64,000 bases of DNA from assembly GCA_010909165.1 (NCBI GenBank), contig VJWM01000011.1, positions 434,001 through 498,000 on the forward strand, given 5' to 3'. The notes beneath the pieces were generated by a model. That model saw nothing but the letters and a program-made list of their open reading frames with translations, searched no databases and had not been told where the DNA came from. Every line of letters begins with the position of its first letter. Position 1 is the first letter of the stretch. The DNA comes from Anthoceros angustus. Its lineage: Eukaryota; Plantae; Anthocerotophyta. Positions 1 to 64,000 of the stretch are shown in pieces. A program made the translations under genes and the position numbers.

Positions 1-3000
1 TCATCTGTGTTCTTGCCACTGTGCTCAAGCTTACAGAATTGGTCTTGCAGGAAGCTACCAGCTACAAGATTGCCGTCAGGCCAGAGCAGCGACGACAGTT
101 TCAAAGGGATCTGGTTGCAGCAGTACCAGATGCCTTTACCGTCCTCACATCATTTCTTAATAATGGGTCTCTCGAATTCCGTGAGAAGGTGCAGTTACAT
201 ACCCCTTGAATGATTGCAATATGGTTGAATCCTTCTAGTTTCTTTATGCAAGCTATGAACGTGACACCTCATAGGATTCTGAGTGACTTTGTTGACTTTC
301 AGGTGATCCGAGCTTTCACAAGCTGGTTGCGTATAAGTTATGGGTGGGTATCTTGGTTCTAATGTATCGCTCTTGTCTTTGGACATTATGTGCGAAAAAG
401 CCTTCTGATGGATGTCTGTGTTCTGATGCCAGGGGGCTTGGTCCAGTGCTGGCCGCACATCCTTTGGTTGCTGCTACACTTTCTGGCCTTGATATGCCGC
501 AGACATTCGATGCATCTGTGGATGGTACGTTGTTCTGTGAGATGATCCTGACCTGAGTGCCTGATAGTGGACTTGTGCAGTTGGGCAAGTCATTCTCACT
601 TCCTCTACAATGTATAGTGACTTTTCTGGCTGTCTTGTGATTGAGGATGCAGTTTTTTCCTGTCAATGAATGTTCTCTAATCCAGTTATGTCCAATGGAG
701 ATATGACCTGTTTCTGACAGAGTTAGTCTTGGACTGAAGTATTCTATACAAATCTTTGATTGGGGTCACTGGTCCTCGTATTTCTTTCTTGGGGTGGGTC
801 TTTGTGGTGATTCTCTTGCTTGACTGGAGACTTGGGATCATCTTTTCTCTGGCCAGGTTTCGGTGGCAGCATGTTATTGGTACAATGTTTTAACCAGGGG
901 TCTCTGATACAGGTGTATGCGAGCTCATCCGTTATACTGTGAGTGGAACTCCTGTGGACTTGGCAGCGCAAATGCCCCTTGTACAAGTCATTGTGCCAAA
1001 AGTAATGGCACTGAGACCACGGTTTGCTGTTGCTCTTAAGGTGGGTTCCCAGGTACACTTCATTCTTCCATGTTCTCCACGATTGGCCGTGACAACATGC
1101 GCTTCCATTGTAGGCGGCTGTTGCTGAACAGGAATCCCGGCAAGGAGAGGATGATATCAGCTCAGAGGAGGTATACTGGTGAAAAACAATGTGGATACTA
1201 CCGCAATTAGCCATCTTGTTGCAGTTCTCTATCACGACCTTTTGGGATGTTCTTGAATGGAAATAATATATGCGTTTCGGCAGGATGAAGAAGTCACAAA
1301 AGGCATGGCGTATCTATTTACAGAGATGGGGGAATCATATGTTGACCTTATTGCAACTGGTATGTGTAGTGTTTAGTGGACAGTTTGATAATTGAAGTCC
1401 CTCATGAGACTTCAGTCTGTTTAATGTATTGTTTTTCTGCATAAACTGTTTCAGGTTCTTCTGAGGCTCTGCTCATTGTTGAAGCTCTGGTGGAAGTGAC
1501 TTCTCATCCAAGCTTCCACATTGCTTCCATCACCTTCAATTTCTGGCACCGGCTTAGTAGGTCCTTGACTAGCAGGTGCAGCTGCTCTCTGTTTGAAATC
1601 TAATAGTGACCTGTCGTGGCTCTTAGAAGGTGATCTGTACTGTCCCTGCTTCATTGAGGAATCTTGACTGTTTGTCCATCCAGAGACACTATTGAAGAAG
1701 GTAAATCAGCCGAAGGGGAGTCAGCAGTTGAAGCGGAGAAGGAGCGGCGGTTGCAAGCCTTCAACTCTACATTTAGGCTGCTTGTATCTCTGGTAAAGAA
1801 ACGGTAGCTGTACTGATCACATTGGATGGTCAAGCTGAGGTAGTAACCTCTGTAGCAGTAACCTGCACAGTAACCTCTGTAGTCTTTGTTGTAGGTGAGC
1901 TTTCGGGTGAGTTACCCCCTTGATTTTGAATCCTGGAGAAAGGATGAACGTAGTGATTTTAAGCAGACCCGCTATGGTGAGTAGGAGGAATGGCACGGGT
2001 TCACATGGTGTTGTGGCACTTGACTTTCTTAATTCTTCGGCATAGGGTTCTTCATGAAGTTGTTTATGTGGATGGTGGCTTGATGAGCGCGACATGGTCA
2101 TGTTGGCCAGTTGGGACAGGCACATTACAACACCTTTGTTAACTATCCATTGCAGACGTGGCTGACATGTTGATGGACGTGTCAAATGTCCTGGGAGGGG
2201 AGACAACCTTACAGTTGCTGGCACAACCACTGTTTCAGGTTAGATCCTCTTATTAGAGGTTTTGACAGGGTTGTATTTTTTAGTGTCAATGTTAAGCAGA
2301 CTTGTAATGACACGAACTGTGTAGGGTGCTGTGGATTTTGACAAAGAGAATTGGAACTGGCGAGCAGTGGAAGCATCATTGTATTGCATTCGTGCCATTG
2401 CAAAAGCAGTACCACCTGTGGAGGAGGCGATCGTGCCAGAAGTATGACCTCTTTCACTGACTCCTGAAATTCTCACCCCAATGTCGTCGTAGAAATAGTG
2501 ATGGAGGTATCTGCTTCCAGGTGATGGCTCTGCTGCCGCGGCTTCCACCTCAACCGCAGCTGCTCTATACGTGTAAGCTTTGACTTGACTTCTGTGGTTG
2601 CCTCGATGTATTGTATTAAGCAGCAAACTTGAAAGGCTAATTCCTGATATTCATTGGCAGCATCATTGACAATTGCAGCGTTTGCTGACTGGCTGGGAGC
2701 CTCCCCTAGTGCCCAATTGTTACTGCCATCTCTGCTTACACTTCTGATAAGCTGCCTCTCTACTCCAGAAGATCCATCAGCGGCTGCTGCCTTGGCATTG
2801 AAGCATGTGTGTGATGGTAATACGGTTCTCTCTCGAGTAAACGGCTCTGCTGTTAATTAGTGGGGTTTCCTTTGAGGTCTAGTCTTTGCTGTCAGGGGTG
2901 GGGGTGGGTTGCTCTGCAGACTGATTCGAATTGTTGAGGTGCGGTCATTAGAGGAGAAGAAGGAAAATTTTGTGTTAAGTTGGTTGAGGGAGGGGTTGTG

Positions 3001-5193
3001 TCTAGGTAGTAGCTCCTTATATGCGTTTGAAATCAGCATGTAGGAAACAACTGGCTGGTTCAATATCTGCTCTTCTTGGAGTCTATCAGCGGATTATGGC
3101 AAAGGACAGCAGTTTCCAGCTGTCATCAGAGGATGAGCTTCAGGTTGTCGAGGGGTTGAGGTGAGTTGAGTTGAGAACCTGTCCCCTTTTCGTGAAACAA
3201 TTTCCTTTCAGCTTCGCTGTTTCACTTCCTGTACTGTAGCTGATAGTTAAACAAATGTGTGGTGTGGCTGCACAGTGATGTCGTGAGTGCACTTCCAATG
3301 CATGAACTACCTCAAGCTCTTGATGCTCTATGTTTCCCCGTCCTTCAACCCCTAGAGGTATATTTCGTGTCATTTGTTGCCTTGGCAATTTGGTCAGCGG
3401 GCACGTGAACTTTTTAGTTCTGATCATGCAGCTGTCTCGCTCCTGATATCAGCAAGTGGTTACGGCTGCACAAACATTAGGATCTTCGGTGCAATTCACT
3501 TCCAGTCAATACACTGTCCCTATCGACAGGCTCGCCAACATCTTCAGGTGGGTGTTTTTCTGAATTCGTGGGTGTCTCAGGGCATTCTGTTGCCTTCACA
3601 ACCATCAACTGTGGCTTGTCTGCCTTCCAGAAATGTGACTGAACCTGAGCCGTTGGCTGGAGCTTTTGTAAAGATGTGGCCTCTTTTCCAAGCTGTTTTC
3701 AACCAGTTAAGATATTCCCCCTGTATATTCCCGTTCTCCGTTGTACAAGCTCGCTGGTAGTCGGAGAGGGAGTATGTAATTAACGAACTCATTATTTTGG
3801 CAGGAGAGCTGCTGATATGAGAACCATGGAAAGACTATGCCGGTGTTGCAAATATGCAGTAAGTGCTGTCATCCCTAATTTGTAGAACGTTGACTAGCAA
3901 GGGTTGTGTACAGGCTGAACAGTAGTTTGATTCAAAACAAATGAATCTGGTCGCAGATACGTAGTTGTGGCAGGGCATTAGCGACTGCTATCGGCCCACT
4001 TCTCGGGGAGATTCAAGAAAGATTCAAGCAGAACCAGCATTCATGTTTTCTGTACCTAGCCAGTGAGGTTATCAAGGTGAGAAATGGTGATAACTTGCTT
4101 TCCATGTGCAATAATCGTCTCCTTTGAAGATACCCTGCTGACGCTGCAATGTATCTCTGCAAGGTGTTTGGCAATGATGCATCGTGCTCAGGATACTTGG
4201 GAGCACTAATTTCTAGTTTATTTGGACAAGCTGTCAGTCTTCTTGGGAGTATCGAGGTAGACCACTCTTGTAAATCTTGTCAAGCTGGCGGATGCTTGGG
4301 TTCCTGACGAGTTTGCGAATATTGACACTCAAATGTGGCTGGCTCAACAGGAATTCACTTCACGTCCAGATGTGGCGGATGATTGTTTCTTGCTTGCATC
4401 AAGATGCTTGCGGTATTGCCCTCATCTGATGATTCAGACCATCACAATTCCAATCCTGTTCGATTGCGCGATGACGGGAATCACTTTGCAGCACAGGTGA
4501 GGAGGAAACAATTGAATTCAATGTCTGACCCAGGTTGACAAGTCTGGGAGTTGTCATGCACAGAGAAAATGGGTTGTGCTTAACGGTCGCCACCTGTGCC
4601 TGTGCATATCTTACGCAGGGAAGCTTCCCGGTCAATCTTAAACTTCCTGCAGGAAGTATTCGAACTCCCGAAGTCGTCAGCAGGCAAACAATTCCGCACA
4701 GCCATCGATTCAGCTGTGCTGCCGCGTGGTGCAACCTTGACCAGATTGCTCATCGCAGCCCTGGCAGGTGCCCTCCCGGAGTCGCGCTTGGCGGAGGTTA
4801 GCTTCTCAATCAAATGTACTTGCCTGAGTGTGAAGAAGGTAGGGGCTGAAGTGCAAACAAAACTGACATGCCGTCTGTTGCGCTGCTCCTTTTTCCCAAC
4901 AGGTGATATACACTCTGATGTCACTGGCCCGCCTAGGCGGTCCAGTGACCGTCCAGTGGGCACAGGATGCCATAGCCTTGGTCCCTCCCTCCGTGGTTTC
5001 GGAGAAAGAGCGGTACAGCTTCCTGCAGGCTGTCTCGGCCGCGTGTGCAGGAACGGAGTCACCCACCATCAAGAACTCCATCGAGGAGCTGGCCGACGTG
5101 TGCCGTCGGAACAAACGGGTTCTGGAGACCGCACAGCTTGCATTACAGCCCTTGCGCCTATCCTTGACCCCAGCTGTGGAGATGGCGGCCTAA
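1..5193 (+). CDS. MOS14: Transportin-SR / importin-beta family (MOS14/TNPO3 orthologue), multi-exon, 5' end outside the window
   Basis: Exon translations match plant MOS14 as I recall it: YKIAVRPEQRRQFQRDL, SDFKQTRY, PEDPSAAAALALKHVCD, DMRTMERLCRCCKYA, RPDVADDCFLLASRCLRYCPHL, LPRGATLTRLLIAALAGALP, IEELADVCRRNKRV. Many short GT-AG introns; last exon starts about 4903 and stops at TAA 5191-5193. Some exons carry 1-nt indels. Confidence 0.92.
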
Positions 5194-5553
5194 CAGACTT
5201 GTGGTGGGCCATTTATATTGGGACGACGAAATTTCTTGCACCGACACTTGAGCACGTCTGGATGGCCATGGCGCGGGGAGGCTGCCCCTCCCCGATTGCA
5301 CTTAGCACTCCATTCGTGGCTTGGTTTCTCACCTTCTCGCAGAGGCAGATGGGTCTGTCGTCTCATTGAATTTATTCGGTATTAGGTCTTGTTGGCAGCA
5401 AGGGTTGTGTGCGTCAAGCCCAAGGGCTCGTGGAGTGCAACAAAACTTAACGCCGTGACATACAACAGATACCTAGCTAACTTAACTCGACTTAGCTTAT
5501 ACCGTAACTATCCTATGTCTTGATGTATGTGATGTAGTCTGTGTATCGTGTAT

Positions 5554-8500
5554 CTATGTTGTGGAAGTCCTGACGGGCCTGAGCTTGAAGCCGCCTTGGG
5601 CAGTGTGATTTGCATCTTCCCTTCCCTTCTCCTGCTTCTGCTTCTGCTTCCTGTCCTGGCGGGCAGGCCGAGAAGCTCCCAGAATGCTCTCGATCTCGTC
5701 GTGCAAGGCGTCGGTTGCATGGGCGCTGTGGTCCAGCCAGTGCTCGTCACTGCTGGCTTCGGTGATGAGCGCAATCCTGGTCGCCCGCGCAGCCTTTGCA
5801 GCCCCAAGCGGATCCGTGGGCGCCTTGGTATGGGCACTGGCATTGGGCTTGGGATTCTGCTCTTCCTCGTATTCCTCTTCCTCGTCCTCTTCCTCTTCCT
5901 CTTCCTCTTCCTCTTCCTCAGAAGCTGGTGCAGCAATGGCATTACTATTCTGGTCTAGGCCGAGGTTGAGCTCCAAGTGGGCGGCGATGTCCTTGGCTTC
6001 ATCGGAATTGGAAGCGATGGGGACCTCCAGATGATCCAAATCAGACTTGGAATTATGCGGGGCAGGATCCTTGGAGTGCTGCGTGTCGTTCTCGGAGATG
6101 TCGCCGCCGGAGTTGTTGTGGCTGTGAAGCTTGAGGCTGTTGCGGCGGCCGAGCTTGGGCGAGCGGGCGCGCGTGGGCGGGATCTTCTTGATCTCGGCCT
6201 TGGGCGGCGCGGTCTCGTGGTAGAAGCTGGGCAAGGGGGTGGCCTTGAAGTTGAGGCGGCGCCGGAGCCCTGATCTCCGCCTCCACCTCCTCCCTGGCCT
6301 TGGCCTGCATCTGGTGCTTCTCCCGCTCCATGGCGTGCAGCCGCTCCTCCAGCTTCCGGTAGTACTCCCGCCGCTTCTCCGCCCGCTCCTCCACCTTGAA
6401 GCTCACGTTCACCGCCTCCGTCACCGGCTGCCCCGACGGCTTCCGCTTGCTGCTCGCCATGGCCATGGCCATGTGGTGCGTCCTGGGCGCCACCATCACC
6501 GTCCCCGTCCCCGTCCCCTCCTGATCCTCCGCCTCCATCACCGGTACCTCCTTCCCGCCCCTCGAGCTCCCATGGCCGCCCATGGCCACCACCTTCCCCT
6601 CCCGCCTCCGGGGCGTGTCCTGACCCGGGCCCCCATCGAGAGCAGCAAGAATACCAGGCCGAGGGTGGGACATCCCAACTCCACCCTCGGCTGGCGGATG
6701 CGGACGCCGATACGGAAGCTCTGGGCGTCGCCGTCGTCCCGGAGACGGGATGATGCAAGCCGGTGGAGCTGGAGCGGGAATGCCACATCCCGCGGGGCGT
6801 GGAAGGATCGATGCCCGCGACGTCGTCGGCGCTGGAGCGTCTCTTGTGGGTTGCCTCGATGGCGCCGGGCTTGAGGCCAGGTCTGGCCATGGGCGGCGCC
6901 GATGGCCTGCCCACCGGCTGCAACGCCTTCCCGCTGGAAGCTGCCGTGCTGCTCAGGAAGAGAGGCTCCTTTCTGGAGCTCCTGGCCTTGCCGTGGGGAG
7001 CTCCTCCGTCTTCCTCCGAGGTGGTGCCGGGATCGACATCCGCCGCCGGCGGCTTGGAAGGATTCCCGTTCCCCAGCCGCCGGTGCGCCTCGTACTCCTG
7101 CGCCAGCTGCCGCAGCTCGTTCAGCTGCTTGGCGGCCCGGGACTGGCCAGAGACAGAGCCCGAGCCGTACAGCCCGTGCTTGCTCGCATTCGCATTCGCG
7201 AGCTCCTCCTCCTGGGCGCTGGACATGCCGTCCGATTCCGTGGAGAAGCGCCCGTTCTCGGCCTGATCCTGCACCAGCTTCGCGGAACGTTCCCGTTCCG
7301 CCCGCGCCGTCGGGCCAGCTCGCTTCCCGCTGCCAGCGCTCTCGGAAGAGGAGAAGCTGGAGCGCCTGGCGGCGGCGCGGTCTCGTGGTAGAAGCTGGGC
7401 AAGGGGTGGCCTTGAAGTTGAGGCGGCGCCGGAGCCCTGATCTCCGCCTCCACCTCCTCCCTGGCCTTGGCCTGCATCTGGTGCTTCTCGCTCCATGGCG
7501 TGCAGCCGCTCCTCCAGCTTCCGGTAGTACTCCCGCCGCTTCTCCGCCCGCTCCTCCACCTTGAAGCTCACGTTCACCGCCTCCGTCACCGGCTGCCCCG
7601 ACGGCTTCCGCTTGCTGCTCGCCATGGCCATGGCCATGTGGTGCGTCCTGGGCGCCACCATCACCGTCCCTGTCCCTGTCCCTCCTCCTGATCCTCCGCC
7701 TCCATCACCGGTACCTCCTTCCCGCCTCGAGCTCCCATGGCCGCCCATGGCCACCACCTTCCCCTCCCGCCTCCGGGGCGTGTCCTGACCCGGGCCCCCA
7801 TCGAGAGCAGCAAGAATACCAGGCCGAGGGTGGGACATCCCAACTCCCACCCTCGGGCTGGCGGATGCGGACGCCGATACGGAAGCTCTGGGCGTCGCCG
7901 TCGTCCCGGAGACGGGATGATGCAAGCCGGTGGAGCTGGAGCGGGAATGCCACATCCCGCGGGGCGTGGAAGGATCGATGCCCGCGACGTCGTCGGCGCT
8001 GGAGCGTCTCTTGTGGGTTGCCTCGATGGCGCCGGGCTTGAGGCCAGGTCTGGCCATGGGCGGCGCCGATGGCCTGCCCACCGGCTGCAACGCCTTCCCG
8101 CTGGAAGCTGCCGTGCTGCTCAGGAAGAGGCTCCTTTCTGGAGCTCCTGGCCTTGCCGTGGGAGCTCCTCCGTCTTCCTCCGAGGTGGTGCCGGGATCGA
8201 CATCCGCCGCCGGCGGCTTGAAGGATTCCCGTTCCCCAGCCGCCGGTGCGCCTCGTACTCCTGCGCCAGCTGCCGCAGCTCGTTCAGCTGCTTGGCGGCC
8301 CGGGACTGGCCAGAGACAGAGCCCGAGCCGTACAGCCCGTGCTTGCTCGCATTCGCATTCGCATTCGCGAGCTCCTCCTGGGCGCTGGACATGCCGTCCG
8401 ATTCCGTGGAGAAGCGCCCGTTCTCGGCCTGATCCTGCACCAGCTTCGCGGAACGTTCCCGTTCCGCCCGCGCCGTCGGGCCAGCTCGCTTCCCGCTGCC

Positions 8501-9169
8501 AGCGCTCTCGGAAGAGGAGAAGCTGGAGCGCCTGGCGGCGGCGCGGGGTGTGGCCGCCTCGGCCCTGCTGCCCATGGGGTCCTTGTCCTTGGGGACTGGG
8601 TCGGACCCACTCCCGCTCCCGCCCTCGGAATCCGAGCCCTCGGAGGCGGATCTCGACGACGAGCTCCGGGAGAGGTAGCGCTCGAACGAGTCCGGATGTG
8701 CTGGCTCGGGGACCTGAGATTTGTGGGTTCCGGTTCCGGCTGCAGTGCCTGGAGCTGGAGCTGCAGCTGCAGCTAGCTTAGCAACGTGTGGAACGGGAGC
8801 GTGAACGTGAACGTGATGACGATGCTCAGGATCGGATCCGTCCGACTCGAAGGAGCTGGTGCGCCGGGCCCCGGATTCCGACTCCCGCTCCGAGGACAGA
8901 TCCGGGGAGTGCAGGAACGCGGCGGCCTGGAGGAGGGAGACCCTGTCGCCGTCCTCGCCGTCCTTGTCGACGTGCACCTGCAGCTGCGCAGAGTGAGGAT
9001 CCTGCAAGCTGCTTGCGATTGCCCCAGGCAGCTGCTGTTTCAACACCTCGTAGGTGGACAAGCGGATGGGTCCTATTCTGTTCTCGACCACGATGATCTT
9101 GCCGGGCTCGTGCTCGTCAGCGTCCAGGCTGTCGGCTCCGCACAGATCCAACCATGGCTTGCTCAGCAT
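5554..9169 (-). CDS. WDL: WVD2/WDL-like microtubule-associated protein with C-terminal TPX2 domain; intronless, frameshifted, internally duplicated
   Basis: [28 protein letters not shown]...[36 protein letters not shown] is the TPX2/KLEEK-type domain. Likely ATG at 9169 (MLSKPWLDL); acidic tail and stop at 5554. The frame is broken by single-base losses in C/G runs. Confidence 0.85.
5868..5920 (-). repeat. Poly-Glu coding repeat (GAG/GAA) in the WDL C-terminus
   Basis: The plus strand shows a run of ctcttc units encoding [20 protein letters not shown] on the minus strand. Confidence 0.9.
6203..8536. repeat. Direct tandem duplication of about 1.17 kb inside WDL (6203-7370 and 7371-8536)
   Basis: Near-identical copies differing by small indels; the junction GGCGGCGCGG (10 nt) occurs at 6203, 7371 and 8537. 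Confidence 0.95.
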
Positions 9170-9218
9170 GCAGCCCAGCACCACCAGGATTCCTGATACG
9201 CCCTCAGCAGCACCAGCC

Positions 9219-9324
9219 AGCTGAGTACCAAACATCTAACCGCGCCCGAGGGGGATATCGATCTCGATCTCGAGCTGAGTACCAAACATCTAACCGCGCC
9301 CGAGGGGGATATCGATCTCGAGCT
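9219..9324. repeat. Tandem duplication of about 54 bp upstream of WDL
   Basis: agctgagtaccaaacatctaaccgcgcccgagggggatatcgatctcg occurs twice (9219 and 9273) with only 4 nt (AGCT) of junction homology. Confidence 0.9.
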
Positions 9325-9879
9325 CGACGCTGCTGCTGCTGCTGCTCCTCCCTACGTGTACGCCTGCGGATGCTGGCTGGAGTGAATCATGCATGGATGA
9401 TGCAGCTCCCGCCCGGCAACTCCTGCTCGATCGTCCACTGGTGGAAGTGCCGATGCCGATGCCGATGCCGATATCGATTGCACCATCGATCTGGGAAGGC
9501 GTATGGCAGCAGCAGGGCTCCCAGACTCGAGTCCTCAGATTGTGAGGACGGCTTCGGAGCAGCCTCAGGCTATGATGTCCAGGGGCCAGGGGGCCAGGGG
9601 ACCAGGGGGGCGTGGGCGGGCGTGGGCGCGAGATGCACACATGGCGGGGCCGCCTCATGTCATGCATTGCACGTCACCCCCACTTCCTTTCTCACACTAC
9701 CACTTACCCCTTTACAAACTTCACATCAAAAAACTCTTCTTTTTAATCGAATTCAACAGCATTCCAAGCATGTGCAAGCAATGGCATATGGGCATACTAC
9801 TACCTATGTGGGTATATAAGTATAATTATTTTAAAAATAAAATATAATTAAACTTTAAAAGTTGATTTTTGTTGTCTGG

Positions 9880-11605
9880 CAGGCCTTATCCCTTTGTTCG
9901 TTTTTTCTATGGGTCCCCCTACAATCTACTATCAATAAGGCCCTGCGGTAGAGGGGGTTTCTATGCTGGACTCAGCAACGGGCACAAGGTAGAGTGACCC
10001 TTTAAGGAAGGCGCTCTTTGCTATGGCGCATTTCAGGGCATTGTCCCTGAGTGCCTCTATGGTATAGGAATGTATGTATCCGTCAGTGGATAATGATTCT
10101 CATATCCTAGGGCCTGGGGACAAGGTTAAGGAGGCCTTTGAAATCTTCTCTTTGGAGCTCTTCCGGCTTGTCTTGAAGGTCAAGATCATAAAATACAAGG
10201 TCTGATCTCCTTCGGGTGCTCCGCCTCCTCTTCAGTATCCAGAGGGGGATATAGTATCTGCGCAGGGGCTTCGGGTTTTTGGTGTCCGATGGGGCCCCCG
10301 GCTTTCATATAGGAGTACGTGGATGCGGTGCTGAGGGAGGATTTGGCGCACATTGAAGAGTTGTCTCAGTTGGGGGACCCGCAGGTAGCATTTGGGATCC
10401 TCTCTTTCTGCTTTGCGCGTCGGCTAGGGTATCTTCTACGTACAATTGCTCCTTCCCCGACTTTCTTGTCTTGCCTGGGAGCCTTCGATAGGCGGATTTC
10501 GCAGGCTTTGGGCGACATCATTGGCCTGGGCACTTTGGAGTGCGCCCCTGGGGATCTGGCCAAGCAGCAGGCTTCCCTTCTTATCGCTTTTGGGAGCACT
10601 GGTGTTCTTGCCACAGAGGTCTCTGTGTCAGCGGCTTTTTTACATAGCTCGACCCTCTCTGCCCCCATCTTGGCCTCCCGATTCTTAATTCGGGACTCGC
10701 GCACTTTGGAGGTGTTCGTCTCGGGGGTTGAGAAAGGGGTTTTTCCCCTGCAAGCATCCTAAAGGGCGGCAAGGGGATCTCTATTTTCTGAGGCTAGGGC
10801 CGCCATGGCTCTTTTCTCCTCCCTCCCCGAGGTTGGGATGCGGGGGCTTCAAGAGTCACTCCTGGAGAAGCATTATGGCATGGGCAGGCATAGCTAGGCC
10901 TTCTTCGGGATTCCTCCATTCCCAGGCCCACCAGTGCTCGGATTTGCTCTTGCTTGCAGAAGAGAGCAGCTTCTTGGCTTCTGGCTCGTCCCAATATCCA
11001 AGTGGTCCGCATTGTACCAGCAACCTTTTCTACTGCAATGCGTTTTGGCTTGGGTCTGGTCCAACCTTTGGCCTATTCTCTCTCACTACAGGGCTTCCTC
11101 GATGACCACAGGGCCCATCGGCCCTTGTCTGTGGCGGGCGTAAATCTCGTGATGATGCCATCCGAGACGTCATGTTCTCGGTGGCCAAGGAGGGCGGCTT
11201 TTTGCCCTATAGGGAGCATCCCTACACCTTGCTCAATGGTGTGTCTCTCAAGGCTGACCTTTTCTTGACCCGGGGGGACCAGGTTTTTGTCGCTGATGTG
11301 CGTGGTTGTAACAGAGCCTACCCGGGACAGTGTAGACTTGTGAGCACGTTATCCTCAACCCCTCGTGTTGGGCGGCAGAAGGCTGCGCTATGGCCAAGGT
11401 CCATAAGTACTCTCCTATGCGGAACGACCACACTTTTATCCCCCTTATCATCGAGACTCATGGGGCCATGGGTTGGGACTTCTCGAAGTTCCTCAACGCC
11501 AGTTCTAAGGCTTACCACGATGGCAAGAATGGGGTTGGTCTCCCCTTTTCTTATATTGTGTTTTTCTTCAGGCAACGGGTGTCCATTATGATTTCCCCGA
11601 TGAGA
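9880..11605 (+). mobile_element. 5'-truncated, degenerate CRE-like non-LTR retrotransposon (RT C-half, Zn-knuckle remnant, restriction-like endonuclease)
   Basis: GDPL..GALFAMAHFRAL (RT); AFGILSFCFARRLGYLLRT; HDAIRD; KADLFL...VFVADV; KVHKYSPMRNDHTFIPLIIETHGAMG (RLE motif K..KY...F.P..ET.G); FRQRVSI. Confidence 0.8.
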
Positions 11606-11824
11606 CCCTGTTTACAGTAAATGTCGAGGATTACAAGGCAAAACCCAATTCAAAGAGCAATTTTTGCATCTTTACAAAGTATGACTAAGGTACAGCGCGA
11701 AGATCTGCACAAGAGGGGATAGGCATGTAGCCATATGCCAAGTTTAAAATGGAAGACCTAATTAATGGCTAATTGCTAATAAGCACAAAAACCTAGATAA
11801 GATCCATAACCAACGACGAATAGA

Positions 11825-12160
11825 ATGAATGGTCGAGAGCAGGGGATCCACCCATGACAACACCTCTTATTCTGCCAAATCAAGGCAGCAAACCATGGTC
11901 GAGGGTAGGGGATCCAACCAGGACAACATCTCTTATTCCACCAAATCAAGGCAACAATGGATCGTCGAGAGCAAGGCATTCGAATACCCACGACCACACC
12001 TCTTATTTTGCCAGATCAAGGTAGCAAACCATAGTCGAGTTCAGGGGGCCACCCACGATCACACCTCTTATTCTGCCAAATCAAGGCAACAAAACCATGG
12101 TCGAGGGCATAGTGTCCACCTAGGACCACGCCTCTTATTCCCCCAAATCAATGCAGCAAT
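11825..12160. repeat. Degenerate tandem array of about five 60-66 bp units
   Basis: Core cacctcttattctgccaaatcaaggcagcaaaccatggtcgag recurs at about 11861, 11926, 11996, 12062 and 12128. Confidence 0.85.
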
Positions 12161-12824
12161 CCAGCAAATATTTGAATCGACCGACATGGGAGGGTACCAT
12201 AGACCCGTTGCGAGCTCCCAAGAAGCTTAAAGAGCTCTTGCAACCACTGCCACGAGCTTAGCTGAGACGAGATGGGAGCCAACATGCGTCGGAAGTCCAT
12301 TAACGCCTCTTATTGCAAGGACTTCCAACGCTTGAGCACAACTCTCTGCAACATACCAACATAAAAAAACTCATCGAGAGCCAGTTAAGCACATCCAAGG
12401 GCTAATAAAACTCTTCAAATCATACTTGAAATTCTCGTGATCCACTTAAAAAATATGGTTTTCTAAATTTCATCACCCACTTTAATAATCTTCATTTGAC
12501 ATGGCGCCATACCAGTTCCACACATTCGTCCAAACTAGTGAGGTATAGAATGTGCATAAGCTGCTTTACTCCCCACCTACCATTAAGATATTGCATTTTT
12601 GCCTTGGGATCATATGGAGGACTTTGTGAAAGGGTGAATTGAAATGAATCATAAATCTACAAATCGTATGAAAATATTAGTTGCGTCTAGGGGACCGAGA
12701 CAATTGTGATGCCCTCCACATTCGAGAATATATTTACAAGCTTATATCGTTGGTCGGGTGTGCACTAATGTGATAGCAAATGCCTTGTGATATCTAAGTT
12801 TTGCTATTATTTCGATAATAGTAC

Positions 12825-12897
12825 GTATATATTATACAACATATATATATATATTGTATACTATATATCTAGTATATATATATATATATATTATTAT
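12825..12897. repeat. Interrupted (TA)n microsatellite
   Basis: atatatatatatattgtatactatatatctagtatatatatatatatatatta. Confidence 0.9.
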
Positions 12898-12930
12898 TGT
12901 TGAAGAGTTAAAGAAACGCGAAATTAGAGT

Positions 12931-15900
12931 CACTACTAGAGAAACAAGCACTTTACTACCCCTTCAAAACTAGAGAGGGGGGGTTTTTAGACGTCTGTTT
13001 GTTTTACAATGGGGGTTTTCAGCCCATGTATTATTTTTGTATAGATTTTAACACTTTACAACATGCGTTCGATATTTTACAATGTGGTGTATTTTTTTAC
13101 AGTGTATTTTGATAACGCGGCACCCTATAGGAGCTTTTACATAAGGGTTTGCAAGATTACAACATACTATAGTTTTCAACATGGGGTTTATACAACGCGG
13201 GCTGCCATAATTACAACACAATGTCTATTTACAATGATAGCGGGTGTTTTACAACTTGGGGTTTATAACGTCGTCTACTCTAATTACAACACGGTGTCTT
13301 TCACAATACTGGCTGATGTTTAATAAAATGACTTTTACAACACAAAATACGCTTTTTACAACGGGGCTTCTTTTACAGCAATAGCTTGGATTTTACAATA
13401 CTGCTTTTACAACACATGAATGTATAGTTACAACACAATATTTTATTTTTAAAATATCTCTAATTTAGCGTTGTAATTTGCATAGTAAAGAGTTTCTATG
13501 GTATAGGGCCACGTCTATTTTACACCTAAGGTCAGTATAATTTTAAATAATTTAGATTTCTCCTTGTAACTTGAGTTGTAAAATGTAGATGTTGTAAAAT
13601 TATCCATCTTTTTTACAACAAGTATCAGTAAAATGATTTTATAATCAAAATTTCAATTGTAAACCACGTTGTAAATCGTGGGACATCGTTTTCTAGTGCA
13701 ATGTTGCGTCTTTTTCCAACACTTTTTTTTTTCTTAACTAAGGAACTTTAAGGTTTTAAACAAGAGAGTTTATGGGTTACATGGACAAGCTATTAAAGCT
13801 GGAACCACTAACAGAATGTACTTACTCCTTCTAAAACAAGTCATTTTCCTCGTGCACTAGTCCTGACAACCATCTTATTGTCATAGAGATCCATCGATGG
13901 ACAATGGCATTGTGACATTTATATGCACAGAATGGAGGTGGTGTCGTACCTTGCTTGTTCTACGGTAGAAAAAATCAGAGTGGTACTTATTCTACAATTG
14001 AAAAGTGTCATATATAATGGGCCGCACTTGTAGGCGTGAAGGTGGTGCCGTGCTTATTCACCATAGTGAAAAAATAAGGACATGCAGGTGGTTTTTCTTT
14101 TATAATTGAAAAGTGTAATGTATGATGGGCTGCAAAAACAAGGACATAAAGGTAGTACTTATTTTATGATTGAAAAGTGTCATGTATGATGGGCCGCTCT
14201 TGCGGACCTAAAATGGTGTCGGGCTTATTCTCCAAAGGAAAAAAATAAGGACAGAGAGGTAGTACTGTAGTGAAAAAATAAAGACATGGGTGTTGTGGTT
14301 GTTCTATAAGGTAAAACAAGTAGAAAATGACACTTAAATAAATGACATGAGGTGCACAAATGCTCGCTTGGACAAAGGCTTCTGAAATCGCAAAACCCCG
14401 CGGAGGAGATGGGATTCGGTCTCCCTTCCTCCTGTGCATGAGCACAGGGCTCTACCACTCCATTAACTCGTTTGCGCACAGCTTATGAATTTTCATTGTT
14501 TTTATTAAAATTTTAAACTGCAAAATGCTTTCTTCTTTTTCATCTGTCCAGACGCTGGACTTGTGTGCGAGGCCCGAGATCGAAGTGCATGCTGCCGGGT
14601 GGGCGCGTCAGTGGTGGAGGTAGCCGGGGAGCTGGAGGAGGGGTATGGAGCTGCATCCGGCACGGCGGTAGGGTTTGGCGGCTTAGGGAGATGGTGGATG
14701 ATGCATCACCGCACGGCGATGCCTCAGCAGTAGCTCTTGCGCGGCTGGGCAAGGGCGGTACTTTGTTGGACTCCCTCTCATGGTGTGGCCCTGGAAGGGC
14801 TACAAGGAGCTCTACATTGTTTAGCATTTTGGGATGGTGGTGAAGGTATCTTGCTGATTTTCCATGGCTATTCTATAGGCTCAGCTTGAGCTGGGAGGGA
14901 AGGACCCTGTCTACATGAGGCAGGATGTGCAGGACGTTGCAATGTTTGCGTCTTGCAATCTAGCCAACAGATATGGCAGAGCTCGCCTCAAATCGGCTGG
15001 AGACGTCCTCGCAAGGGGCCGGGCACGGGCACGGGCTACGATATACCTCTACTGATTTCTTTTTCCGAGCTAGGCAGCTGCAACCATGTGCAAGGATGAA
15101 GCCGCAGGGCGATGTGGGGCTAATGGGCTGCTGATGTGTGCTTGGACTCGAGGGCGCTGATGGGCTGTTGAAGTGCTGTGGGAACTCTAGGTCTTGCTAT
15201 GAGAAGAGAAGACATAATCAATTATGGGAGACTGTGGACTCAACGCTTTACATTTGAAGTCAATATATAAATTGCATGTGCTAATTGGGGCTTGTTACTA
15301 GTTGCAGCTTGCTGCTTTCCCAAGTTACTTCTCCTGATACCTCAGCTTCTTGCACAGGATCACTAGGCTTATTTATCCCTTTCCAAGAACTTGATGTGGA
15401 TGTCTCACAGATTCTTAGAATAGCCTTCCGATGTCTTGGCCGTGTTATTGCAACACATGGGCAAATGTATCCATCATTGAAAATGTTCACAGTATAACTC
15501 CGCAGTATCCCTACCCTTGTTTAGTCCTACAGGTCGTATTTGAATAACTTATATTGTTACTTACAACGATAGCTTTTATAAGGGTTTAATTTTTTTGGTC
15601 GGACAAGGTTTACAATAGTTTGATTTTTTTGGTGGGAAAACGTTAACAACAATTTGAATTTTTGGCTGGAAAAGGGTTTAGGGTTTAGGGTTGAACAATC
15701 ATATAAAATACTTGTGTACCATATGTAGGAACAATGGTTGTAAACCATTGTTCAACAACCACTGTTGTTTTGGCTGAACAATTGTATAAAATACTTGTGT
15801 ACCATATGTATGAACATATACATCTAGTATATACACTTTGAGAAAATTACAACGTAAATTACTAAGGGGTGTTTACAATAGTCATTCTACAATGGTAATT

Positions 15901-15961
15901 GTAATGTTGTTGTAAAGTCCGCTATAAAGTCCGTTGTAAAAGACTATTTTTCCTAGTAGTG
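12931..15961. mobile_element. Non-autonomous CACTA (En/Spm) DNA transposon, 3031 bp
   Basis: Left end CACTACTAGAGAAA at 12931 and right end TTTTCCTAGTAGTG ending at 15961 (9-bp perfect TIR). 3-bp TSD AGT at 12928-30 and 15962-64. Many subterminal TTTTACAAC / GTTGTAAA repeats; no transposase ORF. Confidence 0.93.
13925..14300. repeat. Degenerate tandem repeats inside the CACTA element
   Basis: Recurrent ggtggtgccgtgcttattc, attgaaaagtgtcatgtatgatgggccgc and gaaaaaataaggaca units. Confidence 0.7.
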
Positions 15962-16869
15962 AGTCTAGAAGGTTCTTCACAGACTGTGTGCAGGCTGGAG
16001 AGAGAAGGACTTTAGGGAAGGCTAGTCAAAGCTAGAAGGAGGTTGCATCGGTTTCAGAGCATCAAACAAAGAAAATCAAGCGAGCGAAGGTCAACTATTT
16101 GGGGGCCTCAAACTCTTGTTCTAGACATAGAAAGCTAAAATTGAAGTTTTCTCATTTCCTCGTTTGGGAGCAAGCGAGCACTTGGAGTATGAACCTAGGT
16201 GATTGCTTCTTATGCAGTGATAACCAACAAACAGCGAACATAGTTTCCGGCTCATGTAAAATAGGGCACATATAAATGGCTCCTCAAACTTATTTTGGCA
16301 CCCAAATGAGATCTGTTTGATTGTCGAACTAGAGTTGGAGTTGCCATGTTGTGGGAGTGAAAGTGGGATTCTAAGCCCTGTGGACAATAATAAGAGTTTT
16401 CCCGTTTGAGAAAAGAAGAGATTCTTGGAAACGAGTCAGTGGAGAACAAGGGGAGTAACCTTTACCGTAACTCTTCAGTCCCATAGATAGAATTTTGAAA
16501 TGCTGCAAACCCAATGTAAATAGTCAATCAAGTATGGGCAGACTTGGATTCCAACGTTTCCCGGTTAAGGCAAATATGGGATCGTAAACGGCTCCCGTCT
16601 TGCGCATCTCGATTGGCTCTGCCAAACCTATTTTGGATGCAAAATCTTGATTTGCATTTGACTCCTTAACCTAATTTTGAGCCTCCCATTTAAGTTTAAG
16701 AAACATAACATGGTGTAGACAGTTCTCACGACTAGCCACCTAAACTAGCAATATAGGCTAGGTTATAAAACATAGCATGGTGAAAACAACTTTCACAACT
16801 TGCCAACTAAAATACAGCTACAAAGTAGTTTATGAATCATAGTGAAGACATGCCTTACAATGTAGGCTA

Positions 16870-17050
16870 TTGTGTGAAACATAACACAATGAAACAATTG
16901 GCAAACTTAAAATAAATGCTCAGCTAAAATATATGCTAATGTGTGAAACATAACACAACGGACAATTGACGAACTTAAAATAAACTCTCAAGCTAAAATA
17001 TATATTATTGTGTGAAATATAAGTAAAAAAATTGGAAAACTTAAAATAAA
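16870..17050. repeat. AT-rich tandem repeat, about three 55-bp units
   Basis: tgtgtgaaacataacacaa...acaattg..aaacttaaaataaa...gctaaaatatat recurs. Confidence 0.7.
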
Positions 17051-17404
17051 CAAATGTTTATTTTAAGTCAAGGGAACTGGCCCAGCTGCCGTGACCGAGC
17101 TGGGTTGTGTGTTCACGCTTGAATCCACAGGTTCCTGGTATGCTTCTGCGGGTGATTGCTGCCTACCGCGGCGCGCAAAAGAATAATTTAGCATAGTAGA
17201 ACTCTAATGAACAAACTTCAAAAAGTATGTACACTAGGTATTAGACTTTTTTGCCCATGAACATAGAGTGACATGAGATGTCAGCAAAATTTCCTCCGCG
17301 CATGTGCCCGTGTCTCATATAATATAAGGGAATAAGGGAAGTGGTATAATATATGAAACTTGCTATTCCGAATCCAAAGGAATACCCAAGCAACAAAGTA
17401 GTTG

Positions 17405-17935
17405 TTAGTGTCCTACGGGATTATTCCAGATCAAAATCACCTGACTGTTTTTGTTACTCGCGGTCCAGTGGGTGCGACGTTTGGCGGATTGATGGAGAGT
17501 GGATTGAAACGCAGAGAAAGGTAGAAAGGTAGCAGGAGCTAACAAGAAACCAGCAGTGGCGAGTATTGAGGTGAAGCAGGTACATACATTTGTGGCGGGA
17601 GAAAACAGAGATGATATTGCGCTCAAGGAGGAGAGCATGAATACACGTGAAGCAGGAAGGGTGCCGCACACAAAGCCGGTGCTGAAGCCACTGCCTGACA
17701 CGGAAAAAGAAGATGTGCTTTGTGGGTATGCTGAGAAGCTAGCTCTGGCGTTTGGTCTTTTGAAAACTCCGATTGGCACACCTCCGCTGGTAACAAAGAA
17801 TCTACTTATGTGCAGTGACTGCCACAGTTCCACCGAGATCATGTCTAGGGTTGAAAACAGAGACATTGTTATAAGGGATGGGTACCGTATGCATCGATTC
17901 GCAGCTGGTGTTGCAGCTGTAACGGTCGACCGTGA
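17405..17935 (+). pseudogene. PPR editing-factor remnant: degenerate S2/E2 plus a DYW:KP deaminase domain with a GRP C-terminus
   Basis: KKPAVASIEVKQVHTFVAG...RVPHTKPVLKPL...EKEDVLCGYAEKLALAFGLL...KNLLMCSDCHSSTEIMSR...HRFAAG; after a 1-nt slip it reads TGC AGC TGT AAC GGT CGA CCG TGA = CSCNGRP* (17912-17935). YGIIPDQNH upstream resembles an L2/S2 junction. No in-frame ATG before the domain. Confidence 0.88.
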
Positions 17936-18039
17936 AGAAGAACTAGCCAGTGCTCAGAAGGTGAACTCTTTATGTGGGAGTCGGGAGTCGTTCCAACAGA
18001 GGTGGGCGCTGTAAGATGACAACTTGTGGTCCACAACAC

Positions 18040-18900
18040 CAACGACTCTTCATTCATTTACAGATATCTGCCTGTGTTGCTGTGAGTGCTGCCTTTGCCT
18101 TTGAGCAAAACCAGACGCCTTCATGTTGTTTTCCATAATCAATGCACATTCTAAGCACGGGAGGGCCGTACAACTGTACCATGAGATGCGTAGGTCAGGA
18201 GGGAAGGCAGATTCTCACTTCTCTGTAGCAGCCCTTCAAGCTTGTGCATTTGCTGCTCACTTGATGTGCACTGTTATGTGTTGCACAGTGGCGTTCCTCC
18301 TGACTCGTTTTTTGGCAACTGCCTGGTGGACATGTATGCAATGTGGCGAGTTGAAACACTGCACGCCAGGTTTTGAAAAGCTTGGCCAAAAGGGATGTGG
18401 TGGCGTAGACAGCGCTGATTGCTGGGTATGCACAGCAAGGGCCTGGGCAGGAGGCGCTTGGTGTGTATGAATGAATGGAGCAGGAGGGCCTGATTGTGGC
18501 TGACCACGTCACTTTTTCTTGCCTGCTGAAGGCCTGTGCAAGCGCTGGTGCCTTACAGAAGGGCACACATTTACGCCCATTGTGGCCCGAGGACAGCTAG
18601 GTAAACTTTTGCTTGCCTTCAAAAGGCCTGTGCAAGCACTGATGCCTGACAAAAGGGCAGGCAGCTGCATTCCCAGTAGTTTGTGGAAAGAGAACAGCTG
18701 GATAAGATATTGGTGGGCAACTGCCTGGTTTACATTATGGAAAATGTAGTGAACTCAAAGATGCACGGCAAGTTTTTCAGTGCTTGGCCACAAGGAATGT
18801 GTTGACATGGGGTGCTCATAGCTGGGTATGCACAGCAAGGATTCAGCCAAGAGGCGAGCAAGAAGGCCTCATTTTGACTGACGATGTAACTTTTGCTGTG
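18040..18900 (+). pseudogene. Heavily deleted PLS-class PPR gene remnant
   Basis: PDAFMLFSIINAHSKHGRAVQLYHEMRRSGGKADSHFSVAALQAC, LVDMY...CGEL and LIAGYAQQG motifs in shifting frames. Confidence 0.8.
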
Positions 18901-19201
18901 GAAGAACTGGTGCCCTACAGAAGTTCAGGCAGCTGGTTTTGCTATTGATTTTTGCTTTTTGCTAGTCCTTGGTCATAAGGCACTAGCTTGTTTGAAGGAC
19001 ACGTTAGGTAGTGGCCGGTATTTTTCCCTGCCTTTCAGTACCTATTATGTTGTCTCCATGGACTCATGGTCTGTATGGACTAGCCCAAAGGGGTACATAA
19101 CTGGGCCAGGAGGAAATAAACTCACAATTGTAGCGAGCTTACGCAAACAATAAATTTTTAGGTTATCGGTGCACCCAGACCAGTCATACCCTTGGGAAGG
19201 T

Positions 19202-20675
19202 CTAGTGTCGACAGTGTTGAAGAAGGATACCCCAATCCACCACAGGCTGGCCATCCATGTACTCCCGATCGTCTTGGACGTAAATGTTGCGGGTTTTGTC
19301 GAGATGCGAGGCAGGATCCAGCAGGAGGGCGGCTTTGGTGCGGTCCGGCCTTGGCGCGTCCTGCCTCCGATTGCGGTAGCGGACGGGATTGTTTGCGTCA
19401 AGAAGCTGCGCAGCGGGCGCAACGATAGCATCGGCGGCGATCTCGGCTGTGGTGAGCAGCGAAATCTGAGTTAGGGGTCCCGACAGTACCCTGTGGTACA
19501 TCGCGTGGTACCTGCCATTGCTGATAGTCTGCAATATTCGCCAAGACAATTCGGTCACCATCAGTGCAGCTGTGGGCGGCTCCGGATCCAAGATGTCAGA
19601 TGGTGGATCTCTCGCATTTTGAATGCAAGGCATGGCAGTGCACATACATACACACACTCTGTGATGAGCTCAGTACCTCGATGTCGTTCCCGAGGTGGAC
19701 CAAGCCTTCGTCCAGGAGGGCGGGCGTGGTGAGCCACTGGCCGTCGACATAGTACTGCACGCCCCTGGCACCGTCGGACAGGTTGATGTTGAACATGTCG
19801 GGGTCGCAGTGCGCTGCCAGGGCCGGAGCTGGGATCTGCCCTTCAGGGACCTCCTGCGGCGGAGTGCTGGACAGAGAAACGCTGGTCATCAACGGCCCGT
19901 ACTGGTCGGCGATGTAGGATTCTGGCAGCCCCAGGCCCTCCGTCAGCAGGCCCTGCAGGAAGATGGCGACCCGATGCATCTGTGCCACGTACAGCTCAAC
20001 CTTTCCCCTGCAGTGAATTTAGCAAGCGCGAGGACCCAATTCATGAATCCATGCTTTGAAGGACAATCAACCTTAAGCTGCAACAAGTTGAAAATCAGAC
20101 GTGTTGCATGCTTGGCATCGATCCCAATATTGGGTGGTAGTGTACCTGAAGGCAGACAAGGCCTGATGCGCCGGCCAGGTGTTCTCCCTCCTCCTCCCTT
20201 CAGGGTAGGCCAGGAGGCGGTACTCCTCTCTGAATCTGGCATTTGCCTCCGTCTCGGATCCCGCGGCGCTGCTCCACTGGTAGACGTAGCCCACACACCC
20301 GTGCTCCATGCTCCCGGTCCTGTTACACTTCACCTTCTCCTCCACGGGCTGAGCGAAGAAGCGCTTCGTCAAACGCCGGACATCGTCCACCAGGGCCCTG
20401 TCCACCCCGAAGTTGCTGATGAAGAAGAGACCCACTTCCGCCGCCGCTCGGATCTCCTCCACCAGCTCGGCTCGCCTTGTGGGCGACACGGCCAGGCCCC
20501 CCAGGTCCACCGTCCTCCTCACCAGCGCCGTCTGCTCTCTGGTCCAGCTTGCCGGGGACTGTTGCGGGAACTCCGACATCGACCTCGACGACGTCCAGGG
20601 CCCATGATGCAGCGGGAACCTGGCAACCGGCACCAGACCGTGGCTGGGCAAGGGTGCTGCGCACACGGTCGCCAT
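19202..20675 (-). CDS. 2-oxoglutarate/Fe(II)-dependent dioxygenase-like protein, 3 exons (about 20675-20145, 20007-19677, 19526-19202)
   Basis: DIOX_N motif VDLGGL...LVEEIRAAAEVGLFFISNFGVD...RFFAQPVEEK; HCD and SNGRYHAMYHRV iron ligands; GT-AG introns at the expected positions. Confidence 0.85.
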
Positions 20676-20703
20676 ATCGGCAGCTGATATTGCTGAAGGA
20701 ACT

Positions 20704-20795
20704 TGATCGAGATGGAGCCCGCTGCGCAGCTGCTGCTGTAGTTGAAGAAAACTGCAGGATTGATCGAGATGGAGCACGCTGCGCAGCTGCTGCTG
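20704..20795. repeat. 57-bp tandem duplication just upstream of the dioxygenase start
   Basis: ttgatcgagatggagc(c/a)cgctgcgcagctgctgctg occurs twice. Confidence 0.85.
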
Positions 20796-21514
20796 GCTGA
20801 ATTGAGACGGATCCGGGTTCCAGGAAATTCTGGGTGTGCGTGCACATTATATGGGCTCCGGATCCGCATGCCAGCATGGATTTAGCACCCCGGCCGGGCG
20901 CCTGGATGCCTGGGCAACCAGACGCCGCTAACAAAACAGTTGCTTACGGCAAGCTAACGGATCACTCCTTCTCGGACCGAGGTATATTCACTTGGGTCCT
21001 GCCAAATCAGCTCATGTATGTCGTCCCCCCTGTCGATATCACCAAACACCACGCAACAGGCTGCGGGCCCGGATATGGCATGCCGGTCCGGTCCCCTTCG
21101 CCATGGGCGATCAGGCCAGCCCATTAACCCGCCGGCGGCTTGTGAGGCGCGGCCCGATCCGGCCGTCAGTTGGCCGCTGCCGGCCTTGCCGGCCACGCCC
21201 GATCGCCTCCCGCCTGTGGACACACTTGCCAAAACGACTTAGTCGAATATTACAAGAGACTGAATTATACAAAGAATTAAAAACGCCAAGAGACGGAAAG
21301 TCAATCTACACCGGGACCATGGGAACAACCCTGTAGAGGGCGGGCTCATGGGAACTCGAGTTTGGAAAGTAGTAACTTTACTAGGTGACACTATGAAGAT
21401 GTTTACCGGAATGATTAATAAATGTTGTGTTAGGGCTCATCAAAAACTCCCTTTAGAGATTATATATGGAAAACCTTCATCGAGATTATTCACCCCCTTC
21501 AAAAAATTATGGTA

Positions 21515-22022
21515 TTTTATCCTTAACCCTCCAAGTTGGACGGCGGAGGGATGCGTGACGGGTAAGGTCCACAAGTACACCCCTATGCAAGACGACCACG
21601 CCTTTGTCCCCCTTGCCATCGAGATTCATGGAGCCATGGGCAAGGATTTCTCTAGGTTCGTCAAGGCTTGCGCCAAGCTTATCACAACCGCAAGAAGCGG
21701 GTTGGCCTCCCCCTTTCTTGCATTGTTGCTTTCTTCCTTGCATTGTTGCTTTCTTCCGGCAAAGGGATTCCATCGCTCTGCAAAAGGCGTTGGTCAATGC
21801 AGGGCACAGAACGACAGCGAGCACGGGAGATGCAACTTCTTCGACACCGGTGGTAAATAGGCCTTTTCATTCCCCTGACCACGAAGTTCTTCGGGCGGTT
21901 GGTAGTTTTGAAATGGAGATCGTGGGGCTAGTCCCCTGGCATGGTCCCTTTCGTTGGGTTTTTCCCCCTTTGTTTTTGGGGTGGATGGGTTTTTCCATCT
22001 GTTTTTTTATAATAAAGTCTTC
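21515..22022 (+). mobile_element. 3' fragment of a CRE-like element (RLE plus 3' UTR ending AATAAAGTCTTC)
   Basis: GKVHKYTPMQDDHAFVPLAIEIHGAMGKDFSRFVKA and FFRQRDSIALQKALVNA; homologous to 11390-11600. Confidence 0.82.
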
Positions 22023-22034
22023 GTTTTCCCCCTC

Positions 22035-22410
22035 AAAAAGGAACATATGGGAAAAACCATCTACCCCGAGCCGATGAGGAACAACCCATTATAAGGCGAA
22101 GGGGCAACATATGGGAAAAACCATCTACCCCGAGCCGATGAGGAACAACCCATTATAAGGCCAAGGGGCAGAGGGGGCTAGCCCCCTTGAATGTCGACCC
22201 TAAAACTACCAACCGCCCCAAGTATATCATGGTCCCAAGTATATCATGGTCAGAGATAAGAAAAAGCCTACCTACGACCGATACCGCTGATGCCGTGTCT
22301 CTCGCGCTCGCTACCATCCTGTAAACAGCGTTGGCCAACACTTTGCGAGGCGATTGAAACCGCTATCGAAACAAACCACCATGGAGGAAAGGAGGAGACC
22401 CCCCCGTTTC
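22035..22410 (-). mobile_element. 3' fragment of a second CRE-like element, tail-to-tail with the previous one
   Basis: The minus strand reads a decayed FRQR.SI..KVLANAVYR, then a UTR ggggtagatggtttttcccatatg resembling the plus-copy UTR; it contains a 65-bp tandem duplication (about 22041-22160). Confidence 0.6.
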
Positions 22411-22525
22411 GTCAACTATGGTAGGCTCCAGTAATAATATATGATTGGAATTTCTACCGCCTGATTTTTCCACATACACTGCGTGATGAGTTATGTATGT
22501 GGAACCACCATTGTATTGAATTGAA

Positions 22526-22598
22526 ATGCCCTTCATTGGGTTTTCCCCTTTGTTTTGGGGTGGATGGTTTCCCATCTCTTTTCTATAATAAAGTCTTC
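22526..22598 (+). mobile_element. 73-bp extreme 3' end of the CRE-like family flanked by a 10-bp direct repeat TTGAATTGAA
   Basis: Matches about 21945-22022 and ends in the same ATAATAAAGTCTTC; TTGAATTGAA at 22516-25 and 22599-608. Confidence 0.8.
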
Positions 22599-22923
22599 TT
22601 GAATTGAATTGAATGTGTATACCCAGCATGAAACCATGAAATCGATTTACATTCGGACGCGACAGCTTGCTTCCCTCCGAAGAGTGTCGAGGAGAAGTTC
22701 GTGAAAGGCTGAAGGCGAAGAGCGAACACTTCACGCATATTGGATTCCCAATCTTTCGAGCCACAGACCTGGCTGCTTCACACGGGGCCATGGCTGCCTG
22801 GAGGTTTGCGCGCAGTCTAGGAAGAGCTCCGGCTGGCCTGACTCTCAGGAACCAACGGCGGCCAAACAACGGAGCCGGTACGTGCAGCAACAAATTTGCA
22901 AGAGAGCAACCCCGTCTAAGAGC

Positions 22924-25900
22924 ATGTCTGGCTGGAGGCTCGTCTCCAAGCGAGGTCGTCGCCAGGAACCTTTATGGCGACAAGGTTCTCGGGACCTCAC
23001 ATTCTGGCAACATGGCACCAGTCTCCGTTCAGCTGTCTTCCGGCACATGCAGGCCCAGGAAGTCCTGTTTTCCACCAAGTTATGTGAGCCAGCCGGGGTA
23101 GATGCGCATCCTGGTGCTCTGGATGTGAAGATGGTTCGTGGGGGGTCGAATTCCCTCTGGAGCTTGCCGGATGATGCTGGCCCTTGCAGGCCCGCAGGAT
23201 ACGAAACGAGGGTAACGGCTGAAACCGTGAGCAAGCTGTGTGATGACGGACGTGCTAGCGAGGCCGTTGAGGCTTTGGGAGTGCTGGTGCAGACAGGCTG
23301 TCGTGTTTCCAAGTACCTCTTTTATGCTGTGCTGAAGAAGTGTGCAATCGAGAAGGACCTTGTTTTGGGCCGTCGGGTTCATGCTTTCACAATCAGAGGA
23401 GGATGCGATTCGGACATGTTCCTGTGCAATCACATGCTGCGAATGTATGCTGCTCATGGCAGGTTGCAAGACGCGATGGATGTGTTTGCGGTGGTGGCTG
23501 AGCCGGATGCCTTCATGTGGTCTTCCATGATATCTGCGCATGTCAAACACGGGCAAGACAAGCAGGCTGTACAGCTGTATCGGCAGATGCTCGGGTCACG
23601 TGTGAGGCCAGATGGCCATGTCTTTGTGGCAGCCCTTCAGGCTTGTGCAAGGGGGTCAGATTTGGAAACCGGGCAGCAGGTGCATGCTGATGTGCTGGCT
23701 GGTGGAGTTGAGTGTGATATGTTTGTGTGGAATTGCTTGGTGAACATGTACGCAAAGTGTGGCAGGTTGGAGGAGGCTCAGAGAGTGTTTGAGGGACTTG
23801 GTGAGAAAGATGTGGCGTCGTGGAATGCATTGATAGCCGGGTATTCTCAGGGGGGCATGGGCCACGAAGCCCTTCGCCTTTACAGTGCTATGCAAGAAGA
23901 GGGCATGTCTGTACCTGATTCAGTGACATTTGTGAGCCTCCTACAGGCATGTGCAAATGTGGGCACCCCTGCTTTGGAGAAAGGGAAGGAGTTAGACGCT
24001 CAAATTAGAGAACAAGGACATGAAGCTGATGTCTTTGTGGCCAGCAGTTTGGTCAACATGTATGCCAAGTGTGGCAGCTTGGAAGACGCGCAGAGAGTGT
24101 TTGCAGGTCTTTGTCACAAAGATGTGGTAACATGGAATACCATGATATCAGGGTATCTGCAGCAGGGTATGAGCCAGGAAGCCCTTTGTCTTTACGGTGC
24201 CATGCAACAAGAAAGTATGGCTGAACCGGATTGTCTGACATTTGTGCGCCTCCTGCAGGCATGTGCGATTGTGGGCATGCCAGCTTTGGAGAAGGGGAAG
24301 CAGCTTCATGTGCAAATCAGAGTGCAGGGACATGAAGCTGATGCCGTTGTAGCCACGAATTTGGTGAATATGTATGCTAAGTGTGGCAGCTTGGAAGATG
24401 CCAGGACTGTGTTTCAAGGACTTAGTGAAAAAGATGTGGTGACCTGGACTGCTATGATATCTGGCTATACTCAGCAGGGCGAGGGCCAGGAAGCACTTCG
24501 CCTCTACAGCACCATGCAACAAGAAGGCATCGCTGTTGCAGATTGTGTGACATTTGTGTGCCTCCTGCAGGCATGTGCAACTGTGGGTTCCCTGGCCTTG
24601 GAGACGGGGAAACAGCTTCACGCACAAATCAAAGAGCAAGGGCATCAAGTTGAGATGTCCGTTGCGAATAGTTTGGTAAACATGTACGCAAAGTGTGGCA
24701 GCTTGGTTGATGCTCGCAGAGTGTTTGAGGAACTTGGTGAAAAAGATTTGGTGACGTGGAATACCATGATAGCAGGGTATTCCCAGCAGGGCATGGGTCA
24801 GGAAGCCCTTCATCTTTTCGCTGCCATGCAAGAACAGGGCATCGCTGTACTGGATTCCGTGACATTTGTGTGTCTCCTGCAGGCATGTGCAAGTGTGGGC
24901 ACCCCAGCTTTGGAGAAGGGGAAGCAGCTCCATGCGCAAATCGCAGAACCTGATGTTTTTGTCGGGAACAGTTTGGTACACATGTATGCAAAGTGTGGCA
25001 GCTTGGAAGATGCTGAGAATGTGTTTGGGGGGCTTCATGAAAAAGATGTGGTGACGTGGACTGCTATGATAGCAGGGTATTCCCAGCAGGGCATGGGCCA
25101 GGAAGCCCTTCAGCTTTACCGTTTAATGCAAGGAGATGGCATCACTGTCCCCGACTGTGTGACGTTTGTGTGCCTCCTGCAGGCATGTGCTAATGTTGCA
25201 GCTGTGCATCTCGGGAGGCAGCTACATGCCCAGATTGAAGAGAAAGGGCTTCAATGTGATCCATTTGTCGCAGGCAGTTTGATAAACATGTATGGAAAGT
25301 CTGGGAGCATGGTTGAAGCACAGCAGGTGTTTGACGCCTTGCCCAAAAGAGATGATGTCTCCTGGAGTGCGCTGATTGCGGGCTACACCTGTCAGGGAGA
25401 CAGTGAAGCGGTCTTTGACTTGGTCGAGAAGATGAAACAGGAGGCCATCCAGCCAGTCAGCGTTACATTCCTTTGTGTACTTACAGTATGTTGTCATTCG
25501 GGTCTAGTGAACAAAGGGAAAGAGTACTTTGAGTGTATGAGCAGACACCACGGCATCACTCCCACGGTGGAGCACTATGCATGCATGGTGGATCTCCTGG
25601 GCCGTGCGGGCCACCTGGATGAGGCACTGACGTTGGTATGGTTAATGCCTGTAGTGCCTAATGCTGCAGTTTTTCACACTTTGTTGGCAGCCTGCCAAAA
25701 GTGGAGCAACGTTGAGGTGGGACACCAGGCTTTTGTTCAAGCATTGAAGCTCGACAAGAAAGATTCGGCAGCATATGCGTTAATGTCCAATATTTACAGG
25801 GGTGCCCAGATGTGGAAGCAAGCGGAAGAGGCTCAGGCGAGGAGAGTAAGGATCAGAGCGTGGAAACTGCCGGGTCAAAGCTGGTGGACAGACTCGGATG

Positions 25901-26040
25901 GACTGGTGCATAGTTTTTTGGTTGAGGATAGGAAGCATTGCAAGAGTCCTGCAAGGCGTGAAAGAGATGTTTTGTGTGGAAAAGAGGAATGCTTGCATGA
26001 GCGCAGCGAGAAGCTGGCAATGGCTGAACAACACATCTGA
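22924..26040 (+). CDS. PLS-class PPR RNA-editing factor: about 23 PPR motifs, E1, E2 and a WW-type PG box, with a truncated DYW
   Basis: Uninterrupted 1052-codon ORF (GTG at 22882, first ATG at 22924). Repeating MYAKCGSLEDA / VVTWNTMI / VTFVCLLQAC triplets; P2-L2-S2 (VEHYACMVDLLGRAG); KLPGQSWWTDSDGLVHSFLVED; RSEKLA. Arg/Ser-rich N-terminus resembles an organellar presequence. Confidence 0.95.
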   Translation: MSGWRLVSKRGRRQEPLWRQGSRDLTFWQHGTSLRSAVFRHMQAQEVLFSTKLCEPAGVDAHPGALDVKMVRGGSNSLWSLPDDAGPCRPAGYETRVTAETVSKLCDDGRASEAVEALGVLVQTGCRVSKYLFYAVLKKCAIEKDLVLGRRVHAFTIRGGCDSDMFLCNHMLRMYAAHGRLQDAMDVFAVVAEPDAFMWSSMISAHVKHGQDKQAVQLYRQMLGSRVRPDGHVFVAALQACARGSDLETGQQVHADVLAGGVECDMFVWNCLVNMYAKCGRLEEAQRVFEGLGEKDVASWNALIAGYSQGGMGHEALRLYSAMQEEGMSVPDSVTFVSLLQACANVGTPALEKGKELDAQIREQGHEADVFVASSLVNMYAKCGSLEDAQRVFAGLCHKDVVTWNTMISGYLQQGMSQEALCLYGAMQQESMAEPDCLTFVRLLQACAIVGMPALEKGKQLHVQIRVQGHEADAVVATNLVNMYAKCGSLEDARTVFQGLSEKDVVTWTAMISGYTQQGEGQEALRLYSTMQQEGIAVADCVTFVCLLQACATVGSLALETGKQLHAQIKEQGHQVEMSVANSLVNMYAKCGSLVDARRVFEELGEKDLVTWNTMIAGYSQQGMGQEALHLFAAMQEQGIAVLDSVTFVCLLQACASVGTPALEKGKQLHAQIAEPDVFVGNSLVHMYAKCGSLEDAENVFGGLHEKDVVTWTAMIAGYSQQGMGQEALQLYRLMQGDGITVPDCVTFVCLLQACANVAAVHLGRQLHAQIEEKGLQCDPFVAGSLINMYGKSGSMVEAQQVFDALPKRDDVSWSALIAGYTCQGDSEAVFDLVEKMKQEAIQPVSVTFLCVLTVCCHSGLVNKGKEYFECMSRHHGITPTVEHYACMVDLLGRAGHLDEALTLVWLMPVVPNAAVFHTLLAACQKWSNVEVGHQAFVQALKLDKKDSAAYALMSNIYRGAQMWKQAEEAQARRVRIRAWKLPGQSWWTDSDGLVHSFLVEDRKHCKSPARRERDVLCGKEECLHERSEKLAMAEQHI

Positions 26041-26189
26041 CAATTATCTGCAAATTTGGCTTGACTTCCCGCTGTCACAAAGTGCTAGAGTCGCAGACTA
26101 TCATCTGCAACATTGCAAGTCGTTACATGGAAGCTGCCGGTTCCAGCCACCTCACGCGAAGTGTACGCCTGAGTTGATGACATCGGTGA

Positions 26190-26678
26190 GGGCTGGTATC
26201 CACGGAAGTCCATGCATGCGGGGGGCAAGTTGATCTCTCCAAAGCTCCTGCCACGGAGCCCTGTCCTCTCCAAGAAGATACAGCTTACCAGATTCCCTCA
26301 CATCTGTGTGCCTCGACATGGCAGGCAAATGCAAGTTCGGGCACCCTCACCCTGGATATGGGAAAGCAGTCAGGGATCAGAAAACAAGAACATCAGATCC
26401 GTAGCTGGCAGTTGGGACCTGGTGGATGCTTTCATAGTGTTGGGCCGGAGGATGATGTAAACATAAGCTATACTTCAAAAGCCGATATTTGGAGCGCAGG
26501 AGTCATTTTGTATAAAGTTTTAACGGAAAATCGTCCTTATATAAGATATAAATTTGACGCCGAAAAAGAAGAATGGATAACTCAATTGGACCTAAATGAG
26601 CGGCTCAACATCTCACACGAAGTGAAAGATCTGCTACACTCAATGTTATATTTAGAACAAGAGTACAGCAAGTTCTAA
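26190..26678 (+). pseudogene. Protein kinase fragment (CAMK/CDPK-like subdomains IX-XI clear; upstream part weak)
   Basis: YTSKADIWSAGVILYKVL...ISHEVKDLLHSML at 26465-26678. Weaker upstream remnants MHAGGKL and VAGS...VLGRR. Confidence 0.6.
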
Positions 26679-27189
26679 ACCATGCTTGGTTTTGCTCGCT
26701 ATCTTATATATAAAAAGATAGTAATTTTATTATATAAGAATTTTTATTTGTATTATATTTTTAATATAATAATTTTTATTTTAACTTTATTTATAATTTC
26801 ATTAAACCACTCTTCAGTGCCTCTTTCTTGTGAAAAAGTCTTCAAGCCATGCAAGCGACAGTCATGAAATTGATATAGTGAAGCTGAGATTGGAGTATAT
26901 GGCTATGTGTTTAGCTAGTGAGTCCTTTTTTGGTCATTTTCATAGCGTGGCATAATAGCATCGTGACAATTTTTTATTGTATAGTTACGCAGATTACAGT
27001 TACTAAATCGCATGTTAGAATCTTGACGGGTTTGCAAACCCCGATTTCTGCTAGCTCTAAGCGGTGCTCAGCGTGCTTGGGACGACCACACCAAGGGTGT
27101 CGAATGTTTTGAATCATGAGCGAGCAAGGTGAGCGTGGCACAGGCGGAGTGTGAAGATGGCGGCGTGCGAGAAGGAAAATTGGCATTTA

Positions 27190-28000
27190 GGGCTCGAAGC
27201 GGCTATTGTTGAAGTCCCACCTTGCCTGTCCAGAGAACTCCTAGCCTCTGAGGGGCAATGGACACCGTTGCACGAAAGCCATCACACAAGAAAGGGGGGC
27301 GGCGTGGTAGGCTTTAGCACAGCCTTGATGAACTGGAGAAATCCTTGCCCATGGCCCGTGAGTCTCGATGGCAAGGGGATGAAGGCGTGGCCCTTCTTGC
27401 ATGGGCGAGTACTTGTGAACCTTCGTTGTCGCATCTCTCGCCACCCAACTGGAGGGTTGATGATGGCGATGCTTGCGGTGTCCGGGCAAGGTCTTTGACC
27501 ACATCCACAACACGTCCCCCTGGCCGAGAACATGGCGTCGCGGACGGCGTGATGCGTGCAATGCTGCCGGTGGAGGCGAGGGGCTATGGCGGCAGTCTAA
27601 AGAGCGGGCCAAAGGTTGGACCAAACCAGTGGAACCTCATCGCGGTAGAAAAGAAGCCGGTGCGACTCGAAATACCTTGATGCAAGGTCGGGCTAGAAGC
27701 CATGAACTGCTCCTTCCCGAGCAAGAGCGGAGGTGAGCTCGAGCTGGTCAAGGAATGGAGGAGCAAAGCGAGCCGGTGCGTGCCCATCGCTTCTCATGGA
27801 GGGAGGCCAAAGCCCCCGTCCATGAGAGCGAGGAGAATGCGGCATGACCGCCTAGCCTCGAGGATAGGACACCCCTAGCCAATCTTAAGGACAAGCATGC
27901 AGGAAGGCGCCTCCTCGGCCGAGACGAAGGCCTTCAAGATGCGGTAATCCTCAGGGGATTAGGAAATGAGAGGCCTAGATGCGGGTTGAGAGGACCAAGC
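27190..28000 (-). mobile_element. Degenerate CRE-like element, 3' half; a noisy second copy lies at about 30290-31238
   Basis: The minus strand reads TTKVHKYSPMQEG..F.PLAIETHG and MRFHWFGPTFGPLF, paralleling the 10934-11600 element. Confidence 0.75.
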
Positions 28001-28869
28001 TCAAGCGCTGCGCCAAATGCCTTACGGCGCACTCTAAGGGGCTTGTCGCACGAGGTAAACAATTGCATTCATGTGAGCACTTCCTCAATAAACAACCGAG
28101 CAAAACAAATCTAGTATGCAAATATAGGTGCAAACCAATTTGTAACACTAGGAGAGAGTAGCTCGCACGTTGTGGCACAAACACACTCTCCCTACGAGAA
28201 CAACCTGCCGGCATTCGTAGCAGGCATGACCTAGAATCCGTTCGTCTTTACGGTGCTATACAAGACCAATCGCTCCACAAGACTTGTTCTCAGTGGTTGC
28301 CTGTATGCTTGTCACTAGTGAGAAAAGGGCTGGGCAAAAGGCCCTCGGCTGGACGCGCGTGACTGCATAAACTTTCCGAATGTGTGCACCCACCCTACAA
28401 GGATGTTTCTAGAGTATAATATTATACTCTAAAACTAAAAATGTTAAATTAATGAATCAAAGAGGCCTTCTTATGCTGAATTGTTGAATTTGAGTCCAAA
28501 AAGTTATTGAATTTATTAGTTCCAAAAGCAAGTATTGAGATGAGTAGACTTGCACATGAAATGGTAGCAGTCCAAGTATGAAAATATTCACTTTGCAATA
28601 AAGACAATCTGTAGTCCCTACCTATGTCTACATACCACAAACGGGCTGGGTTACAAAACTCAGATCATTTGGAGAGGGCAACGAGGAGAGCCTCGAGTCT
28701 CGACTCGAGAGCTCAACCTAGCGTAGAGGCGGAAGGCAGATCCTTTGCGACGGAAGAGGAAGCCCGAGGGCATCGAGGGGCTTGCGAGGGAGGAGGAGAG
28801 GGTTAGGGTAGGGGGCAGGAGGCGGTGTGAAGGAGGGGTCCCTGAGGGGGGATCCGGGAGGCGGGGGAG

Positions 28870-29846
28870 ATGGAGCAGTTTCTGGAGTGGGAAAGCAAGG
28901 ATGCGGTGCGCATGCCGTGGAACGTGTGGCCCGGCAGCAAGGTGGAGGCGAGCAAGAGCTCGGTGCCCCTGGCTGTGCTGACGACGCCGCTGCGAGATGT
29001 TCCTGGGATGCCCGTCCTGGTGTACGCGCCGCTGCGGTGCAAGAGCTGCCGCTCCCTGCTCAACCCCTACTGTAACGTGGACTTCAACGCCAAGGTGTGG
29101 ATCTGCCCCTTCTGCTACCAGCGCAACCACTTCCCCCCGCAGTACGACTCCATCTCCGAGGTGAACCTCCCGGCGGAGCTCTACCAGCAGTATACGAGCG
29201 TGGAGTATGTGATGTCGGGGGAGGCGGCTGTGGCGCCCGTCTTCCTCTTCGTGCTGGACACTTGCCTGATCGAGGAGGAGCTGGGGTTCTTGAAGCAGGC
29301 GCTGAGCCGGGCCGTGTCCCTGGTGCCGGAGAACGCGCTTGTCGGTCTCATCACCTTCGGGATGCAGGTGCATGTGCACGAATTGGGATTCACCAGTGTC
29401 CAAAAGTCCTACGTCTTCCGGGGTCCAAGGATGTGAGCAGGAGCAGATTCTGGACATGCTGGGGCTGACGGCGCTCGGGGCCGGGCTGCACCAGCATCCG
29501 GGGCCAGGCGAGACGGGATCGCTCCCACCAGCGTGTCTCGCTTCCTGCTGCCCGTGGCGGAGTGCGATCTCACGCTCACCGCCGTGCTGGAGGAGCTGCA
29601 GCGGGATCCTTCCCGTGCAATCCGACAAGCGGGCCTCCCGCTGCACCAGCACTGCGCTGGGAGTGGCTGCCGCGTTGCTAGGGGCCTGCGTGCCGGGGAC
29701 GGGAGCTCGGATCCTGACCTTCGTCGGGGGCCCGTGCACGGAGGGCCTGGGACTATCGTGTCGTCGGATTTGCAGGAGGCGATCAGATCGCACAAGGACA
29801 TTGACAAGGACGCCGTGCCGCACTACCACAAGGCGCTCAAGTTCTA
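28870..29846 (+). CDS. SEC23: SEC23 COPII coat subunit, N-terminal piece (zinc finger and trunk start)
   Basis: [21 protein letters not shown]...[15 protein letters not shown]...[16 protein letters not shown]...FLFVLDTC...[21 protein letters not shown]; no introns; cut at a 9-nt junction. Confidence 0.93.
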
Positions 29847-31163
29847 AACCATGCTTGGTTTTGCTCGCTATCTTATATATAAAAGATAGTAATTTATTAT
29901 ATAAGAACTTTATTTGTATTATATTTTTAATATAATTTTTATTTTAACTTTATTTATAATTTCATTAAACCACTCTTGATTACCTCTTTCTTGTGAAAAG
30001 TCTTCAAGCCATGCAAGCGGCATGAAATTGATATAAAAGATTGGAGTATATGGCTATGTGTTTAGCTAGTGAGTCCTTTTTGGTCATTTTCATAGCGTGG
30101 CATAATAGCATCGGGACAATTTCTTCTTCTATAGTTCATATTATAGTTACTAAATCGCATGTTAGAATCTTGTGGGTTTGCAAACCGATTTGCTCTAGCG
30201 GCTCAGCGTGCTTGGGGCGACCACACCAAGGGTGTCCGAATGTTTTGAATCATGAGCGGAGCAAGGCGTGGCTGAGGCGGAGTGTGAAGATGGCGGCGTG
30301 AGAAGGAAAATTGGCATTTAGGCTCGAAGCGGCTATTGTTGAAGTCCCACCTTGTGTCCACAGGAGAGAACTCCTAGCCCTACTGGGGCAATGGACACCG
30401 CTTGCACAGAAAAACCATCACACAAGAAAGGGCCCTTGTGTTCGGACATAGTAATTGGGCAGGGAATACGACAGCGTGGAAGTTGTGGGCTTGACCGCAG
30501 CACGACACTGGCTGTGTTTTCGAGGTGGTTGCCAGTCCTGGGACGTCCCCTAATCAGGGGTTGCCTATGAAGCAGCAGGTTTTCTTGCAGTTTGTGACTT
30601 ACTATCAGCATCCTGACGGCCAGATGAGGCTTCGCTCGACCACGGTGGCAAGGCCGACTGCGGATGGCCCGTGAGTCTCGATGGCAAGGGGATGAAGGCG
30701 TGGCCCTTCTTGCATGGGCGAGTACTTGTGAACCTTCGTTGTCAGCGCATCTCTCGCCACCAACTGGAGGTTGATGATGGCGATGCTTGCGGTGTCCGGG
30801 CAAGGTATTCACGACCACATCCGCAACACTGGTCCCCGCCAGCCGCCGAACATGGCGGACGGGCGTGATGCGTAATGCATTGCCCTGGAGCGGCGAGGCT
30901 ATGGCGTGAGTCTAAAGCGGGCCAAAGGTTGACCAGTAGGCGAACTTCGCGGTGAAAGCAGTCGGTGCGACTCGAAATACTTTGATGCAAGGTCGGGCTA
31001 GAAGCTGAACTGCTCCTTCCCGAGCAAGAGCGGAGGTGAGCTCGGCTGGTCAAGGAATGGAGGCATCGAGCAGAGCCATGCTGCGTGCCCATCTTCTTCT
31101 CATGGAGGAGGCCGAAGCACCTTGACCGTCAGAGACGAGGAGGAATCTGGCATGACCGCCTAG

Positions 31164-31918
<755 letters not shown>

Positions 31919-33065
31919 TCATTCCCCGGCCGTATGCTCTTGTATGCTTGGTTCCTAACAGGGCAGCAACCTCAAGTGGTCAGCAAATTGGATGCTGCAG
32001 GCGCACTCTGAGGCTTCATGCAGGTAAACAATTGCATTCATGTGAGCACTTCCTCAATAAACAGCAAGGAGCAAAACAAATCTAGTATGCAAATATAGGT
32101 GCAAACCAATTTGTAACACTAGGAGAGTAGCTTGCGTTGTAACAAACACCTCTCCTACTGAACAACACCGCATTCGTGGCGGGCATGACCTAGAATCCGT
32201 TAAGTCTTCGGTGCTATACAAGACCAATCGCTCCACAAGACTTGTTTCTGGTTGCTGTCACTGTGAGAAAGGGGCAAAAGGCCCTCGGGCGCGTGATGCA
32301 TAAACTTTCCGAATGTGTGCACCCACCCAGGATGTTTCTAGAGTATAATATTATACTCTAAAACTAAAAATGTTAAATTAATGAATCAAAGAGGCCTTCT
32401 TATGCTGAATTGTTGAATTTGAGTCCAAAAAGTTATTGAATTTATTAGTTCCAAAAGCAAGTATTGAGATGAGTAGACTTGCACATGAAATGGTAGCAGT
32501 CCAAGTATGAAAATATTCACTTTGCAATAAAGACAATCTGTAGTCCCTACCTATGTCTACATACCACAAACGGGCTGGGTTACAAAACTCAGATCATTTG
32601 GAGAGGGCAACGAGGAGAGCCTCGAGTCTCGACTCGAGAGCTCAACCTAGCGTAGAGGCGGAAGGCAGATCCTTTGCGACGGAAGGAAGCCGAGGGCATC
32701 GAGGGGCTTGCGAGGAGGAGGAGACATTATTTTTACGGATGATGTTAGCTTGCAAGTGTTTGTGGAGCATCTTCAGAAGTTGGCTGTATCATCCTGATCA
32801 TTCCCCGGCCGTATGCTCTTGTATGCTTGGTTCCTAACAGGGCAGCAACCTCAAGTGGTCAGCAAATTGGATGCTGCAGTTTTGTGAAATTTTCTTATCT
32901 ATGTTGTTCAGTCAGGTAGGGGCAGGAGGCGGTGTGAAGGAGGGTCCCTGAGGGGATCCGGGAGGCAGGGAGATGGAGCAGTTTCTGGAGTGGGAAAGCA
33001 AGGATGCGGTGCGCATGCCGTGGAACGTGTGGCCCGGCAGCAAGGTGGAGGCGAGCAAGAGCTCG

Positions 33066-34002
33066 GTGCCCTGGCTGTGTTTTCGAGGTGGTTGCCAGTC
33101 CTGGGACGTCCCCTAATCAGGGGTTGCCTATGAAGCAGCAGGTTTTCTTGCAGTTTGTGACTTACTATCAGCATCCTGACGGCCAGATGAGGCTTCGCTC
33201 GACCACGGTGGCAAGGCCGACTGCGGATGGCCCGTCTGCTGTGGAGGAGCTGGTGTTGGGGTTTGATCAGGAGGCTGCGGCTGTAGTGATGGCCAGGTTG
33301 GCCTCCTTCAAGATGGAGACGGAACCGGAGTTCGACGCCACACGCTGGCTGGATAGAGCTCTCATCCGGTTGTCTTCCAGGTTTGGAGGGTACAGGAAAG
33401 ATGACCCTAGCTCTTTCAGCTTTCCTGACAGGTTCACCATATATCCGCAGTTTATGTTCAACCTCCGCAGATCCCAGTTTGTGCAAGTGTTCAACAACAG
33501 CCCAGACGAGACTGCTTATTTTCGGATGGTGCTCAACAGAGAGAATGTGACCAACTCTTTGGTCATGATCCAGCCATCGCTTATTTCTTACTCCTTCAAC
33601 TCCCCGCCGGAGCCTGCGCTACTGGATGTGGCAGCCATTGCTGCGGACCGTCTGTTGCTCTTGGACTCTTACTTCACCATCGTTGTGTTCCGGGGTATGA
33701 CTATTGCCCAGTGGCGCCAAAGAGGGTTTCAACATCAACCTGAGCATCAGGCTTTTGCTGCCCTCTTGCAAGCACCTCATGATGATGCTACGGCTATTAT
33801 CAAGGACCGTTTCCCTGTGCCTCGTCTGGTGGATTGTGATCAACATACGTCGCAAGCACGGTTTCTTCTTGCCAAGTTGAATCCGTCTGCGACATACAAC
33901 TCAGTCAACGGTCCTGCTCCAGGAGGAGACATTATTTTTACGGATGATGTTAGCTTGCAAGTGTTTGTGGAGCATCTTCAGAAGTTGGCTGTATCATCCT
34001 GA
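33066..34002 (+). CDS. SEC23: SEC23 C-terminal piece (clean copy), fused at its 5' side to a short N-terminal piece
   Basis: [22 protein letters not shown]...[11 protein letters not shown]...[12 protein letters not shown]...[27 protein letters not shown]...LAVSS* with no introns. Confidence 0.95.
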
Positions 34003-36788
34003 TCATTCCCCCGGCCGTATGCTCTTGTATGCTTGGTTCCTAACAGGGCAGCAACCTCAAGTGGTCAGCAAATTGGATGCTGCAGTTTTGTGAAATTTTC
34101 TTATCTATGTTGTTCAGTCAGGTAGGGGGCTAAACTAACAAATGTATTTGAAACTCAGGCGCCACAGCACAGGGCATTAAAGCACAGACTGGGCTGTCTA
34201 TGCTTCTTTCTCTAGCCCTTGTGGTGTTGCAACACTGCAGGTGGAGACTAAGCTTACAATGTCATGGTTGGTTACAGGAGACTGGCAATCGAGTGCTGCA
34301 GCTGTATTTAGTCACGAGCCAGCATATGGAAGTAGGGCTAACAAGAGTCCCAAGAGGTCAACTTCCTTTCTGTAAGAGTTGATGAAAGGTGAAGCAATGT
34401 AAGAGTTGCTCGTCATATTGCGGTTGCAGGCTATTTAGAGAAGCTGTCCTCCTGTATCGATTCTGCTGGAGGCAAGCCCCAAAAGTAGTCGAATCTTAAG
34501 AGATGAGGTATAATTAAGTTGCTACCATCATTGTGATATCAGCTCGAGTCTTGAGGAAGAAAAACAGGTAGCAGCAGTGCCAACTTATGAGGGGTTTGTC
34601 GTCCAGCGATGCAGATATGGGACTGTTAGGGTCACAGAGCTGGAAGGGTTGGCTGGCTGCAGCCCTGACAGCCTGAAAGTGAAATCCATGGACTGAAGAG
34701 TGCTTGGGGCTGCTCAACCCCTACTGTAACGTGGACTTCAACGCCAAGGTGTGGATCTGCCTTCTGCTACCAGCGCAACCACTTCCCCGCAGTACGACTC
34801 CATCTCCGAGGTGAACTGCTCCAAGGACGTCAAGGTGCAGGGGACTATAGGTCCTGCTCTTCCGTGGACAAGAAAGGGCCCTTGTGTTCGGACATAGTAA
34901 TTGGGCAGGGAATACGACAGCGTGGAAGTTGTGGGTGACCGCAGCACGACACTGGCTGTGTTTTCGAGGTGGTTGCCAGTCCTGGGACGTCCCCTAATCA
35001 GGGGTTGCCTATGAAGCAGCAGGTTTTCTTGCAGTTTGTGACTTACTATCAGCATCCTGACGGCCAGATGAGGCTTCGCTCGACCACGGTGGCAAGGCCG
35101 ACTGCGGATGGCCCGTCTGCTGTGGAGGAGCTGGGGTTCGGTGCTATACAAGACCAATCGCTCCACAAGACTTGTTTCTGGTTGCTGTCACTGTGAGAAA
35201 AGGGGCAAAAGGCCCTCGGGCGCGTGATGCATAAACTTTTCCGAATGTGTGCACCCACCCAGGATGTTTCTAGAGTATAATATTATACTCTAAACTAAAA
35301 ATGTTAAATTAATGAATCAAAAGAGGCCTTCTTATGCTGAATTGTTGAATTTGAGTCCAAAAGTTATTGAATTTATTAGTTCCAAAAGCAAGTATTGAGA
35401 TGAGTAGACTTGCACATGAAATGGTAGCAGTCCAAGTATGAAAATATTCACTTTGCAATAAAGACAATCTGTAGTCCCTACCTATGTCTACATACCACAA
35501 ACGGGCTGGGGTTACAAAACTCAGATCATTTGGAGAGGGCAACGAGGAGAGCCTCGAGTCTCGACTCGAGAGCTCAACCTAGCGTAGAGGCGGAAGGCAG
35601 ATCCTTTGCGACGGAAGGAAGCCGAGGGCATCGAGGGGCTTGCGAGGAGGAGGAGACATTATTTTTACGGATGATGTTAGCTTGCAAGTGTTTGTGGAGC
35701 ATCTTCAGAAGTTGGCTGTATCATCCTGATCATTCCCCGGCCGTATGCTCTTGTATGCTTGGTTCCTAACAGGGCAGCAACCTCAAGTGGTCAGCAAATT
35801 GGATGCTGCAGTTTTGTGAAATTTTCTTATCTATGTTGTTCAGTCAGGTAGGGCTAAACTAACAAATGTATTTGAAACTCAGGCGCCACAGCACAGGGCA
35901 TTAAAGCACAGACTGGGCTGTCTATGCTTCTTTCTCTAGCCCTTGTGGTGTTGCAACACTGCAGGTGGAGACTAAGCTTACAATGTCATGGTTGGTTACA
36001 GGAGACTGGCAATCGAGTGCTGCAGCTGTATTTAGTCACGAGCCAGCATATGGAAGTAGGGCTAACAAGAGTCCCAAGAGGTCAACTTCCTTTCTGTAAG
36101 AGTTGATGAAAGGTGAAGCAATGTAAGAGTTGCTCGTCATATTGCGGTTGCAGGCTATTTAGAGAAGCTGTCCTCCTGTATCGATTCTGCTGGAGGCAAG
36201 CCCCAAAAGTAGTCGAATCTTAAGAGATGAGGTATAATTAAGTTGCTACCATCATTGTGATATCAGCTCGAGTCTTGAGGAAGAAAAAAACAGGTAGCAG
36301 CAGTGCGGCCAACTTATGAGGGGTTTGTCGTCCAGCGATGCAGATATGGGACTGTTAGGGTCACAGAGCTGGAAGGGTTGGCTGGCTGCAGCCCTGACAG
36401 CCTGAAAGTGAAATCCATGGACTGAAGAGTGCTTGGGGCTGCTCAACATTTTTCGCTCCCGGTCTCTAGCTCAGTTCATTGTACTCTTACTTGCCTAGCC
36501 TTGTAGGCCTGGCTTGTGTTGCTCCAATTGTCTTTCTGAGCATGTTGCCCTGCCATTATTTACAATCTGTGTACACGACTGCTTTCTGGTTGCTGGTGTG
36601 TGTGGACAATTCTGAGGTCGGTTTTCCAGACCACTGGAGATGGCACAAGCTGGTATGTGCTGTATGCGAAGCCCTGTGTCCTATCTGAGTTGTGTTGCTT
36701 GCTTGATTATGCCCCAGCTAAACCTGTCCAATGCGAACCTCTGCATTGCCGCAGATGTTGTTGTCTGTGGAAACCCTCCCTTGTGCTG

Positions 36789-37576
36789 TTGCCTGATCGA
36801 GGAGGAGCTGGGGTTCTTGAAGCAGGCGCTGAGCCGGGCCGTGTCCCTGGTGCCGGAGAACGCGCTTGTCGGTCTCATCACCTTCGGGATGCAGGTGCAT
36901 GTGCACGAATTGGGATTCACCGAGTGTCCAAAGTCCTACGTCTTCCGGGGGTCCAAGGATGTGAGCAGGGAGCAGATTCTGGACATGCTGGGGCTGACGG
37001 CGCTCGGGGCCGGGCTGCACCAGCATCCGGGGGCCAGGCGAGACGGGATCGCTCCCACCAGCGTGTCTCGCTTCCTGCTGCCCGTGGCGGAGTGCGATCT
37101 CACGCTCACCGCCGTGCTGGAGGAGCTGCAGCGGGATCCCTTCCCCGTGCAATCCGACAAGCGGGCCTCCCGCTGCACCAGCACTGCGCTGGGAGTGGCT
37201 GCCGCGTTGCTAGGGGCCTGCGTGCCGGGGACGGGAGCTCGGATCCTGACCTTCGTCGGGGGCCCGTGCACGGAGGGGCCTGGGACTATCGTGTCGTCGG
37301 ATTTGCAGGAGGCGATCAGATCGCACAAGGACATTGACAAGGACGCCGTGCCGCACTACCACAAGGCGCTCAAGTTCTACGAGGGGCTGGCCAAGCAGCT
37401 GGTGACGCAGGGGCATGTGTTGGATCTGTTCGCCTGCGCGCTGGATCAGGTTGGGGTTGCGGAGATGAAAGTGGCTGTGGAGCGGACCGGGGGTTTGGTG
37501 GTGCTGGCGGAGAGTTTCGGGCATTCTGTGTTCAAGGATTCGTTTGCGAGGGTTTTTGAGGTGGGGGATCACGCCC
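36789..37576 (+). CDS. SEC23: SEC23 middle piece (trunk domain)
   Basis: [14 protein letters not shown]...[16 protein letters not shown]...[16 protein letters not shown]...[14 protein letters not shown]. Confidence 0.93.
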
Positions 37577-37867
37577 TTTCCGGCCTCTGCTACTGTGACC
37601 CTGTGGTGGTGTGTCGGCCAAATTTTGGAAGGAGCAGCCCCTAGCAACGACCCAGATGCCTAGCATATTACAGTTGATGCTGTTGTCAGGTCCGCACACC
37701 AGCGTTCCACGTCCCTTAAGGTGTTGGCGTGCACATGTATTTTGCATTCGCGCACACAGTCGGGGAAGGTGGTGACCTGTCCGGAAGGACCGAGTCTCCC
37801 CCGCCTGTGCGTCACACCTTATTATAGTACACGTGTCGGCGTTCAAAACGGGCAGAAGCTGCACATC

Positions 37868-38176
37868 GAACTGCTCCAAGGACGTCAAGGTGCAGGGGAC
37901 TATAGGTCCCTGCTCTTCCGTGGACAAGAAAGGGCCCTTGTGTTCGGACATAGTAATTGGGCAGGGGAATACGACAGCGTGGAAGTTGTGTGGGCTTGAC
38001 CGCAGCACGACACTGGCTGTGTTTTTCGAGGTGGTTGCCAGTCCTGGGACGTCCCCTAATCAGGGGTTGCCTATGAAGCAGCAGGTTTTCTTGCAGTTTG
38101 TGACTTACTATCAGCATCCTGACGGCCAGATGAGGCTTCGCTCGACCACGGTGGCAAGGCCGACTGCGGATGGCCC
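37868..38176 (+). CDS. SEC23: SEC23 beta-barrel piece (further partial copies at about 30422-30672 and 34807-35135)
   Basis: NCSKDVKVQGTIGPCSSVDKKGPLCSDIVIGQGNTTAWKLCGLDRSTTLAVFFEV. Confidence 0.9.
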
Positions 38177-41100
38177 TGGCCTTCTCATGCTCACTCCAAG
38201 TGAACGAGTGGACGTGCGAGCAACAACAGGGCCAGGGCCAGCCAACAGCTCTGGCAGTGTGACACTTACAAATGGCATCCGGCGAGCTTCATCTCGTCAG
38301 TCCATGGTGTGACGAGCAAAAACAGGCAGGCGTGAGTGGAGTGAATGCAACTGACCAGTTTGAGTGGCAGTTGTGCTTGCAGGTGGTGTAAATGGGCGGA
38401 CACGGCCAACGCAGGCCAAGCTAGTGGTTGGCTTGGATTTCGGGACTACGTTCTCCGGCTTTGCCTACTCACACAGACGATCCCGACCGAATCCACGCCC
38501 TCTACGATTGGCCAGGCCAGCCCCAACCCTACATCAAGACGCAGACCAGCCTCTTCTACGAACCCAATTCGCAGCGCCGGTCCGATGCAGATCCCAGTTG
38601 TGCAAGTGTTCAACAACAGCCCCAGACGAGACTGCTTATTTTCGGATGGTGCTCAACATTTTTCGCTCCCGGTCTCTAGCTCAGTTCATTGTACTCTTGC
38701 CTAGCCTTGTAGGCCTGGCTTGTGTTGCTCCAATTGTCTTTCTGAGCATGTTGCCCTGCCATTATTTACAATCTGTGTACACGACTGCTTTCTGGTTGCT
38801 GGTGTGTGTGGACAATTCTGAGGTCGGTTTTCCAGACCACTGGAGATGGCACAAGCTGGTATGTGCTGTATGCGAAGCCCTGTGTCCTATCTGAGTTGTG
38901 TTGCTTGCTTGATTATGCCCCAGCTAAACCTGTCCAATGCGAACCTCTGCATTGCCGCAGATGTTGTTGTCTGTGGAAACCCTCCCTTGTGCTGTTGCCT
39001 GATCCTGGTCTGGTGGTCTGTGTCTTCGGCCTTGTGATTACCAAGAACGGAAATGTGAGGGAGCTGTGCATCGAAGCCTGACAGCCTCGCGCTGTTGCTC
39101 TGTATGGTGCCAGTGATCAAAAGACATCACATTCCATGAAACTGAAGGCTTTGTCTCTCTCCTTTCCGTCTCGCTGGGTTCCATGCCTGCTTTTTCACGG
39201 TTCCTTGACAGCAGCAGCGTCCACGCCCTTTCCGGCCTCTGCTACTGTGACCCTGTGGTGGTGTGTCGGCCAAATTTTGGAAGGAGCAGCCCCTAGCAAC
39301 GACCCAGATGCCTAGCATATTACAGTTGATGCTGTTGTCAGGTCCACACCAGCGTTCCACGTCCCTTAAGGTGTTGGCGTGCACATGTATTTTGCATTCG
39401 CGCACACAGTCGGGGAAGGTGGTGACCTGTCCGGAAGGACCGAGTCTCCCCGTCCCCCGCCTGTGCGTCACACCTTATTATAGTACACGTGTCGGCGTTC
39501 AAAACGGGCAGAAGCTGCATCGAACTGCTCATTCCACCGAAAACAATGAAATGCACTCGCCTTTGAGTGAAGTGGAAGTGAAGTGAGCAACTTTTCCATG
39601 TCAGTTCTGCCAAAACACATTCCACCATTCTACCCGCAAGGAGATGCATAGCCATGACCCGCGTCCCCAAACCTAAAAATGAGCAGATGCACACTCACAC
39701 CAAGGACCAGGTCTGGGTTCCTGTCGTCCAAGTGGGGCAGCTTGGACTCTTACTTCACCATCGTTGTGTTCCGGGGTATGACTATTGCCCAGTGGCGCCA
39801 AAGAGGGTTTCAACATCAACCTGAGCATCAGGCTTTTGCTGCCCTCTTGCAAGCACCTCATGATGATGCTACGGCTATTATCAAGGACCGTTTCCTGTGC
39901 CTCGTCTGGTGGTCTGTGTCTTCGGCCTTGTGATTACCAAGAACGGAAATGTGAGGGAGCTGTGCATCGAAGCCTGACAGCCTCGCGCTGTTGCTCTGTA
40001 TGGTGCCAGTGATCAAAAGACATCACATTCCATGAAACTGAAGGCTTTGTCTCTCTCCTTTCCGTCTCGCTGGGTTCCATGCCTGCTTTTCACGGTTCCT
40101 TGACAGCAGCAGCGTCCACGCCCTTTCCGGCCTCTGCTACTGTGACCCTGTGGTGGTGTGTCGGCCAAATTTTGGAGCAGCCCCTAGCAACGACCCAGAT
40201 GCCTAGCATATTACAGTTGATGCTGTTGTCAGGTCCACACCAGCGTTCCACGTCCCTTAAGGTGTTGGCGTGCACATGTATTTTGCATTCGCGCACACAG
40301 TCGGGGAAGGTGGTGACCTGTCCGGAAGGACCGAGTCTCCCCGTCCCCCGCCTGTGCGTCACACCTTATTATAGTACACGTGTCGGCGTTCAAAACGGGC
40401 AGAAGCTGCATCGAACTGCTCATTCCACCGAAAACAATGAAATGCACTCGCCTTTGAGTGAAGTGGAAGTGAAGTGAGCAACTTTTCCATGTCAGTTCTG
40501 CCAAAACACATTCCACCATTCTACCCGCAAGGAGATGCATAGCCATGACCCGCGTCCCCAAACCTAAAAAATGAGCAGATGCACACTCACACCAAGGACC
40601 AGGTCTGGGGGTTCCTGTCGTCCAAGTGGGGCAGCTTGGACTCGGTCCTCGTCTATGGGGGGATGGCAAGGGGCCTACGCCGGGGATGGCCCTGGCCTTC
40701 TCATGCTCACTCCAAGTGAACGAGTGGACGTGCGAGCAACAACAGGGCCAGGGCCAGCCAACAGCTCTGGCAGTGTGACACTTACAAATGGCATCCGGCG
40801 AGCTTCATCTCGTCAGTCCATGGTGTGACGAGCAAAAACAGGCAGGCGTGAGTGGAGTGAATGCAACTGACCAGTTTGAGTGGCAGTTGTGCTTGCAGGT
40901 GGTGTAAATGGGCGGACACGGCCAACGGGCCAAGCTAGTGGTTGGCTTGGATTTCGGGACTACGTTCTCCGGCTTTGCCTACTCTCACACAGACGATCCT
41001 GACCGAATCCACGCCCTCTACGATTGGCCAGGCCAGCCCCAACCCTACATCAAGACGCAGACCAGCCTCTTCTACGAACCCAATTCGCAGCGCCGGTCCG

Positions 41101-44100
41101 ATGCAGATCCCGAGTACGTGGTGCGCAAATGGGCGTGGCCCGCCCAGGAGCACTACCTCAGAGTGATGCAGGGCGCCCACCGGGCTCGCCGTGTTGCAGC
41201 AACCACGCCAGACGACGCATCCTCATCCGCCGCTGTGGACATCGAGCAGGACGTACAGCATCAAGTTGGCTTCTTCGTGAATCGCTTCAAGCTCCATCTG
41301 GTGGACGGCTCGGCCTCCCCGATTTCGGAGGTCTGGACATTGTCAAGCAGCAGCCGCAGCAGCAACCCAAGCCCCAGCCCCAGCCCCAGCCCCGGACAGG
41401 GTCAAGACCAAGTCTGGGAAGGGCAAACCCGGATCGGGCATGTGTTGGCTGCTCTGCGGGAGCGGAAACATGGAGGATGTTGAATCCGTCTGCGACATAC
41501 AACTCAGTCAACGGTCCTGCTCCAGGAGGAGACATTATTTTTACGGATGATGTTAGCTTGCAAGTGTTTGTGGAGCATCTTCAGAAGTTGGCTTCTTCGT
41601 GAATCGCTTCAAGCTCCATCTGGTGGACGGCTCGGCCTCCCCGATTTCGGAGGTCTGGACATTGTCAAGCAGCAGCCGCAGCAGCAACCCAAGCCCAGCC
41701 CCAGCCCCAGCCCCGGACAGGGTCAAGACCAAGTCTGGGAAGGGCAAACCCGGATCAGGCATGTGTTGGCTGCTCTGCGGGAGCGGAAACATGGAGGATG
41801 TTGAATCCGTCTGCGACATACAACTCAGTCAACGGTCCTGCTCCAGGAGGAGACATTATTTTTACGGATGATGTTAGCTTGCAAGTGTTTGTGGAGCATC
41901 TTCAGAAGTTGGCTTCTTCGTGAATCGCTTCAAGCTCCATCTGGTGGACGGCTCGGCCTCCCCGATTTCGGAGGTCTGGACATTGTCAAGCAGCAGCCGC
42001 AGCAGCAACCCAAGCCCAGCCCCAGCCCCAGCCCCGGACAGGGTCAAGACCAAGTCTGGGAAGGGCAAACCCGGATCAGGCATGTGTTGGCTGCTCTGCG
42101 GGAGCGGAAACATGGAGGATGTTGAATCCGAATCCGAATCCGAGCATGTCACTCATCACCAATTCCACCCACTGGGGAAGTGGCAGTGAAAACCAGTTCC
42201 GGGAACTGCCCTCTGCAGGAGAAGGCGTTGATAATCAGTTCCTGGCACGGGACCGGGACCGGGATCGGGATCGGAATCAAGATCAGGGGCTGGGGAGCTG
42301 GACGGGATTGAGCCGGATGATAGCAAAACCAAGCTGAGGCATGGGTTGGACTCGCATCTCCCGCCCGGCGTGACGGTGGAGAGCCATCACCGATTTCCTC
42401 CACAACATGGCGGATTTCATCCTGCAGCACCTCAGGGCCAGCTACCCGGCGGCGGGCAACCTCAACATGGCGCATGTGCAGTGGTGCCTCACAGTGCCCG
42501 CCATCTGGGACGACAAAGCCAAGCAGAAGATGAGATTTTGCGCGCAGAGGGCCGGGATGGTGCGGGGCCCGCACTGCCCTCCGGAGCGGGCGCCCATGGC
42601 CAGCCCCTTCGAGCTCATCATCGTGCTCGAGTCCGAGGCCGCCTCCATCTACTGCGCCAAGAAGTCCAGGCAGCTGGACCTGGCCAGGGAACCCACTTCC
42701 TGGTGGCGGACATCGGGGAGGAACTGCCGACATTGTTGTGCACATGAAGGACAACGACGAGAACGCCACGCTTCAGGTGCGGGAGGTGAAGCACAGCGTG
42801 GGCGGGCTCTGCGGAGGGACATTCGTGGACAGGGGTTCATGGACTTCTTGGACCGCAGAATCGGATGCTTCGCCGACTTCGCCAAGGACCACGCCGGGAT
42901 GCTGCAGTTTTGTGAAATTTTCTTATCTATGTTGTTCAGTCAGGTAGGGCTAAACTAACAAATGTATTTGAAACTCAGGCGCCACAGCACAGGGCATTAA
43001 AGCACAGACTGGGCTGTCTATGCTTCTTTCTCTAGCCCTTGTGGTGTTGCAACACTGCAGGTGGTGTAAATGGGCGGACACGGCCAACGGGCCAAGCTAG
43101 TGGTTGGCTTGGATTTCGGGACTACGTTCTCCGGCTTTGCCTACTCTCACACAGACGATCCTGACCGAATCCACGCCCTCTACGATTGGCCAGGCCAGCC
43201 CCAACCCTACATCAAGACGCAGACCAGCCTCTTCTACGAACCCAATTCGCAGCGCCGGTCCGATGCAGATCCCGAGTACGTGGTGCGCAAATGGGCGTGG
43301 CCCGCCCAGGAGCACTACCTCAGAGTGATGCAGGGCGCCCACCGGGCTCGCCGTGTTGCAGCAACCACGCCAGACGACGCATCCTCATCCGCCGCTGTGG
43401 ACATCGAGCAGGACGTACAGCATCAAGTTGGCTTCTTCGTGAATCGCTTCAAGCTCCATCTGGTGGACGGCTCGGCCTCCCCGATTTCGGAGGTCTGGAC
43501 ATTGTCAAGCAGCAGCCGCAGCAGCAACCCAAGCCCAGCCCCAGCCCCAGCCCCGGACAGGGTCAAGACCAAGTCTGGGAAGGGCAAACCCGGATCAGGC
43601 ATGTGTTGGCTGCTCTGCGGGAGCGGAAACATGGAGGATGTTGAATCCGAATCCGAATCCGAGCATGTCACTCATCACCAATTCCACCCACTGGGGAAGT
43701 GGCAGTGAAAACCAGTTCCGGGAACTGCCCTCTGCAGGAGAAGGCGTTGATAATCAGTTCCTGGCACGGGACCGGGACCGGGATCGGGATCGGAATCAAG
43801 ATCAGGGGCTGGGGAGCTGGACGGGATTGAGCCGGATGATAGCAAAACCAAGCTGAGGCATGGGTTGGACTCGCATCTCCCGCCCGGCGTGACGGTGGAG
43901 AGCCATCACCGATTTCCTCCACAACATGGCGGATTTCATCCTGCAGCACCTCAGGGCCAGCTACCCGGCGGCGGGCAACCTCAACATGGCGCATGTGCAG
44001 TGGTGCCTCACAGTGCCCGCCATCTGGGACGACAAAGCCAAGCAGAAGATGAGATTTTGCGCGCAGAGGGCCGGGATGGTGCGGGGCCCGCACTGCCCTC

Positions 44101-44997
44101 CGGAGCGGGCGCCCATGGCCAGCCCCTTCGAGCTCATCATCGTGCTCGAGTCCGAGGCCGCCTCCATCTACTGCGCCAAGAAGTCCAGGCAGCTGGACCT
44201 GGCCAGGGAACCCACTTCCTGGTGGCGGACATCGGGGAGGAACTGCCGACATTGTTGTGCACATGAAGGACAACGACGAGAACGCCACGCTTCAGGTGCG
44301 GGAGGTGAAGCACAGCGTGGGCGGGCTCTGCGGAGGGACATTCGTGGACAGGGGTTCATGGACTTCTTGGACCGCAGAATCGGATGCTTCGCCGACTTCG
44401 CCAAGGACCACGCCGGGATGCTGCACAAGATCGTGAAAGAGTGGGAGTCGTCGAAGCGGACGTTCGATGGGTCGCTGGATTTTCCGTGGGAGTTCAATCT
44501 GCCCACCATTCTGGCCGAACAGTGGCAGAAATACGACGAGGAAATGCTCGCACGGGATCCAGCCCATGTCGCCATGAAGGTCTACGACCATATCGAGATC
44601 TCGGAGCAGGAGATGAGGTATAATTAAGTTGCTACCATCATTGTGATATCAGCTCGAGTCTTGAGGAAGAAAAACAGGTAGCAGCAGTGCAGCCAACTTA
44701 TGAGGGGTTTGTCGTCCAAGTGGGGCAGCTTGGACTCGGTCCTCGTCTATGGGGGATGGCAGGGGCCTACGCCGGGATGGCCCTGGCCTTCTCATGCTCA
44801 CCCAAGTGAACGAGTGGACGTGCGAGCAACAACAGGGCCAGGGCCAGCCAACAGCTCTGGCAGTGTGACACTTACAAATGGCATCCGGCGAGCTTCATCT
44901 CGTCAGTCCATGGTGTGACGAGCAAAAACAGGCAGGCGTGAGTGGAGTGAATGCAACTGACCAGTTTGAGTGGCAGTTGTGCTTGCAGGTGGTGTAA

Positions 44998-46859
44998 ATG
45001 GGCGGACACGGCCAACGGGCCAAGCTAGTGGTTGGCTTGGATTTCAGGACTACGTTCTCCGGCTTTGCCTACTCTCACACAGACGATCCCGACCGAATCC
45101 ACGCCCTCTACGATTGGCCAGGCCAGCCCCAACCCTACATCAAGACGCAGACCAGCCTCTTCTACGAACCCAATTCGCAGCGCCGGTCCGATGCAGATCC
45201 CGAGTACGTGGTGCGCAAATGGGCGTGGCCCGCCCAGGAGCACTACCTCAGAGTGATGCAGGGCGCCCACCGGGCTCGCCGTGTTGCAGCAACCCGGCCC
45301 ACGCCAGACGACGCATCCTCATCCGCCGCTGTGGACATCGAGCAGGACGTACAGCATCAAGTTGGCTTCTTCGTGAATCGCTTCAAGCTCCATCTGGTGG
45401 ACGGCTCGGCCTCCCCGATTTCGGAGGTCTGGACATTGTCAAGCAGCAGCAGCAACCCAAGCCCAGCCCCAGCCCCAGCCCCGGACAGGGTCAAGACCAA
45501 GTCTGGGAAGGGCAAACCCGGATCGGGCATGTGTTGGCTGCTCTGCGGGAGCGGAAACATGGAGGATGTTGAATCCGAATCCGAATCCGAGCATGTCACT
45601 CATCACCAATTCCCACCCACTGGGGGAAGTGGCAGTGAAAACCAGTTCCGGGAACTGCCCTCTGCAGGAGAAGGCGTTGATAATCAGTTCCTGGCACGGG
45701 ACCGGGACCGGGATCGGGATCGGAATCAAGATCAGGGGCTGGGGGAGCTGGACGGGATTGAGCCGGATGATAGCAAAACCAAGCTGAGGCATGGGTTGGA
45801 CTCGCATCTCCCGCCCGGCGTGACGGTGGAGAGAGCCATCACCGATTTCCTCCACAACATGGCGGATTTCATCCTGCAGCACCTCAGGGCCAGCTACCCG
45901 GCGGCGGGCAACCTCAACATGGCGCATGTGCAGTGGTGCCTCACAGTGCCCGCCATCTGGGACGACAAAGCCAAGCAGAAGATGAGATTTTGCGCGCAGA
46001 GGGCCGGGATGGTGCGGGGCCCGCACTGCCCTCCGGAGCGGGCGCCCATGGCCAGCCCCTTCGAGCTCATCATCGTGCTCGAGTCCGAGGCCGCCTCCAT
46101 CTACTGCGCCAAGAAGTCCAGGCAGCTGGACCTGGCCAGGGAACCCACTTCCTGGTGGCGGACATCGGGGAGGAACTGCCGACATTGTTGTGCACATGAA
46201 GGACAACGACGAGAACGCCACGCTTCAGGTGCGGGAGGTGAAGCACAGCGTGGGCGGGCTCTGCGGAGGGACATTCGTGGACAGGGGTTCATGGACTTCT
46301 TGGACCGCAGAATCGGATGCTTCGCCGACTTCGCCAAGGACCACGCCGGGATGCTGCACAAGATCGTGAAAGAGTGGGAGTCGTCGAAGCGGACGTTCGA
46401 TGGGTCGCTGGATTTTCCGTGGGAGTTCAATCTGCCCACCATTCTGGCCGAACAGTGGCAGAAATACGACGAGGAAATGCTCGCACGGGATCCAGCCCAT
46501 GTCGCCATGAAGGTCTACGACCATATCGAGATCTCGGAGCAGGAGATGAGGGGCATTTTCGACCCCGTGGTGGACCAGATCATCGGGCTCATCGGAGGCC
46601 AGATGTCTCCTCACGTGCAAGTCATCCTCATGGTGGGGGCTTCTCCGGATCTCCTACCTGCTCAGGAGGGTGAGGGAGGCGTTCGAGAGCCGTGTGAGGG
46701 GCCACATCATCTGCCCGTCTGACCCGGGAGTGCCATCTGCCAGGGCGCAGTCTTGCTGGGGATGTCGCAGAATGTGATCGTGTCCAGGGTTGCGCGCAAG
46801 ACTTACGGTATCAGCGAGTGCAGGGACTTCCAGCACGGTGATCCAACTCACTTGCTTGA
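44998..46859 (+). CDS. HSPA12-like (HSP70 superfamily) protein, longest N-terminal copy; other partial copies at about 38390, 40908, 41590, 41910 and 43070
   Basis: KLVVGLDF(G)TTFSGFAY; QWCLTVPAIWDDKAKQKMR..A..AG; IVLESEAAS; frameshift-restored FLVADIGGGTADIVVH; GGLCGGTFVD. These are HSPA12/actin-fold motifs. Intronless, with SP/AP, ES and RD low-complexity inserts. Confidence 0.85.
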
Positions 46860-47944
46860 TTATGCCCCAGCTAAACCTGTCCAATGCGAACCTCTGCATT
46901 GCCGCAGATGTTGTTGTCTGTGGAAACCTCCCTTGTGCTGTTGCCTGATCCTGGTCTGGTGGTCTGTGTCTTCGGCCTTGTGATTACCAAGAACGGAAAT
47001 GTGAGGGAGCTGTGCATCGAAGCCTGACAGCCTCGCGCTGTTGCTCTGTATGGTGCCAGTGATCAAAAGACATCACATTCCATGAAACTGAAGGCTTTGT
47101 CTCTCTCCTTTCCGTCTCGCTGGGTTCCAGCCTTCATTGTCTCTGAATGTTGCACTGTTTAGGGAACTTGAATGACAGTGTGCTTGTTTGTCCCTACATA
47201 CCTACAAGGAATTCCACAGCCATGGATATGGTGGTGGCAAGGTACGGCCATATATTTGCATACATATATGTATGCCGCGATGAGACATTGCTGTCCTCCA
47301 TTGCTTGTCCTTCATCACGGGCCGGTGTTCCCCACACCGGCCCGTGACTATGACCTACCTTGGCAACGCTGAGTCTCTGGCTCGGCGTGTGTGATGCACT
47401 GGCACGCTTCTCCATTCACATGGCTTCTGATCTGTAGCGGGATTTGGAGGCTTCTGTGGTGGTGTGTCGGCCAAATTTTGGAAGGAGCAGCCCTAGCAAC
47501 GACCCAGATGCCTAGCATATTACAGTTGATGCTGTTGTCAGGTCCCGCACACCAGCGTTCCACGTCCCTTAAGGTGTTGGCGTGCACATGTATTTTGCAT
47601 TCGCGCACACAGTCGGGGAAGGTGGTGACCTGTCCGGAAGGACCGAGTCTCCCCCCGTCCCCCCGCCTGTGCGTCACACCTTATTATAGTACACGTGTCG
47701 GCGTTCAAAACGGGCAGAAGCTGCACATCGAACTGCTCATTCCCACCGAAAACAATGAAATGCACTCGCCTTTGAGTGAAGTGGAAGTGAAGTGAGCAAC
47801 TTTTCCATGTCAGTTCTGCCAAAACACATTCCACCATTCTACCCGCAAGGAGATGCATAGCCATGACCCGCGTCCCCAAACCTAAAAATGAGCAGATGCA
47901 CACTCACACCAAGGACCAGGTCTGGGGTTCCTGTCGTCCAAGTG

Positions 47945-49402
47945 GGGCAGCTTGGACTCGCATCTCCCGCCCGGCGTGACGGTGGAGAGAGCCATCACCG
48001 ATTTCCTCCACAACATGGCGGATTTCATCCTGCAGCACCTCAGGGCCAGCTACCCGGCGGCGGGCAACCTCAACATGGCGCATGTGCAGTGGTGCCTCAC
48101 AGTGCCCGCCATCTGGGACGACAAAGCCAAGCAGAAGATGAGATTTTGCGCGCAGAGGGCCGGGATGGTGCGGGGCCCGCACTGCCCTCCGGAGCGGGCG
48201 CCCATGGCCAGCCCCTTCGAGCTCATCATCGTGCTCGAGTCCGAGGCCGCCTCCATCTACTGCGCCAAGAAGTCCAGGCAGCTGGACCTGGCCAGGGAAC
48301 CCACTTCCTGGTGGCGGACATCGGGGAGGAACTGCCGACATTGTTGTGCACATGAAGGACAACGACGAGAACGCCACGCTTCAGGTGCGGGAGGTGAAGC
48401 ACAGCGTGGGCGGGCTCTGCGGAGGGACATTCGTGGACAGGGGTTCATGGACTTCTTGGACCGCAGAATCGGATGCTTCGCCGACTTCGCCAAGGACCAC
48501 GCCGGGATGCTGCACAAGATCGTGAAAGAGTGGGAGTCGTCGAAGCGGACGTTCGATGGGTCGCTGGATTTTCCGTGGGAGTTCAATCTGCCCACCATTC
48601 TGGCCGAACAGTGGCAGAAATACGACGAGGAAATGCTCGCACGGGATCCAGCCCATGTCGCCATGAAGGTCTACGACCATATCGAGATCTCGGAGCAGGA
48701 GATGAGGGGCATTTTCGACCCCGTGGTGGACCAGATCATCGGGCTCATCGGAGGCCAGATGTCTCCTCACGTGCAAGTCATCCTCATGGTGGGGGCTTCT
48801 CCGGATCTCCCTACCTGCTCAGGAGGGTGAGGGAGGCGTTCGAGAGCCGTGTGAGGGGCCACATCATCTGCCCGTCTGACCCCAGTGCCATCTGCCAGGG
48901 CGCAGTCTTGCTGGGGATGTCGCAGAATGTGATCGTGTCCAGGGTTGCGCGCAAGACTTACGGTATCAGCGAGTGCAGGGACTTCCAGCACGGTGATCCA
49001 ACTCACTTGCTTGACGTTGTGAACGGCAGGCGGAAATGCAAGGATGCCTTCTGTGTGTTCGTCCGAATAGGGCAGGAAATCGGCATCGATGAATGCGTCC
49101 AGAAAGAGCGATACCCGGTGTATGCTGGACAGAAGACCGTCCAGCTGCTCCTCTACAGCTCCACCCAAACCAACCCCAGGTACATATCTGACGCCGGCGT
49201 GAAGCTGGAAGGGACTTTGACCATGGACATCTCTGAGGACTTGGGCCGCCTCGACACCAGGAGGTGCATTCTTGTCTCGCTTTACTTCGGAAGGTCTTAC
49301 CTCCAGGTGAAAGCACAGCGGAAGAACTTTGGAAACACATCACAAGTGTTGGAGATGTCGGAGTACATCGACTTCAGTAGCCACGAAGCCACCTCCTCCT
49401 AG
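47945..49402 (+). CDS. HSPA12-like protein, C-terminal copy (others at 49640-51241, 53545-53930 and 54935-56216)
   Basis: IFDPVVDQIIGLI...ILMVGGFSGSPYLLRRVREAF...AICQGAVLLG...RVARKTYGI...FGRSYLQVKAQ...ATSS*. Confidence 0.85.
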
Positions 49403-52400
49403 CTAGGATACTTTACCACATACAATTATTCATGGCGTCCATCTCACATCCTCTCATCATCTGCAGCTTGTGCTTGCTGCGAGCAACAACAGGGCCAGGC
49501 CAGCCAACAGCTCTGGCAGTGTGACACTTACAAATGGCATCCGGCGAGCTTCATCTCGTCAGTCCATGGTGTGACGAGCAAAAACAGGCAGGCGTGAGTG
49601 GAGTGAATGCAACTGACCAGTTTGAGTGGCAGTGGCTCAGTTCCGGGAACTGCCCTCTGCAGGAGAAGGCGTTGATAATCAGTTCCTGGCACGGGACCGG
49701 GACCGGGATCGGGATCGGAATCAAGATCAGGGGCTGGGGGAGCTGGACGGGATTGAGCCGGATGATAGCAAAACCAAGCTGAGGCATGGGTTGGACTCGC
49801 ATCTCCCGCCCGGCGTGACGGTGGAGAGAGCCATCACCGATTTCCTCCACAACATGGCGGATTTCATCCTGCAGCACCTCAGGGCCAGCTACCCGGCGGC
49901 GGGCAACCTCAACATGGCGCATGTGCAGTGGTGCCTCACAGTGCCCGCCATCTGGGACGACAAAGCCAAGCAGAAGATGAGATTTTGCGCGCAGAGGGCC
50001 GGGATGGTGCGGGGCCCGCACTGCCCTCCGGAGCGGGCGCCCATGGCCAGCCCCTTCGAGCTCATCATCGTGCTCGAGTCCGAGGCCGCCTCCATCTACT
50101 GCGCCAAGAAGTCCAGGCAGCTGGACCTGGCCAGGGAACCCACTTCCTGGTGGCGGACATCGGGGAGGAACTGCCGACATTGTTGTGCACATGAAGGACA
50201 ACGACGAGAACGCCACGCTTCAGGTGCGGGAGGTGAAGCACAGCGTGGGCGGGCTCTGCGGAGGGACATTCGTGGACAGGGGTTCATGGACTTCTTGGAC
50301 CGCAGAATCGGATGCTTCGCCGACTTCGCCAAGGACCACGCCGGGATGCTGCACAAGATCGTGAAAGAGTGGGAGTCGTCGAAGCGGACGTTCGATGGGT
50401 CGCTGGATTTTCCGTGGGAGTTCAATCTGCCCACCATTCTGGCCGAACAGTGGCAGAAATACGACGAGGAAATGCTCGCACGGGATCCAGCCCATGTCGC
50501 CATGAAGGTCTACGACCATATCGAGATCTCGGAGCAGGAGATGAGGGGCATTTTCGACCCCGTGGTGGACCAGATCATCGGGCTCATCGGAGGCCAGATG
50601 TCTCCTCACGTGCAAGTCATCCTCATGGTGGGGGCTTCTCCGGATCTCCCTACCTGCTCAGGAGGGTGAGGGAGGCGTTCGAGAGCCGTGTGAGGGGCCA
50701 CATCATCTGCCCGTCTGACCCCAGTGCCATCTGCCAGGGCGCAGTCTTGCTGGGGATGTCGCAGAATGTGATCGTGTCCAGGGTTGCGCGCAAGACTTAC
50801 GGTATCAGCGAGTGCAGGGACTTCCAGCACGGTGATCCAACTCACTTGCTTGACGTTGTGAACGGCAGGCGGAAATGCAAGGATGCCTTCTGTGTGTTCG
50901 TCCGAATAGGGCAGGAAATCGGCATCGATGAATGCGTCCAGAAAGAGCGATACCCGGTGTATGCTGGACAGAAGACCGTCCAGCTGCTCCTCTACAGCTC
51001 CACCCAAACCAACCCCAGGTACATATCTGACGCCGGCGTGAAGCTGGAAGGGACTTTGACCATGGACATCTCTGAGGACTTGGGCCGCCTCGACACCAGG
51101 AGGTGCATTCTTGTCTCGCTTTACTTCGGAAGGTCTTACCTCCAGGTGAAAGCACAGCGGAAGAACTTTGGAAACACATCACAAGTGTTGGAGATGTCGG
51201 AGTACATCGACTTCAGTAGCCACGAAGCCACCTCCTCCTAGCTAGGTTCCATGCCTGCTTTTCACGGTTCCTTGACAGCAGCAGCGTCCACGCCCTTTCC
51301 GGCCTCTGCTACTGTGACCCTGTGGTGGTGTGTCGGCCAAATTTTGGAAGGAGCAGCCCCTAGCAACGACCCAGATGCCTAGCATATTACAGTTGATGCT
51401 GTTGTCAGGTCCCGCACACCAGCGTTCCACGTCCCTTAAGGTGTTGGCGTGCACATGTATTTTGCATTCGCGCACACAGTCGGGGAAGGTGGTGACCTGT
51501 CCGGAAGGACCGAGTCTCCCCGTCCCCCGCCTGTGCGTCACACCTTATTATAGTACACGTGTCGGCGTTCAAAACGGGCAGAAGCTGCACATCGAACTGC
51601 TCATTCCCACCGAAAACAATGAAATGCACTCGCCTTTGAGTGAAGTGGAAGTGAAGTGAGCAACTTTTCCATGTCAGTTCTGCCAAAACACATTCCACCA
51701 TTCTACCCGCAAGGAGATGCATAGCCATGACCCGCGTCCCCAAACCTAAAAAATGAGCAGATGCACACTCACACCAAGGACCAGGTCTGGGGGTTCCTGT
51801 CGTCCAAGTGGGGCAGCTTGGACTCGGTCCTCGTCTATGGGGATGGCAGGCCTACGCCGGGGATGGCCCTGGCCTTCTCATGCTCACTCCAAGTGAACGA
51901 GTGGACGTGCGAGCAACAACAGGGCCAGGCCAGCCAACAGCTCTGGCAGTGTGACACTTACAAATGGCATCCGGCGAGCTTCATCTCGTCAGTCCATGGT
52001 GTGACGAGCAAAAACAGGCAGGCGTGAGTGGAGTGAATGCAACTGACCAGTTTGAGTGGCAGTTGTGCTTGCTGCGAGCAAACTTGCAGTCATACCGACA
52101 TGACATCAATCGATTCCATTTGTTGTGACAAATTTTGTAAACTTTGACACATATGCCAGTGCAGCCTAGTTGGGTTCCAGCCTTCATTGTCTCTGAATGT
52201 TGCACTGTTTAGGGAACTTGAATGACAGTGTGCTTGTTTGTCCCTACATACCTACAAGGAATTCCACAGCCATGGATATGGTGGTGGCAAGGTACAACCA
52301 TATATTTGCATACATATGTATGCATGCCGCGATGAGACATTGCTGTCCTCCATTGCTTGTCCTTCATCACGGGCCGGTGTTCCCCACACCGGCCCGTGAC

Positions 52401-55400
52401 TATGACCTACACGCGCGCTGAGTCTCTGGCTCGGCGTGTGATGCACTGGCACGCTTCTCCATTCACATGGCTTCTGATCTGTAGCGGGATTTGGAGGCTT
52501 CTGTGGTGGGGATGGAGGAGGTTGTGTAGTGCTGTACAGGAATCCCGTTGAAGGTGGATCCGAGGCTGTTACCAGGGTTTGAATTTCCCTATTCGTGATC
52601 GCGGAGTGTCACGGGTTTGGGACACAAGCCGCAAGCTGGTTTAGGAGCTGTGACAAGAGAATTGATGTGGAAGGAATCGCGGACAGGAATCTGCTTGCTG
52701 AATCGCGGACAGGAATCTGCATCTGAATGTTCCTGGAATAACAAAGCTCAGAGATGTGAGGGATGTCGGGATAAGCAATGCCAACTGAGCTCACGTGTTG
52801 AGTGCTACTTAGAAGTACGCACATTCTTCAGTATCACATCCTCATCATGAGTGAGCATCTTGTGATTCTTACCGTCATTCCTCATTATCACATACCTCAC
52901 CATGAGTGAGCACCTTGTGATTATGAGTCATAGTGTTCGTTCTTGTGGAAGTCCAGCAAGCATTCTTCACCGCATAGCTCGATGGATATTGCCTCAAGCC
53001 AAGCAGTTTCCTCAGTGCAGAACTTTTCATGTTCTTTTTCCTTGCCATTGTGGATATAAGTATACCTCATGAAAAGTTCTTTTTCCTTGCCATTGTGGAT
53101 ATAAGTATACCTCTTTCTGGCCATGAACACTTTTAGCTCACATGAGACGGAGTCTGAGCAGCAGCAACGGGTAGTAGAACGGCTCGGCTCGGCGGTGCAC
53201 ATGTAGGCAGGAATGCTATTTAAAATTCCTAGGTGGAGCCTTTGAGATTTATACATGAACAATCAATAGACAAGAATTTGGCGGTGTTGGCACTATTATT
53301 ATTGAGGGTTGCCGAGGTGAGGTGGGCTACAACCCCTTTTGGGGTCTCTTGGGGTTCATCATACTGAGCTAAGACTTTGTATGTCGGAGTAAGTGAGGAC
53401 TCTTTGTCTCCGATCCGATGCCTCCTTGTCCTTGACAATCCCAGTGTCATGATTTGTTCTCTCTCTATGCGATTTCTTCTCTCTGCAATGGAGCGGTCCA
53501 TACCTTCAGGATCAGAACACTCCATCCGGTATGTGCGTTAAGGGTGAAAACCAGTTCCGGGAACTGCCCTCTGCAGGAGAAGGCGTTGATAATCAGTTCC
53601 TGGCACGGGACCGGGACCGGATCGGGATCGGAATCAAGATCAGGGGCTGGGGAGCTGGACGGGATTGAGCCGGATGATAGCAAAACCAAGCTGAGGCATG
53701 GGTTGGACTCGCATCTCCCGCCCGGCGTGAAGCTGGAAGGGACTTTGACCATGGACATCTCTGAGGACTTGGGCCGCCTCGACACCAGGAGGTGCATTCT
53801 TGTCTCGCTTTACTTCGGAAGGTCTTACCTCCAGGTGAAAGCACAGCGGAAGAACTTTGGAAACACATCACAAGTGTTGGAGATGTCGGAGTACATCGAC
53901 TTCAGTAGCCACGAAGCCACCTCCTCCTAGCTAGGATACTTTACCACATACAATTATTCATGGCGTCCATCTCACATCCTCTCATCATCTGCAGCTTGTG
54001 CTTGCTGCGAGCAAACTTGCAGTCATACCGACATGACATCAATCGATTCCATTTGTTGTGACAAATTTTGTAAACTTTGACACATATGCCAGTGCAGCCT
54101 AGTTGGGTTCCAGCCTTCATTGTCTCTGAATGTTGCACTGTTTAGGGGAACTTGAATGACAGTGTGCTTGTTTGTCCCTACATACCTACAAGGAATTCCA
54201 CAGCCATGGATATGGTGGTGGCAAGGTACAACCATATATTTGCATACATATATGTATGCATGCCGCGATGAGACATTGCTGTCCTCCATTGCTTGTCCTT
54301 CATCACGGGCCGGTGTTCCCCACACCGGCCCGTGACTATGACCTACACGCGCGCTGAGTCTCTGGCTCGGCGTGTGATGCACTGGCACGCTTCTCCATTC
54401 ACATGGCTTCTGATCTGTAGCGGGATTTGGAGGCTTCTGTGGTGGGGATGGAGGAGGTTGTGTAGTGCTGTACAGGAATCCCGTTGAAGGTGGATCCGAG
54501 GCTGTTACCAGGGTTTGAATTTCCCTATTCGTGATCGCGGAGTGTCACGGGTTTGGGACACAAGCCGCAAGCTGGTTTAGGAGCTGTGACAAGAGAATTG
54601 ATGTGGAAGGAATCGCGGACAGGAATCTGCTTGCTGAATCGCGGACAGGAATCTGCATCTGAATGTTCCTGGGAATAACAAAGCTCAGAGATGTGAGGGG
54701 ATGTCGGGATAAGCAATGCCAACTGAGCTCACGTGTTGAGTGCTACTTAGAAGTACGCACATTCTTCAGTATCACATCCTCATCATGAGTGAGCATCTTG
54801 TGATTCTTACCGTCATTCCTCATTATCACATACCTCACCATGAGTGAGCACCTTGTGATTATGAGTCATAGTGTTCGTTCTTGTGGAAGTCCAGCAAGCA
54901 TTCTTCACCGCATAGCTCGATGGATATTGCCTCAAGCCAAGCAGAAGATGAGATTTTGCGCGCAGAGGGCCGGGATGGTGCGGGGCCCGCACTGCCCTCC
55001 GGAGCGGGCGCCCATGGCCAGCCCCTTCGAGCTCATCATCGTGCTCGAGTCCGAGGCCGCCTCCATCTACTGCGCCAAGAAGTCCAGGCAGCTGGACCTG
55101 GCCAGGGAACCCACTTCCTGGTGGCGGACATCGGGGAGGAACTGCCGACATTGTTGTGCACATGAAGGACAACGACGAGAACGCCACGCTTCAGGTGCGG
55201 GAGGTGAAGCACAGCGTGGGCGGGCTCTGCGGAGGGACATTCGTGGACAGGGGTTCATGGACTTCTTGGACCGCAGAATCGGATGCTTCGCCGACTTCGC
55301 CAAGGACCACGCCGGGATGCTGCACAAGATCGTGAAAGAGTGGGAGTCGTCGAAGCGGACGTTCGATGGGTCGCTGGATTTTCCGTGGGAGTTCAATCTG

Positions 55401-58059
55401 CCCACCATTCTGGCCGAACAGTGGCAGAAATACGACGAGGAAATGCTCGCACGGGATCCAGCCCATGTCGCCATGAAGGTCTACGACCATATCGAGATCT
55501 CGGAGCAGGAGATGAGGGGCATTTTCGACCCCGTGGTGGACCAGATCATCGGGCTCATCGGAGGCCAGATGTCTCCTCACGTGCAAGTCATCCTCATGGT
55601 GGGGGGCTTCTCCGGATCTCCCTACCTGCTCAGGAGGGTGAGGGAGGCGTTCGAGAGCCGTGTGAGGGGCCACATCATCTGCCCGTCTGACCCCGGGAGT
55701 GCCATCTGCCAGGGCGCAGTCTTGCTGGGGATGTCGCAGAATGTGATCGTGTCCAGGGTTGCGCGCAAGACTTACGGTATCAGCGAGTGCAGGGACTTCC
55801 AGCACGGTGATCCAACTCACTTGCTTGACGTTGTGAACGGCAGGCGGAAATGCAAGGATGCCTTCTGTGTGTTCGTCCGAATAGGGCAGGAAATCGGCAT
55901 CGATGAATGCGTCCAGAAAGAGCGATACCCGGTGTATGCTGGACAGAAGACCGTCCAGCTGCTCCTCTACAGCTCCACCCAAACCAACCCCAGGTACATA
56001 TCTGACGCCGGCGTGAAGCTGGAAGGGACTTTGACCATGGACATCTCTGAGGACTTGGGCCGCCTCGACACCAGGAGGTGCATTCTTGTCTCGCTTTACT
56101 TCGGAAGGTCTTACCTCCAGGTGAAAGCACAGCGGAAGAACTTTGGAAACACATCACAAGTGTTGGAGATGTCGGAGTACATCGACTTCAGTAGCCACGA
56201 AGCCACCTCCTCCTAGCTAGGATACTTTACCACATACAATTATTCATGGCGTCCATCTCACATCCTCTCATCATCTGCAGCTTGTGCTTGCTGCGAGCAA
56301 ACTTGCAGTCATACCGACATGACATCAATCGATTCCATCTTGGGAGGTTGTCTCTTTCTTAATTCACGACTTACTTCAAAGCAGTAAGTCTCCACATCCT
56401 TCAAAGGGGCCTCTCGAGTCTCCCGCCCTTCAAAGGGGCCTCTCGTCTCTCCGCCTTCAAAGGGCCCTCTCAGCAATCCTTCACAAAGAGCGGACGAGTA
56501 ACGCTTCTTCCTCTTCCTCCATATTGCAGGCCATTTGTTGTGACAAATTTTGTAAACTTTGACACATATGCCAGTGCAGCCTAGTTGGGTTCCAGCCTTC
56601 ATTGTCTCTGAATGTTGCACTGTTTAGGGGAACTTGAATGACAGTGTGCTTGTTTGTCCCTACATACCTACAAGGAATTCCACAGCCATGGATATGGTGG
56701 TGGCAAGGTACGGCCATATATTTGCATACATATATGTATGCCGCGATGAGACATTGCTGTCCTCCATTGCTTGTCCTTCATCACGGGCCGGTGTTCCCCA
56801 CACCGGCCCGTGACTATGACCTACCTTGGCAACGCTGAGTCTCTGGCTCGGCGTGTGTGATGCACTGGCACGCTTCTCCATTCACATGGCTTCTGATCTG
56901 TAGCGGGATTTGGAGGCTTCTGTGGTGGGGGATGGAGGAGGTTGTGTAGTGCTGTACGGGGGAATCCCGTTGAAGGTGGATCCGAGGCTGTTACCAGGGT
57001 TTGAATTTCCCTATTCGTGATCGCGGAGTGTCACGGGTTTGGGACACAAGCCGCAAGCTGGTTTAGGAGCTGTGACAAGAGAATTGATGTGGAAGGAATC
57101 GCGGACAGGAATCTGCTTGCTGAATCGCGGACAGGAATCTGCATCTGAATGTTCCTGGGAATAACAAAGCTCAGAGATGTGAGGGGATGTCGGGATAAGC
57201 AATGCCAACTGAGCTCACGTGTTGAGTGCTACTTAGAAGTACGCACATTCTTCAGTATCACATCCCTCATCATGAGTGAGCATCTTGTGATTCTTACCGT
57301 CATTCCTCATTATCACATACCTCACCATGAGTGAGCACCTTGTGATTATGAGTCATAGTGTTCGTTCTTGTGGAAGTCCAGCAAGCATTCTTCACCGCAT
57401 AGCTCGATGGATATTGCCTCAAGCCAAGCAGTTTCCTCAGTGCAGAACTTTTCATGTTCTTTTTCCTTGCCATTGTGGATATAAGTATACCTCATGAAAA
57501 GTTCTTTTTCCTTGCCATTGTGGATATAAGTATACCTCTTTCTGGCCATGAACACTTTTAGCTCACATGAGACGAAGTACAGAGAGCAACGGCGATGGTA
57601 GAACGGCTCGGCTCGGTGCACATGTAGGCAACAGAATGCTATTTAAAATTCCTAGGTGGAGCACTGGAGATTTATGCCTGCATATGAACAATCAATAGAC
57701 AAGAATTTGGCAGGTGTTGGCACTATTATTGAGGGTTGCCAGTAGTGAGGTGGGCTACAACCCCTCTAGGCGGGGCCTTTTGGCTGGTCTCTTGGGGTTC
57801 ATCATACGGAGCTAAGACTTTGTATGTCGAGTAAGGGCTGGGGACTCTTTGTCTCCGATCCCGATGCCTCCTTGTCCTTGACAATCCCAGGCTGGTGTCC
57901 GCAGTTTGTTCTCTCTATGCGATTTCTTCTCTCTGCAATGGAGCGGTCCATACCTTCTGATCAAGAACACTCTAGGCAAGCGTGGGTGAAAACCCGGCTG
58001 ACACGTGCATAAGGACTTCTACCAGACTACTTGGGCTGTCTAAGTAAGTCTTGCGACCT

Positions 58060-60560
58060 CCACCAGCTCCGTGGCTCAGGTTTCGGTGTCCGGTGTTGTC
58101 CTTCCAGGGGTGCCTCTCTCATCATGGGAATGGTTGCGTTCTCAGCAGGATCACATCCTTGGGTTGTTTGAAACCCGCTTTTCATGCCCGCGCATCCTCC
58201 ATAGGATTCCTAGACACCTCCATGATGATGCCTGCGTAGCGTTCCGTCTTCCTCTAGATCGCCTTGCGCTCGACTCTCAAGACGAGTTGAGCAATGCGCT
58301 CGACTCTCAAGACGAGTTGAGCAATGCGCTCGACTCTCAAGACGAGCTGGCCTGGTGTCTTCTTCTGCTTGTACCCCAGTAGTGTCTGCGTTGTACTAAG
58401 GGTGGGGCTTCTGTTCATAGGGAGGTCACCAGTCGCCTCCGTCGCTTTCGGGCCGGCAATTGGGCATCTTTTCAGGAGCAGGCATCGCGGGCTTCCAAGG
58501 CTCGGGTGGAATCCGCGCGTTAGGTCGAGCAGGTGAATATGCTCACGTTGCTAGGGCTCTTTGTGTCTCGTGTGGAGGAGGAACCTTCCCTCTCCAAATT
58601 TTCGTAAGGTAGGCTAGGGAAATATTTTTTGCAAATGCTCGGCAGGATTTTTCTCCTTTCTCGACGTTCATCTCCGATGGTTTCATGGGTTGCAGATGTT
58701 GTTGCTTGAGAAGCAGCTCGGCCAAGCTTTCTAATCCCTCCATCCCCAGGTCCACGAGGGCTCGGCTTCGCTCTTGTTCTGGTAAGGGTCAGGCGCTTGG
58801 CATCTAGCTCGTCCATGTATACGGGGTTTTGTTATGGCACCAACCACCTTCACCATTGCGATGCGATTCCATCTTGGGAGGTTGTCTCTTTCTTAATTCA
58901 CAGCTTACTTCAAACAGTAAGTCTCCACTGTCCTTCAAAGGGGCCTCTCAGCGAGTCTCCACTGGCCTTCAAAGGGGCCTCTCGGTAGTCTCCACCGCCT
59001 TCAAAGGGCCCTCTCAAGCGGCAATCCTTCACAAAGAGCGTGACGGGTAACGCTTCTTCCTCTTCCTCCATATTGCAGGCCATTTGTTCTTCCATGATGT
59101 TCTAGGAGTAATAAATAATTTTAGGTAAAAACTTAATCATTCCTTTTCATCTAGACCCTTGGGCTCCATAGCGCATTGCTCCTCACTGGTGGAGAGACCT
59201 GCTCTTTGCCCCCTTCCTTTGGCCCCTCCTTCTGAAGAGACCATTGTGGCCCTTCATACCCTCCATCCAGCCTCGAAGGATGCCATCCCCTGGACATACT
59301 CGCCTATGTCCCTGACGACCCTTTCTCTCTAGACTGCGTGGCTTTTGTTCGCTCTTCATACCCCATCTTCTCTGGGCTGGCTATCTAGCCTTTTAGCATC
59401 TTCGAGACCTTTTTCTCTCTAAAGACCCACGTAGTGGCTTTCCCCAGCTCTTTTCCCTCGCTACTGCTGTGGATTGAGAAAAACTGCCTCATCGGATCTC
59501 TCAAGTCCTTGCAGCTAGTAGGCTCGTCAATATGGACAAGCTTGCCCTGGGCTCTGGCATCCATCCACTCGCAGTTGGGAAAGCCTTCATGCGGCTCCTT
59601 AGCCGTACTATTGCCCTTCAGTGCCACTCCCTCCCCAGCGGCACCTCAACCCCGATCAATTTGGCATTGCCACTCCGTGGGGTTGCGAGTCCGTGGTGTT
59701 TGGCGTGCAGGCATGCCTTGACACCCACCCGAAGTGGGTGGTTTTACAGGTGGATGTTGAGAACGCCTTCAATACCATTTCTAGGAGCGTCATCTTCGAG
59801 GAGTTCAGGGACGCTGGTGGTGTCCTAGGGAGCCTTATACCTTTTGTTCGGTGCTTTTATGCGAAGTCTTTCAACCTCTACTATCAGCACATGAACGTCT
59901 CTTCGGGATTTGTTGTTTCCGTCTTGGAATCAGCCACATGTACTAGGCAAGGCGACCCTCTGGGCGGTGCCCTCTTTTCCATCGCCCACTACAAGGCCCT
60001 CTCCAGGGCTCTTCCTCTGCGTGTGCGACTATGTTTTCTTGTCGCTGGCAGACGACTCTCGCATCCTTGGGCCTGGGGAAGAGGTCTAGGAGGCCTTCTA
60101 GCTCTTCTCCCATGAACTTTCTTTGGTCGGCTTGAAGGTCAAACTCTCCAAGTGCCGCGTTTGGTCCCCATCGGGTATCCTCCTCTCTTTGCAGTTTCTT
60201 GCTGGGGAGATTGCTGCGATCTTGGGTCTATGGCTTTTAGGGGTCCCCATTGGCTCCCCTGACTTCATCCGGAGCTTCCTAGATCAGGCTCTCGCGAAGG
60301 ACCTGTGCCATGTTGAGGACCTCCCTCTGTTGGGGATGCTCAGGTGGCCTTCGGAATTCTTTTCTCCTACCTCGTTAGGCGCCTTAGTTACCTCATCCGC
60401 ACACTCTCCCGTCTCCGGTTCTCCTATCTCAACTGCAGGGGTTTGACATGAAGATACTCTTGGGGACATCATGGGCCCAAGGGCTTTCGAGTGCCCTATG
60501 GGCGATTTGGCCCGCTGGGAAGCATCCATGCCAATGCAATTTGAGGGCGCAAGCTTACTC
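58060..60560 (+). mobile_element. Long degenerate CRE-like non-LTR retrotransposon (N-terminal region plus RT), interrupted and 3'-cut
   Basis: RCP...C...H N-terminal motif; RRFRAGNW; APPSEETIVALHTLHP; QFGIATPWGCESVV...LQVDVENAFNTISR...RQGDPLGGALF...ADD; LGVPIGSPDF. Confidence 0.85.
58265..58346. repeat. Three 30-bp tandem units
   Basis: tgcgctcgactctcaagacgagttgagcaa at 58265 and 58295, with a partial unit at 58325. Confidence 0.95.
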
Positions 60561-61145
60561 AAAAGAGTGATGTATACTCGTATGGAATCTTGCTTGTGAG
60601 ATCTTCACGGGAGGCGACCCATCGAGGCTGAAGAGACCTAGTGATGAGCGAGTGACCGTGAGATGGGTGAGTAAACGTTGCATGCTTGGAAATACTTGCC
60701 ATCTTCAGATAGATTCTGACTGTTCTTGTCAGTCAAAACCATTTGAGGAGAGTGTTGTGTGCTTGTTGTCCTGGAGGTTGGTGACAGTCCTGAGTGTCCT
60801 GCGTTGATCTCTAGGCATGGAAGAAAGTGAGCGATGGAATGGTGGCTGAAATTCTTGACCCGAAGCTTGAGCGAACAACCAGCACTCATGATGGTCGAGA
60901 AGGTTGCGGAGCTCGCATTTGCATGCTCAGCTCCATCAAGGAACGACAGGCCCTTGATGGGTGACGCCGGAAAAGAGCTGTGGACTATACGATCTCAGTA
61001 TCAGGCTGCAATGAAGGAATATGGACTTGCCAAAAGTGCGTCGAACGTCTCCACGGCCTCCAGCTTCTCGTTGAGCAGTAAGAAGGCAGGTTCGGACTAT
61101 CAGTATGACCTCCCCAGAAGAGGGAGCTGGCAAGCCGGAAGATAG
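60560..61145 (+). CDS. CRCK: CRCK-type kinase C-terminal exons, misplaced upstream of the body; N-lobe piece FTMADIIRATDNFSPS at about 61310-61392
   Basis: 60560-60852 duplicates 63148-63445 and continues ILDPKL...VEKVAELAFACSAPSRNDRPLM...LWTIRSQY to a stop at 61145. Confidence 0.8.
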
Positions 61146-61254
61146 TAATCCCTTGAGGAAGGAGTTACTCTTGTAACGATAGATGCCGTAGGTTTCTTCC
61201 TCGGGTTTTTAGGTAGTTGGGCCCTCGCCTAGCCTCTCGCTTTATCCTCCATGA

Positions 61255-61860
61255 CAAAGCCCTTTCTAGAGGGCTCTTTGTGTCTCGTGTGGAGGAGGAA
61301 CCTTCCCTCTCCAACTCAACCGGACGTTGTTGCTGGAAGACACTTTACAATGGCTGACATTATCAGAGCCACCGATAATTTCTCTCCATCCCTGTGTCCA
61401 CGAGGGCTCGGCCGCTCTTGTTCAGTAAGGTCGGGCGCTTGGCATCTAGCTCGTCCATGTATACGGGGTTTTGTTATGGCACCAACCACCTTCACCATTG
61501 CGATGCGATTCCATCTTGGGAGGTTGTCTCTTTCTTAATTCACAGCTTACTTCAAACAGTAAGTCTCCACTGTCCTTCAAAGGGGCCTCTCAGCGAGTCT
61601 CCACTGCCCTTCAAAGGGGCCTCTCAGCGAGTCTCCACTGCCCTTCAAAGGGCCCTCTCAACGGCAATCCTTCACAAAGAGCTGACGACAGGTAACGCTT
61701 CTTCCTCTTCCTCCATATTGCAGGCCATTTGTTCTTCCTGCATATGATGTTCTAGGAGTAATAAATAATTTTAGGTAAAAACTTAATCATTCCTTTTCAT
61801 CTAGACCCTTGGGCTCCATAGCGCATTGCTCCTCACTGGTGGGAGAGACCTGCTCTTTGC
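61255..61860. repeat. Second copy of about 58545-59208, including 33-bp ccttcaaaggggcctctc units; a third partial copy is at 56333-56540
   Basis: Direct near-identical sequence with indel differences. Confidence 0.9.
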
Positions 61861-62464
61861 ACATCCCCGGATCTGCTTCCTCTTCCAAGCCCTTTGATTG
61901 GCGTTGTCGATGAACCAGCAGTAAAAGGATCTTCCAGGAAGGAGGGTCGTTTTACGATGCCTGAGGGTAAAACTCAAATGTAGGGAAGCGAACTCAGCAA
62001 AGCAAAGCGAGTTTAATAAAAAGGCGACCCGTTCCTTGCCCTCGACGACGCTAGCAGCGGAAGTCTTCAGCTGGTACCAGCTTTACGGTGCGGTCGGGTC
62101 TGGCCCCAGGGTCGTACCCTCCTGGTTCCACACGCTTCCATAGGCACTCTCTCCTATTACGTTTACGCGCTCCTGGTGGTGCTGTCGCCCGGCCGTGAAT
62201 CTTCAAGTGGGTGCAACTGCGATTGCCTCGCCCCAGCGGAGCCGGGAGCTGCACTCGTTGTTGGGTCTTGGGAGGCAGATCCTGGGGTGCTGAGTGGGTG
62301 GCTCTGTGCCTCTGTATAGCTGACGGTGTGGGATTTTTTGGATTTGGGTGGATCCGGATTCTGGCAATCTTGGAATGCTTGGAGGCTCAAGGTTGCATTT
62401 GTGTGATATCTAAATCAAGACTGTCCCTTGGTGGGCTTAACTTGACCAGGTGTTGTTCAAGCAG

Positions 62465-63445
62465 GATGCATTTGAACCACGATTATCAGTGGAGTTCAGA
62501 CGGAGGTGGATGCACTTTCGCATGTGGAGCATTTAAATCTTGTGAAGTTGATCGGATATCTTGAGGAAAATCAAGAGCGTATTCTTGTTGTGGAATTTGT
62601 CAATAATGGCAATCTGCGGGAGCACCTTGACGGTGAACATGATTGGAACCCGCCTCCTGTTTTAGTTTTAAGTTTCATGCTCTCTTGTCCGGCTTGGTGC
62701 ATTCCATTCGGTTTGGGTGAAACTTCTTTCTATATCTGTTCCTGATGGTATGTTCTATCTTCTTACTTGCTAGCTGTTTCTGCAGCAAGTACTGGAGGAT
62801 ATTGGACATTGGCAAGCGGCTGGACATTGCTATTGATGTGGCACATGCTTTAACTTATCTTCACACCTACTCTGGTAGGACTAATATGTCAACAAACAGC
62901 CTATTTCTAGTGACTGCTGGCCACATGTTGCAAAGTCATCTTACATCATAGCATTTCTGTGCAGACCGGCCTATTATTCACCGAGATGTGAAATCGTCAA
63001 ACATTCTTCTTACGGACACATACAGGGCCAAAGTAGCAGATTTTGGGTTTTCGAGGCTGGGCCTGAGGATGGTGGGGCAACTCATGTTTCCACGCAGGTT
63101 AAGGGCACAGCTGGTTACTTGGACCCTGAGTACTTGAACTCGTACCAGCTTACTCAAAAGAGTGATGTATACTCGTATGGAATCTTGCTTGTGAGATCTT
63201 CACGGGAGGCGACCCATCAGGCTGAAGAGACCTAGTGATGAGCGAGTGACCGTGAGATGGGTGAGTAAACGTTGCATGCTTGGAAATACTTGCCATCTTC
63301 AGATAGATTCTGACTGTTCTTGTCAGTCAAAACCATTTGAGGAGAGTGTTGTGTGCTTGTTGTCCTGGAGGTTGGTGACAGTCCTGAGTGTCCTGCGTTG
63401 ATCTCTAGGCATGGAAGAAAGTGAGCGATGGAATGGTGGCTGAAT
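62465..63445 (+). CDS. CRCK: Calmodulin-binding receptor-like cytoplasmic kinase (RLCK-IV/CRCK-type), central exons
   Basis: [35 protein letters not shown]; [16 protein letters not shown]; [15 protein letters not shown]...KVADFGFSR; [13 protein letters not shown]...[11 protein letters not shown]...ERVTVRW; short GT-AG introns. Confidence 0.85.
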
Positions 63446-64000
63446 GGGAGGTCTGTGACTTGGGGCGGTGCACTGCTGCTGCTGCTGGCTGCATAGTCTG
63501 TGCCAGGTTCTGGTTGAGGGCATTATGTGCTTGGCATGTGCTTTCTCTGTTGAAGCTGTTCGCCAGGGCCCGGCACGTTCCTCCATGGTCGTTGGGGGAG
63601 ATGGATTGTAGGTCAATCGGCCTCTTACGAGGCCTGCTTGTGTTGGTTTTGGGTTCTTTGGTGGTTGCAAATTTAGGCCTACTTGTGGAGGGGAAGGTTG
63701 TGGGTGGGTGTGAGCGTCTGTCTTTGTGTGAAGTATCTGAGGGGAATGTGGGAGGCGTAGTGGAGGGGTGCTGTCGTGTGCTGGTTGCTGCAAATGACAA
63801 AGGCTGCTTTTGTGCTGCTTCTCCTCAACACTGGGTTCTGTCAGCACTGGAAGTATGCAATGTGGCACTTCACACCTATGGCAGTCTGGAGTGTGCATCT
63901 ATCAAGGGTAAGATTTCTAGTGCAACGGGATTATGGACAGGCTTGTGCCTGGGCGTACAGTGTGTGATTCCGATGGGTGCTGTGTCTTTCCCTTTGGGCC

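Follow-up and report, generated by a model that had tools for sequence, protein, structure and literature searches.

Joins formed by FoSTeS, MMBIR or serial slippage carry microhomologies that are mostly 2–6 nt long and graded in length, and inverted pieces are common among the products. The pointers of ciliate scrambled genes differ greatly in length and occur once around each segment pair; inverted segments are among those joined, and the process is part of a germline/soma system. The microhomology sampling step of Rad51/RecA in vitro is not known to make joins. Short oriented words are also handled by software: CONSENT, which corrects and polishes long reads, sets k = 9 both for chaining and in its polishing and replaces weak stretches by a local oriented-graph path between solid anchors, working in 500-nt windows (PMC7804095).

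We compared with these systems a scrambled region in a 64,000-nt stretch of DNA from Anthoceros angustus (the window), which shares features with each of them. Templated pieces that stem from nearby and lead back to the original template, together with microhomology at the joins, are reminiscent of FoSTeS, MMBIR and serial slippage, whereas the hard step at 9 nt, the lack of stability dependence and the lack of inversion set the locus apart. As in ciliate scrambled genes, short direct repeats border segments that need reordering to give an intact gene; here, however, the segments overlap, recur and are never inverted, and the host is a land plant. A threshold-like minimum length is also known from Rad51/RecA microhomology capture, but the threshold named for it is 8 nt, a length at which none of the 679 available pairs was used. 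With a CONSENT-type design the region has in common an exact minimum word of 9, the use of oriented sequences only, clean paths that replace weak stretches and rejoin the backbone, and an excess word length that follows chance. Unlike the 500-nt windows of CONSENT, jumps reach up to 3.3 kb and in one case 5.9 kb. CONSENT as the source thus fits in k = 9 and anchor linking, not in window size, and we regard it as a precedent for the design only.

Layout of the walk and of its copies

Window positions 26000–58599 were mapped to an explicitly built template, U, and resolved into 46 co-linear direct segments with a median length of a few hundred nt, which overlap heavily and recur up to six times, none of them inverted. 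The scrambled region, predicted to extend to 57990, was confirmed but ends at 57957. From 26669 onwards it constitutes a same-strand walk of ~31 kb in which ~10.3 kb of unique sequence is emitted about three times. A union-find map gave ~10.5 kb of first-seen sequence, the core of U measures 10.3 kb, and k-mer multiplicity over 28–58 kb is 2–6x. In window coordinates, the template runs through 26000–29826, 37360–38156, 33214–34698, 36428–36778, 38985–39221, a short gap, 40422–41468, 43630–44598, 46532–46839, 48995–49466, 53995–54924 and 57412–58599. Self-BLAST of the window returned 115 direct HSPs and 0 inverted ones, bearing out the expectation of an exclusively direct orientation. The walk jumps both backward and forward, and, as had also been predicted, the mapping on U revealed forward jumps into template not visited before. 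Its main parts are:

26669–29846, + strand: first pass, U 670–3847, adjoining the left flank; a noisy copy
29838–37379, + strand: second pass, along the backbone of the first (U 670–3847), with five detours to downstream U 4336–6480
38168–57957, + strand: remaining walk, ~33 segments looping over U 4038–11004
56339–56530, + strand: 192-nt detour, ~89% identity to a right-flank element at 58864–59088; also 61506–61733
56531–57957, + strand: last pass, adjoining the right flank (which begins at 57958); a noisy copy

The first pass contains the upstream region and 5′ Sec23 (residues 18–355 at 28900–29883) and terminates on a 9-nt word (29838–29846) that is also present at 26669–26677. The detours of the second pass rejoin the backbone 12–111 nt downstream of their exit, skipping 54, 111, 12, 78 and 95 nt, respectively. 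In the remaining walk the sign of the jumps alternates between back and forward, with sizes of ~0.7–3.5 kb and one of 5.9 kb; positions 41263–41905 represent two 321-nt cycles. The 192-nt detour has 9-nt words at both entry and exit and rejoins 4 nt upstream of its departure point. Repeats were also observed elsewhere in the window, at 58.5–63.4 kb and at 6203–8546, the latter being a 1.17-kb tandem duplication with an exact 10-nt word.

Between the copies we counted 270 gap events versus 98 mismatches, with 144 of the 270 gaps located in homopolymers, and ~1.4 kb that could be compared in six copies showed only 3–4 differing sites. The flank-attached copies diverge by 6–17%. For instance, the first-pass copy of block 28053–28799 is 92–93% identical to two later copies, while that later pair is 99.2% identical; likewise, the last pass is 93.8% identical to 52116–53507, compared with 99.5% for 52063–53006 versus 53996–54944. 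The copies thus differ mainly by small indels of the sequencing-error type and less by substitutions, and most of this noise falls in the opening and closing passes.

Shared words at the joins and their availability

Curation of the 46 junction events left 38 distinct joins. An exact shared word was found at 32 of these, with a length of 9 nt in 24 cases, 10 nt in five and 11 nt in three, which is nearly the 24:6:3 of the original prediction. Its statement that the match is never shorter proved slightly too strong, as three joins are without a visible word: 32000/32001 (1 nt), 35134/35135 (0–2 nt) and 51244/51245 (2 nt), the last of which sits between clean copies. At 34813–34816 the parents have 4 nt in common in the sequence as it stands, and 9 nt only on the assumption that two bases are missing from the noisy first pass. 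Two further joins (39221/39222 and 39530/39531, each repeated) are not measurable, one parent being never visible. A representative word is the following:

41585–41593, + strand: example 9-nt join word, reused at 41906–41914

Its partner join carries a 10-nt word (41479–41488 and 41800–41809). Overlaps were measured from −10 to +40 nt with no lower limit, and 9 nt was still dominant. The automatic ungapped word caller fails with indels within 40 nt of a join, and affected joins were therefore resolved by eye; apparent shorter overlaps were traced to indels beside the word or to two closely spaced words.

The core of U offers 2384 direct exact pairs of 7 nt, 679 of 8 nt, 163 of 9 nt, 48 of 10 nt and 13 of 11 nt, in agreement with the roughly four-fold fall-off per additional base that had been put forward. 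None of the 7-nt pairs (0/2384) and none of the 8-nt pairs (0/679) was used, in contrast to 21/163, 5/48 and 3/13 for 9, 10 and 11 nt. The corresponding use rates of 13%, 10% and 23% are flat and do not rise with length, and the word lengths above the minimum track chance availability (24:5:3 used versus 163:48:13 available). At the use rate of pairs of at least 9 nt, ~94 joins at 8-nt words would be expected, so that their absence has a probability of ~1e-44; even at a tenth of this rate P is ~8e-5. Inverted pairs of at least 9 nt in U were not used either (0/226; P ~3e-15).

Among the 305 unused 8-nt pairs at active distances, 260 have a stacking stability above that of the weakest 9-mer in use, and 53 surpass even the median used 9-mer. 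Used words contain 56% GC versus 58% for all available 9-nt words. Word use depends on length, not on duplex stability or GC content, and the minimum shared word is a fixed integer regardless of base composition, the three wordless joins apart. A capture of 8 nt would predict the use of 8-nt words, and none was seen. Rad51-type capture of 8–9 nt, suggested earlier alongside a real pointer-like scrambling, is thus not supported, and neither is the scrambling itself. Use also varies with distance: it amounts to 0/38 below 0.5 kb, 13/34 at 2–3 kb and 6/14 at 3–3.5 kb, followed by 0/31, 1/33 and 0/21 in the successive distance classes beyond 3.5 kb. The jump range drops sharply at ~3.3 kb, with one exception.

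The two genes and the recovered locus

Rejoining the native adjacencies in U yields complete, co-linear Sec23 and Hsp70-12-like genes, while no intact copy of either is present in the window as assembled. The stretches on which the genes can be followed are:

36789–38176, + strand: longest native Sec23 stretch, residues 145–521 (tblastn)
33071–34718, + strand: 3′ Sec23 (residues 477–777; ORF 33004–34002) and downstream spacer (tblastn, single HSP)
44998–46722, + strand: 574-aa ORF, Hsp70-12-like (actin-like ATPase), truncated by the join at 46851
36439–36448, + strand: native adjacency over the word of two recombinant joins (34710–34718 and 38650–38658)

The trunk-domain ORF at 36640–37644 matched Pfam Sec23_trunk (E 1e-61), and the 3′ ORF showed the Pfam helical, gelsolin and beta-sandwich domains. 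Further partial copies of the Hsp70-12-like gene lie at 47952–49486, 49638–51246 and 54934–56338; on U the gene is co-linear over 7204–7602 and 8034–9437. In a word search its ORF matched HSP70-12A-like proteins of fern, Selaginella and moss, with E values down to 1e-77. Rfam and tRNA scans returned nothing in the window, including a conserved 67-nt element downstream of Sec23.

Independent sequence was available from a contig of a related plant (L001; Logan, SRR33208241), found by profile search and ~79% identical. There, the Sec23 gene is uninterrupted and ordered as in U, and beyond the gene the contig covers one native adjacency as well: its positions 9622–9740 align across 36439–36448, but not across the two recombinant joins at the same word. 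Segment 33071–34718 is co-linear with this contig as well. At 37594–37867, Sec23 carries an insert of 275–295 nt, a candidate intron or further detour, where the gene of the relative has 36 nt. Protein searches found no same-species sequence, the best identity being 70% for the Sec23 ORF and 39% for the Hsp70-12-like ORF, and the PPR protein, whose gene has its 3′ end at ~26.0 kb, gave no match when looked up exactly. The data are best explained by a true locus of ~10.3 kb whose two genes, an Hsp70-12-like gene and a Sec23 that is nearly intronless, are both ordinary.

Origin of the mosaic

The joins obey a rule that is typical of assembly or polishing software and not of DNA chemistry, so the arrangement is almost certainly not real biology. 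We conclude that the 31-kb region very probably represents a mis-built consensus and not a genomic structure; the proof is statistical and drawn from the assembled sequence. A strand-oriented word-9 graph walk during correction or polishing, the explanation favoured from the outset, gains support from the length step, the strand rule and the range cut-off as well as from the stability independence, the returning detours and the indel-dominated differences. We infer a graph or anchor mechanism of the following kind. Exact 9-letter words may have stood in for the oriented long reads of the locus at some stage of correction, consensus building, polishing or gap filling, and the output sequence would have been threaded through this representation, where a 9-mer shared between two places within ~3.3 kb would let the thread cross over. 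Many of these passes could be bridging attempts over a weak stretch between two backbone anchors, which would explain why detours rejoin near their exit point, and the outcome would be a same-strand walk of 31 kb that writes the locus about three times. The flank-attached copies would be left noisy, a likely cause being that the reads used in later polishing were placed on the internal copies, which are cleaner.

Several specific implementations were considered and fit poorly. A walk that keeps to its track at ~97% of branch words and takes the wrong branch at ~3% is not what a plain, memoryless word-9 graph would give. Nor were the detours reproduced by shortest paths through the 9-mer graph of U minus the skipped stretch: these paths required many more hops, and one bridge was pathless; a breadth-first word-9 graph is thus not the whole mechanism. 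Homopolymer-compressed words can be dismissed because the used words measure 9 nt in raw letters, runs included. NextDenovo does not match either, its paper describing a set of flank words with K = 8 and scoring by 3-mers, with no path graph.

A real structure could have arisen if serial slippage of replication, or template switching of the FoSTeS/MMBIR type, had copied the locus in both directions along it on one strand, with annealing at short microhomologies. The uniform orientation of the copies, the short range of the jumps (at most ~3.5 kb), the resemblance of the detours to templated insertions that rejoin the original template and the near-absence of substitutions, which fits a very young event, are all in line with such a process. 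We nevertheless consider it very unlikely: annealing does not account for a hard, stability-independent floor (0/679 8-nt pairs versus 13% of the 9-nt pairs) or for a use that stays flat over 9–11 nt instead of rising with length, no inverted templated piece occurs despite 226 inverted words on offer, ~38 joins in one locus would wreck both genes, and the noise is of the sequencing type and confined mainly to particular copies. To be reconciled with the floor, a real and very young same-strand copy-choice product would need at least 9 matched bases of any composition within ~3.3 kb. This variant, equally improbable in our view, would, if true, amount to template switching that counts bases, a mechanism known from no organism.

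Nor does the laboratory offer a convincing source. Polymerase jumping during amplification yields same-strand chimeras at short homologies, and the region appears to be built from very little data, judging by the noisy flank-attached copies, so that a chimera formed in this way or by library ligation might have been read as one long read and then assembled. However, annealing in vitro should likewise give stability dependence and graded lengths, whereas AT-rich 9-mers were used here and GC-rich 8-mers never. Chimeras from displacement amplification are typically inverted, and inverted pieces are absent from this region; moreover, ~46 jumps within one molecule would require a systematic cause. 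An in vitro chimera is accordingly a highly improbable explanation. Finally, ordinary segmental or tandem duplications could have been blurred by sequencing error, with the 9-nt rule emerging as an effect of join detection. The further repeats in the window (6203–8546; 58.5–63.4 kb) and the bias that BLAST end-trimming can introduce into apparent overlaps speak for this idea, but 9 nt dominates in an overlap measure that has no lower limit, shorter apparent overlaps are explained by adjacent indels or neighbouring words, and 46 segments with a median length of a few hundred nt do not form a duplication pattern. We regard this account as extremely improbable.

Word use normalised by availability in the template separates software joins from annealing-driven joins with no need for reads. 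The features on which such a read-free test relies, namely a fixed-length step, stability independence and no inverted use, are applicable to other mosaics. Any such mosaics elsewhere in this genome might be taken for gene-family expansion, satellites or template-switch biology. The importance of the finding lies in quality control, and as biology it most likely has none: the assembly is without an intact Sec23 or Hsp70-12-like gene here, though the plain 10.3-kb template is recoverable from the window.

Template and gene content of the scrambled region

The window represents nuclear DNA of a land plant; tRNA and Rfam scans found no tRNA or Rfam family across it. The multiplicity of words of k = 25 climbs to 2–6 across 28–58 kb, and self-BLAST returned 115 direct and 0 inverted HSPs. 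Union-find of all aligned positions gave ~10.5 kb of first-seen sequence, which bears out the original observation of about 10–11 kb of unique sequence in direct orientation throughout.

Features inside and beside the mosaic (26669–57957)
22882–26040: intact ORF of 1052 codons, PLS-type PPR protein with E motif (domain search)
44998–46722: 574-aa ORF, Hsp70-12A-like relative with kin in ferns, Selaginella and mosses
58550–63450: scattered direct repeats ~2.6 kb apart, right flank
58553–58597 with 61270–61314: flank repeat pair, direct

The PPR ORF carries internal 312-nt repeats (23737–25190), and sequence quality here, directly left of the mosaic, appears good. Two further flank repeat pairs, 58738–59209/61384–61860 and 60552–60850/63147–63444, show 94.6% and 99.7% identity, respectively; as these right-flank repeats exist in two copies only, their join words are not measurable. 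Within the mosaic, a domain search found Sec23/Sec24 trunk, beta-sandwich, helical and gelsolin domains in ORFs, and full-length relatives of ~770 residues show the gene with these domains to be Sec23.

An unscrambled template of the locus, U, was built by joining stretches with recurring adjacency. Sec23 protein order was applied only within Sec23, and the order of the Hsp70-12-like gene was derived from adjacency alone. U comprises 11631 nt with flanks (core, 10.3 kb), and 46 co-linear same-strand segments of it account for window positions 26000–58599. Both Sec23 (U 2901–4061 and 4337–5410) and the Hsp70-12-like gene (U 7204–7602 and 8034–9437) are whole and ordered on U, and neither is whole in any single one of the 46 mapped window segments.

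Copies of the template differ by 270 gap events versus 98 mismatches, and 144 of the 270 gaps, about half, lie in homopolymers. Six copies over ~1.4 kb differ at 3–4 sites only, and the flank-joined first pass (26669–29837) and last pass (56531–57957) differ by 6–17% from the other copies. The copy differences are residual long-read error, unevenly polished, and not divergence. A 38-nt unit occurs twice, 45 nt apart, at 53031–53113 and 57456–57538; since both copies of that template block have it, the template itself probably contains this small tandem repeat.

Comparison with a related plant

A profile search yielded a 746-aa Sec23 protein (P0330) from a related plant, ~79% identical to that of the window. 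On the relative's Logan contig (L001; SRR33208241, 10.8 kb, 49% GC), Sec23 is a single uninterrupted, intronless ORF of 746 codons (6942–9182), co-linear with U. The L001 alignment runs through the native adjacency, i.e. the order on U, at 36439–36448, outside Sec23, and is not continuous over the recombinant joins 34710–34718 and 38650–38658, which use the same word. These alignments support the choice of native adjacencies; L001 by itself is no proof of the mosaic's absence from this species. Downstream of the Sec23 stop (~0.5–0.7 kb), a 67-nt element (window 36432–36498, L001 9649–9714) is 84% conserved between the plants; searched against Rfam with E values up to 0.1, it matched nothing.

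Within Sec23, the window has a block of ~275 nt where L001 has 36 coding nt (8072–8108).

Copies of the ~275-nt Sec23 block
37594–37867
39246–39521
40141–40412
47478–47729
51313–51593

All four traversals have the same 307-nt block between 39221 and 39531, in which the ~275-nt block is preceded by 24 nt of Sec23 coding sequence. The ~275-nt block is either a species-specific intron of Sec23 or a repeated detour.

Junction words and their use

Overlap was recorded for each HSP pair ending and beginning on one stretch (range –10 to +40 nt, no lower limit). As originally claimed, the junction-length histogram from this self-alignment peaks at exactly 9 nt, with some overlaps of 10 and 11; values of 19 and 28–29 nt correspond to two adjoining words. 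Most overlaps below 9 nt were traced to an indel next to the word. At 32918/32919, both parents (28807, 34121) have an exact 10-mer in common and the recombinant copy is one G short. Immediately after a clean 9-nt word at 49625–49633, a few bases are wrong, and at 53508–53552 the walk runs through 36 noisy nt of the right flank before exiting on a 9-nt word.

The 46 junction events represent 38 distinct joins, with exact words of 9 nt (n = 24), 10 nt (n = 5) and 11 nt (n = 3). At join 34813–34816 the word as read is 4 nt long, and it reaches 9 nt only on the assumption that 2 nt are missing from the noisy first pass. The earlier ratio of 24:6:3 is thus reproduced almost exactly. One parent is never visible for 39221/39222 and 39530/39531, each seen 3–4 times. 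Three joins have no word: the noisy first pass is one parent of 32000/32001 and 35134/35135, and 51244/51245, between clean copies, is a true exception. That words are never shorter than 9 nt therefore holds for nearly all joins and was slightly overstated.

Outside the mosaic, a tandem duplication at 6203–8546 (unit 1.17 kb, 98.1% identity, 6 mismatches, 10 gaps) has an exact 10-nt word common to unit start, junction and end, and may have arisen by one backward jump through the same artefact as the mosaic. The stretch around it is GC-rich and has, on its minus strand, an ORF with a TPX2 domain.

All maximal exact repeat pairs in the U core were counted, with flank words left out of the used tally.

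Word length, direct pairs available and pairs used
7 nt: 2384 pairs, 0 used
8 nt: 679 pairs, 0 used
9 nt: 163 pairs, 21 used
10 nt: 48 pairs, 5 used
11 nt: 13 pairs, 3 used
12–14 nt: 8 pairs, 0 used

Use is zero below 9 nt and flat (10–23%) from 9 nt up. At the rate of words of at least 9 nt, ~94 joins of 8 nt were expected and 0 observed (P about 1e-44); even a rate ten times lower would leave P at about 8e-5. None of the 226 inverted pairs of at least 9 nt was used (P about 3e-15). By distance, use was 0/38 below 0.5 kb, then 2/20, 7/41, 13/34 at 2–3 kb and 6/14 at 3–3.5 kb; successive bins past 3.5 kb gave 0/31, 1/33 and 0/21.

Back and forward jumps alternate within a ~3.3-kb-wide band, and this band moves along the template. 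The second pass (29838–37379) consists of the first-pass backbone plus five detours to downstream template, which rejoin 12–111 nt beyond the departure point; a 192-nt detour (56339–56530), drawn from one of the 58550–63450 repeats, rejoins 4 nt before departure. This pattern looks like repeated tries at linking two anchors across a weak stretch. The observed detours were not recovered as shortest paths when U was represented as a 9-mer graph. The wrong branch was taken at only ~3% of the branch words encountered, indicating that the walk was guided and not memoryless.

Origin of the mosaic

Overlaps were measured with no floor, which excludes detection bias as the source of the 9-nt rule. Nor does duplex stability account for the step: by nearest-neighbour sum, 260 of 305 unused 8-nt pairs in the active distance range stack more strongly than the weakest 9-mer in use, 53 exceed the median one, and used words are not enriched in GC (56% versus 58% for available words). 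Counting letters regardless of their strength is the behaviour of exact word matching in software, not of annealing. An in-vitro chimeric molecule fails the same stability test. Real serial template switching would account for same-strand, short-range, returning pieces, but leaves unexplained the stability-blind 9-nt step, the flat use above it, the complete lack of inverted pieces and the ~38 joins that wreck two genes.

Among software candidates, one published tool chains words and links anchors at k = 9 (PMC7804095); we refrain from attributing the mosaic to it, as its 500-nt windows are at odds with the jump range. NextDenovo was rejected as well, its K = 8 flank set not being a path graph. 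The sequence itself shows the 9-nt step, the same-strand rule, the limited jump range, the detours and a recoverable template; for the software mechanism behind them, we infer a step that would glue or chain exact 9-letter words taken from oriented reads, would be confined to a local range of ~3.3 kb and would swap weak stretches for paths between anchors. On sequence-internal statistics and one related contig, the mosaic is very probably an artefact of such word chaining during correction, consensus, polishing or gap-filling.
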